Positions 1-64,000 of a stretch of DNA of 64,000 bases are shown here, piece after piece. Where the stretch lies: contig JBBRWS010000001.1 in assembly GCA_038249055.1 (NCBI GenBank), positions 78,244 through 142,243 of the forward strand, written 5' to 3'. This stretch comes from Minisyncoccia bacterium (GTDB lineage: Bacteria; Patescibacteriota; Minisyncoccia; Phycocordibacterales; UBA9973). Under the pieces are notes generated by a model. That model was not told the origin of the DNA and did not search any database. It was given only the letters and a program-made list of their open reading frames with translations. The stretch's first letter is position 1. Every line of letters begins with the position of its first letter. Both the position numbers and the translations under genes were made by a program.

Positions 1-76
1 TTATTGGAATTCGATTATAGAAAATATAAGGGGATTTAAGATATTAAATTATTAAATTATAAGTTATAATTTAATA

Positions 77-589
77 ATGGAAAATATTACAGAAAATAGT
101 AGTAATTTAATTATTAACGAAAAGAAAACAAAAAGTCGCGTATCTTTTTATATTGGCTTATTAATTAAGTCTATTATTTTTTTTATTTTTATATTAATTA
201 TATTAAAATCAATATTTCGTCCTACAGGAAGAGAATTTGATGGAATACAATATTTTTATTATTCTTTTATTATAACAATAATTTTATTTTCTATATTTTC
301 AGTTATCTATGAAATTAAAAGATACAATATAAAATTATTAACTGGAAGCAATATAATATCAATTACAAAAATTAGATCTTTATCAATTATAATGTTAATA
401 ATATCTTGTTTATTAATATTAAAGTATTTAGAATCTTCTGTATCAGTAGCCAATTATATTTTGTATCTTTCTGTGTTTCTAAGTTTAATGATTTACTCTT
501 TAACAATATTTAATAAAAAATATGCTAATATATTATTTATTATTAGTTTTCCAATATATATTATTACAATATTAATATCAATATTTTAG
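77..589 (+). CDS. hypothetical polytopic membrane protein (very AT-rich, hydrophobic; may be over-called)
   Basis: 170-aa ORF, multiple hydrophobic helices, no recognisable motif. Confidence 0.3.
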   Translation: MENITENSSNLIINEKKTKSRVSFYIGLLIKSIIFFIFILIILKSIFRPTGREFDGIQYFYYSFIITIILFSIFSVIYEIKRYNIKLLTGSNIISITKIRSLSIIMLIISCLLILKYLESSVSVANYILYLSVFLSLMIYSLTIFNKKYANILFIISFPIYIITILISIF

Positions 590-600
590 ATATTTAAAAT

Positions 601-940
601 GTGTGACCATACAGAGACTATGAGTACATTTATCGGCTACCACGTAGTCACCCAGTAGGTCAATTAACTAATTGAGGTATTTCGCTCTAGTTAGCACTAG
701 AGAACGAAAGATCTTTCTATTCTCCTCACGGTTCGATTGACTAATTGTCTGAAGCACGTGACGAAGGTCACGTGCTTAGGGTCACAAATAAATAATCGAC
801 TTAAGTCGGATTTTATCTGTGAGGGTTCTCGAGATAGAACAAGTTGATACATTGCCCAGTAAAGCTTGTTTTAATAATTTTACTTAAAATTTTTTAGCCT
901 TCTTGTGAGATTATAAAAAGTGGCAGTACTAAGACTATTA
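601..940 (+). repeat. Family A repeat, copy 1 (contains tRNA-Glu 3'-half-like fragments and GC-rich hairpins)
   Basis: about 85% identical over ~230 bp to 17258-17472. Contains GGTTCGATT, TCTG...TAGGGTCAC and the palindrome AAGCACGTGAC-GAAG-GTCACGTGCTT. Its 5' end GTGTGACCATACAGAGA resembles the tRNA-Glu 3' end seen at 39725. Confidence 0.7.
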
Positions 941-1045
941 AAATTATTACAGAATGCTGTATATTTACATTTAGATATGCATTGACATTTCATATTTTTA
1001 TGATATTATTTCAAAAAATGCTATTTAAAAACCAATACATAAAGT

Positions 1046-1861
1046 ATGAATATAAAAGGAACAGGAAACAAGATTTATGCTACTGTAAGACAGCTTGCAT
1101 CAAATCCAAACTTTAATCTCTATGAATGTTTGGAAGGAGAACAGACCTATTTTCTTAAAATTGCCAAAAGCAAAGCTGAAAATGGGACTCTTGAAAAAGA
1201 GGAGTATATCCTAAAAACATTAAAAGAGGTTTCGGACAATGTTGAGATTGAATACGCAAAGAAAAGAACAAGACCGGATTCAGTATTGAACAACCACTTT
1301 TTTTTCCCAGAGATTGTTGATTCATTTATTTGTAAGGAACAGCAAAATCGCAGGGTCCTAATTTTGGGACTCACGAGTGTTTCAAAACAAACTAGTGATT
1401 TAGCACCCATCTCTTTTATTACAAAAAGGGATATGGTTAAAATCGACCCAAAAACAAGTGTTTGGATTCTTGGAAAACTTTTGAAAATGCTTGTTTTTAC
1501 TCACGGTCAAAATGTTTTGGTTCGTGATTTAAGTGCAGACAATATTCTTGTAAATAAAGCACAGCATTATGTTTCAGTTTTAAACTGGGGAGATGCTTTG
1601 ATTTTGAACAGGGAGTTGGAGCAAAAAGAATGCTTAATTGAAATTGTTGGTGTCACCAAGGAAGTTGTAAAACTTTTAGGTGGAAATCCTACGACAGGAG
1701 AAATTCCCGAAGATGAACAAATGGAAGATTCTCGATATCAAGATTTATTAAAAAAATTGATTCGAGGAGAATATCATGATGCTTATCTTGCACACTCTGA
1801 TTTTTATGGAATTGTTAGGTCTATATGGCCGAGTAAATTCCATCCTTATACAACAAAGTAA
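1046..1861 (+). CDS. protein-kinase-like fold protein (atypical, possibly pseudokinase)
   Basis: FLKIAK (beta3 Lys-like) and VRDLSADNILV resembling the HRDLKPENIL catalytic loop but with H->V and K->A. Lies in a locally GC-rich block. Confidence 0.5.
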   Translation: MNIKGTGNKIYATVRQLASNPNFNLYECLEGEQTYFLKIAKSKAENGTLEKEEYILKTLKEVSDNVEIEYAKKRTRPDSVLNNHFFFPEIVDSFICKEQQNRRVLILGLTSVSKQTSDLAPISFITKRDMVKIDPKTSVWILGKLLKMLVFTHGQNVLVRDLSADNILVNKAQHYVSVLNWGDALILNRELEQKECLIEIVGVTKEVVKLLGGNPTTGEIPEDEQMEDSRYQDLLKKLIRGEYHDAYLAHSDFYGIVRSIWPSKFHPYTTK

Positions 1862-1895
1862 ATTTTTTATTTTTTCACAATTAAAATCATTTAAA

Positions 1896-2996
1896 ATGAA
1901 CGACAAAGATGTCTTATCAGACAAGGTTTACAAAGACTTTAAAAGTAATGTAAACACTGATCACGTAACCTCAAAGGCGCAGGAACGTCACGAAAAAGGC
2001 TTAGGCCTTGATCCTCTGGTGGATCCAGCAAGTAATGGCGTCATTAGACGCTCTCTCAACCGCATGGAACCCGAAGGTTTATTATTCAGGCTGGTTATGG
2101 GGATTGCAATGCTTGTCGAAGAGCGACTCGATACAACGGGTTCATTCAAGAGAAATGTTGACATAGCTTTCAGAGTTCTTCCAAGAACATATGAACTTTT
2201 AAGAAAGGTTCTTGGGCGCTATGACCTTCAGATGATCAATGCAATTTTTGCTGATGCTTTGGACGATTACATTCTCTGCCGGTCACATGCCGAAATGGGG
2301 ATAAAGATTGCCGAGCAAATGACGCTTATGGTGCCAGAGGGTGGAGGAAAGGGAAATCACGGAGAAGATCCTCAATATGGATTGTTCGGTGGAGCATATC
2401 TGACAAGTGCAGATATTAATCGCTATGGTTTAAAGTCTTACGACTTTACTGTAACAGATGAGCCTTCTCATGAGCCAGTTCTTAAATCGCAGCTTGAAAG
2501 GGTTTTTGGAAAAGAAGTTTTCGATAAGGTTAAGGAAAACGGTTTTGAAATTGACCCAAACAATCTACCTTCTGTAAAACAGGTGATAGACAAGTTGCTC
2601 GAAAGAGCTCATGCGTTCGTGTTTCTTGTAGACATGGACGGTGAAGCCAATGATTACTGGACTACTGTAATTGCTCAAAACAGGATTATTTACCTGGAAG
2701 ACACCAATTATTTACCCGAAGTAAAAGCTGCAATTATCGGCTTAACTGAAGGAGTTTTGACCCTATCTGATCTGGAAGACTTTTTGGTCAACGAGGCAAA
2801 CGTTTCAAAAGACGTTGCCAAGATGATTAAACGCGCCGTAGCCGGAATTCCAATCGGTGCACAAGCTCTACTTGAAAACTTTGACAAAATCCCACTGAAG
2901 GGTGACTTGTTCAAAGAAAAGAGAGATATATGGCCGACAGATGAAATTCCCGAAGAAGATGGTTCTGAAGAACCTCCTAAAACAGAATGGTTGTAA
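1896..2996 (+). CDS. hypothetical protein (GC-rich block)
   Basis: long ORF. Start moved to the ATG at 1896 to avoid overlap with the upstream gene. No motif recognised. Confidence 0.5.
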   Translation: MNDKDVLSDKVYKDFKSNVNTDHVTSKAQERHEKGLGLDPLVDPASNGVIRRSLNRMEPEGLLFRLVMGIAMLVEERLDTTGSFKRNVDIAFRVLPRTYELLRKVLGRYDLQMINAIFADALDDYILCRSHAEMGIKIAEQMTLMVPEGGGKGNHGEDPQYGLFGGAYLTSADINRYGLKSYDFTVTDEPSHEPVLKSQLERVFGKEVFDKVKENGFEIDPNNLPSVKQVIDKLLERAHAFVFLVDMDGEANDYWTTVIAQNRIIYLEDTNYLPEVKAAIIGLTEGVLTLSDLEDFLVNEANVSKDVAKMIKRAVAGIPIGAQALLENFDKIPLKGDLFKEKRDIWPTDEIPEEDGSEEPPKTEWL

Positions 2997-3003
2997 AACA
3001 TTG

Positions 3004-3038
3004 ATGAGGTGACCTATAAATTATTTAGGTCACCTCAT
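3004..3038. terminator. perfect 12-bp stem-loop between genes (attenuator or terminator-like)
   Basis: ATGAGGTGACCT-loop-AGGTCACCTCAT. Confidence 0.4.
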
Positions 3039-3054
3039 TTAAAAAACTTTACGA

Positions 3055-4458
3055 ATGAAAGAAAAGAAAATCTTTGTGATAGTTGATGTTGGCTTTGGTG
3101 ATAATGTAAAAGGTGGAACAGCACATAAAGTAGGTGTTGTTAAGAAAGCCCATACATTTATCAAAGTCGGTGGGTGCCAATGTAGCCACGGTGTTTTTAC
3201 TTCAGATGGTAAAGAAAATAATTTTCATCATTTTGGATGTGGAACATTTGAAGGCTCAAAAACCTACATTAGCGAGAGAATGGTTATTGAACCATATAGA
3301 TTATTGATTGAAGCAAGTAACTTGCAAGATGAATGGGGAATTCACAACATTTTTGATTATCTAACTATTGATAGAAATTGTCTTTGTGTGACTCCTTTTC
3401 ATACCTTGAGTTCAAGGTTCAGGGAGTTGCTTCGAAAAGATAATCCTAAAGGTATCGTTGGTGTAGGTGTTGGAGAAACACTTCGCGATCAGAAAGATTT
3501 TCCCGATGAAGCAATTTATGCTAAAGATTTAAACAGTCCAAGTCTTAGAAAAAAACTCGAATTAGTAAGAGAAAGAAAGTTTGAAGAATTCAAAAACATA
3601 CTTTCTTATGATTGCAATTTGTTAGATTATTTTCATAAGGCAGATATTGAAAAAGCTTCCGAGTTTATTGATTTATTTCACGACAGTGATTTTATAAATC
3701 GCATCGTTGATGTTTTCAATGAAGTTTACTCAAAAATTACTATTACAGATGAAATTTATTTCAGGAATCTTCTTGAAAAAGATGGAGTCATGGTGATGGA
3801 GAGTTCTCATGGAGTTTTGAATGATAGATTGTACGGTTTCCAACCTCACGTTACTGAATTGCGAATTCTACCTCAGCTCAACATTGAAATGCTAAATAAA
3901 TATGGCTTTTCAGGTGATTTGGTAAAATTAGGAGCTACTCGTGCTTACCAGGTACGACATGGAGCTGGCTCTATTGTTACTTACGATCAAGAGATGACTA
4001 AAAATTTAATTCCAGATGGAAATAAGTTAGACAATCGCTGGCAAGGTAAAGTTCGTGCTGGAGCTCTTGATTTTGTGTCATTACAATACGCTATCGATAT
4101 TTGCGGAGGGCCTGAATTTTTTGATGGGATTTCTGTTAGTTGGCTTGATCAAATAGAACTTTTGAAAAAATGGGACATTTGTGATAGTTACAATGGTAAC
4201 AATGATTTAGATTTTTTCTTGCCAGATGGAAAGATAAAAGTTTATAAGCCAGTAGATGACCAAGCTTTGGTCGAGCATCAAAAGTTGCTAACCATGCAAT
4301 TAGACAGATGCACTCCAAATCTAAAATCCTATGACATCAAAGGGATGTCGAGAGAATTGTTCCTACGTTTATGTTCATCTGTGTTTGAAGAAAAACTGAA
4401 AGTCCCAGTAAAAATGGCGAGTTTTGGTAAGTCCGAAAACGACAGAATACTTATGTAA
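3055..4458 (+). CDS. adenylosuccinate synthetase (PurA)-like protein, highly divergent paralogue
   Basis: collinear with PurA: GDNVKGG vs GDEGKGK, GGCQCSH vs GGHNAGH, GIVGVGVGETLRD vs IGTTGRGIGPAYED, VMVMESSHGVLND vs FVMFEGAQGTLLD, YQVRHGAGS vs YSTRVGAGP. Asp13 and His41 equivalents are kept. The P-loop lysine, Gln224 and the Arg cluster are altered. Confidence 0.6.
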   Translation: MKEKKIFVIVDVGFGDNVKGGTAHKVGVVKKAHTFIKVGGCQCSHGVFTSDGKENNFHHFGCGTFEGSKTYISERMVIEPYRLLIEASNLQDEWGIHNIFDYLTIDRNCLCVTPFHTLSSRFRELLRKDNPKGIVGVGVGETLRDQKDFPDEAIYAKDLNSPSLRKKLELVRERKFEEFKNILSYDCNLLDYFHKADIEKASEFIDLFHDSDFINRIVDVFNEVYSKITITDEIYFRNLLEKDGVMVMESSHGVLNDRLYGFQPHVTELRILPQLNIEMLNKYGFSGDLVKLGATRAYQVRHGAGSIVTYDQEMTKNLIPDGNKLDNRWQGKVRAGALDFVSLQYAIDICGGPEFFDGISVSWLDQIELLKKWDICDSYNGNNDLDFFLPDGKIKVYKPVDDQALVEHQKLLTMQLDRCTPNLKSYDIKGMSRELFLRLCSSVFEEKLKVPVKMASFGKSENDRILM

Positions 4459-4470
4459 ATTGATTAAAAA

Positions 4471-4500
4471 GGTGGAGCTTAGGCTTCACCTTTTTTTTAT
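4471..4500 (+). terminator. rho-independent terminator
   Basis: GGTGGAGC...GCTTCACC hairpin followed by a T-run. Confidence 0.55.
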
Positions 4501-4660
4501 TTTTATCTAAAATCTACCCCTTGACAAAACGGCAGATGTTATATAATATATGCACTAAGATTGAAAGAATTAAGTTCTTCTAAAGTAAATAATTTAAAAA
4601 ACGAAATTACAATAAAAAATTTTGATTTAAACCATTTTTTCTAACTTAAAAAACAAAAAG

Positions 4661-5767
4661 ATGAATGAAGAATTGAAAGCCCTATTGATTGGGTTAGGTC
4701 TTAATGAAGACCAAATTCAGAACCTTGCCAACGAAGGTGTTGTGACCATTGAAGACTTAAAATTGTTTTCAGAGCAGGATATCAAAGAAAAAACTGGAGC
4801 CGGACTTGTTACTGTGAGAAAAATTGTAGCAACTTTGTTTCCAAAGATTGAAAATCCTGTTTCTACCACAGCAATGTCGTTTAGCGCAGATGTTTTGCCG
4901 GAAATACCATCAGAAGAATCATGGCTCAGCGCTTTACGTGCCGGCGGAGTCCTTAAGGTAGAACAATCAACTGTGATTTCTGCAATCAGAGCGGCTCTTG
5001 CCGATAAGGTTGGTCTCTATGATCTTCCTTCAAAAATTGTGAAGGCCATGGAAACTTTCGCTGATGCTAATGCAGAACCGGTTCCTGCAAAAGAATTTTT
5101 TGCAATCAGAAAGCAACTTGTTAGAAAAAGCTATGCTGACATCTTTGAAGCCATTGATGGTCTCGACGGGAGTTTTGTTACTGATGCCAGGAAAAATGCT
5201 TTCCTTAAAAAAGTTGATGAACTTTTGTGGCCTGCGATTGTGTCATTCTATGCTCAGCTTAAAGCTTGGGTTGATGCATGGCAACAAGGAGCTTCTAACC
5301 CGGGAACGATGATGAACATCATGGCTACTGTTATGGCTGGTGGTAAAGTGCCTGCAGGAATGATCTCTGCTCCTCCTGAAACTGGAACACTTCGTGATGA
5401 GGCCGACGCCTTGAACGATGGTATAAACAAAGTTTTTTCTGGAGTAGGTGCCCAGATTGCAGCAGCTTTGGCATATGAAGCATCAAGTATTAAAAAGATG
5501 CTTGAAAATACCCAGCTGCCATCAATGATTGGGGTTGCTAACCGCGAACAAATGTTGAGAACTCTTAAAGCAGATGTTCCCGCTACGTATCCGCGTTTGG
5601 AAACAAACCTCTCTAAATTCGTACTTGGAGTATTGAAAGTAAAAGACATCGCCGATGGTGATGAAGCACTTCAATACTTTACCTCACTTCACATGCTCGG
5701 GGCACAAATTCCCTGGGATAAGCTTGGCAAAGGTAATGCCTCTTTAAACATGGGAAGGCAGTTGTAA
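4661..5767 (+). CDS. hypothetical protein (GC-rich block)
   Basis: 368-aa ORF with coding-like composition, no motif recognised. Confidence 0.55.
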   Translation: MNEELKALLIGLGLNEDQIQNLANEGVVTIEDLKLFSEQDIKEKTGAGLVTVRKIVATLFPKIENPVSTTAMSFSADVLPEIPSEESWLSALRAGGVLKVEQSTVISAIRAALADKVGLYDLPSKIVKAMETFADANAEPVPAKEFFAIRKQLVRKSYADIFEAIDGLDGSFVTDARKNAFLKKVDELLWPAIVSFYAQLKAWVDAWQQGASNPGTMMNIMATVMAGGKVPAGMISAPPETGTLRDEADALNDGINKVFSGVGAQIAAALAYEASSIKKMLENTQLPSMIGVANREQMLRTLKADVPATYPRLETNLSKFVLGVLKVKDIADGDEALQYFTSLHMLGAQIPWDKLGKGNASLNMGRQL

Positions 5768-5791
5768 TCGTTCTTTTAAACAAAAAACAAA

Positions 5792-5826
5792 AAGACTCAC
5801 CATTTTTACGGTGGGTCTTTTTATTT
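5792..5826. terminator. bidirectional terminator between convergent genes
   Basis: AGACTCACC...GGTGGGTCT hairpin flanked by A-run and T-run. Confidence 0.55.
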
Positions 5827-7785
5827 TTCAAGTTGAGGTAAAAATACTTTTGTGATAAATAACTTTGTTGCTAGTCTTCGGTATCCTGAATCCCAGAACA
5901 TACTATTCCCATCAATATCTTTAGAGTTTTTAGTTTTAATTCCTCCTTGTTCCGCATTTAAACGCGCATATCCTTTGTGAAGTAATCTGTATTGGAGAGT
6001 ATCTCTCTCGAGTTCTTTCATCCATATTCTGCGAGCATCTATGTCTGCTATCTTTTTATCTTTAGAATATAAAAATCCTGGAAGTAATTTTTCATATAGT
6101 TCTTTTATTGCTTCTTTTTTACCACACCATGCACCTTCTAGTAGTACGCTTATTGTTGCACTGCTTGCTTGTTTGTCATCGCTATCTTCTAAATCTTGAA
6201 TCTGTAGTTCACCCCCTTCATTTTTTAGCCAAAATTCAAGAGCTTTACCGTTTATTTTTTTTTCTGTAAATGTTTCATTTAGAAGTTTTCTAATATTTGT
6301 TTTTTCATCGTTAGAAACATTTGGTTTAACAAAAATAGCGATATCAGTGTCTGAATTTTTTGTTCCATAACCTTTTATTTTTGAACCATACACTATTGAA
6401 ATAGGGTATATATACTTACTAAGTTCAGTATTATTTTCAATAGATTCGGTTATTTTTGAAATATAGTTTATTTCTTCAATTGTTTCTTGTTTATTATTTG
6501 AAAAAAATGGAGTATCAATTTTTTGTATTTGGATATTATTTTTATCTATATATTTATCGTCTATAATACCAACAGATGCAAATCTTGACCATGTGCCAAT
6601 AAGAGCATCTTCTACTTCTGGTGTACTTTCGTTTTGTAAACTTTGCAATATTGGTTCAAATTTCTCTAATGATTTCTGAGATTCTTCTATATTTGTAGTT
6701 GCCTTATTTTCAATATACTTACGTATACCATCTATTACGATTTGTTTAGATATAGATATTTCGTTTGCTTCCATCCATTTTTGGATATCGTTCAAAGATA
6801 GAGATTCGTTTTCTATGCCCTTAAATAAATTATCGGAATATTTATTTATTAGTTTTTTTAAATTTTCTTGTTTAATCCAAGCCGCTCTTTCTTTTGTAAA
6901 ATTAGAAAATTCTTCCTGTTTGCCATCTGATAGGTTTAAGTCTTTTTCAATTTCATCGTTTATTCCACTTAGCCAATTTTTATCATAATTTTTTTCATCT
7001 ACATTCTCATTATTTATTTTTCCTTCACCAGCTTTTATGATTGGATACATATTTCTAATTAATATTTCTTTTGAATTTAAAATCAATTCAAAATCATTTT
7101 CTGAAATCAAACCCATATCATTTAAGACGGGGAGGGTGTCAGCAATACTATTTTTTAAAACATTGTCGTCACTATCTTCCATTATTTTAATTACTTCAGA
7201 AAAAGGTAGTAGATTCTTCTTCACAATAATCGGTATAAGGTGAGCAGCCTTGTTTACTTTTTCGTGTGGTCCATTTCTTAGCTCTGGTTCAAGTAGGTCA
7301 CCATCTATAAAATTTGCACGAAAATCATTAACAGAAAGAAGTTCTTTCCATTTTTCCATATAAGTAGTAGAGAAATTGTTTATTGATTGTGAGAGTTCTT
7401 TATTTTCAGTTTCAATATCTTTTTGTGGTAAAAGTTCAAAAGGGAAGTATAATACCATTCTATTATTGTAAGGGTCACTTTCGAGTAGCTCTGAAAGCTT
7501 GTTGTACATATCTGTAGCTTTTTCTATAGGTAACAGTTTTTTCTCTAGTATCTCTTCTATCTCCATAGTATATGGAATAGAGGAAAGTGAATCAAAATGA
7601 TTTGATAAATTTTGTCTTAATTGAGCTTGTTCTATTAGTTCTTTGTTGTTATTGATTTCATTAGGCCAAAGAGAATCTTTTTGTCCTGGATATAGTAATG
7701 ATTCTCCTGCTGGAGCTACAATTACATTTTTGGATTCTATAGTTTCAATCTTTATTTGAGGTGGTTTTTGGTCAGGTTTAAACAT
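5821..7785 (-). CDS. nucleotidyltransferase-domain protein (Pol-beta superfamily) with ~450-aa N-terminal region of unknown function
   Basis: GS-x10-DxD motif (YGSKIKGYGTKNSDTDIAIF) in the C-terminal third. Confidence 0.5.
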   Translation of the reverse strand: MFKPDQKPPQIKIETIESKNVIVAPAGESLLYPGQKDSLWPNEINNNKELIEQAQLRQNLSNHFDSLSSIPYTMEIEEILEKKLLPIEKATDMYNKLSELLESDPYNNRMVLYFPFELLPQKDIETENKELSQSINNFSTTYMEKWKELLSVNDFRANFIDGDLLEPELRNGPHEKVNKAAHLIPIIVKKNLLPFSEVIKIMEDSDDNVLKNSIADTLPVLNDMGLISENDFELILNSKEILIRNMYPIIKAGEGKINNENVDEKNYDKNWLSGINDEIEKDLNLSDGKQEEFSNFTKERAAWIKQENLKKLINKYSDNLFKGIENESLSLNDIQKWMEANEISISKQIVIDGIRKYIENKATTNIEESQKSLEKFEPILQSLQNESTPEVEDALIGTWSRFASVGIIDDKYIDKNNIQIQKIDTPFFSNNKQETIEEINYISKITESIENNTELSKYIYPISIVYGSKIKGYGTKNSDTDIAIFVKPNVSNDEKTNIRKLLNETFTEKKINGKALEFWLKNEGGELQIQDLEDSDDKQASSATISVLLEGAWCGKKEAIKELYEKLLPGFLYSKDKKIADIDARRIWMKELERDTLQYRLLHKGYARLNAEQGGIKTKNSKDIDGNSMFWDSGYRRLATKLFITKVFLPQLEK

Positions 7786-7967
7786 AAATTTTATATTGTT
7801 TATTGTTAGATAATAACACTTTGATGTTGTTATTCAAAGCTGGGGTGTGGAGGTATTTTGAAACAATGGATGAGGTTAACAACTAATTTGCTGGAACTCG
7901 ATTATTAATAATATGTTGATTTCTATTCTAATGTGATGTTACTCAAAAATAATGATATAATTACAAA

Positions 7968-8132
7968 ATGCAGGATAAGAATATAATATCTAAAATTAAT
8001 GAAATATACACTAATTTTACAAATAAAATTGGTGATCTTCTTAATAAAAGAAAGGACCTACTTAAAACCTATCGTCAAAAATTAGAAGAAGCTAGAATTA
8101 AAGAAGTCAGGGATTCAATTCTAAAACAATAA
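7968..8132 (+). CDS. small ORF (54 aa) tightly coupled to the downstream gene, not in the ORF track
   Basis: ATG at 7968, stop TAA at 8130-8132, 1 nt before the 8134 start. Basic and helical composition. Confidence 0.25.
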   Translation: MQDKNIISKINEIYTNFTNKIGDLLNKRKDLLKTYRQKLEEARIKEVRDSILKQ

Positions 8133-8133
8133 T

Positions 8134-9537
8134 ATGAAAGAAGGACTATCAAATACAGAAACCCTAGAAGTAAAAGAACAAGTTTCAGCTACTTTAGAAA
8201 ACAAAGAAAGTGGACAAGAATTTGCGAATAAAATACTTGATAAAATAAAGGGATACATGAACTCTTTTCTTTCAAAGAAAGAGGCTATTGAAAAGATTGA
8301 AAGCACTGTTAACTTCGACGACCCAACAATTAAAGAACAAATTAGAAATGAGATTAATTTAGATAATGAACTATCTAATATAGATAATGAAGTTGAAAAA
8401 GTTCAAACTGAAGCTTCTGAAAATGTTAACTCAACTGTTGGTAATTTTAGTAAGGCCTATCATCATCCAGACTATAGAGATAAAGTAGCAAAACAAATAA
8501 TTGAAGCTAGAAACTCTGGGCAAGATGCTGAAGCTGTCAGAAGTGGGTTCTATGATAAGACTGCTTCAGAGAAAGAAAACTTTGAGTCTCAAGAAAAAGA
8601 AAGAAGTGTAGCAGAGATAATGAAGGAGAAGGATATGGTGATTGTTCATGCAATACCATTAACTTCTTTAGATAGAAAAAGCACTCCAGAAAACAATCTA
8701 ATATTAAAATCAAATGGGTATCAAGATTTTAGGACTAGTGTTGAAATTCTTTCTGGTCTTTCTCCAACAATTTCAACATCTATTCCGTCATCAGACAAAA
8801 GCCAAAATGGTTTATATTATCCTAGTGGTGTAATTTTAGGAGAAGGAAAAGTTTTAACTGCTCAGTCAGAAGACTCTGGGTCAGTTGCACATGGTTTATA
8901 TAAGAGAATTCCAAAATTTGGAGCGGAAAACGAAACCGCAATTCAATCAAAAATAGATATTAATAAAACAGCGGAAGAAGGTTCCAGATATAATGAGCTT
9001 ACAGTAGAGAACCCTCAGATTGCTGGTTTGTTTTATGATTTAACTGAAGAAGACTCTGAACTACCATTGGAGAATCCAAAAAAGAATCAATTAATGGAAA
9101 ATATTGTTAATTCTAGTAGAAGAGAGATGAGCCAAGAAGAAATACAAAAAGAAATAAATAAAATTGATGAAAGATGGAATGAATACGTAGAGGGAAAAGA
9201 GAAAGAAAGACAGCAAAAAAAAATTGCACATAAATTTCAGTTGAATACAATGAAAAATTATTCCGAGGAAATGAATGTCCCTCTCTACATTTTTAAGACA
9301 GAGAAAGGGGAGTTAAAAAAATACAAAATAAAATTTTTACCAAAAGAAACCGAAAGTAAAATGATAGAGGAGTCAGACTATGATTTAGAGGAAGTTACAG
9401 CAAAAGATATTTATGAATCAAAAAGGGATGTCTCAGATGAAGAAAGAAAAAAAATGATTGAGGATATTAAAAGTAAGGGTATTTTATCAGACTCGGCAGA
9501 AAAGGAGGTTGGTAAGAAATTTCAAAGGTTAGAATAA
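8134..9537 (+). CDS. hypothetical acidic, K/E-rich protein
   Basis: 467-aa ORF, no motif. Confidence 0.5.
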   Translation: MKEGLSNTETLEVKEQVSATLENKESGQEFANKILDKIKGYMNSFLSKKEAIEKIESTVNFDDPTIKEQIRNEINLDNELSNIDNEVEKVQTEASENVNSTVGNFSKAYHHPDYRDKVAKQIIEARNSGQDAEAVRSGFYDKTASEKENFESQEKERSVAEIMKEKDMVIVHAIPLTSLDRKSTPENNLILKSNGYQDFRTSVEILSGLSPTISTSIPSSDKSQNGLYYPSGVILGEGKVLTAQSEDSGSVAHGLYKRIPKFGAENETAIQSKIDINKTAEEGSRYNELTVENPQIAGLFYDLTEEDSELPLENPKKNQLMENIVNSSRREMSQEEIQKEINKIDERWNEYVEGKEKERQQKKIAHKFQLNTMKNYSEEMNVPLYIFKTEKGELKKYKIKFLPKETESKMIEESDYDLEEVTAKDIYESKRDVSDEERKKMIEDIKSKGILSDSAEKEVGKKFQRLE

Positions 9538-9540
9538 AAT

Positions 9541-9720
9541 TAGAAAAGTCTTTCGATTTTTTGACAAACATGACGTAGGTAATGTGCTTAGGGTCACGCA
9601 AAAAAAGAGACTCACTTTCGTGAGTCTCTTTTCTCAACGCGTGAGCCCAGTAGAAATTCGATTGGAATAAAATTTATAAATAAAAATGACCCTAAACTTT
9701 CGTTTGTAGGGTCATTCTTT
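9541..9720 (+). repeat. Family A repeat, partial copy, with two terminator-like hairpins
   Basis: TCTTTCGATTTTTTGACA...GACGTAGG...GTGCTTAGGGTCAC shared with copies at 601 and 17128. Hairpins AGAGACTCAC/GTGAGTCTCT and AATGACCCTA.../TAGGGTCATT. Confidence 0.55.
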
Positions 9721-10215
9721 TATTATTCCAAATCCATGAAAATCTAATATTTCTTGGGTTTGGTCATTACCATAATCAAGCATTTTTATTAAACCATTAA
9801 ATTCACAAAAATTCTCTGGTTTGAGAAAATCAATACTCTTTATTTCTCTTTTGATAATTTTCTTTAGAAATTTTACCCATCGAGGATTAGAAGAGTTAAA
9901 AACATTACCCCTTGGTTGAATTATTATATAACCAAATAAGAATGCTTTTATTACTGGCAATAATGTTTCTTCTTCTTGATGTTTCTTAAAATACAGATAC
10001 TCTCTTCTGTTTGAAGATAATATATGAAAGATATAAAAAGGAATAGATAATATTTTATTTTTACCATAACGATTAGCTTTCTCATTAAAAATACCTTCAT
10101 CTTTATATTTTAAAAAACATTTAATAAGCAGAACAAAATTTATCCACGGAATTTTGATAGCATAGTCTCCATGTATGAAGACCAGTCTGCTCAATCCTTG
10201 AGTAATAATCTTCAT
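9712..10215 (-). CDS. hypothetical protein
   Basis: 167-aa ORF. Confidence 0.4.
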   Translation of the reverse strand: MKIITQGLSRLVFIHGDYAIKIPWINFVLLIKCFLKYKDEGIFNEKANRYGKNKILSIPFYIFHILSSNRREYLYFKKHQEEETLLPVIKAFLFGYIIIQPRGNVFNSSNPRWVKFLKKIIKREIKSIDFLKPENFCEFNGLIKMLDYGNDQTQEILDFHGFGIIKE

Positions 10216-10386
10216 AACTTTTTAAATTTTAGCTAGAAATTATGCGAATTTATCCATAGATTACTTTTTGTTTAGATAATTGTCAAATAAGTTAAGTCCA
10301 ATCCATATTCGAGTAAGGACCGTTTTTGCAAATTTATTGCACTAATCTAATTCATTACTATGTAATGATATTTTTAGTATACAAAA

Positions 10387-10425
10387 AAGCCCAGAATCAT
10401 ATTATTGGATTCTGGGCTTTTGTAT
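10387..10425. terminator. bidirectional rho-independent terminator
   Basis: GCCCAGAATC...GATTCTGGGC flanked by A and T runs. Confidence 0.6.
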
Positions 10426-10446
10426 TTTTAAGGCGTAGAGTATTGT

Positions 10447-10923
10447 TTATTGATTAAAGAATAGAACGCATTCTTCACCTTTTGGAATACTTGGAAGTTT
10501 CAGGGTTTTTTTATACCTGCAATTTTTTCCTTCGTATGATTCCGCTTCACCTCTCAAGATGAATGTTCTGGGATTATTTGTTGGACTTTTTTCAACCAAC
10601 TCTTTTCGTACAAAACGGAGAGAGATTTCTTTCCCATTCTTTGGATTAAAATCAAATATAAACATATTGATACCGCCTTTTTCATTAGGGTTTAATTCTC
10701 TTAATTTTCCCACAGTATTGGCAGGGATAACAAGAGAATCAACTCTTACCTCTGTTCTTATAAAAAAAACTGACGAACTTTTAATCTTGTAATCGTCAAG
10801 ATATTCAGTCCCAGCTATTTTTTGTTGCTCGGCGCAACTACAAAGATATAGAACTACAATGCTTAAAAAGGCAATTGGCATTAACACTTTAATTATCCAA
10901 GACCAAATTTTATTTTTCACCAT
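10447..10923 (-). CDS. putative lipoprotein
   Basis: N-terminal signal with lipobox-like LYLCSC. Confidence 0.5.
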   Translation of the reverse strand: MVKNKIWSWIIKVLMPIAFLSIVVLYLCSCAEQQKIAGTEYLDDYKIKSSSVFFIRTEVRVDSLVIPANTVGKLRELNPNEKGGINMFIFDFNPKNGKEISLRFVRKELVEKSPTNNPRTFILRGEAESYEGKNCRYKKTLKLPSIPKGEECVLFFNQ

Positions 10924-11104
10924 GATATATAGCTTTAAATCATTTTATTTATATCCTCAAAATGAGAAACAAATAAAACTATGACATTTGGTGGTATTAA
11001 ATCATATTTATATTGTAGTGTCAATTTTAATTCAAATTTGATAAAGTCCATATTTGTGGTATAACGGGGGAAATAGATAAATCTTCACTTAAAAAACAAA
11101 CCTA

Positions 11105-11749
11105 ATGTATTTATACAAAAGTTTTATATTGCTCATTATCGGGATAATATTTTTTGCTAGTTGCGAAAAAGAAGCATCAGATGGTCCGACAGATTCATTG
11201 TATATTAAATCAGCCGGAATCGATGAGGCGAAAGTCCTATGTATCGATGGAAGAGAAAGGTATTATTTTCCGAATGATATTTTGTTTATAATTCCTGTAC
11301 TAAAAAGTACTCCAGAGATTTTAAATAATTCTATGCTTAAAATAGAAGATTTTAAAATTTTGTCCAATAATCAAGTAAATTTTACCGTATCGGAGATAGG
11401 TTCTGAAATGATCGTCGTACCCGCTTATAAGCTGCCGTTTTGTGATTCTGATTATGATTTTCAATCCGAAAGTGGTGTTAAAAAATTCAATGGTATTTTG
11501 AAATCTGGTGATTTTGTTTTTGCTGTAAAAGTTACAGATGAAAAAATTAATATCAAAATTTTAGATTTAAAAACGAACTATTTAACTACAACCATTGCGA
11601 GTTATAGCAATAATGCTTTAATATTTAAAGTTGGTGCTGAAATATGGCAATTATGGTTAAGTAAAATTTCCAACAGGGGTAATATTTTTCAGATGTTTGT
11701 AGAAGGGAAGGGTTATATTTGTTATTCTTTGTATTTAGCTAAAAATTAG
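11105..11749 (+). CDS. putative lipoprotein
   Basis: signal peptide ending FFASC. Confidence 0.5.
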   Translation: MYLYKSFILLIIGIIFFASCEKEASDGPTDSLYIKSAGIDEAKVLCIDGRERYYFPNDILFIIPVLKSTPEILNNSMLKIEDFKILSNNQVNFTVSEIGSEMIVVPAYKLPFCDSDYDFQSESGVKKFNGILKSGDFVFAVKVTDEKINIKILDLKTNYLTTTIASYSNNALIFKVGAEIWQLWLSKISNRGNIFQMFVEGKGYICYSLYLAKN

Positions 11750-11760
11750 TAGGTATAAAT

Positions 11761-11797
11761 AAAAAAGGTCAATACTTAATAGTATTGACCTTTTTAA
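11761..11797. terminator. bidirectional terminator
   Basis: GGTCAATACT...AGTATTGACC with flanking A/T runs. Confidence 0.6.
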
Positions 11798-11814
11798 TTT
11801 AGATTAATTCATCA

Positions 11815-12171
11815 TCATTTCTTTAATTTATTTATTAATTCAATAGTAAAAGGAAATTTACCCCAAATGGGTTGTTTGTATTTCTCCTTTATACCATCAA
11901 TATAATAATAACCAATCTCGGTTTTTTTAAGATTAATTACTGTAATTTTCTTTCTAACAACAACAGTGTTAATTGTAGCCAAAATAATAAAAATAAGGAC
12001 TAAAATTACAACTGTTACAAATATTAATTTCCAGTCTGGTTCTTTGTTTGTAATTACTACAAAGGCTAAACTAATGAAAATTAATATAACAGAAATTATT
12101 GAGATTACAAGAAACGCAGAGTTTACCGGTTCCTTTGATACAGATAAAAAATACCTTTTTATTGTTTTCAT
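11815..12171 (-). CDS. small membrane protein
   Basis: 118 aa, two hydrophobic helices. Confidence 0.4.
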   Translation of the reverse strand: MKTIKRYFLSVSKEPVNSAFLVISIISVILIFISLAFVVITNKEPDWKLIFVTVVILVLIFIILATINTVVVRKKITVINLKKTEIGYYYIDGIKEKYKQPIWGKFPFTIELINKLKK

Positions 12172-12245
12172 CGGTTAGTTTTTTTTAAGTGAATTGATTA
12201 TTTAAAGAGAGTATTTTTTATAAATTTAACATTAGCATATATAAC

Positions 12246-12290
12246 TGTCAATTTGACAGATTTTATAGAATATTTATAGATTTATATGTA
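12246..12290 (+). promoter_or_regulatory. promoter/operator-like motif, copy 1 (palindrome TGTCAATTTGACA plus a downstream TATAGAT-like box)
   Basis: a perfect TTGACA sits 17 bp upstream of a TATAGA-like hexamer. The motif recurs at 12408. Confidence 0.4.
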
Positions 12291-12407
12291 GAGAGAACGA
12301 TGGTGCTTACATATTCATTATATTAATTCAATAAATATAACTTTTAGCATAAAAAAACCAATAATTACGTTTTTTACCATAGTAAATAAAACATTTATTT
12401 GGATGCT

Positions 12408-12452
12408 TGTCAATTTGACAGAGTTATACATATTTGATAGATTTTAGTCAAA
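12408..12452 (+). promoter_or_regulatory. promoter/operator-like motif, copy 2 (TGTCAATTTGACA palindrome)
   Basis: second copy, about 160 bp upstream of the 12611 gene. Confidence 0.4.
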
Positions 12453-12610
12453 TCATGTTTCTTAAAAATGCTTACAAATTGTATTGCTTGAGAGCAAAAC
12501 ATGCGTTTTTACAAATTCGCCCAAAATATTAAAGACTCGGGGTAACCCACTCTATATATAAAAAACCAATTTTTTTCTAATTTTTATTTATTTACTTAAA
12601 TCATTCTATT

Positions 12611-13246
12611 ATGAAAAAGTTAATTTTTGTTTTGGCGATTATGTTCGCTACAGTTGCTTATGTGAATGCACAGACTCCTGTAAATTTTAATCTTTCGATG
12701 CAGGTTGCAAAGTACATTGAAACGACTACGGGCCCGCTTGCTTTTAATTTTGGAACAGCAACTCACAACGTGTACTATGGTGCTCCTGGGAACATGGATT
12801 TGTACTATCCGGCCACTGGATCATGGGATCTCGCTTATGCAAATTGTGGATTTTCTGTAACTCTTGCAGGTGACAATCCGGCTAGCCAAGGTGTTCCGCG
12901 TTTTGCTAAAGTAGAAGAAGGTACTCATGGAGCTGGGTGGGATGTTTTGAATACCGTTTACCAGATTGGTATTTGGACTAATGGTGAAGTTCAGAATGAT
13001 GCTTTTGGTCATGTTTGGGGATTTGGAGCAAGTTCATTTCCTAAGACAGCAAATTTTACTGAAACTCCTCACAATGGTCAGGTTAAAATGACAATGCTTG
13101 CACACGTGAACTCACACTGGCAGAATGATAAAGATGCCGGTATTCCAATCAGAGAAACAGTCATTAATCCTGCTTTCACTTACCAGCAGTCGGCCGATGA
13201 AGGAACCTACACAGCGAATATGGTTGTTACTTTGGTAGCTCTGTAA
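12611..13246 (+). CDS. secreted protein (locally GC-rich gene)
   Basis: signal peptide MKKLIFVLAIMFATVAYVNA; GC well above the neighbouring DNA. Confidence 0.55.
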   Translation: MKKLIFVLAIMFATVAYVNAQTPVNFNLSMQVAKYIETTTGPLAFNFGTATHNVYYGAPGNMDLYYPATGSWDLAYANCGFSVTLAGDNPASQGVPRFAKVEEGTHGAGWDVLNTVYQIGIWTNGEVQNDAFGHVWGFGASSFPKTANFTETPHNGQVKMTMLAHVNSHWQNDKDAGIPIRETVINPAFTYQQSADEGTYTANMVVTLVAL

Positions 13247-13428
13247 TTATTAAGCATTTTTGTTAAAGTATCCTGTTAAAGGATTCTTAAATTTTAGAAA
13301 AGGCATCTCTATGAGGTGCCTTTTTTGCATCATGTAAATTTTGACAAAACATCAATATTATGATATATTCACAGCAAATTATTAGGATATTTGAAAGTTA
13401 AATACTAACTAAATGAAAGGAAAAAAGA

Positions 13429-13926
13429 ATGAAATTACTATTTGTTTTTGTTTTGTTAATACCAATACTTTGTTTATCTCAGGAAGTTGTATTGAAAAAT
13501 ATAAATATCCCTGGAGATAAAAGTTTAGGTGTTATAAATGGGGCAATATTGAGTGAAAACTTAATTGGTCCTCGTAAAGTAATTTTTGAGAAAAATCCAA
13601 ATCAAATGGTTCTACAAAAAATAGAAGAGAGAAAGTCTTTTCGTTTTGGACTAGAATCCTCTGATATGGATAAACTCAGCACTCTATATTCAGGAAAAAT
13701 ATTTTCTCCTGGAATAACTGAACCTTTTATCTTCGAGAATAAAACACCCGAAGAATTGTCAGTACTTGAAGTAGTTGTTTTTCCTGTAATATTGGAACAA
13801 CCATATACTTTATATATTGACTTGAAAGTTCAAGTTTCTTCAAAAACTGTTTCGGTGAATCAAATAGATTCTGATGACGCAGGAACTTATAATGCAAAAA
13901 TAACAATATATCTAACAGAAATTTAA
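13429..13926 (+). CDS. secreted hypothetical protein
   Basis: signal peptide, 165 aa. Confidence 0.45.
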   Translation: MKLLFVFVLLIPILCLSQEVVLKNINIPGDKSLGVINGAILSENLIGPRKVIFEKNPNQMVLQKIEERKSFRFGLESSDMDKLSTLYSGKIFSPGITEPFIFENKTPEELSVLEVVVFPVILEQPYTLYIDLKVQVSSKTVSVNQIDSDDAGTYNAKITIYLTEI

Positions 13927-13937
13927 AAAAAGCTGGA

Positions 13938-15140
13938 ATGAAAAGAAAAATTTTATTTTGTTTAACGCTTATCTTATTTATAAGTTATGCGTATGCTGTA
14001 AAAGTGTCACCAGTTCGGTTTGATATGACTATTGCTCGTGGTGTAAGTCAAGAATTTGTTATAAATTTAACGGGTACTAAAGGGTCTTATAATCAGGATT
14101 TATTAATATATCCTTCAGACCTTTTTATGTCTCGTGTTGGAACTTTATCTTTTGACACTATTGTAGGAAATAAAAATTCTGCAATAAATTGGATAAAAAT
14201 GGAAAATAATAAAATTTCTTTACTTGAAGATCAGGCAAAAGAAATTAAATTTAAAGTTTCCATACCTTCCAATGCTACACCTGGAGAGTACTATGCTGTG
14301 ATTATGGTAGAACCTGATAAATTTACTAAAATTAAGGATGAGAAGAATCCTTATGCTTTTAAAATGAAAACAAGGGTCGCTGTAGTCGTGGTTTTAGATG
14401 TTCCCGGTAGAGCTTATGAAAAAAAAGGAGAAGTTACTGAAGTTAAAATTCTTGAAACAGACAGCATTGTAAAGATAGCTTCTACTTTTAAAAACACTGG
14501 TGATATACATCTAGATGTAGTTGCTGAAGCCATAATAAGGAGTGCAGATGGTAGAGTTAACTTTGGGAAGTTTGATTTAGGAGCTTTGAGTAGTTCAAAA
14601 AAAGAAGCTTTTATTTTTCCTGATGCTATGCGCGATTTTGAAGGAGCTCTCAGAAGGCAATTGCCGACTGGTGACTATATGGCAGAAGTGTCATATAACT
14701 ATGGTTATGACTTCAAAAAAGCCAAGCAAATTGAAAAATTTTCTGTAAAAAGGAAAATATCACTTAATGAAAACAGTAACGAATTCCTTAGTTTAAAAAA
14801 CGAGGAGTTGAGACTATTGATTCCAAAAGGTGGAAGGAGAACTCAAGTGGTCACAGTTACAAATACCGACTACAGAGTTTTGAATGTGGATATAGCATCT
14901 AGCGATTGGGTTCAAGCTACTCCAAGTATTTTGAATCTAAAACCTGGCGAAGTGCGTAATGTTATGCTTACAATTTCTGCAACTGATTACGATTTGTCTC
15001 AAGAAAAAGAGACGACTCTATCTTTTAAAACAGATAGAGGGAAAAGTGCTGAAATGAAAGTATTTATAACTGGATTGAAAGAAAATCTTGTGAAAAAAAC
15101 CGAAACAAAAAAAGAAGTTAGTCTAAACCTTAAAAAGTAG
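13938..15140 (+). CDS. secreted hypothetical protein, possibly secretin-associated
   Basis: signal peptide; immediately precedes and is co-oriented with the secretin gene. Confidence 0.5.
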   Translation: MKRKILFCLTLILFISYAYAVKVSPVRFDMTIARGVSQEFVINLTGTKGSYNQDLLIYPSDLFMSRVGTLSFDTIVGNKNSAINWIKMENNKISLLEDQAKEIKFKVSIPSNATPGEYYAVIMVEPDKFTKIKDEKNPYAFKMKTRVAVVVVLDVPGRAYEKKGEVTEVKILETDSIVKIASTFKNTGDIHLDVVAEAIIRSADGRVNFGKFDLGALSSSKKEAFIFPDAMRDFEGALRRQLPTGDYMAEVSYNYGYDFKKAKQIEKFSVKRKISLNENSNEFLSLKNEELRLLIPKGGRRTQVVTVTNTDYRVLNVDIASSDWVQATPSILNLKPGEVRNVMLTISATDYDLSQEKETTLSFKTDRGKSAEMKVFITGLKENLVKKTETKKEVSLNLKK

Positions 15141-15143
15141 GAA

Positions 15144-16454
15144 ATGAAAAAGTTAAGTTTAATTTTAGTAGTTTGTATCAGCATGCTTATAGTAAGCTGT
15201 GCTACAATTCGTGAACCTATCCCTGTTAACAAAAAAGTAACTTTGACTCAGGCAGAAATCCAAAGTTTGGAACAAACAGAAGACAATGCCACAGAGGTAA
15301 AGTATCTTTCGATAACAGAAGAACAAAAGGGTACCGCAACGCATCCTCTTGTAAGTAATGTATTTGTTGAGACCGACATTCGTGCCGTCTTGATGGATAT
15401 ATCTACTCAGTCAGGTGTTAATATAATTCCTGATAATACAGTTGAAGGCTCAGTATCACTTACTCTTAACAATGTATCTCTTGAAAAAGCATTCGATATG
15501 ATTTTGTATCCTGGTGGATACAAATATCGTTATGTACAAGATGGTAATTATTACATTGTGGGTAAATCACTTCCGGAGAATAGTAGTTTTGACGCATTAA
15601 CTGTTACAAAGGTGATTAAAACAAACAGAGGTGCTGAAAAGGTACTTTCTCAGTTATCTTCATTTTTTCAGTCGTTCGTTAAAGCTGATGGTCAGACTAT
15701 CACAATCACTGCAACTCCCGATATGATAAATCGTATTGAGAGAGATATCGCATTAATCGACAAGTCAAAAAGATTGATTGAAATATCGGCACAGTTTGTG
15801 ATGGTAGAGTGGAGTAAAGGTGTAAACCTTGGAGTACAATGGAGCGACATTAATTTGAGTGCCATTGGTATTGCAGACATTATAAAAGGTGGAGCGACCG
15901 CTATGTCTTCAAATCTTACTTCAAGTCTTAGTGCCTTTTTATCTTCAAATGGATACGACACTAAAATCAAAACAATCGCTGAGCCCAGGATTGTCGTAGA
16001 AGATGGTGAAAAAGCAGAACTGAACATTACCGAAGAGCATTTATTTTTAATACTCTCTGGTGGAGGTGCTGCTTATAACTATTTTACAACGAAGGAAGTA
16101 TCTGTAGGTATTAAACTGAAAGTACAACCCTTCGTTACTCGTGATGGTCAGGTTCGTCTAGCTATTAATCCCGAAGTTGCTGATATTATCGGCGAAAGGG
16201 AATTCAAGTCAAATGGTGGACCTAGTCAGAAGTTGCCTATAATTGCTCGTCGCTCTACTCAGACTACATTAAAAGTTCAGAATGGAGAGACAATAGCGAT
16301 AGGAGGTCTGATAACAAAAATGGATCAAAATAAGAAGAGTGGAATTCCATTCTTTCGCAAGATTCCATTAGTTGGTTTTGTTTTTGGAAGCCAAAATAAG
16401 GCAGCCAAAGAAACTGAATTGGTAATTTTTATCACTTCCAGGGTAATTGGTTAA
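15144..16454 (+). CDS. secretin (PilQ/GspD family) lipoprotein
   Basis: C-terminal secretin-like signature ETIAIGGLITKMDQNKKSGIPFFRKIPLVGFVFG...ELVIFITSRVI; N-terminal lipobox LIVSC. Confidence 0.6.
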   Translation: MKKLSLILVVCISMLIVSCATIREPIPVNKKVTLTQAEIQSLEQTEDNATEVKYLSITEEQKGTATHPLVSNVFVETDIRAVLMDISTQSGVNIIPDNTVEGSVSLTLNNVSLEKAFDMILYPGGYKYRYVQDGNYYIVGKSLPENSSFDALTVTKVIKTNRGAEKVLSQLSSFFQSFVKADGQTITITATPDMINRIERDIALIDKSKRLIEISAQFVMVEWSKGVNLGVQWSDINLSAIGIADIIKGGATAMSSNLTSSLSAFLSSNGYDTKIKTIAEPRIVVEDGEKAELNITEEHLFLILSGGGAAYNYFTTKEVSVGIKLKVQPFVTRDGQVRLAINPEVADIIGEREFKSNGGPSQKLPIIARRSTQTTLKVQNGETIAIGGLITKMDQNKKSGIPFFRKIPLVGFVFGSQNKAAKETELVIFITSRVIG

Positions 16455-16488
16455 ATTTAGTTAGTTATTTGAATAAAGAATGAATAAA

Positions 16489-16521
16489 AGAAGCAGTACA
16501 AGTGACTGCTTCTTTTTTAGT
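16489..16521 (+). terminator. rho-independent terminator
   Basis: GAAGCAGT...ACTGCTTC followed by TTTTTT. Confidence 0.6.
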
Positions 16522-16660
16522 TTTATTTTTAATACAAACAATATTATAAAAATAATATTCTCGATGGCGGATAATAAAATGGAATGGACAAAAATTATAA
16601 TATGTGTTAAATTAATAAAAATATTGCTCGCAGTGCTTTGAACTCTAAAAATAAAATATT

Positions 16661-17074
16661 ATGAAAAATGTTTTTATTGGGTGTCACTCGGCACCTTCAT
16701 TTGTTAGTGAAGGTAAAACCTTTTTAATAAATCCTAGTTTTATTATTAACAACGAGTTAGAGTCAATATATTTTGATTGGGAAATAAAATGCATTAATGA
16801 ATTACCGGAAATTTCTTTGAGAGTCATAAAAATTACATCTGGCAGAGGTGCGCATATTACAGATATTTCAGAATATTTTATTTTTCCAGAAGAAAAAAAA
16901 TTTGCTGTAATTAAGGCTGTAAAACCTAGAATGAGTGCCATATTAAACACAAAATGTATAATTAAATTTGTAGAAAATATGATTATACCAATTGGAAAAT
17001 TTAGTATTGTTGCTGAAATTAGGTTCTGGGACCAAAGTAAAACTATTTCTCAAATTTTTCATTTAAGAAAATAA
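16661..17074 (+). CDS. hypothetical protein
   Basis: 137-aa ORF. Confidence 0.4.
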   Translation: MKNVFIGCHSAPSFVSEGKTFLINPSFIINNELESIYFDWEIKCINELPEISLRVIKITSGRGAHITDISEYFIFPEEKKFAVIKAVKPRMSAILNTKCIIKFVENMIIPIGKFSIVAEIRFWDQSKTISQIFHLRK

Positions 17075-17078
17075 TTAA

Positions 17079-17113
17079 AAAACGATATGGCTTTTGCCCT
17101 CTATCGTTTTTTA
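17079..17113 (+). terminator. rho-independent terminator
   Basis: AACGATA...TATCGTT followed by a T-run. Confidence 0.55.
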
Positions 17114-17127
17114 TAGTTTTTGTAATA

Positions 17128-17472
17128 TTACAGAGAGAATGAAAATCTTTTCGATTTACTAATCGTCTGACGCACGTGACGTAGGGAACAGAGACCGCGA
17201 GTACGCTTATCGAACCTTACAGGTTCAGTACACCTTTTCGTTTTGATTAACATCAAAAAACGAAAAGCTTTTCGATTCTCTGACGCAAGCAAAGCAGTTT
17301 GCTTGCTTAGGGTCACAACAAAAAAACCGACATAAGTCGGAATTTTTTGTGAGGGTTCTCGAGATAGAACCAGTTGGTTCATTGCCCAGTAAAGCTTGTT
17401 TTACTAATTTTACTTTAAAAGTTTTAACCTTCTCGTGAGACTATAAAAAGTGACAAAAGTGACAGTACTTAG
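17128..17472 (+). repeat. Family A repeat, copy 2 (two tandem tRNA-fragment-like units plus conserved 3' part)
   Basis: 17258-17472 is about 85% identical to 703-938. Contains TTCGATTCTCTG, a 25-nt perfect hairpin, then TAGGGTCAC, which reads as the tRNA-Glu T-loop/acceptor 3' strand split by an inserted hairpin. Also contains the terminator-like CCGACATAAGTCGG followed by TTTTTT. Confidence 0.7.
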
Positions 17473-17482
17473 GCATATAAAG

Positions 17483-18787
17483 TTACTGACTAGTGTCATC
17501 TTTTCTTCTTTGAGCTTCTATAATATTATCTGATAATATTTGCCATTTACCTCTTTGGCCTCTAACCATTCTTTTTATAACAATATCATTTGCTTCTTCT
17601 AGATCAAACCCAGCAGGAATTTTTTGACCCTCTTGATTTTTAATTTTCTCAAATGCTTTATCCATATGCTCTTTTAATCCCTCTGGTACTTTGATATCTT
17701 GAGATGTATTTTTGTTATTAGAATTACCACCACTTAACCTCCATGAAGGTTTCATATCATCCCACAATCTAGTAGTTAAAAATCTATTATTATCTGGTGG
17801 GTACCACGCAAAACTGTATATACCTTGGCTCTTCTCTTCCTTGGATTTTAAATTATCAAAATACATATCTAATTCGGATAAATCTTTTTTTAAATCTTCA
17901 CCCCAAATAAATCTTTGGTCTGATTCCAAAAATAGAGGAACCGCTCTTTTGTGTAATTTATCTGATGAAGTAAATATATTAGTGAATGGTAGATAATAAA
18001 GATATGCAATATCTGCTCTATTACTTTTACGATCCCTAGATATTAAACCAGTGCTAGTGCATAAAATAAAAAATATATCTACTTTTAAAACATATGAAGC
18101 ATATGGTGCAAAAGATTGAATTGGAATCATATTTTCTTTATTCCACATACTTATTATTTCCTTAAATGCTTTGTCGTTAATATTAAGGAAATCTCTTACT
18201 AGTTTAAAAGTTTTATATCTATTACCATGACCTTTTACTATTTTATCTGCTGTATCATAAGCATCTTCTAGTGACTTAGGTTTTTTAAAATCTGAACCTA
18301 ATATATTTTGTATAAGATTCAAATAATAATCATAATCAAATTCTGCCAATAATTTTCTCCACAATGAAGCTGATTCTTTTTCAATTTCTTCAAACTCTTG
18401 TTTTTGCCATCTTTGAAAAGCTTTAATTTCTGGGTGTTGATCATACACAACACCACGTTTACCATTTTCCATAATATATGATTCTCCATGATTAAGTATC
18501 GGGTATCTTGAAAAACTAACTGGATAACCTAAAAGGTCACCGATACATAATTCTCTATGATGTGTGTTTGGACTAGGCCCCATTTCTGGAACTTTTTTTG
18601 ATATCACTTGAACAATTTCTTCTGCTGATCTTGTTTCTGACTCTTTGCTTAAATCAGCTAATGTTTCAATGTAAAATAATGGGGTTATTATTGAATGATA
18701 AAATGCATCAAGCCAAACAGCTTCATCTTCACTTAAAGATTGAAGTAATGATTTATCAAAAATTATTGTTGGTCCCAAGGCTGACAT
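17483..18787 (-). CDS. hypothetical protein, last gene of the thsB-thsA operon
   Basis: 434-aa ORF abutting the upstream gene (18787/18788). Confidence 0.5.
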   Translation of the reverse strand: MSALGPTIIFDKSLLQSLSEDEAVWLDAFYHSIITPLFYIETLADLSKESETRSAEEIVQVISKKVPEMGPSPNTHHRELCIGDLLGYPVSFSRYPILNHGESYIMENGKRGVVYDQHPEIKAFQRWQKQEFEEIEKESASLWRKLLAEFDYDYYLNLIQNILGSDFKKPKSLEDAYDTADKIVKGHGNRYKTFKLVRDFLNINDKAFKEIISMWNKENMIPIQSFAPYASYVLKVDIFFILCTSTGLISRDRKSNRADIAYLYYLPFTNIFTSSDKLHKRAVPLFLESDQRFIWGEDLKKDLSELDMYFDNLKSKEEKSQGIYSFAWYPPDNNRFLTTRLWDDMKPSWRLSGGNSNNKNTSQDIKVPEGLKEHMDKAFEKIKNQEGQKIPAGFDLEEANDIVIKRMVRGQRGKWQILSDNIIEAQRRKDDTSQ

Positions 18788-19492
18788 TTATATTTTATTA
18801 GAGGATGTTCCAATTATAGTAATAATTTCCTTAATTATTTCATAACTTTTTTCATAATTATTATCAAGTAATCTTTTATATAAATTTTGATATGATTTAA
18901 AATCAGAAGGTTGGGCTGTTTTTAAGTGAATAATATCATCTCTTAATTTAATTAATTCCATAAGCCCAATCCATCTTTCATAATCCTCAGCTATGTTAAT
19001 TCCTGTTAAATTTTTTATGACCTTTTTAATCTTATTTTCTATAGACCAGCTAGACTCTATTTCAGTTTTTGAAATGCGTTTATCTTTTTCATTATAAATA
19101 AAATCACTTGGTATAATTTGATTAATAAAAGATTCTAAAGATGTAATAGAAAAAATACAAAAATTAATATTCTGCAACAAAAGTAAATTTATTTTTTTAA
19201 CATCATTTTTTATTTCAACTTCAAGTCTTCTTATTTCCTCTAGACTTTTATATGTTGAAAAAAGATAAAACTCAATTGGATTTGGTGCTGGAAACATTAT
19301 GTTGGGGAATTTTACAGATCCTATATCTCCATGATTCATAACAAAAGTTGTCCCAGGTTCATGTCTTTTAAGTGGATCTTCAATAATTTCTCCGTCAAAT
19401 AAATGAGAAATATTTAATATGTCTTTTGGTTCAAGGTTTAAAGTTCTTGGTTTAAATCTTACTTGTATTTGGTTTGATTTTAGTTCACTCAT
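18788..19492 (-). CDS. hypothetical protein with a C-terminal Rx4H (HEPN-like) motif
   Basis: LIKLRDDIIHLK near the C-terminus; lies inside the operon. Confidence 0.45.
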   Translation of the reverse strand: MSELKSNQIQVRFKPRTLNLEPKDILNISHLFDGEIIEDPLKRHEPGTTFVMNHGDIGSVKFPNIMFPAPNPIEFYLFSTYKSLEEIRRLEVEIKNDVKKINLLLLQNINFCIFSITSLESFINQIIPSDFIYNEKDKRISKTEIESSWSIENKIKKVIKNLTGINIAEDYERWIGLMELIKLRDDIIHLKTAQPSDFKSYQNLYKRLLDNNYEKSYEIIKEIITIIGTSSNKI

Positions 19493-19493
19493 A

Positions 19494-20075
19494 TTATTTA
19501 TATATACAAATATTATTTACTATAGGATATAAAACTTGAAAAATTTGACCTAAAAATACACCAAATACTATTGCATAAATTAATAAAACTAACCAGTGAT
19601 CTTTACCGTTGTTTATCTCTCGAAATATCTTAAATGTTCCTTTTTTATTCAAATCATTTTCTGAATTTTTATCACCAAATAATTCTTTATACAATGTTCC
19701 AATAAATATAATAATTGTATAAAATAACCCAAAACCTATGAATACTTTTAGTGAGCTGTCTGAAATGCGCAATTCCATTGGAACTTTACAATATTCCTGA
19801 GCAATGAATATGATTAAAGAAAATCCTGCACCAGCAATAAAAAGAGATTTAAAGATTGACATACCAGCTTTAATCCAAATTATTATAAATAATATAGACA
19901 AGAAAAATAGAACTATAATTGTTGTTAAGCTATTCATATTAACACCCAAAATCTTTGATAGCATACCTATAAAAATAACACCAATAACAAAAATTAAAAA
20001 TTTAATGAATTTATCTTTTTTTTCATTCTCAAATTTTTTATCAAAAATTAATTTAACCTTTTTATATAATTTCAT
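19494..20075 (-). CDS. integral membrane protein (4 predicted TM helices)
   Basis: hydrophobic helices; operon position. Confidence 0.5.
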   Translation of the reverse strand: MKLYKKVKLIFDKKFENEKKDKFIKFLIFVIGVIFIGMLSKILGVNMNSLTTIIVLFFLSILFIIIWIKAGMSIFKSLFIAGAGFSLIIFIAQEYCKVPMELRISDSSLKVFIGFGLFYTIIIFIGTLYKELFGDKNSENDLNKKGTFKIFREINNGKDHWLVLLIYAIVFGVFLGQIFQVLYPIVNNICIYK

Positions 20076-20091
20076 ATTTAATTTAAATCTA

Positions 20092-20997
20092 TTAACTTAT
20101 AGAATTTAAAGCACTAGGAATTATGTTTTTTGCAAAATCAGCATATTTTGTTTGTAATTTTGTAAATTCTATTAATTCATCTACGTTTATTTTATATTTA
20201 GTTATGTCTTCATCACGAAGAACAATCGTCATTTTTTCACAATAACTCTTGCCTGAACATGAAGCTATGAATGACCTAACTATTTCTTTATAAACTTCCT
20301 CTCTTTGCATTTTGAGTCTACCATTACCAGTTCCAATAAGAGGGATAGATATATGTTCTTTTGCTCCATATGAAGATATATAAGACCATAAGCCACCTAG
20401 TGTTCTTGATAGTCCATCTTCATCTGCTTCAACTCTAGAAGCATTCAGTTTGTGCGAGTTAACGACAAAATAAAAAGCTTTTTTCTTATCATCGGTTTCG
20501 ACTCTCACAGTAGTTCCAAGTATGTATTTTCCATCATTTTTTTGATCAGAATAGATTTTGCTCCTAAGTTCTTTGGATATTTTTTGTTTAATAACGGAAT
20601 GTTTTCCGTCAAAGTATTTTTTAATAATCATAGATTTTACACTGTGAGCAACTTGAACACTTCCATTAAGGTTCATATCAAAATCAGAATTAACAGGTAC
20701 AATATAGGCAGATTTAACTTTTTCAATACTCCCTATATTTATTGCAAGTTCAATATCACGGTTATTTATTTTAAAAACGAAATTATTTTTTGGTCTATTT
20801 TTTGAGATACTATAAATAAAGGAAATGACTATAGCTATTATTAAACTAGATGTTTTTTTAAAAATAATTGCTGTTGACTCAAAAAATGGGAAAAATTCTA
20901 CTAATGCAATAATCACAGTAAAAAGACCTAAGACGCTTAATATGTCTTTAACCATAGACCAAATTCGTTTTAATTTAAACCATCTGCCACTTATCAT
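20092..20997 (-). CDS. thsA: ThsA-like effector: N-terminal TM helices plus macro domain
   Basis: two N-terminal hydrophobic helices. Macro-like motifs SAYIVPVNSDFDMNLNG (compare AIVNAANssLlgGGG) and ISIPLIGTGNGRL (compare IAFPaIStGvyGyP). 4-nt ATGA overlap with the TIR gene. Confidence 0.55.
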   Translation of the reverse strand: MISGRWFKLKRIWSMVKDILSVLGLFTVIIALVEFFPFFESTAIIFKKTSSLIIAIVISFIYSISKNRPKNNFVFKINNRDIELAINIGSIEKVKSAYIVPVNSDFDMNLNGSVQVAHSVKSMIIKKYFDGKHSVIKQKISKELRSKIYSDQKNDGKYILGTTVRVETDDKKKAFYFVVNSHKLNASRVEADEDGLSRTLGGLWSYISSYGAKEHISIPLIGTGNGRLKMQREEVYKEIVRSFIASCSGKSYCEKMTIVLRDEDITKYKINVDELIEFTKLQTKYADFAKNIIPSALNSIS

Positions 20998-21500
20998 AGA
21001 TTTAGATCTGTATAAACTGATTCCTTATAATGATATGGTTCAGATTTTCCTTCTCTCGTATATGATTCATGAGAGGATGGCCATTTTTCTATTGCTCGTT
21101 GTATTATAGCTCTATTAAATGACACATGGATAGCCAGTTTATTTTCTCTAAGTATTAATGGACACCTTGTTTCATCGATAGATCTTTTCCCATTTAGATT
21201 TACGGCTATTATAGGTAGACCTAATTTTAAGGCTTGTTCGATTTCCCATCTCACGTATGTATTTTGGAATTTTGTTTTTTCTCCGATAAGTAGAATAAAT
21301 ATTTTTGAATTTTTAATTCTTTCTCTCAAGGCTGTTTTTATTGAATCTTCACTGCTCCATGAACGAATTTCATTTAAATCATGTGCATTATTGAAATCAA
21401 AAACTGTATTATCATTTTGTTTCCATGCCTGCATTAATCGATAATAGTGAATATCACTATCTGCGTCGAATGCTGTATATATTTTACTTCTATATGCCAT
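20994..21500 (-). CDS. thsB: TIR-like (DUF1863 / ThsB-like) domain protein
   Basis: KIYTAFDADSDIHYY...IFILLIGEKTKFQNTYVRWEIEQALKLGLPIIAVNLN matches the ThsB layout, including the conserved Glu in VRWEI. Confidence 0.65.
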   Translation of the reverse strand: MAYRSKIYTAFDADSDIHYYRLMQAWKQNDNTVFDFNNAHDLNEIRSWSSEDSIKTALRERIKNSKIFILLIGEKTKFQNTYVRWEIEQALKLGLPIIAVNLNGKRSIDETRCPLILRENKLAIHVSFNRAIIQRAIEKWPSSHESYTREGKSEPYHYKESVYTDLNL

Positions 21501-21784
21501 ATATTAATGTTATTTTTATAATGTGTCCTCAAGATGTTTTTGGGCATACATATTATATACCCCCATGTAAATATTTGACAACAGTTTTGTAATAAAATCA
21601 ACACTATGTAAAAATATAATGATTACGTCAACACTTTTCAAAAATCATCGATGTTTTTATGATAAAATTCATATTTTAAAGGATATTTTGGAACTAAAAA
21701 TATGATTAGCTAGAATTCTAAAAATACCTTTAAAATTGCAATTTTTAGGGTATAAATCAACTAAATGTTTGGTATACTTGTGGT

Positions 21785-22195
21785 ATGGAATACCAAGTAC
21801 AAATTGATGAACCAAAAACAGGACCTAATAAGGGAGATATTATTTTAGAAATAACTGACGTTATGTTACATTCTACTCTTAAGGAAACTAAGTCAGTTGG
21901 TAAGACAATTGATAGGTCTATTGAACAAAATCAACCAGGAAGAATTTATTCTAAAATTGAAACTAAAAACCTAAGTAATGAAAATACTGATAATAATAAA
22001 ATTCAATTTTTAAATATGGTTAAACAAGATCCTAATATGATAGCGATGTTACAGAAATATAAGCAACAGGGTAAACGAGTATTTTTTCATTTTCCTAAAG
22101 AAGGAGTTCCTGTATTTGCAGGGAAAGATACAAAAGAATTTATGAAAAGTAAAAATGGCAAGAGAATTATCAGAGGTGTTGCAAAAAATAAATAA
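21785..22195 (+). CDS. hypothetical protein
   Basis: 136-aa ORF. Confidence 0.4.
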   Translation: MEYQVQIDEPKTGPNKGDIILEITDVMLHSTLKETKSVGKTIDRSIEQNQPGRIYSKIETKNLSNENTDNNKIQFLNMVKQDPNMIAMLQKYKQQGKRVFFHFPKEGVPVFAGKDTKEFMKSKNGKRIIRGVAKNK

Positions 22196-22374
22196 CAGGA
22201 TTACAATGTATTTGTTAGTTTCTGCGTAGTAAAAAGTAGAATAGTGTATCGCCACCAAAGCATGCCTATTCCGCGCAAGAAATAAATTGAGTTTAGTCAA
22301 ACTTCTTTTATTTCGTGTACGGAATAGGCTTTTTCTATATCTATACATTTTATTAAATTTATTAATAAAATAAT

Positions 22375-23658
22375 ATGAGTAAACTCATATGGACTACGGT
22401 CCAAAGAAAGGTTAATGATCTTATCCCTCAAAAGATCAATCCTCGTAAAATATCTGACAAGCAAATGTCAGATATCAAGAAAAGTTTGCAGAAGTATAAT
22501 TTAGTTGAGATTCCTGCTATTGATAAAACAGGAGTTATTTTGGCAGGACACCAAAGGATTAGGGCTTTACAGTTATTAGATCGTGGAGAAGAAATAATTG
22601 ATGTAAGAATTCCAAATAGAAAGCTTACAGAAATAGAATCGAAGCAATATCTAATTGCTTCAAATAAATTAGGTGGTGACTGGGATTATGATCTCCTTAA
22701 ATCTTTTAACATGGAGCTTCTTCAGCTCGCAGGGTTTGAAGATATGGAAATTGCTAAATTCTGGGATGATGATACAGAAGTTAAAAATGATTCTTTCGAT
22801 GTTGAAAAAGAATTAAAGAAAATAAAGGAACCTAAAACAAAATTAGGAGATATTATTATTCTCGGGAAACACAAAATTCTTTGTGGTGATTCAACTAAAC
22901 CAGAAAACTTAAAAAGATTACTAGGAGATGAGAAGGTGTCTATGATTTATAGTGACCCCGTCTACAATCTTGATATAGATTATGATGGTGGAATTGGTGG
23001 AAATAAAGAATACGGAGGTAGTGTAAAAGATTCCAGAACTTTTGAAGAATATAAAACATTTATTCGAGAAAGTTTAGAATCAGCACTTGCTGTATCTAAT
23101 CCGAATACTCACGTTTTCTATTATTGTGATCAAGTCTACATCGGATTAATTCAGGATATATACAGATCGCTTGGTGTATCTAATAAACGAGTGTGCTTGT
23201 GGCTGAAGAATTCACAGAACCCTGTACCTAAAATATTCTGTAATAAAGCATATGAACCTGCTGTCTATGGTATTCGTGGACGACCATACCTTGCAGAATC
23301 AGTAACAAATCTTAATGAAGTATTAAATAAAGAATTTGGAACAGGAAATGAACTTGTAGCACAAGTTGATGATTTTCTTGAGATTTGGACTGCTAAAAGA
23401 CTTTCCGCTAAAGACTATGAACATGCAACTTCCAAACCTATAACTCTCCATGAAAAAGCTATTAAACGTTGCACAAAACCGAATGACATAATTTTAGATA
23501 GTTTCTTGGGTTCAGGTAGCACTCTTCTTGCAGGAGAACAATTGGGTCGAAGAGTATATGGCTTAGAGCTTGAGCCAAAATTTTGTGACTTGATAATAAG
23601 ACGTTACGAATTATTTACTGGTAAAAAAGCTCAGATAGAATCCTATGAAGAAAAATAA
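22375..23658 (+). CDS. ParB-like nuclease domain fused to an N6-adenine/N4-cytosine DNA methyltransferase (beta class)
   Basis: ParB N-terminal domain (HQRIRALQLL). Motif IV SDPVY sits before the FxGxG motif I (ILDSFLGSGSTLLAG), which is the beta-class order. Confidence 0.75.
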   Translation: MSKLIWTTVQRKVNDLIPQKINPRKISDKQMSDIKKSLQKYNLVEIPAIDKTGVILAGHQRIRALQLLDRGEEIIDVRIPNRKLTEIESKQYLIASNKLGGDWDYDLLKSFNMELLQLAGFEDMEIAKFWDDDTEVKNDSFDVEKELKKIKEPKTKLGDIIILGKHKILCGDSTKPENLKRLLGDEKVSMIYSDPVYNLDIDYDGGIGGNKEYGGSVKDSRTFEEYKTFIRESLESALAVSNPNTHVFYYCDQVYIGLIQDIYRSLGVSNKRVCLWLKNSQNPVPKIFCNKAYEPAVYGIRGRPYLAESVTNLNEVLNKEFGTGNELVAQVDDFLEIWTAKRLSAKDYEHATSKPITLHEKAIKRCTKPNDIILDSFLGSGSTLLAGEQLGRRVYGLELEPKFCDLIIRRYELFTGKKAQIESYEEK

Positions 23659-24061
23659 ATCACAAGATCAATTCTTTGAAGAGTTGAGGAAAGTTCCCAT
23701 TGTCCAAGTCGCTTGTGAAAAAACAGGGCTATCTCGCAATAGTGTCTATCGTTGGAAAAAAGAAGATAGTGAATTCTCAAAAAAGATGGACCTGGCGATG
23801 GCTGACGGCGTTGCGTTCGTGAACGACATGAGCGAATCACAATTGCTTACTATGATCAAAGAAAAGAATTGGTCAGCAATTTCTTTTTGGTTGAAACATA
23901 GAAATGATAATTACAAGAGTAAGATAGAAATTACTACAAAAGAAGATTTTGAAGAGCTTACTCCTGAACAAGAAAAAATTGTTAGAGAAGCACTTAAACT
24001 AGGAGCAACTATTACCAATAATCAAAATGAAGATTATGGAAAAGATAAAAATAACTCCTGA
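23645..24061 (+). CDS. phage terminase small subunit-like HTH protein
   Basis: HTH segment VACEKTGLSRNSVYRWKKE; directly upstream of and overlapping the large terminase. Confidence 0.45.
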   Translation: MKKNKSQDQFFEELRKVPIVQVACEKTGLSRNSVYRWKKEDSEFSKKMDLAMADGVAFVNDMSESQLLTMIKEKNWSAISFWLKHRNDNYKSKIEITTKEDFEELTPEQEKIVREALKLGATITNNQNEDYGKDKNNS

Positions 24062-25499
24062 GTTGATGGAGATAATGATTAAGGATCGTAAAGTAAGAAC
24101 TGAAATCACCAAGAAAAGTCATTGGTTTTTCTTTCATTTCTATTTTTCTCACTACGTAAAATACGAGACTGCTCCATACCAAAATGAAATATTTAATCTT
24201 ACTCAAAATGAGGACTTGGGCAACTTATATATTGTTGCCTTTAGAGGAAGTAGTAAATCGACAATTCTAAATACATCTTATTCAATCTGGTCAATTCTAG
24301 GAGAACAACAGAAAAAATTTGTTTTAATTTTAAGTAAAACACAAACTCAAGCAAAGCAACACATGATGAACCTAAGAAGTGAATTAGAAAGTAATAATCT
24401 TCTAAAAAATGACTTAGGTCCGTTTAAAGAATTTTCAGAGGAATGGGGTTCTTTCTCTTTGGTCTTTTCAAAATTGAATGCCAGAATTACTGTTGCTTCT
24501 TCTGAGCAAAGTATTAGAGGATTAAGACATAATCAGAATAGGCCTGATCTCGTTATAGGAGATGACGTGGAAGATGTAGATTCAGTAAAAACCAGAGAAG
24601 GAAGAAATAAAACTTACGAGTGGTGGACTAGTGAAGTAATTCCAATTGGACAAAAGAATACTAGATTTGTACTTATTGGAAATCTTTTACATGAAGATTC
24701 TTTGTTAATGAGAATAAAAGAAAATGTTGATAAAAAAGAAATTGATGGAATATTTAAGGAATATCCATTAATTAGAAATGAAAATATACTATGGCCAGGT
24801 AAATATCCTTCAATGGAAGAAGTTGAAAATGAAAGAAGAAAAGCAGGTAATGAATATTCTTGGCAAAGAGAATATTTATTACATATAGTTCCAAATGAAG
24901 AACAAGCTATTTATCGTGAATGGATAATGTACTACAACGAAATACCAAAGGGTTTGAAAGACTGGCAAGGATATTCAATGAATGAGGAAATTAGAATAGG
25001 TATAGATTTAGCAATCTCTCAAAAAGAAACCGCTGATTATACTGCCATGGTTCCTGCATTAGTTATGGGAGAAGGTAAAGAAACTAAAATATATATCTTA
25101 CCTAAAATTATTAATAGAAGAATGACTTTCCCTGAGACTGTCGATTTATGTAAAGTGATTCATACTTCTTATTGTGAAAAAGATTGGAAAACCCCAACTT
25201 TAGTAATTGAAGATGTCGCTTATCAAAGAGCATTACCTCAACAATTAGAAAATGAAGGTATCACTAATGTAAAAACAATTAGACCTGGTAATCACGATAA
25301 AAGAAGTAGACTTGTTATGACTGCTCCAATGATAAAGTCTGGAAAAATTCTTTTCCCTCTAACAGGAGCAGAGGAATTAATTTCTCAGATTGTTCATTTT
25401 GGTGTAGAAAAACATGATGACTTAGCTGATGCCTTTTCAAATGTTGTATTAAATGTTCTTGAGGATCCTCCTTATGTGCCCAGATTCTTTTTTGTTTAG
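24027..25499 (+). CDS. phage terminase large subunit
   Basis: Walker A-like AFRGSSKST, Walker B-like LVIGDDVEDVD, C-terminal nuclease-like region. Confidence 0.7.
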   Translation: MKIMEKIKITPELMEIMIKDRKVRTEITKKSHWFFFHFYFSHYVKYETAPYQNEIFNLTQNEDLGNLYIVAFRGSSKSTILNTSYSIWSILGEQQKKFVLILSKTQTQAKQHMMNLRSELESNNLLKNDLGPFKEFSEEWGSFSLVFSKLNARITVASSEQSIRGLRHNQNRPDLVIGDDVEDVDSVKTREGRNKTYEWWTSEVIPIGQKNTRFVLIGNLLHEDSLLMRIKENVDKKEIDGIFKEYPLIRNENILWPGKYPSMEEVENERRKAGNEYSWQREYLLHIVPNEEQAIYREWIMYYNEIPKGLKDWQGYSMNEEIRIGIDLAISQKETADYTAMVPALVMGEGKETKIYILPKIINRRMTFPETVDLCKVIHTSYCEKDWKTPTLVIEDVAYQRALPQQLENEGITNVKTIRPGNHDKRSRLVMTAPMIKSGKILFPLTGAEELISQIVHFGVEKHDDLADAFSNVVLNVLEDPPYVPRFFFV

Positions 25500-25577
25500 A
25501 GGAAGCATACGACCACACTACGTATCTTTAGTTTTGCATAGGCTTAGCAAAAGACTAAATCTCTGACATCATTAGGT

Positions 25578-26900
25578 ATGGAAACAACCAATATAGGGCT
25601 AATATATAACCCAATAATAGCAACCGAAACAAGGATTAAATATGTGCTGTATGCACGAAAATCGACTGAATCTGATGAGCAACAAGCTTTATCAATAGAT
25701 TCTCAAGTTAAGGAAATGACAGCCATAGCAGAGCGTTTAAAGCTCAATGTAGTAGCCATAAAAAGAGAATCACACTCAGCTAAAGCCTCAGGTCAAAGAC
25801 CTGTATTTAAAGAACTATTAGAGGAGATTAATAAAGGTATCTATAACGGAATACTAACCTGGGCACCTGATAGACTTTCAAGAAATGCAGGAGATCTAGG
25901 TACTGTTGTTGACCTTATGGATGAAAAGAAATTAATTCATATCCAAACCTTTGGACAAACTTTTTCTAATTCACCAAATGAAAAATTTCTCCTAATGATT
26001 TTATGTTCTCAAGCAAAACTTGAGAATGATAATAAAAGTATAAATGTAAAACGTGGACTAAGAGCGAGGGTAGAGATGGGTTTGTGGCCGTGCCGTCCAC
26101 CAACTGGTTATACAAAGTTTAAAAGAATGGATCAGAAATGTGAATCAATTATTGATCCAGTTCGTGCACCTGTAATAAAACAAATATTTGAAAAAGTTGG
26201 TTATCAAAATTGGAGTGGTAGAAAAGTATTTCATTGGCTAAAGCATGATCTTGATTTTAAAACAGAAACTAATATGCATTTAAGTTTGGGTAATTTATAT
26301 GTTCTACTTTCAAATACTTTCTATTATGGAAAGTTTGAGTTTCCAAAAGGATCAGGTAATTGGTACAACGGAGCACACGAACCGATCATCTCAAAAGAAT
26401 TATATGATTTAGTTCAAGGACAAATTAAAAGCCAAACCATGGAACCAAGATCTAAACAAAAAGAATTCGCATTCACTAGAATTATGACTTGTGGTTTGTG
26501 TGGTTCAGGAATTACAGCTGATGAGAAATTTAAACATCATAAGGATGGAACATCTAGTCGCTATGTTTACTACAAGTGTACTAGGACGAAAGATTCAAAG
26601 TGTAAAAGTGGTTACATAAACGAAGATGACTTAATCAATCAGTTACAGAATCTTATTGATGACCTTGAAATACAGACGGTCCCGATGAGAGAAAAGATTA
26701 CAAGTGAGGTAAAAAGATTTAAGATTTTTGAAAGTATGTTATTAGGAAGAAAAAGCCCTGTGGTTATTAAAGATATAGATATACGTAATTATGCCAAGTT
26801 TATACTCCAAGAGGGGTCTATGGAGGAAAAGAGGGAGTTCTTAGGATGTCTGAAAAGTGAGATATTATTAAGTAATAAGAAAATTGAACTAAAGGTTTAG
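25578..26900 (+). CDS. large serine recombinase (resolvase/invertase N-terminal domain + recombinase domain + zinc ribbon)
   Basis: YVLYARKSTESDEQQALSIDSQ catalytic-serine region; CGLCGSG...YYKC zinc ribbon. Confidence 0.85.
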   Translation: METTNIGLIYNPIIATETRIKYVLYARKSTESDEQQALSIDSQVKEMTAIAERLKLNVVAIKRESHSAKASGQRPVFKELLEEINKGIYNGILTWAPDRLSRNAGDLGTVVDLMDEKKLIHIQTFGQTFSNSPNEKFLLMILCSQAKLENDNKSINVKRGLRARVEMGLWPCRPPTGYTKFKRMDQKCESIIDPVRAPVIKQIFEKVGYQNWSGRKVFHWLKHDLDFKTETNMHLSLGNLYVLLSNTFYYGKFEFPKGSGNWYNGAHEPIISKELYDLVQGQIKSQTMEPRSKQKEFAFTRIMTCGLCGSGITADEKFKHHKDGTSSRYVYYKCTRTKDSKCKSGYINEDDLINQLQNLIDDLEIQTVPMREKITSEVKRFKIFESMLLGRKSPVVIKDIDIRNYAKFILQEGSMEEKREFLGCLKSEILLSNKKIELKV

Positions 26901-26908
26901 TTTGACAT

Positions 26909-26929
26909 GTATACCCCAAGGGGGTATAC
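26909..26929. other. perfect palindrome GTATACCCC-AAG-GGGGTATAC immediately 3' of the recombinase gene (candidate recombination site or terminator)
   Basis: 9-bp arms, 3-nt spacer, 9 bp after the recombinase stop codon. Confidence 0.4.
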
Positions 26930-26989
26930 TATAAAAAGTATAAATTTAGTTGCATTTAAAAAACAAATGATGATATAATAATTACCTAT

Positions 26990-27433
26990 ATGAATTTAAT
27001 GACAAAAAACAATAAATTTGGACAAGTACTGATTATAATATCAGCTGTACTTTTCTTGTGGATTAGTTCTTTTGGACTACTCTATCATATGAACGAAATG
27101 AGACTTGAATCAACTAAAAATAGTTGTTTGTTTAGTGGTTCAGAAGAAGCGTGTGCTATGACTTTCTCCGAACATCTTACTCTTTGGCAAGGAATGACAA
27201 CAAGTTTACCTCAGGATATTTTAGGTGTAATGAGTATTCTATTATTGATGGTTGCGTTGGCTTTAGTGTTTACTTTTTACAGAAATTATCTTTTCGAATT
27301 TACTAGGCGAATTTCTTCTCGGTATCGACTTTATATAAAACAACATCCGCAAATCAATCTTTTTAATTATCTAGGAGAAGTTTTTTCTCGCGGTATTCTT
27401 AATACAAAAAAATATAAATTAGCAACAATATAG
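26990..27433 (+). CDS. membrane protein
   Basis: hydrophobic helices, 147 aa. Confidence 0.4.
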   Translation: MNLMTKNNKFGQVLIIISAVLFLWISSFGLLYHMNEMRLESTKNSCLFSGSEEACAMTFSEHLTLWQGMTTSLPQDILGVMSILLLMVALALVFTFYRNYLFEFTRRISSRYRLYIKQHPQINLFNYLGEVFSRGILNTKKYKLATI

Positions 27434-27529
27434 TTTTGCATTTTACCAAGTTTAGTTTGGTCGCTTTTGGTAAATAATAATGCAAGGCTTTTTTTGTTGT
27501 TTATTTATCAAATAAATCTTACTAACGTA

Positions 27530-28021
27530 ATGAAAAAAACTATAATTATCACCCTCCTTATTGTGGCAGGCCTTATAGGTCTAATATGGTTGGGTAGTAA
27601 AAATCAAAAACCACCAGTGGAAGACTCTGGTATAAAAAGTGCTCTCACTTCTTCAGAATATGTGTATGATTTTGGTTCTATCTCAATGAAAGATGGTGAT
27701 GTAACTAAAGAATTTACAGTAACTAATGGAACTGATAAAGACATTGTTTTTCCAACTCTTGTGACTTCATGTATGTGTACAAAAGCTTACTTTGTATCAC
27801 CTGATGGCGAAACAAAAGGACCTTTCGGTATGCCTGGTATGGGATATGTACCTCCTCTAGACGAAACAATCAAAGCTGGAGAAAGTCGCATAATTAGAGC
27901 TGTATATGATCCTAATGCTCATGGTCCAGCAGGAGTTGGTGTCATAGATAGATTCATAACTCTTACTGACACAACTGGAAGTAGTCTCAAATTAGAAATT
28001 AAAGCGGTGGTAACGCCATAA
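27530..28021 (+). CDS. DUF1573-like secreted/membrane-anchored protein
   Basis: YDFGSISMKDGDVTKEFTVTNGTDKDIVFP...SCMCT pattern. Start moved to MKKTIIITLL. Confidence 0.5.
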   Translation: MKKTIIITLLIVAGLIGLIWLGSKNQKPPVEDSGIKSALTSSEYVYDFGSISMKDGDVTKEFTVTNGTDKDIVFPTLVTSCMCTKAYFVSPDGETKGPFGMPGMGYVPPLDETIKAGESRIIRAVYDPNAHGPAGVGVIDRFITLTDTTGSSLKLEIKAVVTP

Positions 28022-28026
28022 TAATT

Positions 28027-28806
28027 ATGAAAAAAACAATAACAATTTTAATTGTCATAGTTGTTGCTATCCTGGGAATTATATTCTTGAAATATAATTC
28101 TGGTACATCTTCATTCATTTGGAACTTAAGTAATAGTGGTGCATGGCTTCTACCCCTTGTTCTCGTATCGGCACTTCTTGATAGTGTTCATCCTTGTTCA
28201 TTCTCAATTCTTCTGATTACAATTGCTTTCTTATTTGGGATGCAATTAACTAGAAAGAAAATTCTACAAATAGGCGGAACATATATTGCAGGAATATTCA
28301 CAGCTTACTTCTTGATTGGTCTTGGAATACTAAAAGTCTTACATATCTTCAACACTCCACATTTTATGGGAAAGCTTGGAGCTTCACTTTTGATTGTCTT
28401 CGGATTAATTAATCTTTTAAGTTGGTTATTCCCAAAGTTCCCAATCAAACTAAAAATTCCATCAGTATCTCATACAGCTATGGGAAGACTAATGGAAAAA
28501 GCATCTTTTCCCGCAGCGTTCGGGCTTGGTTTACTTGTCGGTATCTGTCAGTTTCCTTGTATGGGTGGACCATACTTAATGGTCATCGGACTATTGAAAG
28601 ATCAAGTGACATATCTTGCTGGTTCAGGTTACTTACTCCTTTATAACTTAATTCTTATCGTTCCTCTTGTTGCAGTTCTATGGATATCTGCTGATAAATT
28701 AGTTGTAAATAAAATACAGGACTGGAAAAGAACAAATTTGAAAGGCTTAAAATTCTGGGCAGGTCTTGCCATGATTATTATTGGAATCTTAATCTTATTT
28801 ATGTAA
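28027..28806 (+). CDS. CcdA/DsbD-like thiol-disulfide transporter membrane protein
   Basis: polytopic; Cys in TM segments (HPCSFSIL and CQFPCMGGPYL). Confidence 0.5.
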   Translation: MKKTITILIVIVVAILGIIFLKYNSGTSSFIWNLSNSGAWLLPLVLVSALLDSVHPCSFSILLITIAFLFGMQLTRKKILQIGGTYIAGIFTAYFLIGLGILKVLHIFNTPHFMGKLGASLLIVFGLINLLSWLFPKFPIKLKIPSVSHTAMGRLMEKASFPAAFGLGLLVGICQFPCMGGPYLMVIGLLKDQVTYLAGSGYLLLYNLILIVPLVAVLWISADKLVVNKIQDWKRTNLKGLKFWAGLAMIIIGILILFM

Positions 28807-28809
28807 TTT

Positions 28810-29298
28810 ATGAACAAACTAACAATTGATGAATTCTTAATTAAAATAGAAAGTTTAAAAGAAAAAGCTGGTGTTGACCTATCAACAACAGAAGACTTAA
28901 GTCTAGCTGTCATGAATTTAATTAGTCTAGAAGAACATTTCTTTTTTACTGGTGTGAAATTAAACAAAGATGAATATTTTGAAACTTCAAATGAGATTCG
29001 AAATCTTCGTAAAGAATTATTAAAAGAATTAATGCCAAATCACGAAGGAGAGACATGGTGTATATCAAAACACCTGCTTTCCTCCACGATGAGGCTAATA
29101 GAAGTCGGCAATAAGCTTTCATCTGATGATAAAAAAGATGAGGCAAAAATAATGTTTGAACGTGCATATAAAGTTTACTCGATATTTTGGGCTCTAAAGT
29201 TAAAATTAATAGATGGTCAATTAATTAAGGATACAGCAAAAACAAGTTCTAATCTCGAAGACTTGGTCGGCAAATTAGCTGATTGTTGTAATGAATAA
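28810..29298 (+). CDS. hypothetical protein
   Basis: 162-aa ORF. Confidence 0.4.
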   Translation: MNKLTIDEFLIKIESLKEKAGVDLSTTEDLSLAVMNLISLEEHFFFTGVKLNKDEYFETSNEIRNLRKELLKELMPNHEGETWCISKHLLSSTMRLIEVGNKLSSDDKKDEAKIMFERAYKVYSIFWALKLKLIDGQLIKDTAKTSSNLEDLVGKLADCCNE

Positions 29299-29305
29299 AT
29301 AATAT

Positions 29306-30337
29306 ATGGAACACGAAAAACAAAATGAAGTGTTATTAGAAAACAAAGAAGAAATATCAAATCACTTACTTGAGGTTAAGGCGGTTAAAAAGGACCGTAT
29401 ACTTTCTGCAAGTATTTTAATCTCTTCTATTATTTTAGGTGGAGCTTTAATCTATACTGTAGGACCTAAGAGTTCGACAGGACAGAGTGCAAATGCTGCG
29501 GGACAACAAACACCATTATCGGAATTAGAAGGAAAAGTTTTACCAGCAAAGGGTGTAACACTGCCTGTGGTTTGGGGCGATCTAGGAGCAAAATTAGTAG
29601 ATGCTGGCGTTATTGATGCAGATAAATTCAAATCAATCTACGAACAAAGAGGTCAGTTTACAGAAGAATATAGAAAATTACTTCTTGACCAAAACAATGG
29701 AAAAATAAAAATAACGAAAGAAAATTCTGGTTATATTTTGAATCTATTTTGGGCTCTTGGTTTAGCGAACAAGAATGAGATATTAGAAAAAGGAGAAATG
29801 GTAGATCCTCAGTATGGAGGGGCAAAAGGATTTGCTTCAACTGGAGGTTGGACTATTGCTAAAGGTGGAGCAATGGAACATTACAGTAAACATACACTAG
29901 TTAATCTGACACCTGAACAGCAAGCCCTTGTAGATAAAGTATCTCGTGGTATATATCGTCCATGTTGTGGTAATTCAGTTCATTTTCCTGATTGTAATCA
30001 CGGAATGGCAATGCTTGGATTGCTTGAGTTAATGGCTTCACAAGGTGTTAGTGAACAAGATATGTGGAATACAGCACTAACTGTCAATTCATACTGGTTC
30101 CCAAATAATTACCTAACTATTGCTACTTACATGCAAAGTAAAGGTATTGATTGGAAGAATGTTAATCCACAAGAAATGCTAAGTGCACAGTATTCTAGTT
30201 CTAGAGGTTATGCCAATATTGCTTCTCAAGTAACACAGCCTAGTAGTCAGAGTGCTGGTGGAAGTGGTTGTGGTTTAGGTGATGCTGGTGCGTCTGCTCC
30301 TGCCCCTCAAAGTCAGCAGACTGGTTGCGGGTTGTAA
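29306..30337 (+). CDS. membrane-anchored protein with Cys/His motif (RPCCGNSVHFPDCNHG) and a Gly/Ser/Cys-rich tail
   Basis: N-terminal TM helix; possible metal-binding motif; sits in the metal island. Confidence 0.45.
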   Translation: MEHEKQNEVLLENKEEISNHLLEVKAVKKDRILSASILISSIILGGALIYTVGPKSSTGQSANAAGQQTPLSELEGKVLPAKGVTLPVVWGDLGAKLVDAGVIDADKFKSIYEQRGQFTEEYRKLLLDQNNGKIKITKENSGYILNLFWALGLANKNEILEKGEMVDPQYGGAKGFASTGGWTIAKGGAMEHYSKHTLVNLTPEQQALVDKVSRGIYRPCCGNSVHFPDCNHGMAMLGLLELMASQGVSEQDMWNTALTVNSYWFPNNYLTIATYMQSKGIDWKNVNPQEMLSAQYSSSRGYANIASQVTQPSSQSAGGSGCGLGDAGASAPAPQSQQTGCGL

Positions 30338-30353
30338 TTAAATACATTGATTT

Positions 30354-30587
30354 ATGAAAGAAAAAATAATTCATCAGCTTAAGATTGAAGAAAACAAGAT
30401 TAAAAGAATAATCAAAGCTATTGATAGTAATAAATGTATAGATGATGTTCTTGTTCATATAAGTGATGCTAAGAAAACATTATTAACTATTAGATGTATG
30501 ATTTTACAAGAATATCTATTAAAGGTTGCAAAACAAAACAACTTTCCTAAAAATAAAGTTCTTAAATATTACAAATTAACAAACTAA
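30354..30587 (+). CDS. CsoR/RcnR-family metal-sensing repressor-like protein
   Basis: 77 aa; KIKRIIKAIDSNKCIDDVLVHISDAKK resembles the CsoR helix with the conserved Cys. Confidence 0.45.
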   Translation: MKEKIIHQLKIEENKIKRIIKAIDSNKCIDDVLVHISDAKKTLLTIRCMILQEYLLKVAKQNNFPKNKVLKYYKLTN

Positions 30588-30609
30588 AATATGAAAAACT
30601 ATTATTGAA

Positions 30610-32376
30610 ATGAATAAAATTATGAAAAATAAAGAATTTAAAAAAGTAAAACTTAAAATCCATGGTATGCACTGTGCAAGCTGTGAAGTCTTGATAGAAC
30701 GAAAATTCAAAAATGTTTCTGGGGTAGAAAAAGTTAATATTAATCATGCAAGTGGACACGCGGAACTCATATGTTCACAGGAACCAAATCTAAAACAATT
30801 AAATAGTCTAGTTAATGATGATGGTTATCATGTAACTACTTGGGAAGATCGTAATGAAAGTATTCCTGATAATCTTGTTAAAAAAAATAAAGCGATTGAT
30901 TACTTACAGATGGGGTGGATTTTCCTAATAATTGTTTCTTTATATTTTATATTGAAACAATTTGATTTTCTTCCAAGTATTTCTGTTGATGGCAGTATGA
31001 GTTATGGTGTTATATTTGTTATTGGATTAGTAGCGGCTGTTTCTTCGTGTATAGCTGTAGTCGGAGGGTTATTATTAGCACTTGCGGAAAAATATAACGA
31101 AGCACATCCTAATCTTACTGGAGTTCAAAAATTTAAACCACACATATACTTCAACATTGGACGTGTTTTAGGATATACAGTGTTTGGTGCTTTAGTAGGA
31201 GCATTGGGTTCAGTCTTTACACTTTCTCCAAGAGCCAATGGATTCCTTATGGTATTTGTAAGTATCATAATGCTCATGCTTGGATTCCAATTATTAAATC
31301 TGTTTCCACAATTAAGAAGATTTAGTCCAAGAATGCCAAAATGGATTAGTCACAAAATTCATGATTTAAGTGGAAAAGATAATAAAGGTGCCCCAATGAC
31401 GCTGGGTGCCCTAACCTTCTTTCTTCCTTGTGGATTCACTCAAGCATTACAGTTATATGTTTTAGCTAGTGGTGATTGGAAAGTTGGAGCATTAACAATG
31501 CTTGTGTTCTCTTTGGGAACAATGCCAGCATTAGTGTCATTAAGTGCGGTATCTAGTTTTGCAAAAGGTGTATTTCAAAAACACTTCCTTCGGTTTGCAG
31601 GGGTCTTAGTTGTTATGCTTGCGTTGTTCAACATAAATAATGGGATAACTCTTGCTGGATACAATTTTAATCCAGCCGCAATTTTTGCTTCAAAATCAAG
31701 TGGTACAGAAAGTTCCAATATGCCTAAAGCAGAAATAGTGGATGGAAAACAAATTGTCAGAATGAAAGTTAGTGGTTACACTTATACTCCTAATAAATTC
31801 ACAGTTGTTGAGGGTATCCCTGTTGAATGGCAAATCGATGGAGCTTCTGCATCTGGTTGTGGAAAGGTAGTTGTTATGCCATCCTTGGGATTAAGTAAAT
31901 ATTTGTCACCTGAAGGTATTACAACAATAAACTTTACTCCAACACAAACAGGGACAATCCCATTTAACTGTAGTATGGGAATGATGACACGTGGATCTCA
32001 ATTTACGGTAATCCCAAACACTACTGGAATCGTTGGTGCAAAAATAGAAACCCCAGTGGAAACACCAACACCAGCATGTGATCCTGCTGTCTCAAAATGT
32101 CCAGATACTCAAAAACTCTCTATTGAAGTTTCTCAAGAAAAAGGTGTTTACCCTAGATCATTAACTGCTAAAAAAGGGGTACCGATTGAATTAACAATAA
32201 ATAATAAAGTTGCACTTGGTGGCTGTATGTCTATTTGGGTTATACCTAAATACAATATTACTATGCCAATGAAAATTGGTGTTATTAAAAATACTTTTAC
32301 ACCGACAGAAACTGGCGTCTTAAATATTACTTGTAGTATGGGGTCGAAAATGGCTGAAATAATTATTAAGGATTAA
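30610..32376 (+). CDS. fusion protein: metal-binding HMA domain, polytopic permease-like domain, and two C-terminal cupredoxin-like (Cys/Met-rich) domains
   Basis: GMHCASCE (HMA); about 8 TM helices with LPCGFTQ; two repeats ending NCSMGMM and TCSMGSKM, resembling the cupredoxin_1 C...M site. Confidence 0.55.
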   Translation: MNKIMKNKEFKKVKLKIHGMHCASCEVLIERKFKNVSGVEKVNINHASGHAELICSQEPNLKQLNSLVNDDGYHVTTWEDRNESIPDNLVKKNKAIDYLQMGWIFLIIVSLYFILKQFDFLPSISVDGSMSYGVIFVIGLVAAVSSCIAVVGGLLLALAEKYNEAHPNLTGVQKFKPHIYFNIGRVLGYTVFGALVGALGSVFTLSPRANGFLMVFVSIIMLMLGFQLLNLFPQLRRFSPRMPKWISHKIHDLSGKDNKGAPMTLGALTFFLPCGFTQALQLYVLASGDWKVGALTMLVFSLGTMPALVSLSAVSSFAKGVFQKHFLRFAGVLVVMLALFNINNGITLAGYNFNPAAIFASKSSGTESSNMPKAEIVDGKQIVRMKVSGYTYTPNKFTVVEGIPVEWQIDGASASGCGKVVVMPSLGLSKYLSPEGITTINFTPTQTGTIPFNCSMGMMTRGSQFTVIPNTTGIVGAKIETPVETPTPACDPAVSKCPDTQKLSIEVSQEKGVYPRSLTAKKGVPIELTINNKVALGGCMSIWVIPKYNITMPMKIGVIKNTFTPTETGVLNITCSMGSKMAEIIIKD

Positions 32377-32389
32377 ATAAAATAAATAT

Positions 32390-32605
32390 ATGAATAAAAA
32401 TATTGTTTTTACAATAAAAGGCACTCACTGTAACTCTTGCAAAATATTGATTGAAGATGTTTGTAAGGATATTAAAGGAGTTAAATCGTGTTGTGTGGAT
32501 GTTCAAACAGGAAAAACATTATTAGAATATGATAAAAATTTTGACTTTGCTGTTTTTAAAAAAGAGGTCGAGGAATTAGGTCAGTATAAAGTAGAAATTA
32601 ATTAA
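32390..32605 (+). CDS. copZ: copper chaperone CopZ-like (single HMA domain)
   Basis: 71 aa; GTHCNSC metal-binding motif. Confidence 0.7.
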
Positions 32606-32606
32606 T

Positions 32607-35600
32607 ATGAATACAAATAAGTTATCCTTCTTAATAGAAGGAATGCATTGCGGTTCTTGTGAAATAATTATCAAGAATGAGTTGTCTGAATTACTTGGAG
32701 TAAGTGATATTTCTGTTAATTCTAAATTAGGGATAGCCGAGTTAACTCTTGATAGTTCAAAAAATAGCATTGAAGATGTCGTTTCAGCAATAAAACAAGC
32801 TGGATATAATGCCGAACTTCAATCTGAATCAAAAACTGAAGATGATAAAAAGGATGTAACAATCTCAACAAATTATTCGGATAGCAAAGAACCTTTAAAA
32901 ATTAAATTGGAATCAAAAACTTTAGCAGAGGGAAAAGTTTTAGAGGATGATAATGGAAAACATTATTTTGATGGGGTCATTAAAACTGATCGTTCCGCAG
33001 AATTTACAATTCCTGAGAACTCTCCTGAGATTGATAATTTGGTTGGTCAGTTGAGTAAAACAACTACTATCGCTCGATTGTTTGATATCGTATCAGGTGA
33101 AAGTTCTAATAAAGAAATAGTCAAACTTCCTCAATCTCAAAATAAATCCAGTGGAATAATACCTGTTGTGACTGAAAGCAATTCTAATCAAAGAATCAGT
33201 TTGTCTCTTTTTGGTATGCATTGTTCTTCATGTGCAAACATCATTGAACGGTCTTTAAAGAAAGTGCCAGGTGTTAAACAAGCTAATGTTAACTTTGCTG
33301 CAGAAAAAGCAAGTATTGTTTATGATCAATCACAAGCAACAACACAGAATTTAATTGACGCTATAGGCAAGGCTGGCTATAAAGCAGAATTAGTTGATTC
33401 GAAAGATGGAGATTATGAACGCAAAAAACGTGAAAAACAAACTAATTTATTCTTTAAATTATTTTGGTATAGTTTTGCTTTGAGTGTCCCAATGTTGTAC
33501 TTCATGCTACTAGATTTCTTTGCCATACCAGGGAAAACAGCAGTTCTGCCGTATGTTGGTATTATTTCTCTTGTATTAACTATCCCAATTCAATTTATAA
33601 TTGGATCAGGTTTTTATAAAGGAATGTGGTCATCGCTCAAAATGAAAACGTTCAATATGGACAGTTTGATTGCTATTGGTACATCCACAGCTTTCTTTTA
33701 TAGTTTATTTAATTTTGTAAATTACTTTGTAAAAACTGGATCATTAATAGGTCTTAATGGAAAAATTCCAGAGTTATATTTTGAGACAGCAGCATTTTTA
33801 ATCACATTTGTCATTCTTGGAAAATGGTTAGAAATAAGAACAAAGAGTAAAACAGGAGATGCTATTAAAAAATTGATGGGGTTACAAGCTAAAACTGCAC
33901 GTGTAATTAGAAACGGAGTTACCATTGATGTGCCAGTTGAAGATGTAATACATGGTGATATCATTATGGTTCGTCCAGGTGAAAAAATACCTGTAGATGG
34001 AAAAATAACGAAAGGAATATCTGCAATAGATGAATCAATGATTACAGGTGAAAGTCTACCTGTTGAAAAGAAAGTTGGAGATAATGTAATTGGAAGTACA
34101 GTAAACAAAACAGGTAGTTTTGAATTTGAAGCTACTAAGGTTGGAAGTGAAACGGCTTTAGCTCAAATAATCCGATTGATTGAAGATGCTCAAGGTTCAA
34201 AAGCTCCAATTCAAGGATTTTCAGATAGAATATCTGCAGTCTTTGTGCCGATAGTTATTGGTATTGCAATACTAACTTTTGTAGTTTGGTATTTGTTTTT
34301 AGGATCAACACTAGCTTTTGCATTAATGGCATTTACTGCCGTAATTGTAATAGCCTGTCCTTGTGCCTTAGGTTTAGCTACACCAACATCATTGATGGTT
34401 GGTACAGGTAAAGGTGCTGAATACGGTATCTTAATAAAGGGTGGCGAACCATTAGAAGCAGCTTGTCACATAAATACTGTTGTGTTTGATAAAACTGGTA
34501 CTTTAACAAAAGGTAAACCAGAAGTTACAGATATTATTTCTTTTGAAAGTACAGATGAAGATGAAATATTAACAATTTCTGCAAGCCTAGAGAGATTGTC
34601 AGAACATCCTTTAGCAGAAGCAATTTATACTTATGCAAATGAAGAATCAGTTAGCTTAGATGAGGTTAAAGACTTTTCAGCTATTCCAGGGCATGGTGTA
34701 AAAGGTACAATTGATAATACCGAATATTATTTTGGAAATCGTCGTTTGATCATAGATATCCTTGGTCTTTCTATTAGTAAAGTTGATCGCAAGTTAACTA
34801 AATTAGAAGAGCAAGGAAAAACAGCGATGATTCTAGCTACTAAAGAAAAAATATTAGGTGCTGTTGCTGTTGCTGACACTGTGAAGCCTACCTCTTTTGA
34901 GGCTGTAGCTAAATTGAAAAAAATGGGAATCACAGTATATATGATTACTGGTGATAATGAACGAACTGCCAGAGCAATTGCTTCTCAAGTTGGAATTGAA
35001 AATGTTTTAGCTGAAGTATTACCAGAAGACAAAGCAAATGAAGTTAAAAAACTTCAACAAAACAACAATAAAGTTGCGATGGTCGGAGATGGTATCAATG
35101 ATGCCCCTGCTCTTGCACAAGCGAATCTTGGTATAGCCATGGGTTCTGGAACTGATGTAGCTATGGAAACAGGAGGTATTGTGATAATGAAAAATGATTT
35201 AAATGATGTTGTTACTGCATTTCAATTATCAAGAGAAACAATGTGGAAGATTAAACAAAATATGTTTTTTGCATTATTCTATAACATAATTGGAATACCT
35301 ATTGCAGCCCGTATATTTATAGGTTTTGGACTAGTCTTAAAACCTGAATTAGCTGGTCTTGCAATGGCGTTAAGTTCTATTTCAGTAGTTGGTAATTCCT
35401 TATTATTAAAATACTTTAAACCAAATAAGAGAAATTATATATCATTAATTGCTCCGCTTGTGATGGTCCTTGTATTTACATTTGGATTTATAGAATTTGC
35501 TAAATTAAGTTCAGGTATGGAAAATGAAGGACCTAAACCAATGGTATCTATTGAGGGTGCATCAACACTTAATACATTTATCGCAAATGGACAGACCAAG

Positions 35601-36293
35601 ATAAATTTTGCCGAAGGTAATCCTAAATTATTTTTAGGAGCAAATAGTATGCCAGGCATGTTGAAAGCTAATCAAGGTACCTTAGTTTTAGGTGATAACG
35701 AAATTATTATAGGTTACGATGAAGCAATGATGATGATAAAAGAAAACCTAATCAAAGGATCAGGAGACGTTTTGACAAACTTCTTTGGTTTGCCAAGTGT
35801 AAAAATTGTAGGAATTATTGAACCTACTGGAACATTGATTGATAGTTATCATTTCGTAAATAATGCAACATTGGCTAATATGACAAATGGAGCTACTGTT
35901 AAGTATGTCGCAGAAAAAGAAATTATAAAAAGTTTCTACTTTGATGTAGCACCTGTTGCTCCATTAATAGAAGTTACAGATTGGTACGGAGTAAAAACAT
36001 TTATCAAAGATCCAAAAGTGATTGTTGATGAAAGTATCCCAACACCAGAAAAATTAAAGAATAATATTCAAGGATTTAATGAGATATATTTAGGTGATAA
36101 AAAATATTTACCTATCTATATTGGATCTAGTGAAGCAAAAATGATGATAGACGCTAAATTGTTTACAAAAGTTGGTGATACAATTGAGAATTTCTTCGGT
36201 AATAATGTAATGGTCGCAGGAATATTACCAGAAACTAAAACCAGTCTTGATACAATGCATTTTGTAGGACAAGGGTTTGTATTAGTAAAATAA
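32607..36293 (+). CDS. copA: Cu+-exporting P1B-type ATPase (CopA) with two HMA domains and a ~270-aa C-terminal repeat-containing extension
   Basis: GMHCGSCE and GMHCSSCAN; TGES, CPC, DKTGT, GDGIND motifs. After the last canonical TM there is an extra hydrophobic helix plus a 250-aa domain with an internal duplication. Confidence 0.85.
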
Positions 36294-36308
36294 ATTAAAT
36301 ATAAAAAT

Positions 36309-36710
36309 ATGAACAAAAAAATTGTTTTTTCATTATTTGGAGTTGTAATAGTTGGATTATCTATTCTCCTGTTGAAAGGTAGCAATATTGTACCCTCCAT
36401 TAAAGTAAATAATCAGCTTATTAGTAATGATAGTGTTGTTGTGGAGAGTGTAACAGCAGTATCTCCTAGTTGGCTTGTTATACAGACAGAGACTAATGGA
36501 ATACAGGGTCCTGTAATTGGATATACTAAAATCAATAAAGGTGAGAACAAAAATATCAGTGTTAAAATCGATTCAGGTCAAAAAACTCCTAAGCTCTTTG
36601 CTATGATACATGAAGATAATGGTGAAAAAAATAAATTTGATTTCCCTGATAATGATATGCCATTATTTTATAATGGTGAAATGGTTCTCCAATTATTTTC
36701 TATTGAATAA
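36309..36710 (+). CDS. secreted/membrane-anchored hypothetical protein
   Basis: signal-anchor; 133 aa. Confidence 0.4.
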   Translation: MNKKIVFSLFGVVIVGLSILLLKGSNIVPSIKVNNQLISNDSVVVESVTAVSPSWLVIQTETNGIQGPVIGYTKINKGENKNISVKIDSGQKTPKLFAMIHEDNGEKNKFDFPDNDMPLFYNGEMVLQLFSIE

Positions 36711-36761
36711 TAGTTTCAAAGTATTATAATTAATACATTAACAGATTAACACCTAATTAAA

Positions 36762-36983
36762 ATGAAATTATCAAAATTATTACATGTAGCTAGTATTGTT
36801 GTAGGAGTAACTGGGATTATTGTGTTTATAAGTGCAATTATCGGAGGTTCTGATAATGTTGTATTTGGTATAACTAAGTTTGATGCTTTGGCTTGTGCTG
36901 GTGTAATTATTCTTATAGCAATATGGCTTGGAATCGGGACAATTCATCATGTAATACTTGAAAGAAAAGGAGAAATTCTGTAA
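36762..36983 (+). CDS. small membrane protein
   Basis: 73 aa, two TM helices. Confidence 0.35.
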   Translation: MKLSKLLHVASIVVGVTGIIVFISAIIGGSDNVVFGITKFDALACAGVIILIAIWLGIGTIHHVILERKGEIL

Positions 36984-37037
36984 TTTTTAACAAATAAAAT
37001 AGTCGTCATTATTAAGATAATTAAATTATAAAAAATT

Positions 37038-37277
37038 ATGATGTACGGAATATATAATGGGTGGGGTACGGGAAGTATGATGGGCTGGTTTGGTGGTAGT
37101 ATTATGATGGTTTTGTTTTGGGGAGCAATTATTTATTTCATTGTTTGGCTTGTTCATAATAATAAAACAAATGGAGAAAGTGGAAAGAAGTCCATTGATA
37201 TCTTAAAAGAACGATACGCCAAAGGTGAAATTGATAAAAAAGAATTTGAAGAAAAGAAAAAAGATTTAACTTCTTAA
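37038..37277 (+). CDS. SHOCT-domain membrane protein
   Basis: TM helix followed by [23 protein letters not shown] (SHOCT signature). Confidence 0.6.
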
Positions 37278-37394
37278 AAATTGAGATTGCTATATCGTGT
37301 AGTTATCATAGAGAAAACGTGTTAATATTTAATTATATTAACACGTTTTCAATTTAGTCGGATTAAATATTTTTAGATTAAATAATAAAAAAAT

Positions 37395-39635
37395 ATGAAT
37401 CATAACCATACTCACTCGATGGAAGGAGAAGAGAAAGCGATATATACCTGTGTCATGCATCCAGAAGTTCTTTCTGACAAGCCTGGTGTTTGTCCTAAGT
37501 GCGGAATGGTGCTTGTTAAAAAAGAAGAGGAAAAAATGGTTCACGATGTTCATTCTGGACATACGATGAGCAATCCATCAAAAATAAGTTTTTGGCAAAA
37601 ATTTAAAATGAGTATGTCTATGACTATGGGCATGGATCACACGGGTCTAGCTGGTCGAGAAATGTCTCGTCTTATGGAAATAGATATTCGTAATAAATTC
37701 TTTTTTTCTTTGATACTTACAATTCCAATAATTTTATATTCACCTCTAGGAACTGAATATCTAAAACTTAATCTACCATCTCCACTTCCTATTCCTTGGC
37801 TTCTTTTTGCTTTAACTACACCAGTATTTTTATATTCTGGATGGATTTTTCTATATTCAACATACTTCGCGTTGCGAGATAAGATGCTTAATATGGCAGT
37901 TCTTATTGCAGTCGGAATCACAGCAGCTTACGGCTTTAGTGTTTTACTAACCATACTTGGAAGTAGTGATTCGTATTATGAAGCTGCGGCTATGTTGATA
38001 ACATTTGTTCTCTTTGGTCATTGGATGGAAATGAAATCTCGTAGAGGGACGACTGATGCCTTGCAAGCACTATTTAATCTTGTACCTCCTCAGGCTAGAG
38101 TCTATAAAGATGGCAAAGAAATAATGGTTTCTACTTCTGACATACAACTAGGAGATATTGTTATCCTTAAACCAGGTGATAAAGTTCCTGTTGATGGAGA
38201 AATTATTGAAGGTGAAACCGCTATTGATGAATCTTTAGTTACAGGAGAATCAATTCCTACTTCTAAAAATATTGGGGATAAAGTAATTGGAGGATCAATC
38301 AATGTTACAGGTTCAGTAAAATTTAAGGCAACAAAAATCGGTAAGGATACTGCCTTAGCTCGAATTGTCGCAATGGTTGAAAAAGCACAAAATTCTAAAG
38401 CTCCAGGACAAAGACTAGCAGATAAATTTGCAAAATATCTTGTTATTGCAGCAGTAGGTTCAGGTCTTTTGGTATTTATTATTTGGTATTTTATTATTGG
38501 ATCACCACTTCTTTTAGCTCTCTCTTTTGCTATAGCCACAGTTGTTATTGCTTGCCCAGATGCTCTAGGATTGGCTACTCCGACCGCTGTTGCTGTTGGT
38601 ACAGGTCTCGGTGCTAAACATAATATTCTTATAAAAGATGCACCTACCCTTGAGCAGGTTTCAAAAATTCAAGCAATTGTTATGGATAAAACAGGTACGC
38701 TCACCGAGGGAAAACCAAAAGTAACCGATGTCGCAACAGTAGAAGGATTCGAATCAAACGAAGCACTTCGTCTAGTTGGTGCAGCCGAAGCAAAATCATC
38801 TCATCCATTAGCTGGTGCTGTTTTAGATGAGCTTAAGGTTCGCAATCTTACTCTACCAGAATCTGTTGAGAAGTTTGAAAATCTTTCAGGGCTTGGAGTA
38901 AAAGCTGTTGTTGATGGAAAAACTTTGCTGATAGGTACAGTTAAGTTAATGAAAGAGAATAATATTCCATTAGGTGTTTTGGAACAAAAAATAAATGAGT
39001 TTTTGGATAAAGGAGAGACGATTATGATTTTAGCTGTTGATGGAATGATTAAGGCTGTTGTTGGAGCACAAGATCCAATAAAACTTAATGCTTTAAAAGC
39101 AGTTGAGCGGATGAAAAAACTAGGAATTGAAATTGTCATGATCACTGGGGATAACAAAATGACTGCGGATAAGGTAGCTGGTCAAATAGGCATTCAAAGA
39201 GTTTTTGCAGAAGTTATGCCAGAAGATAAAGCCAGTTATGTTAAAAAGTTACAAGAGGAAGGTAAATTTACTGCAATGGTTGGAGATGGAGTTAATGATG
39301 CGCCTGCACTTGCTCAAGCTGATGTGGGCATTGCTATTGGTGCTGGTACTGATGTTGCTATCGAAACTGCTAAAGTCGTTCTAATGAAGTCTGACCCGTT
39401 AGACATACTTCGTGCAATTACTTTAAGTAAGGCAACTGTACGCAAAATGAAACAAAATCTTTTCTGGGCTTCAATTTATAATGTTTTAGCGATACCAATT
39501 GCAGGTGGAATTCTATATCCAAACTTTGGTATTATGCTCCGTCCAGAGTTTGCCGCACTTTTAATGAGTGTATCCTCCATAATTGTTGCAACAAATGCTG
39601 TGTTATTGAAACGAGTTGAAAAAGATCTAATATAG
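37395..39635 (+). CDS. heavy-metal P1B-type ATPase with His-rich/CxxC...CPKCGM N-terminal metal-binding region and an unusual CPD transmembrane motif
   Basis: YTCVMHPEV...CPKCGM; TGES, ACPDALGLATP, DKTGT, GDGVND. Confidence 0.85.
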   Translation: MNHNHTHSMEGEEKAIYTCVMHPEVLSDKPGVCPKCGMVLVKKEEEKMVHDVHSGHTMSNPSKISFWQKFKMSMSMTMGMDHTGLAGREMSRLMEIDIRNKFFFSLILTIPIILYSPLGTEYLKLNLPSPLPIPWLLFALTTPVFLYSGWIFLYSTYFALRDKMLNMAVLIAVGITAAYGFSVLLTILGSSDSYYEAAAMLITFVLFGHWMEMKSRRGTTDALQALFNLVPPQARVYKDGKEIMVSTSDIQLGDIVILKPGDKVPVDGEIIEGETAIDESLVTGESIPTSKNIGDKVIGGSINVTGSVKFKATKIGKDTALARIVAMVEKAQNSKAPGQRLADKFAKYLVIAAVGSGLLVFIIWYFIIGSPLLLALSFAIATVVIACPDALGLATPTAVAVGTGLGAKHNILIKDAPTLEQVSKIQAIVMDKTGTLTEGKPKVTDVATVEGFESNEALRLVGAAEAKSSHPLAGAVLDELKVRNLTLPESVEKFENLSGLGVKAVVDGKTLLIGTVKLMKENNIPLGVLEQKINEFLDKGETIMILAVDGMIKAVVGAQDPIKLNALKAVERMKKLGIEIVMITGDNKMTADKVAGQIGIQRVFAEVMPEDKASYVKKLQEEGKFTAMVGDGVNDAPALAQADVGIAIGAGTDVAIETAKVVLMKSDPLDILRAITLSKATVRKMKQNLFWASIYNVLAIPIAGGILYPNFGIMLRPEFAALLMSVSSIIVATNAVLLKRVEKDLI

Positions 39636-39644
39636 GTAATAATG

Positions 39645-39672
39645 CAAAAAACACCTAATAGGGTGTTTTTTG
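39645..39672 (+). terminator. rho-independent terminator
   Basis: AAAACACCTA-ATA-GGGTGTTTTTT. Confidence 0.65.
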
Positions 39673-39724
39673 GTATAAGACATTTTTTATCAAACAACTC
39701 GACGTATCTCGTGCTAGCACGTGA

Positions 39725-39799
39725 TGGTGACCCTACAGAGAATCGAACTCTGATTCCATCCTTGAGAAGGATGTGTCCTAACCGTTAGACGATAAGGCC
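39725..39799 (-). tRNA. tRNA-Glu (anticodon CUC), CCA encoded
   Basis: manual cloverleaf: acceptor GGCCTTA/TAGGGTC, D-arm GTCT-AACGGTTA-GGAC, anticodon arm CATCC-TTCTCAA-GGATG, T-arm CAGAG-TTCGATT-CTCTG, discriminator A, CCA. Confidence 0.85.
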
Positions 39800-39937
39800 G
39801 ATATTAATTACTAATTAATAATTACAAATTAAGAATTACTAACTTTATTTAATTCGTAATTATTAATTCATAATTATTATGAATACTCTTATAAAATACC
39901 AGAAATTAGGTTATTTTACAAGATTATAATTAATAAG

Positions 39938-39973
39938 AAAAAAGCCTGATTAATAAATAAATCAGGCTTTTTA
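39938..39973. terminator. bidirectional terminator
   Basis: AAGCCTGATT...AATCAGGCTT flanked by A/T runs. Confidence 0.55.
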
Positions 39974-40207
39974 AAGATAAGCATTAGAATAAAAATCAAA
40001 AAAAGCTTTTTTCGTGAATTTGATTTTTTTACTAATAGGGTAGTTATACAAATCATTTGTTAATTCAGTCTCAAACTTTTTTATTACATCTAGAGATTGA
40101 ATTTTAGTCTTTCGAAATTCATGCTCGAATTCGTCTTCAAATTCAGAATAGATAATAACTAATTTATCTATTTCTAGCGAATCATAATTCTCATCCATAT
40201 ATTTCAA
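39971..40207 (-). CDS. small acidic hypothetical protein
   Basis: 78-aa ORF. Confidence 0.3.
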   Translation of the reverse strand: MKYMDENYDSLEIDKLVIIYSEFEDEFEHEFRKTKIQSLDVIKKFETELTNDLYNYPISKKIKFTKKAFFDFYSNAYL

Positions 40208-40320
40208 ATTTAAAGTTTAATCTAATTGTTACAGTTTAAAAACAATTAGTCAAAGTTAATTTAAAAAGGTGGTTTATCTACAAAAGATAAACCACCTTAG
40301 AATTGAAAAATAAAAATAGT

Positions 40321-40518
40321 TTAGGTTGGGAATATAACATGTTCATCATCGTGATTGCGATGACGGCTTGATTTGAAGAATGTAAATTCTTCTTCCTTTT
40401 CCTTGTTGTTTAATACACTGTCTTGCTCATTTTTATTTTCTGTTTCAACTGGATTTTTTGGGGTAGGTAGCTCGCCAAAATGCAATCCTCTAACTTCTTT
40501 AAAGAAATTTTTTTTCAT
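40321..40518 (-). CDS. small hypothetical protein
   Basis: 65-aa ORF; terminator hairpin at 40264-40298 lies downstream. Confidence 0.3.
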   Translation of the reverse strand: MKKNFFKEVRGLHFGELPTPKNPVETENKNEQDSVLNNKEKEEEFTFFKSSRHRNHDDEHVIFPT

Positions 40519-40773
40519 AATACTCTTATGGCATCCTTTATGCCGTTTAAATGATTATTTTTAGAAATATTATCATATAATCGTTATAAATTCAACTATT
40601 TTAAATATTATGATTATTTGTTATTATAATAAGGAAGTAAAGTTCCTTGAAGTATATTGACAAATAGTGATATTTGTGATATACTATAAAGGAGTTTGAT
40701 TGATTAAGTTGGTTAATTTGAATAGGTGATTTAAGAGTCATTTATTCAAATTAACTCACTTAAAATCAAAAAT

Positions 40774-41103
40774 ATGAAAGCTGTACGTTTTTACAAGAAT
40801 GATAGTTATGGAAAATTAACTTTTTCTGTAATTATTAACAAAGAAGAGTTTAGTAAAAAAGTTTCAAATTTTTCCAATCAAGCAATATTTTATTTTTTTG
40901 TTCTATGTGGTCTTGTGTCTTTCTTGACTGCTGGATACTGTGTGGAACAAATGAGTATGTCGTTTGATCAGTTTATCCTAATCGTTGCATTAGGTGCCAT
41001 TGGATCGATTCCTTTAATTATTCTCCATTGGGAGAAAGTTAAAGAATTGTTTGCAATTGCAAAGGAAAAAACAGAGGCATTAATTCTAAGAATTTTTGCT
41101 TAA
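40774..41103 (+). CDS. small membrane protein
   Basis: 109 aa, two TM helices. Confidence 0.4.
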   Translation: MKAVRFYKNDSYGKLTFSVIINKEEFSKKVSNFSNQAIFYFFVLCGLVSFLTAGYCVEQMSMSFDQFILIVALGAIGSIPLIILHWEKVKELFAIAKEKTEALILRIFA

Positions 41104-41171
41104 AATAATTAAATTCGGCCCGATTCACTTATGTGTTTCGGGCTAAATTTTTATGTTATACTCTAAATATA

Positions 41172-41297
41172 TGATCCCGTTAGAGATGTGCATGTTATAT
41201 TATACGGGTAAGTTTGAATTATTTATAAAATTTATATTATTAACTAAAATTAATAAGATACGTCCCATCTAATGAGGGACTATCTCTAATGGGATGA
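41172..41297 (+). repeat. Family B element, copy 1 (inverted repeats ATCCCGTTAGAGAT / ATCTCTAATGGGA; flanking TGA duplication; 3' end coincides with the rsmI ATG)
   Basis: arm sequences co-vary relative to the other copies (AGAGAT/ATCTCT vs AGAAGC/GCTTCT). TGA at 41172-41174 and 41295-41297. Confidence 0.7.
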
Positions 41298-41989
41298 CAC
41301 AAGAAGAAACAGGAATTTTATATATAGTAGCAACTCCAATCGGTAATTTGGAAGATATCACTCTTCGGGCACTTCGCACTCTTAAAGAAGTGGATACTAT
41401 TCTTTGTGAAGATACTCGCACTACAAGAGTACTACTTAATAAATACGATATTCATACAAAGACAATGAGTTACAATGCTCATGCTACAGATAATAAGGAA
41501 TCAATAATTATTAAGATGTTGAAAGAAGGTAAAAATTTGGCCTTAGTGTCAGATGCAGGAACTCCGTGTATTTCTGATCCAGGTGTAATGCTTGTTGCCA
41601 ATGTAAAAAATGAACTAGGCGATGATGCCAAAGTAGTACCTATACCTGGACCAAGTGCTTTAGTCTCTGCATTATCTGCAAGTGGGGTATCATCAGCAGA
41701 ATTTGTTTTTCTTGGTTTTCTTCCTCATAAAAAAGGTAGAGAGACTTTGTTTAAAGAAATTGCGAATAGTAAAAGAGTAATAGTTTTTTATGAATCTACT
41801 CATCGTATTTTAAAAACGCTGTTATCTTTATCAAAACATGCACCAGAATTTAAAGTTGTTATAGGGAGGGAAATTACAAAGCAATTTGAGGAATTTGTGC
41901 AAGGTACACCTGCGGAAGTTTTAGAATATTTTACTGTGCATAATGATAAACAAAGAGGGGAATTTGTTGTGATTGTAGAGCCGAAATAA
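41294..41989 (+). CDS. rsmI: 16S rRNA (cytidine1402-2'-O)-methyltransferase RsmI
   Basis: GILYIVATPIGNLEDITLRALRTLKEVDTILCEDTR. Confidence 0.85.
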   Translation: MTQEETGILYIVATPIGNLEDITLRALRTLKEVDTILCEDTRTTRVLLNKYDIHTKTMSYNAHATDNKESIIIKMLKEGKNLALVSDAGTPCISDPGVMLVANVKNELGDDAKVVPIPGPSALVSALSASGVSSAEFVFLGFLPHKKGRETLFKEIANSKRVIVFYESTHRILKTLLSLSKHAPEFKVVIGREITKQFEEFVQGTPAEVLEYFTVHNDKQRGEFVVIVEPK

Positions 41990-42011
41990 ATAATATATAA
42001 TGTAACAGTTA

Positions 42012-42139
42012 TGAGTCCCGTTAGAAGCCGCGGTCACGGAGAGCGGGATATAAGATTATTGAATTATTAAAAAATTAATATTAAGCATGTTGTGTTTGTT
42101 ACCTATAATGGTGATCGCGACCTGCTTCTAACGGGATGA
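42012..42139 (+). repeat. Family B element, copy 2
   Basis: TGAG|TCCCGTTAGAAGCCGCGGTCACGG ... GATCGCGACCTGCTTCTAACGGGA|TGAG; ends at the ATG of the 42136 gene. Confidence 0.75.
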
Positions 42140-42351
42140 GAAAAGAAAAAACATTATTTATTATAGGCTTATGGATTGTATTATTATCATTTTCAGGATT
42201 TTCACCTTTTGTGCGCAAGATCTTATTTTCGATTACAGGTTTAGCCATTATGTATCTAGCTTATTTATATTATTTAGAAGTTAAATTTCGTCTATCAAAA
42301 GATATAAATAATAGTAAAACATTTGTAGACAATATAGGAAGTAGTGAATAA
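42136..42351 (+). CDS. small membrane protein
   Basis: 71 aa, two TM helices. Confidence 0.4.
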   Translation: MRKEKTLFIIGLWIVLLSFSGFSPFVRKILFSITGLAIMYLAYLYYLEVKFRLSKDINNSKTFVDNIGSSE

Positions 42352-42353
42352 CT

Positions 42354-43580
42354 ATGTCATTTAATAAAAATACAAAAAGATTTATTTTTATTGGCCTCGC
42401 AATTTTTGTTTGCGGGGTTATTGTTTATTATTTTTTATCAATGATTTATGGTAATGATATAAAATACGATATAAATCAAAATTTAATTAATAACAATGTT
42501 GGTGTATTAAAAAGTGATGTAGAAGATTTAAAAGAGAAAAATTTAATAGAAGAAAATCTTAAAGAGATAGTTCCGGTTACTCACATAGAAACCCCGAAAC
42601 AAGTAAAATCTCTCTATATGTCTGGCTGGGTTGCGGGGTCTAAAGATTTTGTTACGTCTCTAATAAAAATAGTAGATGAAACAGAACTCAATGCTGTTGT
42701 AATAGACATTAAAGATTCTACTGGTCGTCTTAGTTTTCAAATAGATGAGCCTAGTATACAAAAAATTGGAAGTGCCGAAAATCGAATTAAAGATGTAAAA
42801 GCACTTACTGCATTACTTCATTCTAAAAATATTTATATTATAGGAAGAATTTCAACATTTCAAGATCCATATCTAACAAAATTAAAACCAGAATGGGCAA
42901 TAAAGAAAAGTAGTAATGGTGAAGTTTGGAAAGACAGAAAAGGGCTATCTTTTCTTGATCCGACAAATAAGGAGGTACATAAATATCTTGTGTCTATTGC
43001 TTTAAGTTCTTATGAATTAGGGTTTGATGAAATGAATTTTGATTATATAAGATATCCTTCCGATGGTAATATGAAAGATATAAATTATAATTTAAAAAAT
43101 GGTGATACGAGATCTGATAATATGGAAAAGTTTTTTAAGTATCTCAGAGATGAAATTAAAAAAGATATAGATATTCCCATATCAGCTGATCTTTTTGGTT
43201 TAACAACAGAAGCAGATGGTGATATGGGAATAGGTCAATTATGGGAAAAAACTATTCCGTACTTTGATTTCGTTTGTCCCATGGTATATCCATCACATTA
43301 TCCTAGTGGATATTCTGGATATAAAAATCCATCACTTTATCCTTATGAAGTTGTAAATAAAGCTCTAGCAAGTGCTGTAGTTAAAACAAAAGCTATTAAC
43401 GAAGATATTTCTAAAATACGTCCCTGGTTACAGGATTTTGATTTAGGTGCTACTTATACCAAGGAGATGATGAGGGCTCAAATGAAGGCAACTTACGACA
43501 ATGGATTAAATTCTTGGATGTTATGGGACCCAAGCAATAAATATACTCCTTCTGCATTAAAACTTGAAACTATTAATTAA
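42354..43580 (+). CDS. membrane-anchored putative glycoside-hydrolase-like (GHL10/DUF187-type) protein
   Basis: N-terminal TM helix; NFDYIRYPS motif. Confidence 0.4.
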   Translation: MSFNKNTKRFIFIGLAIFVCGVIVYYFLSMIYGNDIKYDINQNLINNNVGVLKSDVEDLKEKNLIEENLKEIVPVTHIETPKQVKSLYMSGWVAGSKDFVTSLIKIVDETELNAVVIDIKDSTGRLSFQIDEPSIQKIGSAENRIKDVKALTALLHSKNIYIIGRISTFQDPYLTKLKPEWAIKKSSNGEVWKDRKGLSFLDPTNKEVHKYLVSIALSSYELGFDEMNFDYIRYPSDGNMKDINYNLKNGDTRSDNMEKFFKYLRDEIKKDIDIPISADLFGLTTEADGDMGIGQLWEKTIPYFDFVCPMVYPSHYPSGYSGYKNPSLYPYEVVNKALASAVVKTKAINEDISKIRPWLQDFDLGATYTKEMMRAQMKATYDNGLNSWMLWDPSNKYTPSALKLETIN

Positions 43581-43600
43581 TTTTGTAATAATAAGAAAAG

Positions 43601-44824
43601 ATGAATAAAAATATTAATTTAAAAAAGTTAGGTTATGTAATAATTTTTCTCCTTGTTATTTTGGGTTTTTTGGGTTTTGGTGTTTATATTGGATATTCTC
43701 AAAGACCTGAAATAGAAAAAATTTCTTCTATAGTGAATAAAGAAACACAAGTAGAGACAGGAGCCGATTTTAGTGCTTTTTGGAAGGTATGGAATATATT
43801 AAATGAAAAATCAATATATGCTGAAAAAACAAAAGATCAAGACCGTGTTTGGGGAGCTATATCTGGTCTAGCATCATCAATGGGAGATCCTTATACAGTA
43901 TTTTTCCCACCCAAAGAGAATAAATCCTTTAATGAAGAAATATTGGGTTCTTTTGAGGGGATAGGGGCTGAAATAGGGATAAAAGATAAAATACTTACAA
44001 TTATTGCCCCTCTAAAAGATACTCCAGCGTTTAGATCTGGGTTAAAAGCTGGAGATAAAGTCATAAAAATTAATAACACTACTACACTTGGGATGACAAT
44101 AGATGAAGCTATTGATTTGATTCATGGGCCAGGTGGAACTAATGTTACCATTGTTGTTCTTCGTCCAGGAGAAAAAGAAACAAGAGAATTTATTATAAAA
44201 AGAGAAACAATTCAGATTCCTACGTTAGATACAGAATTGAGAGATGATGGAATATTTGTTATTAAACTCTATAGTTTTTCGGAAAACTCAGACAATTTAT
44301 TTAAAGATGCGATTATTAAATTCATAGATGCAAAATCTAGTAAATTAGTATTAGATTTAAGAGGTAATCCAGGAGGATACTTGGGTTCCGCTGTAAATAT
44401 TGCGTCATGGTTTATAGATGAAGGTAAGACCATATTAATTGAAGATTCTGCGGATGGAAGTAAACCCAAAATTTATAGAAGTCATGGGCCAAGACTGTTC
44501 AATGAAAATCTTTCATTTGTTGTATTAGTAGATGGTGGTTCAGCTTCTGCTTCTGAAATATTAGCTGGTGCACTCAAGGAACATGGGATTGCAACTTTGG
44601 TTGGAGAAAAAACTTTTGGTAAGGGTTCTGTTCAAGAACTTATAAAAATAACAGAAGATACTTCTCTTAAGGTTACAGTGGCCAATTGGCTTACACCAAA
44701 CGGAGTTTCTATATCATTATCTGGACTTGAGCCTGATGTAAAAATCCCATATACTTCAAAAGATGCAGAATCAAAAAAAGATCCACAAATGGATAAAGCA
44801 ATTGAAATATTAAATGCTAAATAG
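43601..44824 (+). CDS. ctpA: carboxyl-terminal processing protease (S41 family, PDZ domain)
   Basis: GIGAEIG, LRGNPGGYL, DGGSASASEI motifs. Confidence 0.8.
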   Translation: MNKNINLKKLGYVIIFLLVILGFLGFGVYIGYSQRPEIEKISSIVNKETQVETGADFSAFWKVWNILNEKSIYAEKTKDQDRVWGAISGLASSMGDPYTVFFPPKENKSFNEEILGSFEGIGAEIGIKDKILTIIAPLKDTPAFRSGLKAGDKVIKINNTTTLGMTIDEAIDLIHGPGGTNVTIVVLRPGEKETREFIIKRETIQIPTLDTELRDDGIFVIKLYSFSENSDNLFKDAIIKFIDAKSSKLVLDLRGNPGGYLGSAVNIASWFIDEGKTILIEDSADGSKPKIYRSHGPRLFNENLSFVVLVDGGSASASEILAGALKEHGIATLVGEKTFGKGSVQELIKITEDTSLKVTVANWLTPNGVSISLSGLEPDVKIPYTSKDAESKKDPQMDKAIEILNAK

Positions 44825-44839
44825 AAGTTTAATGGAGAA

Positions 44840-44966
44840 TGAATCCTGTTAGAATCTACGGTCACGGTTTTGATGGGATAAATAAATATTACTAGTTTAA
44901 TATAAAATAAGTAGAGCGTTGTTATTTATAAAATAATGACCGCGACCTGCTTCTAAACGGGATGAA
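44840..44966 (+). repeat. Family B element, copy 3
   Basis: TGAA|TCCTGTTAGAATCTACGGTCACGG ... GACCGCGACCTGCTTCTAAACGGGA|TGAA; ends at the rplI ATG. Confidence 0.75.
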
Positions 44967-45402
44967 AGTTATTTTACTTACAGATATACCAAAGATTGGT
45001 AATAAATATGATGTTAAAGATTTTAAAGAAGGTTATGCTCAAAATGTACTTTTAGCTAAAGGATTGGCTTGCCTTGCTACTAAATCAGAACTCGCAAAGA
45101 TTGAAGACAGAAAAAAACAATTAAATAAGAAAAAAGAAGAAGAAATAGAATCTTTCAAAAATTTAATCTCATCTGTAGGTGGTAAAATTATTAAAATAAA
45201 AGCAAAAGCAAATGAGAAAGGTCATTTATTTAAGGCAGTTGGACCTCATGATGTAGTTTTGGCGATTAAAGAAATAACGGGAATTGAAATTAGTGAAAAC
45301 TCCATAAAAATGGACCATATTAAAGTTCTTGGACAGCATTCTGTTTCAATAAAAAAAGGCGATATGAAAGGGGAGTGTGGAATAGTTATTGAGGCTATTT
45401 AA
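44962..45402 (+). CDS. rplI: 50S ribosomal protein L9
   Basis: MKVILLTDIPKIGNKYDVKDFKEGYAQNVLLAKGLA. Confidence 0.8.
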   Translation: MKVILLTDIPKIGNKYDVKDFKEGYAQNVLLAKGLACLATKSELAKIEDRKKQLNKKKEEEIESFKNLISSVGGKIIKIKAKANEKGHLFKAVGPHDVVLAIKEITGIEISENSIKMDHIKVLGQHSVSIKKGDMKGECGIVIEAI

Positions 45403-45405
45403 AAT

Positions 45406-45440
45406 AAAAACCCCTAAGACCAGGGTCTGAGGGGTTTTTA
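45406..45440. terminator. bidirectional terminator between rplI and rpmA
   Basis: AACCCCTAAGACC...GGTCTGAGGGGTT flanked by A/T runs. Confidence 0.6.
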
Positions 45441-45713
45441 TTATATAACGTGAACGATTTTCTTAACTGAAGATGTTCTATTGAAATTTACTTTTCTTTT
45501 AGTTCCAAATTTAACTTTTCCTTCTTTAAGAGCAAATAGAGTATGGTCTTTACCAAGTCCTACATTAGTTCCAGGTAGAATTCTAGTTCCACGTTGACGT
45601 ATGATAATTGATCCTGCTTTAGCTTGTTCTCCAGCATAAAGTTTCGTACCGAGGTACTTTGGATTTGAGTCTTTTAAGTTTTTAGCCGAACCTCCGGCCT
45701 TCCTATGTGCCAT
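45441..45713 (-). CDS. rpmA: 50S ribosomal protein L27
   Basis: [24 protein letters not shown]... Confidence 0.85.
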
Positions 45714-45764
45714 ATATTATTATTGCTAATCAGTAGCCAATTTATTAATTATAATCAAGTAAGT

Positions 45765-46163
45765 ATGAGTATACCTAATATTATCTATAAAATCAAGAGG
45801 AAGAGTGGTATTGACATAAACTCTATTATGTTTCTTCTTATAATAGTGGGGGTGGGGATAGGTTCCTTTGGTTTAGGTAGAATGTCTGTTAATACTACCA
45901 TTAGTGAAGGAGTTAATAATGAGTCAAATATTTCAGAAAAAGATAAAAATATTGAAAATATAAGTGATGATGGTATTATAATTTCAGCAGTTCCATTAAT
46001 ACAAACTAGAGAAAAGAGGTATGTAGCTTCAAAAAATGGTAAAATATATTATAGTATTGGATGTAGTGGTATAAGTCGAATTAAATTAGAGAATCAAATT
46101 TGGTTTAGTACAAAAGAAGATGCAGAAAAGTCTGGATATACCTTATCTACAACATGTCATTAA
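45765..46163 (+). CDS. small protein with Ada-like Zn-binding domain
   Basis: YVASKNGKIYYSIGCSGISRIKLENQIWFSTKEDAEKSGYTLSTTC. Start moved to MSIPN at 45765 to avoid overlap with rpmA. Confidence 0.5.
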   Translation: MSIPNIIYKIKRKSGIDINSIMFLLIIVGVGIGSFGLGRMSVNTTISEGVNNESNISEKDKNIENISDDGIIISAVPLIQTREKRYVASKNGKIYYSIGCSGISRIKLENQIWFSTKEDAEKSGYTLSTTCH

Positions 46164-46177
46164 TAAACATACATATA

Positions 46178-46307
46178 TGAATCCCGTTAGAAGCCGCGGT
46201 CGCAGTGTATTTATTATAATGTTGTAAATATTATTAATTATTTTTTGAAGTAGAGTCAGTGAGTTAATTTTTAAAATTGACCGCTACCTGCTTCTAAACG
46301 GGATGAA
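46178..46307 (+). repeat. Family B element, copy 4
   Basis: TGAA|TCCCGTTAGAAGCCGCGGTCGCAG ... GACCGCTACCTGCTTCTAAACGGGA|TGAA; ends at the ATG of the 46303 gene. Confidence 0.75.
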
Positions 46308-47199
46308 ATTATTTTATAAAATTTGTATAGTCGCATCATTAGCTTTATCAATCTTTGTTGCCAGAGATGATATTCTTTCTGTCGTAAATAATTTCTCCTC
46401 TTATATAAAAAAGGATATTGAAGAACCAATAATTACATTAGAAGAAAAAAAAGAAATTCAATTAACGGAAAAGGTTGATATGCCGGGAGCTCTTCGTGTA
46501 GTAGTGGATGATATAATTAATGGCAATATTAAATTATCTGGAAGTAATATAATAAAATTCACAAATAAATATAGGAATGAAAATGGTGCCTTAGCTCCAC
46601 TAAGTGAAAATCAAAAATTAAATATCTCTGCAGAAAATAAATTACAAGATATGTTTAATGGTCAGTATTTTGAGCATATATCTCCAAGTGGTGTTGCAGT
46701 CGGAGACTTAGGTGATCAAGTTGGCTATGAATATATCCTAATTGGCGAGAATTTGGCCTTAGGTAATTTTAAAGATGATTTAGCTTTAGTTGATGCATGG
46801 ATGGCAAGTCCTGGTCATAGAGCCAATATCTTGAATGAACATTATACTGAAATTGGAGTTGCTGTTGGTAAAGGTGTTTTTGAAGGCAAAAGTGTTTGGA
46901 TCTCTGTTCAGCATTTTGGTACACCAAGAAGTGTTTGTCCTCCTGTAGACCAAGTTCTTTATGGAATAATTGACATAAACCAAAATCAAATAAAAATAAT
47001 GGAAGATAGTCTTGCTCTAAGTAAAGAGAAAATAGACAAAATGGCCATATTTGAAGGGAATACCTATTTTGAACAAGTTAAACAATATAATAGTTTTATA
47101 GAAATTTATAATAAATTAATTGCGGAAACAAAAGAAAAAATAATTGATTATAATAATCAGGTGAGGGATTTTAATCTTTGCTTATTGAACTATAAATAA
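46303..47199 (+). CDS. CAP/SCP/PR-1-like (YkwD-type) secreted protein
   Basis: signal peptide; MASPGHRANILNEHYTEIGVAVG. Confidence 0.6.
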   Translation: MKLFYKICIVASLALSIFVARDDILSVVNNFSSYIKKDIEEPIITLEEKKEIQLTEKVDMPGALRVVVDDIINGNIKLSGSNIIKFTNKYRNENGALAPLSENQKLNISAENKLQDMFNGQYFEHISPSGVAVGDLGDQVGYEYILIGENLALGNFKDDLALVDAWMASPGHRANILNEHYTEIGVAVGKGVFEGKSVWISVQHFGTPRSVCPPVDQVLYGIIDINQNQIKIMEDSLALSKEKIDKMAIFEGNTYFEQVKQYNSFIEIYNKLIAETKEKIIDYNNQVRDFNLCLLNYK

Positions 47200-47362
47200 T
47201 TTTGGTTATTTGTAGTTGGGGGAGTGTTTTTTATCCTATTTAAGTGTTGATAAAAAATATGATAGAGTGTCGCACAATATATCTTTTACGACACTTAATC
47301 TTAAAATATAGTTATATATTACTTATATTCTTTAAAATATAATTTTTACTCACCCTTTATCT

Positions 47363-47956
47363 TTATTCTAAATTGTTTTCACTTATTATTAATTCTAGTT
47401 CCACTTCATCCGTAAATAAATATGATTTAATCCCCACTTCACTTGCAGCTAATAAATTTTTTTCTTGATCATCAAAATAAATACAATCTTCTGGATTAAG
47501 ATTATTTTCAGAAAGTATCAATTGCCATGCTCTTGTGTCTGGCTTAATAAACCCCGTTTTCCACGAAAAATACACCTTATCGGCGGATTCATGTATCCAT
47601 TGATAATTATTGTAATATTCAGATCTTTCTTTGAAGTTATTGGACAGTATGAATACTTTAATACCACTAGAACGCAATTTTGAGGCGTATTGTATCATTT
47701 GTTCCGATGGTATTTCTGACTTAAACCAATAATCCCAAAATTCTGATTCAGAAAATTTCAAATTCAATTCTTCAAAAAATGGTTTCCAGTATTCAAATGT
47801 AGGTCTTGCTTTGGGTTTTCGGACTGCTTCCATAATTTCGTTTAATTTTATTTTAAAAATTTCAGCATCAATATGAAAGTCCTTCTCAAACCTATCACTA
47901 AGTTTAGGGCTTTGTAAAAATATTCCATTTAAATCAAATATTACTGCTTTTATCAT
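47363..47956 (-). CDS. HAD-family hydrolase
   Basis: MIKAVIFDLNGIF motif I. Confidence 0.6.
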   Translation of the reverse strand: MIKAVIFDLNGIFLQSPKLSDRFEKDFHIDAEIFKIKLNEIMEAVRKPKARPTFEYWKPFFEELNLKFSESEFWDYWFKSEIPSEQMIQYASKLRSSGIKVFILSNNFKERSEYYNNYQWIHESADKVYFSWKTGFIKPDTRAWQLILSENNLNPEDCIYFDDQEKNLLAASEVGIKSYLFTDEVELELIISENNLE

Positions 47957-47964
47957 ATTTTTTA

Positions 47965-48198
47965 TTATCTTAGATTATCAATACTTCCAGCATCTTTTAC
48001 TTTTTTAAATCCAAAATTTTCCATTAGTTGTTTAGCCATCATCGATCTGTTTCCAGATTCACAATATAAAAACATTTCTTTATTTTTGTCAATATCTGGG
48101 TAAATACCTTCCATCATACTCATAATGTCGTGATGAATTGCTCCGTCTATATGTTCTCGTTCAAACTCCCCTTTTGTTCTCACATCAATTAAAATCAT
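47965..48198 (-). CDS. rhodanese-domain protein
   Basis: 77 aa; rhodanese active-site-like CESGNRS. Confidence 0.6.
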   Translation of the reverse strand: MILIDVRTKGEFEREHIDGAIHHDIMSMMEGIYPDIDKNKEMFLYCESGNRSMMAKQLMENFGFKKVKDAGSIDNLR

Positions 48199-48262
48199 TT
48201 TTGATTATTTTAGCGAAACAAATTATTTTTATTCGAATTTGTTTCATCTGTTTTATTAGTAA

Positions 48263-49417
48263 TTACTTTTTTCTTTTTTCTAAATATTTTTTATTTTTTA
48301 ATTTTTCTGGTAATAAATTATTATTTGTATATTTTTCATAATTTTTACCATAACCAAGTTCTTTGTTAAATTTAGTTGTAGGGTTACGAATATCAAGTGG
48401 AATTGATAAATTACCATATTTTTTAACATCCTCTAATGCCAGTAAATAAGCATTATATGCGCTCCTATCCTTTGGGGCCTGAGATAGATAAACTACTCCA
48501 TGTGCGAGGTTTATAGCACATTCTGGCATACCTATAGTCTCAATAGCACGAAAGACATCATTAGCAACAACTAATGCTGTAGGAAGAGCCAATCCAATGT
48601 CTTCTGAAGCAAATATAACCATACGTCTTGCAATAAATTTTGGATCTTCTCCAGATTCAAGCATTCTTGCTAAATAGTATAGAGCAGCGTCTGGTTGGCT
48701 TGCTCGCATACTTTTTATAAATGCACTTATTGTATTGTAATGTTCATCACCTTTTTTATCATATCGAAGAAATTTTGATTGAAGAGTATTTTTAAAATTT
48801 TCAATATTAATTTCTTTATATAAAGAAATAGTATTTTCAATCATCGCGATTGCTTGTCTTGCGTCACCTTGGGCCATAGAGATAAGCCAATCAGACGCAT
48901 CTTTTTTTATTTTATACCCAGTCCTTTTTATTATTTTTCGCATGTCTTCATTTGAAAATTCTTCCAAAATAAAAACTCTACATCTTGAAAGTAAAGCAGG
49001 AATAACCTCAAAGCTTGGATTTTCTGTTGTTGCACCAATTAATACAAGTCTACCACTTTCAACATAAGGAAGTAAAAAATCTTGTTGAGCTTTATTGAAA
49101 CGATGTATTTCGTCAAGAAAAAGAATTTTAGGACCTAAAAGAGTACCACTTCCACTTGGAGAAGAATTAAGTATTTGACGAATGTCTTCTTTACCGGCAG
49201 AAACTGCAGAAAGCTCGTGGTAGTCAGCATTTAGTGATTTTGCATAAATCTTAGCAAGAGTTGTTTTTCCTACTCCAGGTGGCCCCCAAAGAATAAATGA
49301 AAATATATGTTTTTCTGAAATAGCAATAGAAATAGGCTTATTAGGACCAACCAGATGTTCTTGGCCAATAAATTCAGTTAATTTTTGAGGTCTAATTTTT
49401 GAAGCTAATGGTTCCAT
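48263..49417 (-). CDS. rarA: replication-associated recombination protein A (AAA+ ATPase RarA/MgsA)
   Basis: WGPPGVGKTTLAKIYA, Walker B LFLDEIHRF. Confidence 0.85.
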   Translation of the reverse strand: MEPLASKIRPQKLTEFIGQEHLVGPNKPISIAISEKHIFSFILWGPPGVGKTTLAKIYAKSLNADYHELSAVSAGKEDIRQILNSSPSGSGTLLGPKILFLDEIHRFNKAQQDFLLPYVESGRLVLIGATTENPSFEVIPALLSRCRVFILEEFSNEDMRKIIKRTGYKIKKDASDWLISMAQGDARQAIAMIENTISLYKEINIENFKNTLQSKFLRYDKKGDEHYNTISAFIKSMRASQPDAALYYLARMLESGEDPKFIARRMVIFASEDIGLALPTALVVANDVFRAIETIGMPECAINLAHGVVYLSQAPKDRSAYNAYLLALEDVKKYGNLSIPLDIRNPTTKFNKELGYGKNYEKYTNNNLLPEKLKNKKYLEKRKK

Positions 49418-49507
49418 GTGTCTGTATTATAGCTTTATAATGTTATAAATTCCACTTAAATAATAAAACCCCCCAATTTTAAAATCGAGGGGGTTTTATT
49501 ATTTTAA

Positions 49508-49762
49508 TTAAATATTTTGAAGTTCTTGATCTATCGGTAACATGTCTGTATCACTAGTATCAGTTACATCAATATTATTCAAACTCGTATTTATAGATGT
49601 TGTGGAATCTGATACAACTGCAGTATTTAATTCAGTTTCTGTCTGAGTTAATACTTTTTCAGGTTCTGTTTTTTTACTACTATTTTTTATTAAAATTGTA
49701 GCCATAACCCCAACGATAATAATAACTATTATCGTCACTATTAAATTATTTTTTTTATCCAT
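49508..49762 (-). CDS. small membrane-anchored protein
   Basis: 84 aa, one TM helix. Confidence 0.35.
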   Translation of the reverse strand: MDKKNNLIVTIIVIIIVGVMATILIKNSSKKTEPEKVLTQTETELNTAVVSDSTTSINTSLNNIDVTDTSDTDMLPIDQELQNI

Positions 49763-49773
49763 ATAATAAATTT

Positions 49774-50610
49774 TTAGTTGTTATTTGTAGTATTATCATT
49801 TTCGACCACATTAGAAATTTCATCTTCATCAACTCTTGGAACTTTTGCAAGTGTTGTAGCGGTATCCCTTACCGCAGTGTGTGCTAATTTTATTTTTTCA
49901 TTTAGAGCTTTTATATCAGAGCCAAATGTGTCTCTTAGTTTTTTCATTTCAGTCCTAAGTGAGGACTCATCTGTTATAGTCTTTGATATTGAATAAGTTT
50001 TACTTATTTGTTTTTGTATTTCTGATCTAGCTAATTCAATAGCCTTTTCCGCAGATACTAATTTTGAGGATATTTCGGATACATTTAAAATTTTATTTTC
50101 AGCTTTAGAGATTCGTGAATTTATACTAAAAAGTACATTTTCTATTTGATTTATTTTTTCAGTAAGTTGATCTGTTCTTTTTATATTTAATTCCTCTATG
50201 TTGCTTACAATTTTTTCGGCAGAAATTTTCTTTTTCTCATCTTTTATTTTTGTAAGACCTTCTCTTAGTTTATTTTTTAGTTCTTCAAATTTTAATTTTG
50301 ATTCTTCTTTTTTTAGTTCTAATTCTTTTTTAAATTCCTCACGTTTTAACTTTGTTTGTTGCATCATTTGCTCTATTTTGATTTTATACATTTCCCTTTT
50401 TGATTCCAATTCATCTCTCATATTTTTTGCTTCATTTTTTGCTGCTTCCATTGCTTGTTCACGTTTTATTTTATTTTCTTCTCTGTTTAAATTATTATTC
50501 AACTGAGTATCTTCAGGTGTGTTGTTATCCTCGGCGGAAGCTATAAAACCAAAAATCAAAGATAATATTATGACAATTGACGATATACTATATTTTATAT
50601 TTTTTCTCAT
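49774..50610 (-). CDS. secreted coiled-coil protein
   Basis: signal peptide; long K/E-rich heptad-like region. Confidence 0.5.
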   Translation of the reverse strand: MRKNIKYSISSIVIILSLIFGFIASAEDNNTPEDTQLNNNLNREENKIKREQAMEAAKNEAKNMRDELESKREMYKIKIEQMMQQTKLKREEFKKELELKKEESKLKFEELKNKLREGLTKIKDEKKKISAEKIVSNIEELNIKRTDQLTEKINQIENVLFSINSRISKAENKILNVSEISSKLVSAEKAIELARSEIQKQISKTYSISKTITDESSLRTEMKKLRDTFGSDIKALNEKIKLAHTAVRDTATTLAKVPRVDEDEISNVVENDNTTNNN

Positions 50611-50802
50611 TGTTTTTTGAAGTAAATTACATATTATATATATAATTTACAAGATTAAATTTATAAATTAAAATTAAATTTTTTATTTCATTATTAACTG
50701 CGACCGTATTCATAATGAACTCACTATATAATTGTAAACTATTTATTCAGTAAATCAAATAAAGACCCCTTATAAAAAATATATTTTATAAGGGGTCTTT
50801 AT

Positions 50803-51774
50803 TTATTTTATAACACTGTTTATAACTTTCCCTGTTTCTAGCGCGGCAATAATATTTTTTGCAGCAATTTCTGCCATCATGTCGCGAGCTGATTGTCTAG
50901 CTGAAGCAATATGCGGGGTAAGAATTACATTTGATAATTTAATAAGTCCTGGAGTAAGTTTTGGTTCGAATTCATAAACATCTAACGCTGCTCCTTTTAT
51001 AGTCCCCTTTTTCAATGCAGATACTAATGCTTTTTCATCAACAACAGGACCCCTTGAAGTATTAATTAAGAAGGAAGTTTTTTTCATCATTTTTAATGAT
51101 TCTTTATTTATAAGATGATGAGTTGTTGGAAGTAATGGAACGTGAAGGGATATAATATCAGCCTCCTTAAGAATTTCGAAGGTTTCTTTTTTAATTGTTC
51201 CTGGAACTTTTTCAATCTCAAGATTTGGAACTATGTCACTGTAAAGAATATTAACTCCAAATCCATAATGAAGCATTTTTGCTACCTCTGTTCCTATTTG
51301 TCCTGCACCAATTAATCCCAGTGTTTTACCTTTTAAGTCAGTACCTATCAATAAATATGGATCCCATCCTTTATATTTTCCTTGGCGCATAAATCTATCT
51401 CCTTCATTTAGTCTTGTTGTTAACGCTAAAATAAGAGCAACCGTGTGTTCAGCTACAGCAATAACAGACGTTCCTGGAGTATTTGATGCACAAATATTTC
51501 TTTTTTTAGCTTCCTCAATATCAATATTGTTGTATCCGACAGAAAAATTGGCGCAAACCTTAGCGGTTGGACAGGAATCAAAAACTTCTTTATCTATAGG
51601 GTCTGTTAAAAATGAAATAATACCATCATAAGATTTTTTCTTTAATGCTTTTACAAGTTCTTTTTTTGTTGGAGGGAGTTTTGATGTACCAACGTCAAAA
51701 CTTATTCCTTTTTCTCTCAACAATTTAAGACCAGCTTCAGGAATTTTTCTTGTAATGTATATTTTTTTATCCAT
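50803..51774 (-). CDS. D-isomer-specific 2-hydroxyacid dehydrogenase (glycerate/hydroxypyruvate-reductase type)
   Basis: GLIGAGQIGTEVAKML NAD-binding motif; catalytic domain pattern. Confidence 0.8.
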   Translation of the reverse strand: MDKKIYITRKIPEAGLKLLREKGISFDVGTSKLPPTKKELVKALKKKSYDGIISFLTDPIDKEVFDSCPTAKVCANFSVGYNNIDIEEAKKRNICASNTPGTSVIAVAEHTVALILALTTRLNEGDRFMRQGKYKGWDPYLLIGTDLKGKTLGLIGAGQIGTEVAKMLHYGFGVNILYSDIVPNLEIEKVPGTIKKETFEILKEADIISLHVPLLPTTHHLINKESLKMMKKTSFLINTSRGPVVDEKALVSALKKGTIKGAALDVYEFEPKLTPGLIKLSNVILTPHIASARQSARDMMAEIAAKNIIAALETGKVINSVIK

Positions 51775-51789
51775 ATAAATATTTGTTAA

Positions 51790-52590
51790 TTAATAACCAA
51801 TTTTAATTGAATCACGATTTTTTTCTGCAACCAAGGAAATTCTTTCCATCATAGCCACTGCTTCTACTGGATATTTACCTTTAGCAGATTCTTCTGAAAG
51901 CATAACTCCGTCAGCTCCATCAAGTATTGCATAAGCAACGTCTGAAACCTCAGCTCTAGTTGGGGTTGGGCTATCAACCATTGATAGAAGCATTTGAGTT
52001 GCCACGATTACCATTTTGCCAGCTTTTTTACATTCTTGAATTATATGATGTTGAACGAATGGTATTTCTTCGAGAGGAAATTCATTACCAAGGTCTCCGC
52101 GGGCTACCATAATTGCGTCCGTTTCTTTTATAATTTCTGCAAGGTTTTCAAAAGCCATTTTTCTTTCTATTTTTGCTATCACTTTTTGATTACCTCCCTT
52201 TTCTTTAATAAGTTGTTTAAGTTTGATAACATCAGACGCTTGACCTACAAAGGATAATGCAATATAGTCTACACCTTGTTGTATTCCGAAAGTAAGGTCA
52301 GAAATATCTTTTTCTGTTATTACCTCTTCACCTTCTTCTCCACCAAAACGATGTTCAGAACCTTCTTGCACTCTTGGTCCAGATAAATCTTGAATAATAG
52401 GAATATATAAATTATGCTGTTCTTTTGATACTTCACGAATATTTTTTATTATTTCTGTATGCCATTCATAAGTACCCCATGAGAAATTTAAGCGAGCGAT
52501 ATCCATATGATGCTTTATTAATTCAGAAATAATTTCTCTACTGTTACTAGCCGGTCCTATTGTTGCTACTATTTTTGTTATAGATTCCAT
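51790..52590 (-). CDS. pyk: pyruvate kinase-like protein consisting only of the A (TIM-barrel) domain; B and C domains absent
   Basis: [72 protein letters not shown]. The B domain is replaced by about 15 residues. The ORF ends right after the A domain. Confidence 0.7.
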
Positions 52591-52723
52591 TTTGCGGTGA
52601 AGAATGATATTATTTGTTCGCCATTCTTTTATTTATTAAATAATTTATAATTGTTTTTGTATTATATACAAAAACAAACGATTTTTCAAGGCTATAATAT
52701 GGAGTGAAAAGAAATAACTTATA

Positions 52724-52750
52724 TAAAAACACCCAATATTGGGTGTTTTT
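52724..52750 (-). terminator. rho-independent terminator
   Basis: AAAACACCCA-ATATT-GGGTGTTTT followed by T-rich sequence on the minus strand. Confidence 0.6.
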
Positions 52751-52757
52751 ATATAAG

Positions 52758-52826
52758 TTATTTCTTTGGTGGAGTAGCTTTTTTGGGTTTCTTAACTTCC
52801 TTGCGAGCACCTGTGCCTTTTGCCAT
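52758..52826 (-). CDS. tiny basic ORF (22 aa, MAKGTGARKEVKKPKKATPPKK), not in the ORF track
   Basis: ATG..TAA directly followed by the terminator hairpin; very basic composition. Confidence 0.25.
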   Translation of the reverse strand: MAKGTGARKEVKKPKKATPPKK

Positions 52827-52999
52827 ATATTTAAAATTTTTTTATTATTAATAATAGCTACATTGTAACATTATTAAACTATTTTAAAAAATTTATAAAT
52901 CTATTATATAGATTACTATAGAACAACGTCATTCGGACGTAATGCAATTAAAGATTACTTTATTTGCACCCGCTCCTCACTTGTTGTTATAATAGAAAA

Positions 53000-53113
53000 A
53001 TGGGTCCCTTTAGGGGCCACGGTCGCAGTATGTGACGGGAATTATAAATTTAATTTTAACAGATTGCGAGATTAGTAAATAATATTAATCGCGATTTGCT
53101 TCTAATAGAATGG
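53000..53113 (+). repeat. Family B element, copy 5 (degenerate)
   Basis: GTCCCTTTAGGGGCCACGGTCGCAG ... AATCGCGATTTGCTTCTAATAGAATGGA; ends at the ATG of the small zinc-ribbon ORF. Confidence 0.6.
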
Positions 53114-53277
53114 ATGAAGAAGATGATGTTCAAGAAAAAGGTGAAGTAAAAGAACCAGTTTGCCCTCGTTGTGGTTTACGCTCGTATGACGATATTTGTA
53201 AAAATTGCGGAACCCCAATTGTTGATAAAAGTGATGATGAAGAGGAAGATTATAACTGGAGAGAAAAACACAGATAA
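53110..53277 (+). CDS. small zinc-ribbon protein (55 aa: CPRCG...CKNCG), not in the ORF track
   Basis: MDEEDDVQEKGEVKEPVCPRCGLRSYDDICKNCGTPIVDK...; starts at the element's 3' end and is followed by a terminator. Confidence 0.5.
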   Translation: MDEEDDVQEKGEVKEPVCPRCGLRSYDDICKNCGTPIVDKSDDEEEDYNWREKHR

Positions 53278-53279
53278 AT

Positions 53280-53320
53280 AAACACCCCGTAGTATATACT
53301 ACGGGGTGTTTATTTTTTTT
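53280..53320. terminator. bidirectional terminator
   Basis: AACACCCCGTAGTATATACTACGGGGTGTT followed by TTTTTTTT. Confidence 0.65.
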
Positions 53321-53362
53321 ACTTTATAAAGAAAATTTTGTATATTGGGTTTTCTTTGTTAA

Positions 53363-54151
53363 TTAATTTATTTCAAATTTTGTAACAGTAATAATTTGTG
53401 GATTTTTTTGGTATTCGTAAGTAAAATTTGCTTTACTTTGAATATGGCCGTCTTCATAAATAATTTCCCCATTATGACTTGGTGGATTTGCAACAACAGA
53501 TATTGTATACCAAGTTCCACCTAAAACAGGTTTATTGGTTGCTATTATATTTATATTTTCTTTTATATATTTTTCGGTAAATACTTTTTCATCAAGAGTC
53601 TCACAATCAATTTGGCTCATTTGCTCTGAGTAAGTAAGATTTGTCTTATCTTTATACACATATACTCCATCTCCCCTATCTACCATTTCTCCAAATCCCA
53701 CACTTGCACTTCCATCTCCAAAAACGATTTCAAGTTCTTCTTTTACATTCATACCTTCGGCAAGTGAGTTCCACCAAACATTTGCTCTTCGCCCCATTAT
53801 TTTTTGTTCCAATGGTCCTACTGTTCCTTCAAATAATCCAACCTTCGAATCTTTTTCTGCTGGAATATTGTTAAATTCGCCTTTAATTTTTTCTCCTTCT
53901 ATGTTTAATATAATCCATGATTTATCATAAAAACCGCTATCTGTCTTTTTATAATTGGAATAACACAGATTAAATATTTTAGGTTCCTCAGCTTTTTCGG
54001 TGTTGCTATTTTCAGTTACTATATTATTTTCTGGAGCTATTATTGTAATGGATTTCTTTTTAAAAATAAAACCCGAAATGACAGCACCAACTATTATAAA
54101 AATAAGTACTATTAGAATTATTTGTTTTATTTTAAATTTATTCTCCATCAC
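53363..54151 (-). CDS. secreted hypothetical protein
   Basis: signal-anchor; 262 aa. Confidence 0.5.
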   Translation of the reverse strand: MMENKFKIKQIILIVLIFIIVGAVISGFIFKKKSITIIAPENNIVTENSNTEKAEEPKIFNLCYSNYKKTDSGFYDKSWIILNIEGEKIKGEFNNIPAEKDSKVGLFEGTVGPLEQKIMGRRANVWWNSLAEGMNVKEELEIVFGDGSASVGFGEMVDRGDGVYVYKDKTNLTYSEQMSQIDCETLDEKVFTEKYIKENINIIATNKPVLGGTWYTISVVANPPSHNGEIIYEDGHIQSKANFTYEYQKNPQIITVTKFEIN

Positions 54152-54282
54152 ATTAAAAATTTTTATTATTAATAATAAGGTAATTTGACCTATACCACCT
54201 TAAATTTTAAGTATTTAATAACTTTCCCAAAAATTTCTAATGGGACAAGTACTACTTAGATTATATCATTTATATAAAAATT

Positions 54283-55965
54283 TTATATAAATAATTTTGC
54301 AATTCGGATTTCTTCAAAAGTTAAATTTATACCCTCTTTATCCAATATTGCTTTAATAGGGCTTAATTTACCCTTTTCATCCCCTTTTAATTTATCGTTT
54401 GTTTTTTTTACTGATTTTATATCCTTATCTTTAGGTTTTATATGTTTAATATTAGTATTTGGATATTTTTTAATAATATCTTCTATGTGTTGTATTATAG
54501 TTCCTCTTACTAAATTTCTTTCTTCCACTATTTCATTAATATTTTTACCAAGTTCCAATAGTTCTTTAGTAATTTCAATTGAGGGAATTTTTATATCTTT
54601 AATTTTTTTATCTTTTAATTTTTTATTACCCGTTTGTATAGTTCCTCCCATTCTATTTATAAAATCTTCTTCAAGTTTTTTCTGTTCTTCTGCCTTTAGT
54701 TTTTTAAACAATAATTCATTACTAAAACTTTGGTTCTTTAAATCTTGATCAAATTCTAAAACCTTGGGATCAACACGAAGAGCATCACTATTAAATCCAA
54801 CCAAACTGATACCTTCTAGCGTTCGTACTCGAGAAAGTGCAACATACCCCATTCCATATGAAAATGTTCGAGAAAGGTCTATTTCTGCGTTATCTAGAGA
54901 CATTCCCTGGCTTTTATGAATAGTAATAGCCCAGGCAAGACGAAGTGGTATTTGTGATAATGATGCTTTTATTTTTCCATCTTCTTCAATAGCCCATAAT
55001 TCTTGCTTTAAAGTAATTTTTTTGCCGTTATATAATTCTATGATAGGATTTCCATTTTCTTTGTTAAACCCTATGATTTTACCACGAGAACCGTTTACAT
55101 AACCCTCCTCAAAATTATTTTTAATACACATTATTTCAGCACCAATTTTTAATTTTAATTTTTCGTGAGCGAGGCAACTTTTTTTCAATATATCTGTTAA
55201 CATTTCAGGTCCACTTGATGTCATATGAGAAATTCTTTCCTCATTTTCAATTAAAGAAAGTTCGATATTGTTTATATCATCTACATTAACATTGTGCGTA
55301 TAGAGTTTTGTAGCTTTTACATTATTTTTTAATTCAGCACCAATCCGACTTTGTAATAATTCATAATGTTTTTCTTCTACAGAATTAGTTCTAATTGAAT
55401 TTAAAATTTCTGTTAAATTATCATCTTCTTGTCTGTGTTGTTCTTCTATATAACAAATTGCTGGATTTAATATCTGCCATGCTTTACCATTAAAAATCAT
55501 ACCACTTTCATTTTCATCGCCACTTTTATTTATAGGTGGTAGTTGGAAAAAATCTCCTGAAAGTATCACTTGTAGTCCTCCAAAAGGTTTATCATTTCTT
55601 TTAAACCTACGACAAACACGCTCAATCATATCAAGCTGGCTAGCATGTAACATTGATACTTCATCTATAATAAGTACGCGTGCTTTTTCGAATCTTTTCC
55701 AGAGATACTTTTTATCCTCCAATTGTTCTAAATCTTTTTCTTCAAGAAAACTTCTAATACCTATTCCAGACCAAGAATGAATTGTCATACCATTCATGTG
55801 GGTTGCTGCAATCCCCGTAGATGCTGTAATAGCTACTGGTATATCATGGCTTTCAAGATATGATATATATTTGTTTAAAAGAAATGTTTTACCACTACCA
55901 GCACTTCCTGTTAGGTAAATATTTACTCCAGTTTTCATTATTAAAAAAGCCTGTTCTTGTGTCAT
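54283..55965 (-). CDS. PIF1/RecD-like SF1 helicase with a C-terminal extension
   Basis: TGSAGSGKTFLL Walker A, DEVSML Walker B, downstream helicase motifs. Confidence 0.8.
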   Translation of the reverse strand: MTQEQAFLIMKTGVNIYLTGSAGSGKTFLLNKYISYLESHDIPVAITASTGIAATHMNGMTIHSWSGIGIRSFLEEKDLEQLEDKKYLWKRFEKARVLIIDEVSMLHASQLDMIERVCRRFKRNDKPFGGLQVILSGDFFQLPPINKSGDENESGMIFNGKAWQILNPAICYIEEQHRQEDDNLTEILNSIRTNSVEEKHYELLQSRIGAELKNNVKATKLYTHNVNVDDINNIELSLIENEERISHMTSSGPEMLTDILKKSCLAHEKLKLKIGAEIMCIKNNFEEGYVNGSRGKIIGFNKENGNPIIELYNGKKITLKQELWAIEEDGKIKASLSQIPLRLAWAITIHKSQGMSLDNAEIDLSRTFSYGMGYVALSRVRTLEGISLVGFNSDALRVDPKVLEFDQDLKNQSFSNELLFKKLKAEEQKKLEEDFINRMGGTIQTGNKKLKDKKIKDIKIPSIEITKELLELGKNINEIVEERNLVRGTIIQHIEDIIKKYPNTNIKHIKPKDKDIKSVKKTNDKLKGDEKGKLSPIKAILDKEGINLTFEEIRIAKLFI

Positions 55966-55997
55966 ATCGAGTAGTATATCATTATTATAGAATTATA

Positions 55998-56567
55998 TTA
56001 TTCGTACTTTCTAATAATAGCTTTTACTACTGCAGTAATATTTAAATACATTTTTGGGTATATAGGTTTGAAATCTTTATTTGCTGGTTCTAACCATATC
56101 TTATCTCCACTTTTTCTTAAATATTTCATTGTGAATTCACCATCTACATCTGCTATTACGATCTGTCCATCGCGAGCGATGTTTGTTTTTTCTACTAGTA
56201 CCATATCTCCATTTGCGATATGAGCATCTATCATTGAATCTCCATCAACGGTAAGCATATAAGAATTACCTTTTTTATTTATCAAATAGTCGTCGATATT
56301 TATGGTATCATTTAATTCCTCACTCACATCTGTTGGAAAACCTGCTTTTACGTAACCCAACATTGGGATAGAATTAAATGATACATCGGCAATAAGACGA
56401 CCAAGATGATCTTTACTTACTATTCCTTCTTCAATAAATTTATCAACAAGTCTAGCTACTGCATTCTTTGATTTAAATCCAAATAGATTCATCATCTCTG
56501 AGTATGTCGGCATTCGCCTATCTCTATTGTAAAAATTAATTAGTTTATCTTTGTAATTGTTGTACAT
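55998..56567 (-). CDS. lexA: LexA repressor (S24 peptidase)
   Basis: N-terminal HTH; VDGDSM Ser and downstream Lys in the catalytic dyad. Confidence 0.85.
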   Translation of the reverse strand: MYNNYKDKLINFYNRDRRMPTYSEMMNLFGFKSKNAVARLVDKFIEEGIVSKDHLGRLIADVSFNSIPMLGYVKAGFPTDVSEELNDTINIDDYLINKKGNSYMLTVDGDSMIDAHIANGDMVLVEKTNIARDGQIVIADVDGEFTMKYLRKSGDKIWLEPANKDFKPIYPKMYLNITAVVKAIIRKYE

Positions 56568-56581
56568 ACAACTATAGTATA

Positions 56582-56794
56582 TTAGATATTAGAAAATATT
56601 GTAAATCTATTAAGTTGATTAAAAAAATTACCCCAAAAACCCCTACGTGAATGCTGACGGATTTTATGAAGAAGCTGTTTGTGTTCAAGAGCTTCTCTCT
56701 TATAATCTATTCCTTTAAGTATTTTTACATCAATCTTTTTATTAATACTATGAATCTCACGTTCTATTATTTTTAAATATTCTTCTTTTCTCAT
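56582..56794 (-). CDS. small hypothetical protein, first gene of the lexA operon
   Basis: 70 aa; lies between the LexA box and lexA. Confidence 0.4.
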   Translation of the reverse strand: MRKEEYLKIIEREIHSINKKIDVKILKGIDYKREALEHKQLLHKIRQHSRRGFWGNFFNQLNRFTIFSNI

Positions 56795-56873
56795 ATATTT
56801 ATATACGTGCCCTGGAGTGAGCGTGCTCTACTTCTAGGGTAATTATTATTAATTAATTGTATATATAGTATAT

Positions 56874-56889
56874 GTGAACGAGCGTTCAC
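56874..56889. promoter_or_regulatory. LexA (Cheo-type) box GTGAACGAGCGTTCAC
   Basis: GAAC-N4-GTTC palindrome about 80 bp upstream of the operon containing lexA. Confidence 0.65.
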
Positions 56890-56929
56890 AGTCAAGAAAA
56901 AACTGTGGATAACTCCTTAACCCGCTAAT

Positions 56930-57526
56930 TTATTTAATAATTTGTTTTTTAGATATTAAATATAAAGTACTTGTAATAAATGCGCCTAGTACATCCATGA
57001 ACATATCCTTCTGTGCGTCCCAAATATCTCCTTGAGAGCCTAGAAAAGCTGCTCCAGCATCACCTCCCCATAATTCTGCATACCACCATTCTATCCATTC
57101 ATAAAATACAGCAACGAATGCGATTGCAAAAATGGAATAAGTTACGGCCACTATTTTTTTTGAAACAAGTTGGCGCATTTCCAAATATTCAATAATCGCG
57201 ATTGCATATAATCCAACCGCAAAATGACCTACTCGATCAAACATGTTTCTTGTAAATCCAAAAAGATTATTAAACCAATCGAATGGTACTAACTCAAAAG
57301 TGTAATGCCCTCCTATTGTGTGCATAAATGGTAAAACAAACATTAAAATATATGCAATATTTGAAAAACGAATTCCCTTCCAATATAAATATACAATAAA
57401 TAATACAAGGGCTAATATAGGAATATTTTCAGCGTACCAAACACTGCGAGAAAACGGATTAATTCCTGCAATAATAAATTCAATAGTATAAATCGATAGC
57501 AATAAATGTGGTATATATTTTTTCAT
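56930..57526 (-). CDS. integral membrane protein
   Basis: 198 aa, about 6 TM helices. Confidence 0.5.
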   Translation of the reverse strand: MKKYIPHLLLSIYTIEFIIAGINPFSRSVWYAENIPILALVLFIVYLYWKGIRFSNIAYILMFVLPFMHTIGGHYTFELVPFDWFNNLFGFTRNMFDRVGHFAVGLYAIAIIEYLEMRQLVSKKIVAVTYSIFAIAFVAVFYEWIEWWYAELWGGDAGAAFLGSQGDIWDAQKDMFMDVLGAFITSTLYLISKKQIIK

Positions 57527-57551
57527 TTATAAATTTTAGTTAATTAATAAT

Positions 57552-58466
57552 TTAAATAAAAGATTCTTCTATTTTAATTGGTGAAATATTTGGAAACAAT
57601 ACTTGGCTACGTTTGTTTGTTACTATCATTTCGTTTTGAAAACTATCAAGCATGCATCGACCGACCCTCGCTTGTATTTTTGGTATAAAAAATTTAAGAA
57701 ATAAACCAGCTATTTTTTCAGGAAGAATTGAAATTCGAATAATTATATTTTTTTTATTTCGAAATTTAGCATATTTTTTTATAAATTCTTCGTACGACAT
57801 TATTTCGGGGCCTCCAATTTCTATAATTTCAGAGTTATTAATTTTAACGTCAATGGATTCTTTTAAATAAAGAAGAGCATCTTTAATTCCAATAGGCTGA
57901 GTTTTAGTCTTTGACCATCTAGGTAAAGTTATTATTGGGCTTTTTTCAACTAGATTTTTAACTATCTCAAATGATGTACTTCCTGCTCCTATTATCATTG
58001 ACGCACGAAGCTCGATTACTTCGTTATTGTATTTTCTAAGAATATCACCAGTATTATGCCTACTTGAAAGATGATGTGATAATGTATCTTTATCGTTGCC
58101 TAATCCACTCATGTATATAACTCGTTTAACTCCTGTTTGTTGTAGTGCACGTCCCGTATTATCGGCAGCAATTTCTTCTTTTTTATAAAAATTATTTATA
58201 TCTGTAGTTGCCATCATATGTACTAAATAATAAGCTACATCGATATCATTCAATGAATTTTTTATTTGTTCATAATCAAGCACATCAGCGTTTAATTTTT
58301 TTACTCTAGATTTATATTTTTCATCTATAATAATATTTGTAGAATTTTGCGAAATAGCAAAAATATTATGCTTAGTATTTTCCAATAAATGTTTTATTTG
58401 ATTTTTTTCTACAAAACCCGATGCCCCAATAACTGCTATATTCATCCGGTTAGTGAGAAATGACAT
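57552..58466 (-). CDS. NAD(P)-binding Rossmann-fold protein (NmrA / epimerase-dehydratase family)
   Basis: IAVIGASGFVEKNQIKHLL. Confidence 0.6.
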   Translation of the reverse strand: MSFLTNRMNIAVIGASGFVEKNQIKHLLENTKHNIFAISQNSTNIIIDEKYKSRVKKLNADVLDYEQIKNSLNDIDVAYYLVHMMATTDINNFYKKEEIAADNTGRALQQTGVKRVIYMSGLGNDKDTLSHHLSSRHNTGDILRKYNNEVIELRASMIIGAGSTSFEIVKNLVEKSPIITLPRWSKTKTQPIGIKDALLYLKESIDVKINNSEIIEIGGPEIMSYEEFIKKYAKFRNKKNIIIRISILPEKIAGLFLKFFIPKIQARVGRCMLDSFQNEMIVTNKRSQVLFPNISPIKIEESFI

Positions 58467-58588
58467 TATGGTTTCATCATATCTCTATTTATTTTGATAA
58501 TGTTTCAATAATATATTTACTACGTTTATCTCTTTGTTTTGTTTTTTAAACAATGTCATTTTCTACTACGGGATTCATTTATTTATAT

Positions 58589-59122
58589 TTAGTTAAATAA
58601 AAATGAAACTAAATCCCAAGGAAGACTCATGCTAAAGATTACAGCATATAGTACAATAAAAATTATTGGTATATTTTTTTCTATTGATGAAATTCTTCTA
58701 TATTTAGTAGAGTCCAAACCTTTTCCTAATAGTTCCCATTCAGTTTTAAATAGCGATAGTGGTAATTTCTCTTCTATATTATGAATAACTTTAAATTTAG
58801 CTTTATTTAGTTGTTTGTATGAGATAATAATTTCATACCAACAGTAACATATTGCTATACCAACAAATGGAGCAAATAAAAAAATTACAGAAGTATTATT
58901 TGTTGGAGTACGTGTTTCTAAATATCCCAGAACAGCAATGATGGCTGTATTTAATCCAAGAAAAAACTCATTAGAACCATTTCTTCTATCACTAGTACTA
59001 TTGAAGATATGAAGATACATTCGATATTGTTCCAAATAATGGTTTTCGTAATTTAGGTCTTCCCCATCATTATAATTTTTCACCCTAGAATACAACATGC
59101 TATCTAATTTATCTTTTTCCAT
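58589..59122 (-). CDS. membrane protein
   Basis: 177 aa, several TM helices. Confidence 0.45.
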   Translation of the reverse strand: MEKDKLDSMLYSRVKNYNDGEDLNYENHYLEQYRMYLHIFNSTSDRRNGSNEFFLGLNTAIIAVLGYLETRTPTNNTSVIFLFAPFVGIAICYCWYEIIISYKQLNKAKFKVIHNIEEKLPLSLFKTEWELLGKGLDSTKYRRISSIEKNIPIIFIVLYAVIFSMSLPWDLVSFLFN

Positions 59123-59233
59123 ATGGTTTTATTTTTAATATTATAACTTTAATTTTAACAGATATTTATCAAAATGTCAGTATAATAAAATCCCATAGTT
59201 ATGTATGGGATTTTATTATATATATTTTAAAAT

Positions 59234-61189
59234 CTATTTCATTGAATTCATCTTTGTTTTTGTCTTTGGTCCTACAATACCATCTGCTACTAAATTATTC
59301 GCTCTTTGCCATATTTTTATTACCGCAATTGTTTTTGGACCTAGTTTACCATCAATGACTAGATTAAGATTTAAAATCTCATTTAAAAATCTTTGTAATT
59401 CTTTAACTGCTTCACCCCTGCTTCCATTTTTAAGGTTTGTTGTTCCAAAATTATAATTTATTCGTGATTGGATGTTTGGACCTGTAATAATAAGTGCTGG
59501 TGGAATAGCAATAACTGGACTTGTTGGTGTGGTAGGAATTAATAATGATTCTAAATATAACTTGTATACTGATGAAGAAGAACCACTACTACCTCTACGT
59601 ACAGCTGTAACAGTTAAAGTTGCAGTTGAAGCAGCTGAAACATTTCCTGTAGCATCAATCACATATAATTTATAATCCCCTACAGTCTCTGGGGCAGTAA
59701 TACTTGTTGCTGTTCCGCCTGCTGTTGTCATGGTATTACCCGCTGTGAATGTCGTTGTTCCTGGTGGAGCAAACCAAATTGCTCCACCAGTTTCAGAAGC
59801 TGAAACAACAGTAACAGTTGCTCCACTTGTTTCAGAAATTGATGTTGCGAAAACTGTGTCCTGGTTTGTTGGAGCAGTATTATCAGAATCAAATTCACTA
59901 AAACCAGTTGTTGTAAAAGTTAAAGTCTGAGCTGTCCCATTCCACGTAAAGCTGCCTAATGTTTTACCCCCAACAACAACATCGCTTGAAGCATTGTTAG
60001 AAACGTAGCCATCAACAGTACCGGTGTTGTCCTTAACGATTAGTCCTGGTCTAACTGCACTACTCATTTTCATTGTTAAAGTTGCACCACCATCAAAAGC
60101 AGCTAGGGCACTAGAATCTACTCGCATAACACTTCCACTAACTGTCATATTTGTACCAAGAGATTGTAATCCAGTTATAGTTGCTGTTTCAGTAAGATTA
60201 ACTGGACCAGTAAGAACCAAGGTTCCAACATCAACGGCACTAATATTAGCATTAAAGGTAAGATTACTTACGTTAGTAAAATCAAGAATACCCGACCAGT
60301 CAGTGGTGGTAGCATTATTTAATTCTGTAATTAAAGTCTTTGGGTCAATACCAAAAACTCCAGTAAAAGATTCACTTGGAAGTGTACCGTAAGTTATATT
60401 TCCAGCAGCATCAGTTAATTGAATATTAAGAGGATAACCACCGGCAGTTGTGGGTAATGTTGCTAGTGATAATGAAGATAGTGCTGTATTAAAAGCATAA
60501 ATATTTCCACTTGGATTTGTAGCGAAATTTATATAATCAGTACCTGGGGTTCCAGTAGAAAATTCTGCTGCATCACAAGTTAAGGCAGAGTTATTACCCG
60601 TGATGGATTGTACACAAGCTTTAACTGCTGATAATGGTTCATTTGCAGTAACTGTAAACCTTAAACTTTTACCCGAATAATAATACCAAATATTTGTCGA
60701 TGAAGACGTTGCAGAACCATCTTGTTTAAGAGTAAGAACTGAAGTAAATGATGGGTCTTGTCCATCAGTAATTGCGGTAGAAGAACTATGAGCTACTACA
60801 ATGTTTGTGTCCCCATTTGAATCTGTAACACCTACTGCATCAACATATAAACCCTCGGCGGCGCTATAGGTTTTTGCTGGGTCACTAAAAGGTGTACCTG
60901 AGAAAGTTAAAGTTATTGTCCATGGAGCCGTTGGTGAAGTAATAACTGCACTAGTGGGAGTTAATGAAGCAGTCCCACCATCACCAACATCAACATGCCA
61001 TTTTGTATAATCTACAGAAGTTAAATTATGACCAGGATTGGCAATATCTACCAGGATTGTATTTGAAGATTCAATCTCAGATGAAGTAATAACAATATCC
61101 TCGGCAGCTTGTACTTTAGAAGTAGAAAATATAAAAACAGTTATGATGATTAAACTAAGAGTAAATAAAAACAAATTAATTTTTTTCAT
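59234..61189 (-). CDS. large secreted Thr/Ser/Gly-rich surface protein with C-terminal peptidoglycan-binding (PG_binding_1) domain
   Basis: signal peptide; C-terminal GSRGEAVKELQRFLN...DGKLGPKTIAVIKIWQRANNLVADGIVGPKT. Confidence 0.65.
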   Translation of the reverse strand: MKKINLFLFTLSLIIITVFIFSTSKVQAAEDIVITSSEIESSNTILVDIANPGHNLTSVDYTKWHVDVGDGGTASLTPTSAVITSPTAPWTITLTFSGTPFSDPAKTYSAAEGLYVDAVGVTDSNGDTNIVVAHSSSTAITDGQDPSFTSVLTLKQDGSATSSSTNIWYYYSGKSLRFTVTANEPLSAVKACVQSITGNNSALTCDAAEFSTGTPGTDYINFATNPSGNIYAFNTALSSLSLATLPTTAGGYPLNIQLTDAAGNITYGTLPSESFTGVFGIDPKTLITELNNATTTDWSGILDFTNVSNLTFNANISAVDVGTLVLTGPVNLTETATITGLQSLGTNMTVSGSVMRVDSSALAAFDGGATLTMKMSSAVRPGLIVKDNTGTVDGYVSNNASSDVVVGGKTLGSFTWNGTAQTLTFTTTGFSEFDSDNTAPTNQDTVFATSISETSGATVTVVSASETGGAIWFAPPGTTTFTAGNTMTTAGGTATSITAPETVGDYKLYVIDATGNVSAASTATLTVTAVRRGSSGSSSSVYKLYLESLLIPTTPTSPVIAIPPALIITGPNIQSRINYNFGTTNLKNGSRGEAVKELQRFLNEILNLNLVIDGKLGPKTIAVIKIWQRANNLVADGIVGPKTKTKMNSMK

Positions 61190-61388
61190 ATATTTTTTAT
61201 TGTTAATAAATTAAAAAACCCGCACTTAATAAAAATTACGAGCTTCTCGAGCTTCAATTTTTTAAACATTAAACTAAAAAACCCGAACCAAAATGGTTAC
61301 GGGCCTCTTTTAGAGCCTCTTTTTTTATAAACTTATTATATCATTACTTTAAAATTAATAGTAAAGTTATCCACAATCAATTTTAATA

Positions 61389-62090
61389 TTATTTATTTAA
61401 ATAATATAATCTTTTCTTTTCGGGCAAGCGCTCAATAGAATATCTGAGCATAGTACGAGGCATCTGGTGCACATATATATCAAGGAATGAGGTTAATTTC
61501 TTTTCAGATACCTTTTTTCCAACCTCTCGTAGCATCCATCCACAAGCTTTATGAATAAGGTCATGTTTGTCTTTTAAAAGTAATTTAACGATACGAAATG
61601 TCCATTCAGACTCCCCTTTATAAATAAAAGCAAAAGTCGAAATAATTGCTATTCGGCGTTCCCATAGATTTTTTGATTTAGCTAATTTTTCTAAAATTTT
61701 TGGGTCTTTATTTAATAAAAAATCCCCAATTATATAATGAGCAGATAAATCAACTAAATCCCAGTTATTTATATATTTAGTATTTTTTAAATAAAAATTA
61801 TATATTTTTCTCTTTATAATTTCATTTTTAGCTTGTTTATATTGATGAACTAAAATAAGTAGAGCAATAAGTCGGACCTCATGATATTTATTCATAAGTA
61901 GTTTTGAAATATCAGAAAATGATATGTTTTTGTATTTTGTTGCAAGTATACGTGATAATGGTACAGTAATCCCTAAAAATAAATCACCCTCGCCATATTG
62001 ACCAGGACCAGTTTTAAAAAATCGTGTAAGGAATGCACCTTTATCTTTATTTCTATTTAATATTATTTCTTTTAGTATTTTTTGATTCAT
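61389..62090 (-). CDS. DNA alkylation repair protein (AlkD-like HEAT-repeat glycosylase family)
   Basis: overall AlkD-family pattern (FFKTGPGQYGEGDLFLGI...). Confidence 0.65.
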   Translation of the reverse strand: MNQKILKEIILNRNKDKGAFLTRFFKTGPGQYGEGDLFLGITVPLSRILATKYKNISFSDISKLLMNKYHEVRLIALLILVHQYKQAKNEIIKRKIYNFYLKNTKYINNWDLVDLSAHYIIGDFLLNKDPKILEKLAKSKNLWERRIAIISTFAFIYKGESEWTFRIVKLLLKDKHDLIHKACGWMLREVGKKVSEKKLTSFLDIYVHQMPRTMLRYSIERLPEKKRLYYLNK

Positions 62091-62235
62091 TTTTTATTTT
62101 AACTTCAAAAAAATTATATCATTTTTATAAAAATATGTATTATTTAACGTTATAAATCAATAATAATTTATTTGACCCCTTATATAAAATAACATAGAAT
62201 TAAGATAAATCTCGTAAATTTAATAAATAAAAGTT

Positions 62236-62766
62236 ATGGACCTTAAAATGTCTTATATCGTGTATTTCCTCACGGGAATGGTTATTTGTATGGTTATTTT
62301 TCTGTTTTGGGGGAAATTTGTTGAGAAAATTTTAAGGGCTTATGGTTTTCTCAATAACTCTTTTTCAAGATTTTTAATTTTTGGACCAATTTTTTCTTCA
62401 ATTGCTCATGTTTTAATAGAAGGAAGATGGGAAAAATTAAAAATTATTTACGAATATTATTTTGTAACTGAAAAAACCCTGATCTCTGGTAAAATCATTA
62501 ATATTACTGAAGATAAGTATGACATGCCACTTATTTCATCAGAAATTAATGAAAATATTGGTACAGCTAGTTTATCTACTCCATTAACAGATTATATTGT
62601 TAAAATTGAAAAAGATGACGGAGAAGTTGTTTTAATTGATTTTGATATTGATTCAGATTCTTTTAAGAAAATGAATCTGAAAGTTGATGAAAAAGTAGTA
62701 GATATACCTTGTACTAAAAAAAAGTTTGATAAATTTTTTTATTTCAAAAGTATTACTCGATGGTAA
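62236..62766 (+). CDS. hypothetical membrane-anchored protein
   Basis: 176-aa ORF. Confidence 0.4.
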   Translation: MDLKMSYIVYFLTGMVICMVIFLFWGKFVEKILRAYGFLNNSFSRFLIFGPIFSSIAHVLIEGRWEKLKIIYEYYFVTEKTLISGKIINITEDKYDMPLISSEINENIGTASLSTPLTDYIVKIEKDDGEVVLIDFDIDSDSFKKMNLKVDEKVVDIPCTKKKFDKFFYFKSITRW

Positions 62767-62800
62767 AAAATTAAAAAAATAATTTAACTTTTAAATTAAA

Positions 62801-62833
62801 AAGCCACCCTAGAAAATTTGAGGTGGCTTTTTT
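62801..62833. terminator. bidirectional terminator
   Basis: AAGCCACCCT...AGGTGGCTT flanked by A/T runs. Confidence 0.6.
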
Positions 62834-62842
62834 AATTAAATA

Positions 62843-63286
62843 TTATTTTCTATATTTTTTGGTTCTCCATTTGTCAGCTATTTTAATTCTATTTAGGGAA
62901 CGTTCTAATTCTGTTTCAAAATGCTCAAAATCTACTATTTCATTATTTTCTGCTTGTTTACGCAACTGTTCAGCACGAGCTTTTGCTTTTTCAATTTCAA
63001 TATCAGAAATAGAAGAAACATATTCAGCAAAGTCAGCTAAAATTGTAACAGTTGTTAAATCGTTTTCTTTTTTAGTTTCAATAAATCCACCAACAACCGC
63101 CATTGGTATATGTTCACCACCCGATACTGCTACAATATCTCCACTTGCAATAGTTGCGATAAGAGGAACATGGTCAGGAAGTATTGTTATTTCCCCTTCT
63201 GTAGTAGGTATTGTTACTTGATCAACTAATTCTTCTAAAATTAATTTTTCAGGTGTGACAATTTTTAATTGTAATTTTTTACTCAT
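62843..63286 (-). CDS. atpC: F0F1 ATP synthase epsilon subunit
   Basis: MSKKLQLKIVTPEKLILEEL...; start taken at the MSKK codon (63286) rather than at the ORF-track start. Confidence 0.8.
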   Translation of the reverse strand: MSKKLQLKIVTPEKLILEELVDQVTIPTTEGEITILPDHVPLIATIASGDIVAVSGGEHIPMAVVGGFIETKKENDLTTVTILADFAEYVSSISDIEIEKAKARAEQLRKQAENNEIVDFEHFETELERSLNRIKIADKWRTKKYRK

Positions 63287-63374
63287 TTTTAATTTTTTTA
63301 TTTGATTAAATAAATTTTTCTCTTCGAGGTTGGACCTCGGGCTCTTTTTGAGGTACAACCTCAAGAATAAAAAT

Positions 63375-64000
<626 letters not shown>

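Follow-up and report, generated by a model that had tools for sequence, protein, structure and literature searches.

The tRNA-related repeats of this Nomurabacteria-like genome, initially annotated as "family A", are copies of an undescribed, folded non-coding element of 140–190 nt that is specific to the Patescibacteria (CPR) and that we call element E. In the window, by which we mean the whole 64,000-nucleotide stretch of DNA analysed, accessory DNA totalling about 39 kb has extended the tRNA-Glu/E locus. It was inserted where the tRNA 3' end meets the terminator, and copies of the element are left at the segment borders.

Copies of element E in the window

The window holds three copies of element E, all on the + strand and at the positions initially annotated: a complete one (copy 1), a 3' remnant (copy 2), and a truncated unit plus a full unit (copy 3) that together span 17147–17316 (Table 1). 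The string CTTAGGGTCAC occurs exactly at 775, 9587 and 17306 and nowhere else (0.5 occurrences expected by chance), and GTGAGGGTTCTCGAGATAGAAC occurs twice where none is expected. In copy 3, TTCGATTCTCTG (17271–17282) is followed by a perfect hairpin (17285–17306) and by TAGGGTCAC (17308–17316), and TTCGATTCTCTG and TAGGGTCAC together reproduce the T-loop, T-stem 3' strand and acceptor 3' strand of tRNA-Glu on the strand opposite to the gene. This bears out the proposed derivation of the repeats from the tRNA-Glu 3' end, and the intact gene, from which the element arms are copied and on which the array is anchored, does lie in the opposite orientation. The TTCGATT(CTCTG) string said to be in each copy is exact, as TTCGATTCTCTG, in copy 3 only; at this place copy 1 carries an additional small hairpin and copy 2 has TTCGATTTTTTG instead. 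An identity of ~85% over ~230 bp had been given for copies 1 and 3; we found 83.5% over 182 nt (744–925 versus 17275–17455) and 88.5% over 113 nt, but 72% over the full ranges originally compared.

Table 1 Features of the tRNA-Glu/E locus in the window
Feature	Position	Strand	Description	Source
Type 1 module	1–45	+	Before ORF 77–589; begins 17 nt left of the window (L001 2153–2215)	
Copy 1, complete	597–785	+	5' arm GTGACCATA-CAGAGA (603–617) pairs with 3' arm; P3 and P4 hairpins; enlarged P5 region; TTCGATT 732–738; P6 753–774; TAGGGTCAC 777–785	
Bidirectional terminator hairpin after copy 1	796–809	.		Terminator scan
Type 2 junction module (GTGAGGGTTCTCGAGATAGAAC...)	819–925	+	Found after copy 1 where the tRNA gene would otherwise be	
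Segment A	1046–9537	.	Kinase-like, adenylosuccinate-synthetase-like and Pol-beta nucleotidyltransferase-like genes	Pfam, PADLOC
Copy 2, 3' half only	9541–9597	+	P5 end, T-loop copy, degenerate P6 (one mismatch), TAGGGTCAC	
Bidirectional terminator hairpin after copy 2	9601–9632	.		Sequence
Degenerate type 1-like junction (GTGAGCCCAGTAG...TTGGAAT)	9641–9715	+		blastn, L026 5304–5427 vs window 9543–9667, 74%
Segment B	9712–17074	.	Includes pIV-like secretin 15144–16454	Pfam, PHROGs
Truncated unit	17147–17188	+	Fragment of the 3' arm of a copy-1-type element, TTCGATTTACTAATCGTCTGACGCACGTGAC / GTAGGGAA, joined to the unit that follows	Alignment with copy 1
Copy 3, full class I unit	17178–17316	+	P2, P3, P4 (loop CUUACAG), CAGUAC, P5, TTCGATTCTCTG, P6 17285–17306, TAGGGTCAC	
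Bidirectional terminator hairpin after copy 3	17327–17340	.		Terminator scan
Type 2 junction module, second copy	17349–17455	+	Left end of the 22.4-kb insertion	
Segment C, 22.4 kb	17483–39724	.	Thoeris ThsA/ThsB, DNA methylase, terminase-like gene, large serine recombinase 25578–26900, heavy-metal P-type ATPases	Pfam, PADLOC
tRNA-Glu(CTC), intact	39725–39799	-	CCA encoded	ARAGORN; Rfam, 57.6 bits

A covariance model (R1) was built with copies 1 and 2 left out and copy 3 as a member. It scored copy 1 at 61.2 bits (E-value 6.5e-15) and copy 2 at 23.2 bits, with a convincing alignment of copy 2 for the 3' half alone; copy 3, itself in the model, scored 131.9 bits. Folding of copy 1 gave z = -4.5, with long-range pairing of 602–608 with 779–786. 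The start of copy 1, GTGTGACCATACAGAGA, had been read as matching the tRNA end at 15 of 17 positions; we count 14/17 (14/15 from GTGACC), and this stretch is the 5' arm of copy 1 itself, paired with 777–785. Copy 2 is partial, as annotated: its 5' half has been replaced by the end of ORF 8134–9537, and the 3' half and a terminator are what is left. At 17128, what had been taken for two tandem units is instead a truncated 3'-arm fragment fused to one full unit, which lacks a proper P1 5' strand. Nor is the GC-rich hairpin inserted, as had been thought; it is a conserved helix of the element, P6, with compensatory substitutions, and not a scar.

At its start the type 1 module has GTGGTCCTACAG, which agrees with the reverse-complemented tRNA-Glu 3' end at 12 of 14 positions; beyond about 10–12 nt its tRNA similarity is not significant. 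In relatives this module comes after an element terminator (blastn, L026 5407–5508 versus window 1–87, 75%). The type 2 module after copy 1 recurs after copy 3 (88.5% identity to 17343–17455) and has kin in L009 and L153, and its tRNA likeness is not significant. Behind copy 2, a mini-hairpin at 9686–9715 has a stem, TGACCCTA/TAGGGTCA, that consists of arm sequences alone.

Compared with close relatives, what separates the copies from the tRNA is accessory DNA that was inserted, as had been proposed. In L026 and L030 the element abuts tRNA-Glu, whereas in the window copy 3 is 22.4 kb away from the tRNA, with more cargo between the copies. Copy 1 and the L030 element next to tRNA-Glu share 74% identity, and copy 3 is 80% identical to the one abutting tRNA-Glu in L026. 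Segment C is missing from L026: by collinearity the L026 element corresponds to 17183–17352 and its tRNA flank to 39727–39906, and the RsmI of L026 is 91% identical to that of the window. The genes of segment A have no homologues in the L026 and L030 loci, and between copies 2 and 3 the secretin is the only inovirus gene. The Pfam annotation of the window places no recombinase beside any copy or beside the tRNA; the serine recombinase lies in the middle of segment C, the largest segment, 8 kb and 13 kb from its ends.

Architecture of the element and its match to the adjacent gene

Element E usually lies tail-to-tail with a tRNA or tmRNA gene, with only a bidirectional terminator between them. 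The final 15–21 nt of that gene, which run from the T-loop through the 3' strands of T-stem and acceptor to the discriminator, recur in both arms of the element. The 5' arm carries them as the reverse complement, and the 3' arm repeats them directly, interrupted by the conserved hairpin P6 where T-stem and acceptor meet. The arms pair with each other around a core whose hairpins covary; the core comes in two types, and the insertion points of P3 and P6 are fixed. Read in the orientation of the tRNA, the tRNA end is followed by a terminator, the inverted copy, the core, the direct copy and a second terminator. The first terminator, together with the tRNA end, the spacer and the 3' arm, forms near-perfect palindromes of 25–45 bp per arm. 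An intrinsic terminator follows the element on its own strand.

The arms change with the gene beside them: next to tRNA-Val and tRNA-Ser they carry the 3' ends of tRNA-Val and tRNA-Ser, respectively. Among 51 element/tRNA pairs, an exact match (15/15) was seen for the 5' arm in 23 and for the 3' arm in 17, with a median mismatch of 1 in 15 for each arm. Furthermore, the T-stem variant of the species' own tRNA-Glu was copied in the element at 20 of 29 loci, compared to an expected 26%. Taken as a direct repeat of the tRNA 3' end, the 5' arm gave a 13-mer with at most one mismatch in 46/101 cases.

RNAalifold predicted 37 pairs, 25 of them with compensatory changes. In the curated structure 89.6% of cells are paired, compared to 70.8% when shuffled and ~46% when slid, and 28 of the 47 pairs show double changes; among 96 further copies double changes are seen in 46/47 pairs, and the arms pair across tRNA types in 79% (P1) and 93% (P2). 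Thus element E shows the conserved secondary structure and covariation by which structured non-coding RNAs are generically recognized. The conserved single-stranded motifs are YUUACAR in the P4 loop, CAGUAY in a junction and GCAG in the P6 loop. Non-Watson-Crick cells over the whole element comprise 106 G.U versus 85 A.C; in helix P5, on the element strand, there are 37 versus 9, and in the arms 53 versus 61. With Rfam 15, the tRNA was the sole match in the window, and copy 1 had none at the gathering threshold or at E-values up to 10; Rfam matched no element in 16 CPR loci, neither ARAGORN nor Rfam RF00005 detected a cloverleaf in the element, and we found no counterpart in the literature.

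In a genome-wide scan, 36 of 37 matches were in Patescibacteria, and in 29 of these 36 the element lay 30–60 nt from a convergent tRNA-Glu. A search with the P6 hairpin recovered at least 120 metagenome contigs in which elements face tRNAs of about 18 specificities and tmRNA, with 11–60 nt between P6 and the convergent tRNA, and an identical 22-nt P6 is common to elements at 18 tRNA types on unrelated contigs. Cargo stands between element and tRNA in 7/36 genomes, always entering after a retained GTGA of the tRNA end, and the small cargos in L005, L007 and L009 contain no recombinase. Syntenic loci differ in whether the same tRNA has an element, and only a minority of the other tRNAs in element-bearing contigs carry one. 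One tandem doublet is 98.4% identical, its period equal to terminator plus element; heterogeneous doublets occur in L030 and at copy 3.

Possible readings: mobility module or RNA gene

Our preferred reading, which we hold tentatively and would put near to but short of an even chance, is that element E is a miniature, non-autonomous module for recombination or mobility. The stem of the element, folded from a single strand, would reproduce the duplex of its tRNA-gene target, much as the folded attP of CTXphi imitates dif and as integron attC sites behave. A putative trans-acting enzyme, or homologous recombination through the conserved P6-acceptor-terminator patch, would insert, duplicate and lose units, and cargo attached to them might be gained and lost likewise at tRNA-gene 3' ends. 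Integration of a folded hairpin would give the order of parts that we observe, and we also count in favour of this reading the covariation, including the compensatory changes found by RNAalifold, the match of the arms to the adjacent gene, the near-confinement to Patescibacteria, the sporadic and dynamic distribution, the lack of room for a promoter and of -10 box enrichment, the comparison of the window with relatives, and the G.U and A.C counts over the whole element. Several observations count against it. The copies within one contig are diverged (L014, L093), unlike a recent burst, and near-identical ones are found only in tandem doublets. No recombinase, transposase or reverse transcriptase recurs near the element, whose neighbours are housekeeping genes (MurF, FtsI, TrxB, FtsZ, ValRS and TsaD). 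The P6 22-mer had no match in 2.9 million viral contigs; phage and plasmid records likewise gave 0 matches to the element, and no free or packaged form was seen. Segment C, the newest, has no element of its own next to the tRNA, and thus one simple insertion model cannot explain the whole array. Finally, compensatory pair changes in P3 and P5 set copy 3 apart from its counterpart in L026 and, together with the excess of G.U over A.C in P5, fit an RNA selected on the element's own strand.

We also hypothesize, although we think it unlikely, that element E is a programmable target-copying element, in which the P4-P5 core and P6 form a scaffold and the two arms are rewritten to both strands of the adjacent tRNA or tmRNA end. 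A putative Patescibacteria enzyme using folded DNA or RNA would then recognize tRNA-gene ends by base-pairing or mimicry. If true, this would mean integrase-free, guide-like insertion or exchange of defence and other accessory cassettes in tiny genomes.

The main rival to the mobility module, possible if on balance somewhat improbable, is that element E encodes a structured non-coding RNA whose function in the host is linked to tRNA; islands would exploit the same tRNA 3' end, and copies of the element would be duplicated passively. Such an RNA could buffer or terminate antisense transcription into the tRNA gene, or act on pre-tRNA 3' ends via its complementary 5' arm and mimic 3' arm. Strong covariation in every helix, the conserved unpaired motifs, the bias in P5, compensatory changes between close relatives and the proper terminator on the element's own strand would all suit an RNA gene, as would the chromosomal, housekeeping context and the absence from viral, phage and plasmid collections. 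However, we found no conserved promoter, there being no room for one and no enrichment of -10 boxes; many copies begin 3–10 nt past the T-run of an upstream terminator, and the upstream gene is co-oriented in only 47/90 cases. G.U and A.C are roughly equal overall and in the arms, elements are present at a minority of the other tRNAs in the same contigs and differ between syntenic loci, two unrelated core types follow the same arm logic, and tandem doublets exist. Furthermore, an RNA acting in trans has no evident need to be adjacent to its tRNA.

It is quite unlikely that the element arose passively, an ancestral hairpin-rich terminator beside a tRNA turning into a long quasi-palindrome that replication template-switching extended or corrected against the tRNA 3' end, giving an inverted and then a direct copy with no specific function. 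The near-perfect palindromes, the equally good tracking of the tRNA by both arms and the similar G.U and A.C counts in the arms agree with such an origin, but it leaves unexplained the conserved core, the identical P6 at 18 tRNA types, the fixed insertion points of P3 and P6, the compensatory evolution of internal helices and the restriction to one phylum.

We consider it very unlikely that the copies are decayed attachment sites from serial integrations, as the initial annotation had suggested, in the sense of attL/attR scars (displaced tRNA-Glu fragments) left by an integrase and without structure or function of their own. In nearly half the cases the 5' arm repeats the tRNA 3' end directly, oriented as in the gene, the copies are indeed separated from the tRNA by accessory DNA, and serial integration that pushes older elements outward is known from tycheposon arrays (bioRxiv 10.1101/2020.12.28.424599). 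However, the helices covary, the tRNA-like part picked out earlier has the opposite orientation, the island ends carry no integrase, and what follows the terminators shows no significant resemblance to tRNA past about 10 nt. Island-free copies, which the initial annotation had itself named as grounds for refutation, largely refute the att-scar reading: in related genomes the same element stands beside tRNA-Glu without an island in 29 of 36, including L030, and among housekeeping genes at other tRNA and tmRNA genes. The alternative then offered, a tRNA-derived repetitive element, came close to the truth. A chance match in an ordinary local repeat has next to no probability and is rejected, even though TTCGATTCTCTG with up to 2 mismatches has 8 matches versus 5.9 expected and short T-loop-like strings are common, because the exact 12-mer and 9-mer stand in the right order and the arms follow the identity of the neighbouring tRNA at dozens of independent loci.

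Relation to known systems

Islander (PMC4383910) is a catalogue of displaced tRNA fragments, the att repeats of islands in tRNA and tmRNA genes. Element E shares with these repeats and with tycheposons the tRNA/tmRNA 3'-end target and a downstream direct repeat of the tRNA 3' end, as well as arrays with accessory and defence cargo in which older segments lie outward. The 5' arm of copy 1 (603–617) is such a repeat (14/15); it is part of the element and occurs without an island too. In contrast to att repeats, element E is also found island-free and has an inverted target copy and a covarying core; no integrase lies at the island ends, and the tRNA-like piece picked out earlier lies on the opposite strand. 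An att repeat would be absent from island-free relatives, whereas L030, L026 and a further 27 genomes have element E directly next to tRNA-Glu.

Integron attC sites and element E are both imperfect hairpins (60–190 nt) defined less by their sequence than by their structure. In both, the central part varies, bulges are asymmetric, and the orientation is constant in arrays that separate cargo. Element E differs in having no GTTRRRY core (R/L boxes), no Rfam attC match and no intI nearby, with no tyrosine recombinase in the Pfam scans of the window or among the element's recurrent neighbours, in arms that are locus-specific copies of tRNA ends, and in multi-gene cargo with its own promoters. With REPIN/REP sequences and bacterial MITEs it shares being short, non-coding, hairpin-forming and intergenic, often by terminators and sometimes in doublets. 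The arms of those repeats are uniform across the loci of a genome, whereas those of element E vary by locus with the end of the neighbouring gene, and it is bound to one gene class and one orientation. Thus the terminal inverted repeats shared across a MITE family are lacking, as are many near-identical copies within one contig, the identical arms of REP/REPIN sequences and their RAYT, with no Y1 transposase among the element's neighbours.

Compared to tRNA-like RNA domains, such as the tRNA-like domain of tmRNA, viral 3' structures and acceptor/T-arm minihelices, the closing helix of element E similarly has a real tRNA acceptor and T-stem 3' strand as its own 3' strand, with minihelix-like stacking. 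However, complementarity of its 5' strand is complete and extends to the T-loop and discriminator, and element E has no D arm and no matching anticodon arm.

In Xer-dependent integrating elements, the integrated order is target, cargo, inverted site, spacer and target copy, and tandem arrays form. The folded single-strand attP of CTXphi reportedly has two inverted target-like sites about 90–150 nt apart, whose stem imitates the double-stranded target, dif. Such a site belongs to a single-stranded-DNA phage or plasmid, whereas element E had 0 matches in viral contigs, phages and plasmids. Its target is also the end of a tRNA or tmRNA gene rather than dif, with matched arms at about 18 targets. 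Element E nevertheless resembles the CTXphi attP in its inverted target-like arms, which are paired (P1 79%, P2 93%), in a predicted stem that mimics the target, and in its tandem arrays.

Structure of the element and its copies in the window

Three repeat copies lie on the + strand of the window at the positions proposed in the initial annotation, and CTTAGGGTCAC occurs exactly three times compared with 0.5 expected. The 22-mer GTGAGGGTTCTCGAGATAGAAC is present only after copies 1 and 3. The window has a single tRNA gene, tRNA-Glu(CTC) (39725-39799, - strand), and in copy 3 the succession TTCGATTCTCTG, perfect hairpin, TAGGGTCAC indeed corresponds to the T-loop, T-stem 3' strand and acceptor 3' strand of this tRNA, on the opposite strand. 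The identity of about 85% over roughly 230 bp first quoted for copies 1 and 3 was somewhat high: it is 83.5% over a stretch of 182 nt and 88.5% over one of 113 nt, and falls to 72% over the full ranges originally assigned. The segment opening copy 1, GTGTGACCATACAGAGA, matches the tRNA end at 14 rather than 15 of 17 positions and is the partner strand of TAGGGTCAC inside the same element.

We derived the anatomy of the element, with helices P1-P6, from an alignment of 22 copies. The two arms, which mirror the 3' end of the neighbouring tRNA, pair with each other as P1, P2 and P2b, and thus the GC-rich hairpin that had been described as inserted into a tRNA fragment is P6, a part of the element itself. 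RNAalifold predicted 37 pairs with compensatory changes in 25, and in a curated 47-pair structure 89.6% of cells were paired, compared with 70.8% in shuffled and ~46% in slid controls, with double changes in 28 of the 47 pairs. In 96 further copies double changes were seen in 46 of the 47, with covariation of the arms from one tRNA type to another. Class II, an alternative core (CTCGAC-hairpin-GTCTGGGCACC...), has the same arms and P6. A covariance model of the element, R1, gave 61 bits for copy 1, which is independent of the model, 23 bits for copy 2, where only the 3' half is present, and 132 bits for copy 3, which is itself a model member.

Positions and parts of the element, its window copies, associated modules and accessory genes
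Feature	Position or loci	Strand	Description
Copy 1	597-785	+	
Copy 2	9541-9597	+	3' half
Copy 3	17178-17316	+	plus truncated unit 17147-17188
5' arm	first part of element		e.g. GTGACCCTA-CCGGGA(-ATCG); exact reverse complement of neighbouring tRNA 3' end
P3	after 5' arm		small hairpin, optional
P4	after P3		hairpin, loop YUUACAR
CAGUAY	junction between P4 and P5		
P5			long hairpin, variable
3' arm			YTTTCGATT-CCCGG, then hairpin P6 (commonly GCAAGCAAAGCAGTTTGCTTGC), then TAGGGTCAC
Elements tail-to-tail with tmRNA (ssrA) genes	L051, L097, L109, L123, L138, L141, L152, L160		arms match tmRNA 3' end TCCATCTCCAC
Type 1 junction module	window 1-45, 9641-9685; L005, L007, L026, L033		
Type 2 junction module	window 819-925, 17349-17455; L009, L153		
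Operon	1046-5767	+	protein-kinase-like gene, two proteins without Pfam match, divergent adenylosuccinate-synthetase-like gene 3055-4458
Secretin	15144-16454	+	PF00263; PHROG 'protein IV of M13'
Thoeris	20092-21500	-	ThsA with Macro domain 20092-20997; ThsB with TIR domain 20994-21500
DNA methylase, terminase-like large subunit, large serine recombinase	22375-26900	+	
L numbers are our handles for genome and metagenome loci compared with the window.

Other repeats are also found in the window. A small hairpin at 9686-9715, overlapping the stop codon of an ORF at 9712-10215, has a stem made exactly of the arm sequences ATGACCCTAAAC and TTTGTAGGGTCAT and may be a collapsed element. A second intergenic family of ~130 nt, with four copies (42005-42149, 44833-44974, 46171-46315 and 52994-53130), lies between co-oriented core genes, with an inverted repeat ATGARTCCCGTTAGAAGCCGCGGTC ... 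GAYCGCGACCTGCTTCTAAACGGGATGA around an AT-rich centre; none of the four copies has an Rfam match. Furthermore, two 30+30-nt palindromes without spacer, one perfect (52708-52767) and one 90% complementary (50751-50810), are probably bidirectional terminators.

Distribution and neighbouring tRNA and tmRNA genes

Scanning one genome per species with the pattern TTCGATT-N20-40-TGCTTAGGGTCAC yielded 37 loci, all but one in Patescibacteria (Paceibacteria, Saccharibacteria, Nomurabacteria, Kaiserbacteria and others). At 29 of these 36 an intact tRNA-Glu is encoded on the opposite strand 30-60 nt from the element, the two being separated by a bidirectional terminator, and at 20 of the 29 the 3' arm reproduces the species' own tRNA-Glu T-stem variant (26% expected by chance). 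R1 also matched elements adjoining tRNA-Val and tRNA-Ser, with arms equal to the 3' ends of those tRNAs. The P6 hairpin alone matched at least 120 metagenome contigs; among the matches listed, convergent tRNA genes of ~18 specificities are found 11-60 nt away, and the hairpin also adjoins tmRNA genes and intron-containing tRNAs, the flanks fitting each neighbour. Over the last 15 nt of the tRNA, 51 element/tRNA pairs showed a median of one mismatch per arm, with an exact 5' arm in 23 and an exact 3' arm in 17, and neither arm was nearer to the tRNA sequence (22 vs 18). The element is conserved, structured, non-coding and phylum-specific, is tied to tRNA or tmRNA gene ends in one orientation, and has arms that reproduce its neighbour's end once directly and once inverted.

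The genes around the element are housekeeping genes, and when 1,278 ORFs from ~155 loci were clustered all against all in search of a partner gene, only housekeeping families recurred, and no recombinase. Its presence is sporadic: the same tRNA occurs in syntenic loci with or without it, and most of the remaining tRNAs on these contigs lack one. One tandem doublet is 98.4% identical with a period of 183 nt, the length of terminator plus element, and other doublets, including that of L030 and window copy 3, mix different subtypes. Two tRNA genes beside elements, at L130 1690-2370 and L074 10842-11139, contain insertions, an intron ORF in one case and a group I intron in the other, and ARAGORN misses both; by eye, the intron ORF reads as a LAGLIDADG-type endonuclease.

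Rfam returned no match on the element for the whole window at the gathering threshold, for copy 1 at an E-value ≤ 10, or for 26 CPR or metagenome loci. Viral contigs gave no match to the 22-mer of P6, and two matches to the tRNA-Glu pattern, inside a coding region, were rejected as chance; phage and plasmid records gave no blastn match. A full-text literature search, with incomplete coverage of journals, returned no description of such an element. These copies belong to a phylum-wide family, apparently undescribed, of structured elements that mirror tRNAs and mark a hotspot for accessory genes.

Accessory segments at the tRNA-Glu locus

The borders of the accessory segments coincide with copies of the element. 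To the right of the tRNA, an RsmI-like gene (41294-41989) encodes a protein 91% identical to that of L026, a Candidatus Nomurabacteria MAG, and 86% identical to that of L030, and the downstream genes are syntenic. L026 has the order element (E1), 690 nt with one ORF, second element (E2), terminator, tRNA-Glu; in L030 a class II element and a copy-1-like element directly abut tRNA-Glu. By blastn, E2 of L026 matches window 17183-17352 (80%) and its tRNA flank matches 39727-39906, indicating that 22.4 kb was inserted between the copy 3 terminator and the tRNA 3' end. The genes at 1-22 kb have no homologue in the relatives' loci. Cargo of at least 1.3 kb follows the element's terminator in 7 of 36 tRNA-Glu genomes, always entering behind a GTGA or GTGACCCTA kept from the tRNA end, and L007 and L009 have a second element, a diverged one, beside the tRNA.

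The 22.4-kb segment encodes Thoeris, which is the only clear system detected by PADLOC in the cargo, a methylase, a terminase-like gene, a large serine recombinase and metal ATPases; the methylase-terminase-recombinase cluster looks like a prophage or satellite remnant. The operon after copy 1, whose only PADLOC matches were weak (PD-T4-6/Stk2-like), may represent a defence system not yet characterised. The lineage in which the secretin occurs is generally considered not to have an outer membrane; an inovirus origin of the segment between copies 2 and 3 was rejected, as PHROGs match only the secretin, with no Zot or Rep. Read by eye, the cargo after the tRNA-Glu element in L011 (~1250-4900, element orientation) looks like a diversity-generating retroelement: it combines a reverse transcriptase, which has an IGNLTSQ motif, with an Avd-like ORF of the four-helix-bundle type and two candidate targets.

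Recurrent junction modules of two types follow the element terminators. The type 1 module (~60 nt, GTGACCCTACGGGTAATTTATTGGAACTCTATTGTAGAGAATATAAGGGGA; L001 2153-2215 and L026 5398-5460) stands directly after the terminators and before unrelated ORFs in several genomes, and might serve as a transferable leader or promoter or represent the end of an island. The proteins adjoining type 2 modules are likewise unrelated to one another. We rejected the modules as decayed tRNA-Glu halves: local alignments were not significant except for GTGACCCTAC in L026, and any significant likeness to the tRNA ends at ~10 nt.

A DNA-level or an RNA-level element

We tentatively favour a DNA-level recombination or mobility module, a reading to which we give nearly an even chance. 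It is favoured by the sporadic, polymorphic distribution, by tandem units made of terminator plus element, and by the shared cargo entry junction in independent genomes. Following the orientation of the tRNA, one meets the tRNA end, a terminator, the inverted copy, the core, the direct copy and a second terminator, an order that is exactly what a hairpin-folded site mimicking its target would leave; the second terminator trails the distal copy just as the first trails the real tRNA. Furthermore, there is no positional enrichment of a -10 box upstream of 46 elements and no room for a promoter, and the upstream gene has random orientation, all of which argues for this reading, as, more weakly, does the near parity of G.U and A.C among mismatched pairs, both overall (106 vs 85) and in the arms (53 vs 61), counts that by themselves single out neither a strand nor DNA over RNA. 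tRNA and tmRNA genes are also the classic target class of integrating elements (PMC4383910), and the element shares this target class.

A host non-coding RNA is a less probable explanation, and on balance an unlikely one. It would account for the conserved loops, the excess of G.U over A.C in P5 (37 vs 9), the compensatory substitutions that separate copy 3 from its L026 counterpart, the intrinsic terminator after the element on its own strand, and the element's absence from all the viral, phage and plasmid collections that were searched; the lack of promoter signals and, more weakly, the mismatch counts in the arms point the other way. Passive palindrome extension as the source of the element is improbable. 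The main interpretation of the initial annotation, decayed att sites, is not supported, and we regard plain att scars as very improbable; its alternative, a tRNA-derived repetitive element, was right in spirit.

Patescibacteria, the candidate phyla radiation, account for a large share of bacterial diversity with genomes of ~1 Mb and few recognised mobile elements. Here a widespread structured element, both arms of which copy the end of the neighbouring tRNA or tmRNA gene, marks an insertion hotspot for Thoeris, candidate diversity-generating retroelements, nucleotidyltransferases and metal-resistance genes. As a recombination module it could account for the uptake of accessory genes by reduced genomes at tRNA genes with no integrase nearby, and would point to a new principle of target recognition, by mimicry of, or pairing with, the tRNA gene end. 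As an RNA it would form a large family, restricted to the phylum and linked to tRNA biology. On either reading, these repeats break short-read assemblies: the only public contig with these exact proteins, Logan SRR19962012_103356 (L001/L002), breaks off within copy 3, near window 17222.

In architecture the element most resembles the folded attP of CTXphi or the attC sites of integrons, and in locus behaviour it most resembles tRNA-gene island arrays such as tycheposons. However, in contrast to CTXphi attP it has no dif and no Xer context, and in contrast to attC it has neither a GTTRRRY core nor intI. It also has no family-wide terminal repeats, and it differs from tRNA-gene islands in that no integrase is found at the ends here.

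Follow-up and report, generated by a model that had tools for sequence, protein, structure and literature searches.

The four co-oriented genes analysed here, g1 to g4, form the core of an uncharacterised gene module that is conserved in Patescibacteria. Large phages carry part of this module, which is very probably not a foreign island and very probably does not serve purine synthesis. With a probability of about one half, we interpret it as a multi-subunit, GTP-dependent modification system whose substrate is other than IMP plus aspartate. No description of the module or its function was found in the searchable literature. The term window refers to the whole stretch of DNA that was analysed, of 64,000 nucleotides.

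Gene content and organisation of the locus

The four genes reported by the first-pass annotation are real, and all of their open reading frames are present on the forward strand. They encode, in order, a 271-amino acid protein of the protein kinase fold that is predicted to be catalytically dead (g1, 1046–1861), a 366-amino acid vWA-domain protein with a MIDAS-like D-x-T-x-S motif (g2, 1896–2996), a 467-amino acid protein of the adenylosuccinate synthetase (AdSS) fold that is neither a PurA nor a PurZ equivalog (g3, 3055–4458), and a 368-amino acid protein composed of an N-terminal SAM-like domain and an all-alpha domain of approximately 290 residues with no known relative (g4, 4661–5767). The block as first delimited was incomplete, in that g5 (5821–7785, reverse strand) also belongs to it; the 654-amino acid product of this gene contains a Pol-beta-type nucleotidyltransferase domain at approximately residues 460–510, flanked on both sides by sequence that has no domain assignment. 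The true start of g2 is the ATG at 1896 rather than position 1776 as given in the list of open reading frames, and the resulting 366-residue product is identical to the database protein P0121.

The operon structure was derived from consensus scans, which point to a g1-g2-g3 operon and a separate g4. A promoter-like site upstream of g1 (982–1009, forward strand; TTGACA, 16-nt spacer, TATTAT, and an extended TG) gave the top score in the region as a consensus match, with 11 of 12 positions matching. A terminator-like hairpin with a 13-bp stem followed by a T-run is located immediately downstream of g3 (4466–4495, forward strand). The presence of a further promoter-like site upstream of g4 (4521–4549, forward strand; TTGACA, 17-nt spacer, TAATAT; 10 of 12 matches) suggests that this gene may form its own transcription unit. 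The convergent genes g4 and g5 are separated by a hairpin (5789–5822) that is terminator-like on both strands, with a 13-bp stem on the forward strand and a smaller one on the reverse strand.

Conservation across Patescibacteria

The first-pass annotation had proposed a search for conserved gene neighbourhoods of homologues and had considered that the four genes might never occur together elsewhere. Massive co-occurrence was found instead: the order g1-g2-g3-g4, with g5 in reverse orientation behind it, was seen again in 80 species-level genomes belonging to many classes of Patescibacteria, and parts of it recur in phages. In an HMM census of Patescibacteria metagenome-assembled genomes, all five genes were present in 56 of the 64 loci with enough flanking sequence, with seven of the remaining loci lacking g4 and one lacking g5. 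Among these 64 loci, g1 was detected in every one and g5 in 63; by tblastn, g1 was found in 77 of 86 loci. Co-occurrence of the module genes is far beyond chance. The neighbours of the module are varied housekeeping genes, and its gene order and composition are nearly fixed across very divergent genomes. Pairwise distances of g1 to g5 also correlate with each other (rho of 0.72 for g3 and g5, for example).

Base composition

The block had been described as GC-rich (40–47%, against 28–30% in the surroundings), and horizontal acquisition had been proposed on this basis. GC at third codon positions (GC3) is clearly raised (0.27, 0.38, 0.27, and 0.34 for g1 to g4, respectively, compared with approximately 0.16–0.23 for most other genes), but the magnitude of the enrichment was overstated. 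Whole-gene GC contents are 34.1% for g1, 41.9% for g2, 34.9% for g3, and 42.7% for g4, compared with 31.4% for the whole window and a gene mean of 31.5 ± 4.6%, and values of 42–45.5% are reached only in 400-nt windows inside g2 and g4.

A recently acquired island would be consistent with the composition of g2 and g4 and with the existence of phage relatives. The same excess, however, is found in 67 other genomes, in which g1, g2, and g3 exceed the flanking sequence in GC content in 95–98% of cases and g4 in 84%, with loci in which g4 was not found being counted. In these genomes the excess amounts to +6 to +13 points over flanks whose GC content ranges from 29 to 56%, and it extends to synonymous sites (third codon positions). 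In addition, the cluster is everywhere syntenic with g5, which is not GC-enriched, and no integrase or repeats were found flanking the block. Together with the correlated distances of g1 to g5, the excess in other genomes and at synonymous sites therefore indicates a lineage-wide property of a co-inherited cluster. The GC excess is the module's own in nearly every genome examined, and we give the island explanation hardly any credence.

An adenylosuccinate synthetase fold with altered pockets

As initially proposed, g3 is collinear with PurA (EC 6.3.4.4) over its whole length: residues 8–403 align with positions 1–356 of the 416 positions of Pfam PF00709 (E = 1.4e-28), and the C-terminal SxGP region also aligns with PurA. 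Its scores against the NCBIfam PurA models NF002223 and TIGR00184 were 70.6 and 55.3 bits, far below the curated cut-offs of 402 and 395.55, whereas the E. coli PurA control passed with 688 and 697 bits. Against the PurZ model NF038379, g3 scored 15.4 bits with a cut-off of 300, and the phiVC8 PurZ control passed with 397 bits. By these scores g3 is neither a PurA nor a PurZ equivalog.

The residues for GTP binding and phosphotransfer are retained. The P-loop, GDNVKGG, is indeed degenerate compared with the family consensus GDGGKGG, and the equivalents of Asp13, Lys16, His41, and the guanine Asp333 of PurA are D16, K19, H45, and D365, respectively. Those of Lys16, His41, and Asp333 are invariant in the g3 family and that of Asp13 is nearly so, and S456-x-G458 of the SxGP region is conserved across the family. 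The IMP-binding residues, in contrast, are largely lost. Gln224 is replaced by an invariant histidine, H252, Asn38 by Q42, and Thr129 by V135, and the position of Arg143 is occupied by an acidic or neutral residue in the alignment; T267, the equivalent of Thr239, is the only one of these five residues to be kept. The aspartate loop TTGRRRR (Thr300-Thr301-Gly-Arg303-x-Arg305) is replaced by NRWQG-KVR in g3 and is lost in all vWA-linked homologues. The replacement loop, N327-R328-W-Q330-G331-K-V-R334, is itself conserved, with N327-R328-x-Q330-G331 being invariant in the family. The readings of the first-pass annotation for Asp13, His41, the histidine at Gln224, and the lost Arg cluster for the IMP phosphate all held, as did its suggestion of an altered substrate or role: catalytic and GTP-binding residues are kept, the IMP and aspartate pockets are remodelled, and the thresholds for PurA and PurZ are not reached. 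Given that H252 and N327-R328-x-Q330-G331 are themselves invariant, the pocket looks re-specified rather than decayed.

Homologues of g3 are named adenylosuccinate synthase or synthetase in public sources, which would make it a divergent but genuine enzyme of AMP synthesis in purine salvage. The collinearity with PurA and the retained GTP-binding and catalytic residues are in line with this assignment, but we regard it as very improbable in light of the shortfall in score and the replacement of T300, T301, R303, R305, Gln224, Asn38, Thr129, and Arg143. Moreover, g3 is always accompanied by the genes for the pseudokinase and the vWA protein, and the neighbourhoods inspected contained no adenylosuccinate lyase. 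The module very probably does not serve purine biosynthesis.

PurZ, the N6-succino-2-amino-2'-deoxyadenylate synthase of diaminopurine phages, provides a precedent for a phage-carried enzyme of the AdSS superfamily that is re-specified for another substrate. It differs from g3 in the scores given above and in gene context, with g3 having no datZ- or mazZ-type neighbours and being partnered instead by the vWA protein, pseudokinase, SAM protein, and nucleotidyltransferase. The g3 family comprises at least 2292 clusters (50% identity) at E ≤ 1e-30. An HMM of the Patescibacteria members gave a score of 231 for the mycobacteriophage protein gp262, followed by the homologues of Rhizobium phage TM30 (122) and Vibrio phage pv27 (101), E. 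coli PurA (71), and PurZ (6.5 bits).

Partner proteins

The g1 protein has a kinase fold. It gave a weak match to Pfam Pkinase that stayed under the gathering score (2.5e-5) and a match to phrog_3043 'kinase' (3.7e-10), its family profile detected CK2alpha in the PDB at 1e-7, and hhalign gave 98.9% for its match to phage gp260, which itself passes the Pkinase gathering score. The catalytic residues of active eukaryote-type protein kinases are not conserved. In an alignment of 32 orthologues, the position of the HRD Asp holds G, N, R, A, D, or another residue, that of the beta3 Lys holds K or Q, and a Gly-rich loop is absent; in g1 of the window, Asn takes the place of the DFG Asp. Because these residues are not conserved, g1 is predicted to be a pseudokinase at the family level. 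The first-pass annotation was right to call it atypical and to note the change of HRD to VRD, but the catalytic-loop Lys is replaced by Ser rather than by Ala, as read directly from the sequence (VRDLSADN, compared with HRDLKPEN).

Two further proteins had been listed as unknown, and this description can now be extended. The g2 protein has a vWA alpha/beta fold that is recognisable only by structure, and its model superposes on the vWA domains of BchD and NorD. Residues D80-x-T82-x-S84 are invariant, as are T171 and D189, which are positioned after the expected secondary-structure elements; the DxSxS motif and the downstream Thr and Asp of a MIDAS thus appear to be represented. The N-terminus of g4 has the five-helix SAM fold, and the remainder is an orphan all-alpha domain of approximately 290 residues.

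The g5 protein matches Pfam Polbeta and NTP_transf_2. Polbeta was detected in 27 of 30 orthologues, with g5 of the window scoring 26.1 bits, just under the cut-off of 26.9. In the orthologue alignment, G467, S468, D479, and D481 are invariant, and this GS...DxD motif within a nucleotidyltransferase fold is that expected of a member of the Pol-beta superfamily. Similarity of g5 to GlnE and to CCA-adding enzyme was no better than noise. Two natural g3::g5 fusions were found, P0377 (1129 amino acids) and P0414 (1102 amino acids), which match the g5 HMM over its full length (E = 6e-145 and 4e-136, respectively) and are both still located behind g1 and g2. The pocket is not uniform across the wider family, given that the fused proteins carry Glu at the position of the P-loop Asp and yet another version of the replaced loop (NEWLGEFR). 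One fused copy is located near prophage-like genes.

Phage copies of the core

The g1-g2-g3 triad is present in the same order in approximately 203 Bixzunavirus (cluster C) mycobacteriophages, with gp260, gp261, and gp262 of Fludd being the respective counterparts. These genomes hold the only phage relatives of g1 as well as the best relatives of g3. The three products are annotated as 'serine/threonine kinase', 'hypothetical protein', and 'PurA-like adenylosuccinate synthetase'. As in the Patescibacteria module, the phage kinase-fold protein lacks the catalytic Asp (HGAITPDN) and the PurA-like protein has a replaced aspartate loop. Unlike g3, however, the phage homologues keep Gln224; gp260 differs from g1 in having an additional N-terminal region with an HPD motif, and gp261 differs from g2 in having a Hint/intein-like insert. 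The g2-g3 pair is found in Vibrio phage pv27 and Rhizobium phage TM30, and no homologues of g4 or g5 were found in phages. Given the retention of Gln224 and the lack of g4 and g5, the phage and Patescibacteria versions may differ in action and possibly do not have the same activity.

The distribution over bacteria and large phages raised the possibility of a conflict system, either for anti-phage defence or for phage counter-defence or host takeover, in which the kinase-like protein would be the sensor, the vWA protein the adaptor, and nucleotide-modifying proteins the effectors. Kinase folds, vWA domains, Pol-beta nucleotidyltransferases, and SAM domains are all common in such systems, the fused copy near prophage-like genes would fit, and PADLOC-DB 2.0 returned weak matches of g1 to PD-T4-6 and Stk2 kinases and of g5 to PDC-S09. 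These matches, however, concern generic folds, g2 gave only a sub-threshold match to REase_II (E = 0.0096), g3 and g4 gave none, and no catalogued defence system in this database was matched by the component proteins beyond this level. Defence systems are typically patchy and variable, whereas the module shows near-fixed order and composition, varied housekeeping neighbours, and co-varying distances. Given also that its kinase is predicted to be dead, we consider a conflict function improbable. The module differs from known signalling modules that combine vWA and protein kinase components, namely the TerY-kinase-PP2C triad and archaeal ArnA/ArnB with ePK kinases, in that it has no phosphatase or FHA partner, its kinase-fold protein lacks conserved catalytic residues, and its AdSS-like and nucleotidyltransferase partners are unique to it.

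Proposed function

The mechanism that we propose for the module as a GTP-dependent modification system is derived by analogy, with the chemistry of g3 modelled on the established mechanism of PurA, in which Asp13 acts as base, His41 acts as acid, and 6-phosphoryl-IMP is the intermediate. The g3 protein would bind GTP and move its gamma-phosphate onto an oxygen of the bound substrate, in the way that PurA phosphorylates O6 of IMP, with both substrate and incoming nucleophile being other than IMP and aspartate. It would share a pathway or complex with the nucleotidyltransferase g5. The vWA protein and pseudokinase would be subunits without catalytic activity, recruiting the target or regulating it, and the reaction would yield either a modification derived from a nucleotide or a nucleotide or macromolecule in modified form.

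Pairs of a P-loop NTPase with a vWA protein are familiar mainly as chaperones or chelatases rather than as ligases, and the N-terminus of gp260 is weakly J-domain-like (HPD motif; DnaJ E = 0.027, below threshold), which points to a machine of this type and counts against our preferred explanation. The PurA-fold protein might accordingly be a GTP-hydrolysing motor or switch and the vWA protein its adaptor, and together they would assemble or mature a client, possibly the abundant SAM-domain protein g4 or a virion or cell-surface structure. This alternative has some weight but is, in our judgement, doubtful. The strict pairing, in bacteria and phages alike, of g2 and its MIDAS-like motif with the P-loop protein g3 recalls the obligate genomic pairing in MoxR-vWA, CbbQ/CbbO, NorQ/NorD, BchI/BchD, and CobS/CobT, and SAM domains, such as that of g4, often polymerise. 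MoxR-vWA pairs and J-domain proteins of large phages have been interpreted as assembly chaperones (PMC7824862). On the other hand, the near-invariance of the Asp13 equivalent, the invariance of the His41 equivalent, and the remodelled pockets with invariant residues of their own argue against a motor, and fusion of g3 to a nucleotidyltransferase better fits an enzyme pathway. To our knowledge, no AdSS-fold protein acts as a switch or motor. The module also differs from the known pairs in that g3 has an AdSS (SIMIBI-type) rather than an AAA+ fold and keeps substrate-activating residues, and in that a pseudokinase and nucleotidyltransferase are additional fixed partners. A MoxR-vWA chaperone pair proper was rejected: the fixed NTPase partner of the vWA protein is of the AdSS fold, and no AAA+ gene was found in the cluster, the window, or the 64 loci.

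A more specific version of the modification system, which we put forward tentatively and hold to be rather unlikely in this exact form, has two enzymes acting on a macromolecule. The g5 protein would add a nucleotide to its target, which could be a protein (g4, for example) or the end of an RNA and would be presented by the vWA protein and pseudokinase; g3 would then use GTP to activate the carbonyl of the attached base and substitute an amine other than aspartate, giving an adduct or cross-link of a new, nucleotide-derived type. The loss of the ligands for the IMP 5'-phosphate, the loss of the aspartate loop, and the g3::g5 fusions are compatible with such a scheme.

Implications

The name adenylosuccinate synthase carried by these homologues in public annotations is very probably wrong and could mislead metabolic reconstructions of Patescibacteria into assuming that IMP is converted to AMP. 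If our interpretation is true, g3 would represent a second re-specification of the AdSS fold after PurZ, this time in association with vWA, pseudokinase, and nucleotidyltransferase partners, and the two-enzyme scheme, if true, would amount to a so far unrecognised modification system that is widespread in Patescibacteria and carried by phages. Within a lineage that forms a large share of bacterial diversity, the module ranks with the more widely conserved clusters of unknown function. The presence of its core in more than 200 genetically tractable mycobacteriophages makes this function, which is otherwise confined to uncultivated bacteria, accessible to experiment.

Organization of the gene cluster

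The cluster comprises four plus-strand genes and a fifth on the minus strand. The first, g1 (1046–1861), encodes a kinase-fold protein of 271 aa. The second, g2, was listed as an open reading frame from 1776, but its true start is the ATG at 1896; the product is a 366-aa vWA protein that matches database protein P0121 exactly. These are followed by g3 (3055–4458; 467 aa), a PurA-like protein of the adenylosuccinate synthetase (AdSS) fold; g4 (4661–5767; 368 aa), a protein with a SAM-like part; and g5 (5821–7785; 654 aa), a Pol-beta nucleotidyltransferase protein convergent with g4. A consensus scan returned a strong promoter-like site at 982–1009, a terminator-like hairpin directly 3' of g3 (4466–4495), a second promoter-like site 5' of g4 (4521–4549), and a hairpin separating g4 and g5 (5789–5822). 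The positions of these consensus matches suggest two putative transcription units, g1-g2-g3 and g4. An Rfam search for structured RNA within the block yielded no match above noise.

Comparison of g3 with PurA and PurZ

The first-pass annotation described g3 as a divergent PurA paralogue. Alignment to PurA bore out the reported collinearity, and residue mapping across the family agreed with that annotation in the retention of the Asp13 and His41 equivalents, and the replacement of Gln224 by His (E. coli PurA numbering); Arg143 is lost. No variation occurs at the equivalents of Lys16, His41, and Asp333, and almost none at that of Asp13; the COOH-terminal SxGP motif is kept. The His at position 224 is likewise invariant, Asn38 is replaced by Gln and Thr129 by Val, and the aspartate loop T300-T301-G-R303-R-R305 has become N-R-W-Q-G-K-V-R, a replacement that is itself conserved. 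The functional roles of these positions are presumed from those of the E. coli enzyme. Whereas g3 has the GTP and phosphotransfer residues in common with PurA, it lacks the aspartate loop, Gln224, and Arg143; at the level of sequence, the mapping shows a predicted AdSS fold in which the residues for GTP and phosphotransfer are intact and the pockets re-specified.

Against the PurA equivalog model g3 scored 70.6 bits (cut-off 402), and against the model for PurZ, an earlier re-specification within the AdSS superfamily, it scored 15.4 bits, far under the cut-off of 300. The positive controls passed, with 688–697 bits for E. coli PurA and 397 bits for phiVC8 PurZ. A weaker alternative holds that g3 is a genuine AdSS, as its collinearity and the shared residues might suggest; these curated thresholds with their positive controls, together with the residue mapping, led to the rejection of both a true PurA and a true PurZ.

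Conservation in Patescibacteria

Hundreds of g3 homologues with 43–59% identity were found; those with a named source belong to Paceibacteria, Minisyncoccia, Falkowbacteria, Sungbacteria, and other Patescibacteria and are labelled "adenylosuccinate synthase." An exhaustive profile search placed 2292 clusters (50% identity) in the family at E ≤ 1e-30. For the locus set, a scan with one genome per species gave 172 genomes, and the best 80 loci were taken; most of these lie in metagenome-assembled genomes (MAGs) whose labels point to Patescibacteria lineages, although a few automatic MAG labels name other phyla.

The block proposed in the first-pass annotation does recur elsewhere, extended by g5 and in constant order. 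With gene order kept, tblastn over 86 loci detected g1 in 77, g2 in 85, g3 in 86, g4 in 65, and g5 in 74. Family HMMs found all five genes in 56 of 64 loci with enough flank (seven were without g4 and one without g5). The flanking genes, ordinary housekeeping genes, vary between genomes. The five-gene unit is conserved, and its three-gene core also occurs in phages.

At two loci (L001, 13044–15536; L002, 12816–15359), g5 is adjoined by a major-vault-protein-like protein of 830–847 aa with Vault_3 and MVP_shoulder domains, encoded by a Patescibacteria MAG. This protein was not detected in the other loci or in the window, and it was dropped as a candidate conserved partner.

Fusion proteins and the accompanying subunits

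Two database proteins, P0377 (1129 aa; locus L091, 3421–6810) and P0414 (1102 aa; locus L093, 8001–11309), are natural end-to-end fusions of g3 and g5, with the g5 HMM matching them at E = 6e-145 and 4e-136, respectively. Homologues of g1 and g2 precede both in their contigs, and no g4 homologue was found in either fusion locus. As Rosetta-stone evidence, these fusions argue for joint action of the nucleotidyltransferase with the AdSS-like enzyme. A 700-aa g3 variant, P0393, carries a COOH-terminal extension of 230 aa that had no match to g1, PDB, or Pfam.

The g1 protein has a eukaryote-type kinase fold. The 32 orthologues aligned differ at the Asp of HRD, have either K or Q at the beta3 Lys position, and lack the Gly-rich loop; the copy in the window keeps VRD and has Asn for the Asp of DFG. 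This lack of conservation at the catalytic positions marks g1 as a predicted pseudokinase, a dead kinase. A Pfam search assigned g2 to no family. It is a vWA protein with a predicted MIDAS: its D-x-T-x-S motif is invariant, as are a Thr and an Asp located where such a site would require them. Apart from its SAM-like part, g4 consists of an all-alpha domain of ~290 residues for which neither PDB nor viral structures gave a convincing match; a conserved loop near residues 226–246 would be a candidate site of nucleotidylation. The GS...DxD motif of Pol-beta nucleotidyltransferases is invariant in g5, which also has large regions without assignment; a PDB profile search gave minimal-NTase matches only, and hhalign comparison with GlnE-like and CCA-adding enzymes, both rejected as identities for g5, gave only noise.

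We infer that g3 would activate an oxygen of a non-IMP substrate in a GTP-dependent manner, that a nucleophile other than aspartate would then attack the activated substrate, and that g3 may act in one pathway or complex with g5, with g2 and g1 as adaptor or regulatory subunits.

Phage copies

Mycobacterium phage Fludd (a Bixzunavirus; locus L004) encodes gp260, gp261, and gp262, annotated as "serine/threonine kinase," "hypothetical" (594 aa), and "PurA-like," which are homologous to g1, g2, and g3, respectively. The catalytic Asp is also missing from gp260 (HGAITPDN). A search of 50,697 phage genomes found g1 relatives in only ~203 Bixzunavirus genomes, the same ones that hold the best g3 relatives; g4 and g5 had no phage relatives. 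The g2-g3 pair is present in Vibrio phage pv27 and Rhizobium phage TM30, and all these vWA-linked PurA-like proteins lack the aspartate loop. Against the Patescibacteria family HMM, gp262 scored 231 bits, followed by the TM30 (122) and pv27 (101) proteins, E. coli PurA (71), and PurZ (6.5).

In gp261 (L004, 4209–5990), an insert of ~300 aa with weak Hint/intein matches splits the vWA homologue. Two IMG/VR contigs classed as viral, L087 (30 kb) and L088 (408 kb), carry the full five-gene cluster, with g5 co-directional in L088; they represent either very large phages that possess the entire module or fragments of Patescibacteria wrongly filed among viruses.

The main alternative to a re-specified enzyme acting with g5 is that the module may be a chaperone machine built from a P-loop NTPase and a vWA protein, comparable to MoxR-vWA (PMC7824862). 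It is backed by the strict vWA pairing and by the weakly J-domain-like NH2-terminus of the gp260 pseudokinase (L004, 3100–4170), which has an HPD motif and a weak DnaJ match (E = 0.027). A conflict system is a weaker alternative: PADLOC returned only generic or sub-threshold matches, which argues against it and led to the rejection of a known defence system.

Base composition

Horizontal acquisition had been proposed for the block on the basis of a GC content of 40–47%, a range that holds for g2 and g4 (41.9 and 42.7%) and for local peaks, but not for g1 and g3 (34.1 and 34.9%); the window as a whole has 31.4%. All four genes have elevated GC3 (0.27, 0.38, 0.27, and 0.34 for g1 to g4), with most other genes in the window at ~0.16–0.23 and an ATP-synthase fragment at 0.187. 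Among 67 other cluster-carrying genomes, GC exceeded that of the flanks in 95–98% for g1, g2, and g3 and in 84% for g4 (loci without a detected g4 counted in). The mean excess was +6, +10, +7, and +13 points for g1 to g4, and g5 had none; the corresponding GC3 excess was +0.10, +0.16, +0.065, and +0.21. This synonymous-site enrichment of g1–g4 is systematic, appearing in almost every genome across a GC range of 29% to 56%, and is lacking in the adjacent g5. Among open reading frames of at least 150 aa, g4 ranks first in GC3 at 28 of 65 loci.

Pairwise protein distances of g1–g5 also co-vary (rho of 0.72 for g3-g5 and 0.78 for g1-g3). Given the same GC and GC3 excess in other genomes and these correlated distances, the excess belongs to a co-inherited cluster across the whole lineage and does not testify to recent acquisition. 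A recent horizontal island, a weaker alternative that the local GC excess had suggested, was rejected on these grounds. The excess may stem from selection on codons in highly expressed genes.

Other features of the window

A hydrophobic 170-aa open reading frame at 77–589 has only 16.8% GC (GC3, 9.9%), much less than elsewhere in the window. The intergenic stretch 5' of g1 (596–925) is GC-richer than its surroundings and had no Rfam match; its 596–860 portion folds far better than shuffled sequences (z = −4.66 on the plus strand and −3.64 on the minus strand). Positions 744–925 are repeated at 17275–17455 (83.5% over 182 nt) and 732–767 at 17150–17185. The stretch may represent a family of small RNAs or a miniature repeat element. 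The window also encodes a secretin-family protein (15144–16454), a surprise should the organism be a monoderm Patescibacterium, and a copper-handling cluster (30610–39635) with two P-type ATPases bearing HMA domains and a DsbD_2/cupredoxin protein. In an AlpA-like region (22375–24061), the AlpA-like gene adjoins a 427-aa open reading frame (22375–23658); that the two mark an integrated element is speculation.

Implications

We found no description of the module in the searchable literature, covering the pairing, PurA-like proteins in Patescibacteria, and a Saccharibacteria Tn-seq paper with its supplements; the phage copies are annotated and uncharacterised. Both kinds to which the module belongs are known: the AdSS superfamily, of which PurZ is one earlier re-specification, and the pairing of an NTPase with a vWA protein. 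The module is a variant of both. The practical importance of the finding is that the label "adenylosuccinate synthase" carried by these proteins across Patescibacteria is very probably wrong.

Follow-up and report, generated by a model that had tools for sequence, protein, structure and literature searches.

The five-gene minus-strand operon at positions 17483-21500 of the window (the whole 64,000-nucleotide stretch of DNA that was analysed) is best explained, with a probability of roughly 75%, as the cargo array of a defence hotspot, in which a type II Thoeris system is accompanied by three genes independent of it, TM193, HEPN234 and the flank gene PIN434. The operon occupies the cargo hotspot of a small integrative island. 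The preliminary description of this DNA had presented the operon as a candidate undescribed system; for the operon as a unit this is not supported, Thoeris being known and the remaining trio consisting of three single genes.

The operon and its Thoeris pair

The five ORFs were confirmed as a tightly packed minus-strand array with the coordinates given before, the intergenic gaps from ThsB to PIN434 being -4, 16, 1 and 0 nt. Homologues were found elsewhere for all five, and these are therefore real genes instead of chance ORFs. The operon is separated from a conserved small island gene, p136 (21785-22195, plus strand), by a divergent regulatory region (21501-21784) that is conserved with the related contig L097 through the first cargo ATG. 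The best sigma-70-like site of this region (TTGTCA-18-TATAAT, 11/12) is located at 21581-21552 on the minus strand, upstream of ThsB, and two direct repeats of 18 nt occur at 21598-21615 and 21628-21645. Downstream of PIN434 there is a terminator-like hairpin followed by a T-run (17340-17327, minus strand). The promoter-like site and the terminator-like hairpin fit a predicted single transcription unit for the five genes, and the cargo genes would be transcribed divergently from the conserved promoter region. The motifs quoted in the preliminary description are all present as well (VRWEIEQ with E86, YIVPVNSDFD at 98, SIPLIGTGNGRL at 217 and RDDIIH at 184).

The earlier assignment of the first two proteins to a TIR-domain ThsB and a TM-Macro ThsA of type II Thoeris is fully supported by Pfam, PADLOC and PDB matches and by the TM helices, and the TIR and Macro HMM searches that had been suggested gave matches in both. 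ThsB (20994-21500, minus strand, 168 aa), a TIR-like, presumably signal-producing protein, matches Pfam ThsB_TIR (PF08937; 4.6e-21, 75.5 bits with a cut-off of 21.2), PADLOC ThsB1 over its full length (1.7e-72), and the PDB entries 8v6t (3.9e-27) and 9uv0 ThsB (3.8e-8). Its residue E86 corresponds in the alignments to the Glu of 'HEID' in 8v6t and of 'REEID' in 9uv0 ThsB and is thus the putative conserved catalytic glutamate of the TIR domain. ThsA (20092-20997, minus strand, 301 aa; ThsC in the 2025 nomenclature), the type II effector, has two TM helices according to hydropathy (19-37 and 43-61) and matches Pfam ThsA_Macro (PF20016; 1.9e-30, residues 85-261), PADLOC ThsA1 (2.1e-44, over 15-275) and the Thoeris ThsA Macro structures 8r66 and 9uuz (about 1e-5). 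The thsB and effector genes adjoin with a 4-nt ATGA overlap, and judging from these matches they clearly constitute a complete type II Thoeris pair, that is, a known system.

[quoted passage not shown] Both systems consist of two overlapping genes, a ThsB_TIR protein with the conserved Glu and an effector in which two TM helices at the N-terminus precede a ThsA_Macro domain. Unlike that system, the present one is part of a small island from a low-GC bacterium that is uncultured, is followed by three further genes in the same predicted transcription unit, and has a Macro domain with only 25% identity in the three-way alignment. In pairwise and three-way alignments at this identity, two of the six published contacts are conserved (S181 and R227) and four positions differ (D100 to S90, N133 to K121, Q135 to M123 and Y277 to R261), the adenine-binding Asp position of the Macro pocket being occupied by Ser90. 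Because of these divergent contact residues, the signal molecule of ThsA may differ from His-ADPR. By analogy with B. amyloliquefaciens, it is reasonable to suppose that ThsB detects infection and produces a signal derived from ADPR, that the Macro domain of ThsA binds this signal, and that the two TM helices would then damage the membrane so that infection is aborted. The pair adds little to what is known of Thoeris beyond this divergent pocket, where Ser replaces the adenine-binding Asp, a hint of possible ligand variation.

A cargo slot in a terminase-carrying island

The island spans about 9.7 kb and consists of the divergent cargo and a plus-strand core: p136, a ParB_N plus N6/N4 DNA methyltransferase (22375-23658), a terminase small subunit-like gene (TerS, 23645-24061), the terminase large subunit (TerL, 24027-25499; phrog_38, 2e-73) and a large serine recombinase (25578-26900) as the island integrase. 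The operon had been placed beside phage-like genes and a serine recombinase in an island; the island context holds, the phage-like genes being limited to the ParB-methylase, TerS and TerL, directly behind which comes the serine recombinase. No virion structural genes (portal, capsid, tail) were found between the cargo and the chromosomal genes, and the island, a possible phage satellite, has a serine recombinase, TerS and TerL. As expected for a serine recombinase, nothing convincing in the way of att-like repeats was detected around 16.4-27.6 kb. TerL matched GenBank phages at only about 25% identity, and this search thus yielded no helper candidate. We found no description of this island family in the literature. 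A secretin operon elsewhere in the window fits a typical Patescibacteria host poorly.

The island family was seen in more than 470 metagenome contigs, and comparison of 80 methylase-anchored islands showed a conserved core and variable cargo, including ThsB (6 proteins), caspase (3), PD-T4-3 (4), SAVED (1), OLD/GajA-like ATPases and several PDC candidates. The exchange of cargo is seen directly in the close relatives L097 and L098, whose flanks share 97% (PIN434) and 95.5% (ParB-methylase) amino acid identity with the window. In these contigs the cassette formed by ThsB, ThsA, TM193 and HEPN234 (18801-21494) is replaced by a type I CBASS, in which a 68-aa gene is accompanied by genes for a 1TM effector (PADLOC, 4.7e-64), a CD-NTase (5e-80) and a TM protein of 129 aa. 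DNA homology stops at the first cargo ATG and restarts about 13 nt before the ATG of PIN434; the flanking DNA is 92% identical next to PIN434 and 79% identical towards the methylase. The 434-aa gene thus lies outside the cassette swapped between close relatives, and since the conserved stretch ahead of its ATG is only about 13 nt long, PIN434 would most likely be co-transcribed by read-through.

As in the defence hotspots known from prophages and phage satellites (the P2/P4 hotspots and PICI cargo), a conserved core here flanks a slot in which unrelated defence systems interchange among close relatives (type II Thoeris and type I CBASS). Unlike those elements, the island has a core of serine recombinase, TerS, TerL, ParB-methylase and usually a LexA-like S24 repressor, and lacks capsid, portal and primase genes; its relatives in named genomes are from CPR/Patescibacteria MAGs. 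A broader proposal, that the island represents an undescribed phage-satellite-like family of uncultured low-GC bacteria with its own TerS/TerL and a precise exchange hotspot, and that PIN434, HEPN234 and TM193 are all new stand-alone anti-phage genes, is tentative, and as a whole we consider it possible rather than probable.

Three separately distributed genes

TM193 (19494-20075, minus strand) encodes a small membrane protein of 193 aa which profile searches assigned to no known family. There are four segments of strong hydrophobicity, in agreement with its description as a 4-TM protein, and inspection by eye suggests that the stretch at about 75-93 may be a fifth. Homologues occur behind an array of type I RM, SduA_C (Shedu) and YgjP (L011), behind an array of type III RM, AAA_13 and a 509-aa protein (L012), behind a pair of a KAP NTPase and a 438-aa protein (L096), and as a solitary gene (L009). 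TM193 is a promiscuous tail gene of unrelated defence cassettes within the same island family.

The 234-aa protein HEPN234 (18788-19492, minus strand) is a predicted RNase in which a beta-rich domain of about 70 aa at the N-terminus precedes a HEPN domain. Consistent with the C-terminal Rx4H, HEPN-like motif reported previously, fold prediction gave the HEPN four-helix fold, and R184 and H189 of the motif are invariant, which assigns the protein, as modelled, to the HEPN superfamily. Its best structural matches are the HEPN toxin of HEPN-MNT and SO_3166; its profile gave only spurious matches to PDB sequences. DUF3644 is a recognised HEPN family (PMC3710099), and HEC-08, which contains it, is a validated defence protein. 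HEPN234 was rejected as a member of DUF3644/HEC-08, given that it scored 20.1 bits against DUF3644, below the Pfam gathering threshold of 27.6, and matched no HEC model in PADLOC, where its sole match was a weak one to Cas13a (E 0.0054). HEPN234 resembles known HEPN toxins and families (the HEPN-MNT toxin, SO_3166, DUF3644 and HEC-08) in its four-helix fold, its invariant Rx4H and its weak DUF3644 match, but differs in having a distinct N-terminal beta domain, no MNT partner and, compared with HEC-08, no zinc fingers. Homologues adjoin an Xre HTH gene and a serine recombinase in three contigs (L002-L004), stand on their own in another (L005) and are adjacent to PIN434 in one further contig (L095). 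The 463-aa and 460-aa neighbours in L005 and L004 were considered as PIN434 relatives and proved unrelated. HEPN234 would most likely be an Rx4H RNase that works on its own as a toxin or abortive-infection effector, its N-terminal beta domain serving as a sensor or autoinhibitor.

PIN434 (17483-18787, minus strand), formerly described as a protein without any motif, proved on fold prediction to have a split PIN core of the alpha/beta/alpha type, interrupted by an insert of about 130 helical residues. Behind the core comes a C-terminal extension, again of about 130 residues, and the acidic residues D11, E41, D45, D259 and D276 are conserved. The model places it as a previously unrecognised member of the PIN-domain-like superfamily, and we predict metal-dependent nuclease activity for it, within a widely distributed family of solo genes. 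There were no matches in Pfam, PADLOC, NCBIfam or PHROGs, nor of its profile to PDB sequences. Compared with other PIN nucleases, namely VapC toxins, SMG6/Nmd4 and Nob1/Utp24, PIN434 is distinguished by the split core, the C-terminal extension and its length of 434 aa, and unlike VapC toxins it has no VapB-like partner.

In one sub-clade (L006, L007, L015, L016, L025, L093 and L097), PIN434 is the conserved last gene, adjoining the end of the island, with variable cargo upstream of it, as might be expected of an island life-cycle gene (an excision, replication or packaging nuclease, or one interfering with the helper phage) that is not cargo. We regard such a role as very improbable, because PIN434 is missing from most islands of the family, being present in 1 of the 80 methylase-anchored ones, and because the protein family, which extends over many phyla and into the archaea, comprises about 2,400 clusters at 50% identity and is mostly found elsewhere than in islands of this kind. 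Moreover, a fold search of viral proteins (BFVD) returned nothing at E <= 0.001. A scan of viral contigs showed no relatives of PIN434.

The top structural matches of HEPN234 and PIN434 are toxins of toxin-antitoxin systems (VapC in the case of PIN434), the Xre HTH gene precedes HEPN234 relatives in a toxin-antitoxin-like layout, both genes are tied to serine-recombinase elements, and distant PIN434 neighbourhoods are not strongly defence-enriched: among 123 immediate (+/-1) neighbouring proteins at about 70 loci, only about four OLD/Gabija-like ATPases and about four methylases were noted. These features would suit toxin-type nucleases that serve island upkeep or inter-element conflict and have no direct anti-phage function, with TM193 as a possible immunity or antitoxin-like partner. 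We consider this unlikely, since PIN434 had no conserved neighbour, and in particular no conserved small antitoxin gene, in 81 loci, for which reason it was also rejected as a VapBC toxin; furthermore, HEPN234 has no adjacent HTH gene in the window, and the slot is otherwise occupied by recognised defence systems. Toxin-antitoxin and abortive-infection roles of HEPN234 and PIN434 are mutually compatible.

Relation of the trio to Thoeris

The preliminary description had left open whether the trio is an accessory of Thoeris or a hitch-hiker. Hitch-hiking is favoured over an accessory role, given that each gene occurs alone elsewhere and PIN434 is outside the exchanged cassette. The survey of gene neighbourhoods proposed for homologues of the 434-aa and 234-aa proteins revealed independent contexts (81 loci for PIN434; with Xre HTH or alone for HEPN234). 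ThsA, ThsB, TM193 and HEPN234 were absent from the 81 PIN434 loci, and co-occurrence of the trio with Thoeris was found neither in 79 PIN434 genome loci, nor in the 80 islands, nor in the TM193 or HEPN234 contexts sampled. In a sister island (L112), type II Thoeris occurs without any of the three genes, and what comes after it is a second ThsB and unrelated genes; by gene size its ThsB-ThsA-185-233-194 series could pass for the same layout, which was rejected once the 185-aa protein was identified as the second ThsB and the 233- and 194-aa proteins as unrelated. Going by these distributions, the trio is not one module, each gene being separately mobile and found independently elsewhere.

The tight gaps of 16, 1 and 0 nt, the exchange of the four cassette genes as a single block, and the great diversity of known Thoeris effectors, which include RNases and TM proteins (bioRxiv 10.64898/2025.12.03.692087), would be compatible with a new multi-effector variant of Thoeris, with TM193, HEPN234 or both, and perhaps PIN434 too, serving as additional effectors or regulators driven by the ThsB signal. 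This is quite improbable: profile and fold searches detected in the trio neither a Macro or SLOG domain nor any other domain known to bind signals, no gene of the trio co-occurs with Thoeris in any other locus examined, TM193 tails four unrelated cassettes, and ThsA already supplies a complete effector. TM193 and HEPN234 would thus travel in the same exchangeable cassette as independent genes, and together with PIN434 they are uncharacterised candidates for a stand-alone role in defence or as toxins. Since the cassette has its four genes packed stop-to-start and was exchanged as a block, functional coupling may nevertheless exist within this particular cassette, and the adjacency of HEPN234 and PIN434 in L095 likewise counts against full independence; such packing in a hotspot is by itself no proof that genes work together.

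Hotspots of this kind have been productive sources of new defence genes. The main value of the operon is its context, a compact terminase-carrying island family with a cargo slot that swaps whole defence systems at base-precise boundaries, and this hotspot provides three testable candidates, including a large, cross-phylum and unannotated family of predicted split-PIN nucleases.

A type II Thoeris pair heading the operon

All five minus-strand ORFs claimed in the preliminary description for window positions 17483-21500 are present exactly as stated, and homologues exist elsewhere for all five products. In transcription order, the genes encode ThsB (20994-21500, 168 aa), ThsA (20092-20997, 301 aa), the membrane protein TM193 (19494-20075, 193 aa), HEPN234 (18788-19492, 234 aa) and PIN434 (17483-18787, 434 aa), with intergenic gaps of -4, 16, 1 and 0 nt. 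Given that the best sigma-70-like match in the 16.4-22.4 kb interval (TTGTCA-18-TATAAT, 11/12, at 21581-21552) lies 5' of the ThsB gene and a hairpin with a T-run (17340-17327) lies 3' of PIN434, it is plausible that the five genes form one transcription unit, as predicted from these signals. Two 18-nt direct repeats spaced 30 nt (TCAACACTATGTAAAAAT and TCAACACTTTTCAAAAAT, 21598-21645) are located inside the conserved divergent promoter region and are kept in the related island L097, being candidate operator sites.

The assignment of the first two genes to type II Thoeris was correct. ThsB matches Pfam ThsB_TIR (4.6e-21) and, over its full length, both PADLOC ThsB1 (1.7e-72) and the solved structure 8v6t (3.9e-27). 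It also matches ThsB of the solved structure 9uv0, its E86 being aligned with the conserved Glu of both structures. ThsA presents two hydrophobic helices (residues 19-37 and 43-61) followed by a ThsA_Macro domain (residues 85-261, 1.9e-30; PADLOC ThsA1, 2.1e-44), the same layout as the published type II effector, and also matches the solved Macro domain of B. amyloliquefaciens ThsA (8r66/9uuz). This is an already known system, in which ThsB makes His-ADPR that is bound by the Macro domain of an effector presumed to impair membrane integrity (bioRxiv 10.1101/2024.01.03.573942), renamed ThsC in a 2025 preprint (bioRxiv 10.64898/2025.12.03.692087).

In the alignment, two of the six published His-ADPR contacts are kept in the window ThsA (S194 = S181 and R240 = R227) and four are changed (D100 to S90, N133 to K121, Q135 to M123 and Y277 to R261); therefore, the identity of the signal should not be assumed. 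The adenine-binding Asp replaced here by Ser is retained by ThsA of the sister island L112. Judging from these residues, the ligand of the window ThsA may differ from His-ADPR.

Cassette exchange next to PIN434

The decisive comparison on the linkage between Thoeris and the three downstream genes comes from two related loci, L097 and L098, whose PIN434 and ParB-methylase are 97% and 95.5% identical to those of the window. The cargo lying between the two encodes a 68-aa product, a 1TM CBASS effector (4.7e-64), a CD-NTase (5e-80) and a TM protein of 129 aa. DNA homology with the window spans the divergent promoter region through the ATG of the first cargo gene, stops there, and restarts about 12-14 nt ahead of the PIN434 ATG. 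Therefore, ThsB, ThsA, TM193 and HEPN234 make up the window's exchanged unit (18801-21494), and PIN434 is a conserved flank. Moreover, the type II Thoeris pair of L112 (ThsB 44% and ThsA 23.5% identical to the window's) has another ThsB gene and unrelated genes behind it.

The multi-TM 129-aa protein ends the type I CBASS cassette immediately before PIN434 (L097 8087-9990; L098 6422-8325), a slot paralleling that of TM193 behind Thoeris. It has no detectable homology to TM193, and small TM proteins ending cassettes may be a recurring feature.

Separate distribution of the three downstream genes

The proposal that the last three genes form a Thoeris accessory does not hold, since homologues of each are found in other contexts and the L112 Thoeris lacks them; neither are they one module, being three separately distributed genes with PIN434 outside the exchanged cassette. 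They are three uncharacterised genes, encoding a membrane protein, a predicted HEPN RNase and a predicted split-PIN nuclease, which share a predicted transcription unit because they are placed in a cassette-exchange hotspot.

TM193 has four strong hydrophobic segments and no family match in Pfam, PADLOC, NCBIfam or PHROGs. Its 17 homologues include genes at the end of unrelated cargo arrays on islands of this type: L011 has type I RM, SduA_C and YgjP; L012 has type III RM, AAA_13 and a 509-aa protein; and L096, which shares 95% identity with the window in its recombinase, has a KAP NTPase and a 438-aa protein. In L009, the homologue stands by itself, adjoining the methylase. The 438-aa protein (L096 8680-9996) is 43% identical to a 363-aa protein (L007 6908-7999); both lack a family match and sit behind different NTPases (KAP NTPase and AAA_13/PDC-S06, respectively), and they may be a common partner or effector.

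HEPN234 has 28 homologues, located behind an Xre HTH gene and adjoining a serine recombinase in L002-L004, alone in L005, and immediately ahead of a PIN434 gene on one short contig (L095). In L002/L003 (6499-8798), the homologues are 265-aa proteins with a C-terminal extension, behind a 68-aa Xre-type HTH gene. This is a TA-like layout on another recombinase element, the adjacent serine recombinase being a different one (31% identical).

The PIN434 family is large: when grouped at 50% identity, it counts 2,426 clusters at a cut-off of E <= 1e-3 and 1,022 at E <= 1e-30. Almost all of its proteins are 400-435 aa long, and the family occurs in CPR bacteria, Proteobacteria, Acidobacteriota, Planctomycetota and archaea. 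In 81 loci, no conserved neighbour was found except the island methylase in a CPR sub-clade, and ThsA, ThsB, TM193 and HEPN234 were found in none of them. The cargo ahead of other close PIN434 genes (61-86% identity) consists of PDC-S06 and the 363-aa gene in L007, an unrelated 365-aa gene in L093, and an S24 repressor and a 72-aa gene in L111, and there is none in L006, L015, L016 and L025. The +/-1 neighbours fall into 102 Pfam families among 123 proteins, the few defence-like ones being OLD/Gabija-type ATPases. In three Limnobacter genomes (L071, L072 and L085; 5951-7912), the same 652-aa gene lies directly 5' of the PIN434 homologue, which could be a lineage-specific pairing; the four AAA_15/AAA_21 and three OLD-TOPRIM proteins in the neighbour scan may be these genes. 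Anti-phage roles for the three genes are plausible from the hotspot context, and for PIN434 the wider neighbourhood gives a weak indication of such a role.

The island and its cargo slot

The compact island core (21785-26900, plus strand) consists of the small gene p136 (21785-22195), a ParB_N-N6/N4 methylase, TerS, TerL and a large serine recombinase, and no portal, capsid or tail genes were found in the island. Its flanks are ordinary chromosomal genes: on the left side it borders a secretin operon, on the right side genes for DsbD and copper ATPases. The left-hand cluster (13429-16454, plus strand) ends with a PilQ/GspD-type secretin (1.8e-40), which would be unexpected in a typical Patescibacteria host. 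Further to the left, amid several ORFs without a family match (8134-13926), a 654-aa protein (5821-7785, minus strand) has a weak Polbeta nucleotidyltransferase domain as its sole match (9.8e-6).

A metagenome scan with the methylase identified 472 relatives, and the core is kept in the best 80 of these loci (L099-L178) wherever the contig reaches far enough. Within these 80, PIN434 occurs in one, and tblastn finds ThsB in four, with Pfam assigning ThsB_TIR to six cargo proteins; for TM193 there is a single distant match and for HEPN234 none. The divergent operon was traced in 28 of the 80 islands, giving 126 proteins, of which 20 are LexA-like S24 peptidase repressors (e.g. L101, L107, L112 and L121), usually encoded by the first divergent gene. 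This gene is absent from the window's island, as from L097, L009 and L096, so that the window cargo promoter may be unrepressed or otherwise regulated. The remaining cargo includes ThsB_TIR, ThsA_Macro, caspase, PD-T4-3/GIY-YIG and SAVED proteins, OLD/GajA/AriA-like ATPases and several PDC candidates.

The cargo slot is a defence-cargo hotspot of the same kind as those of P2/P4 prophages and satellites and of PICIs, but it sits on an island family for which our literature search found no published description. The island may represent an undescribed family of satellite-like elements with their own large terminase.
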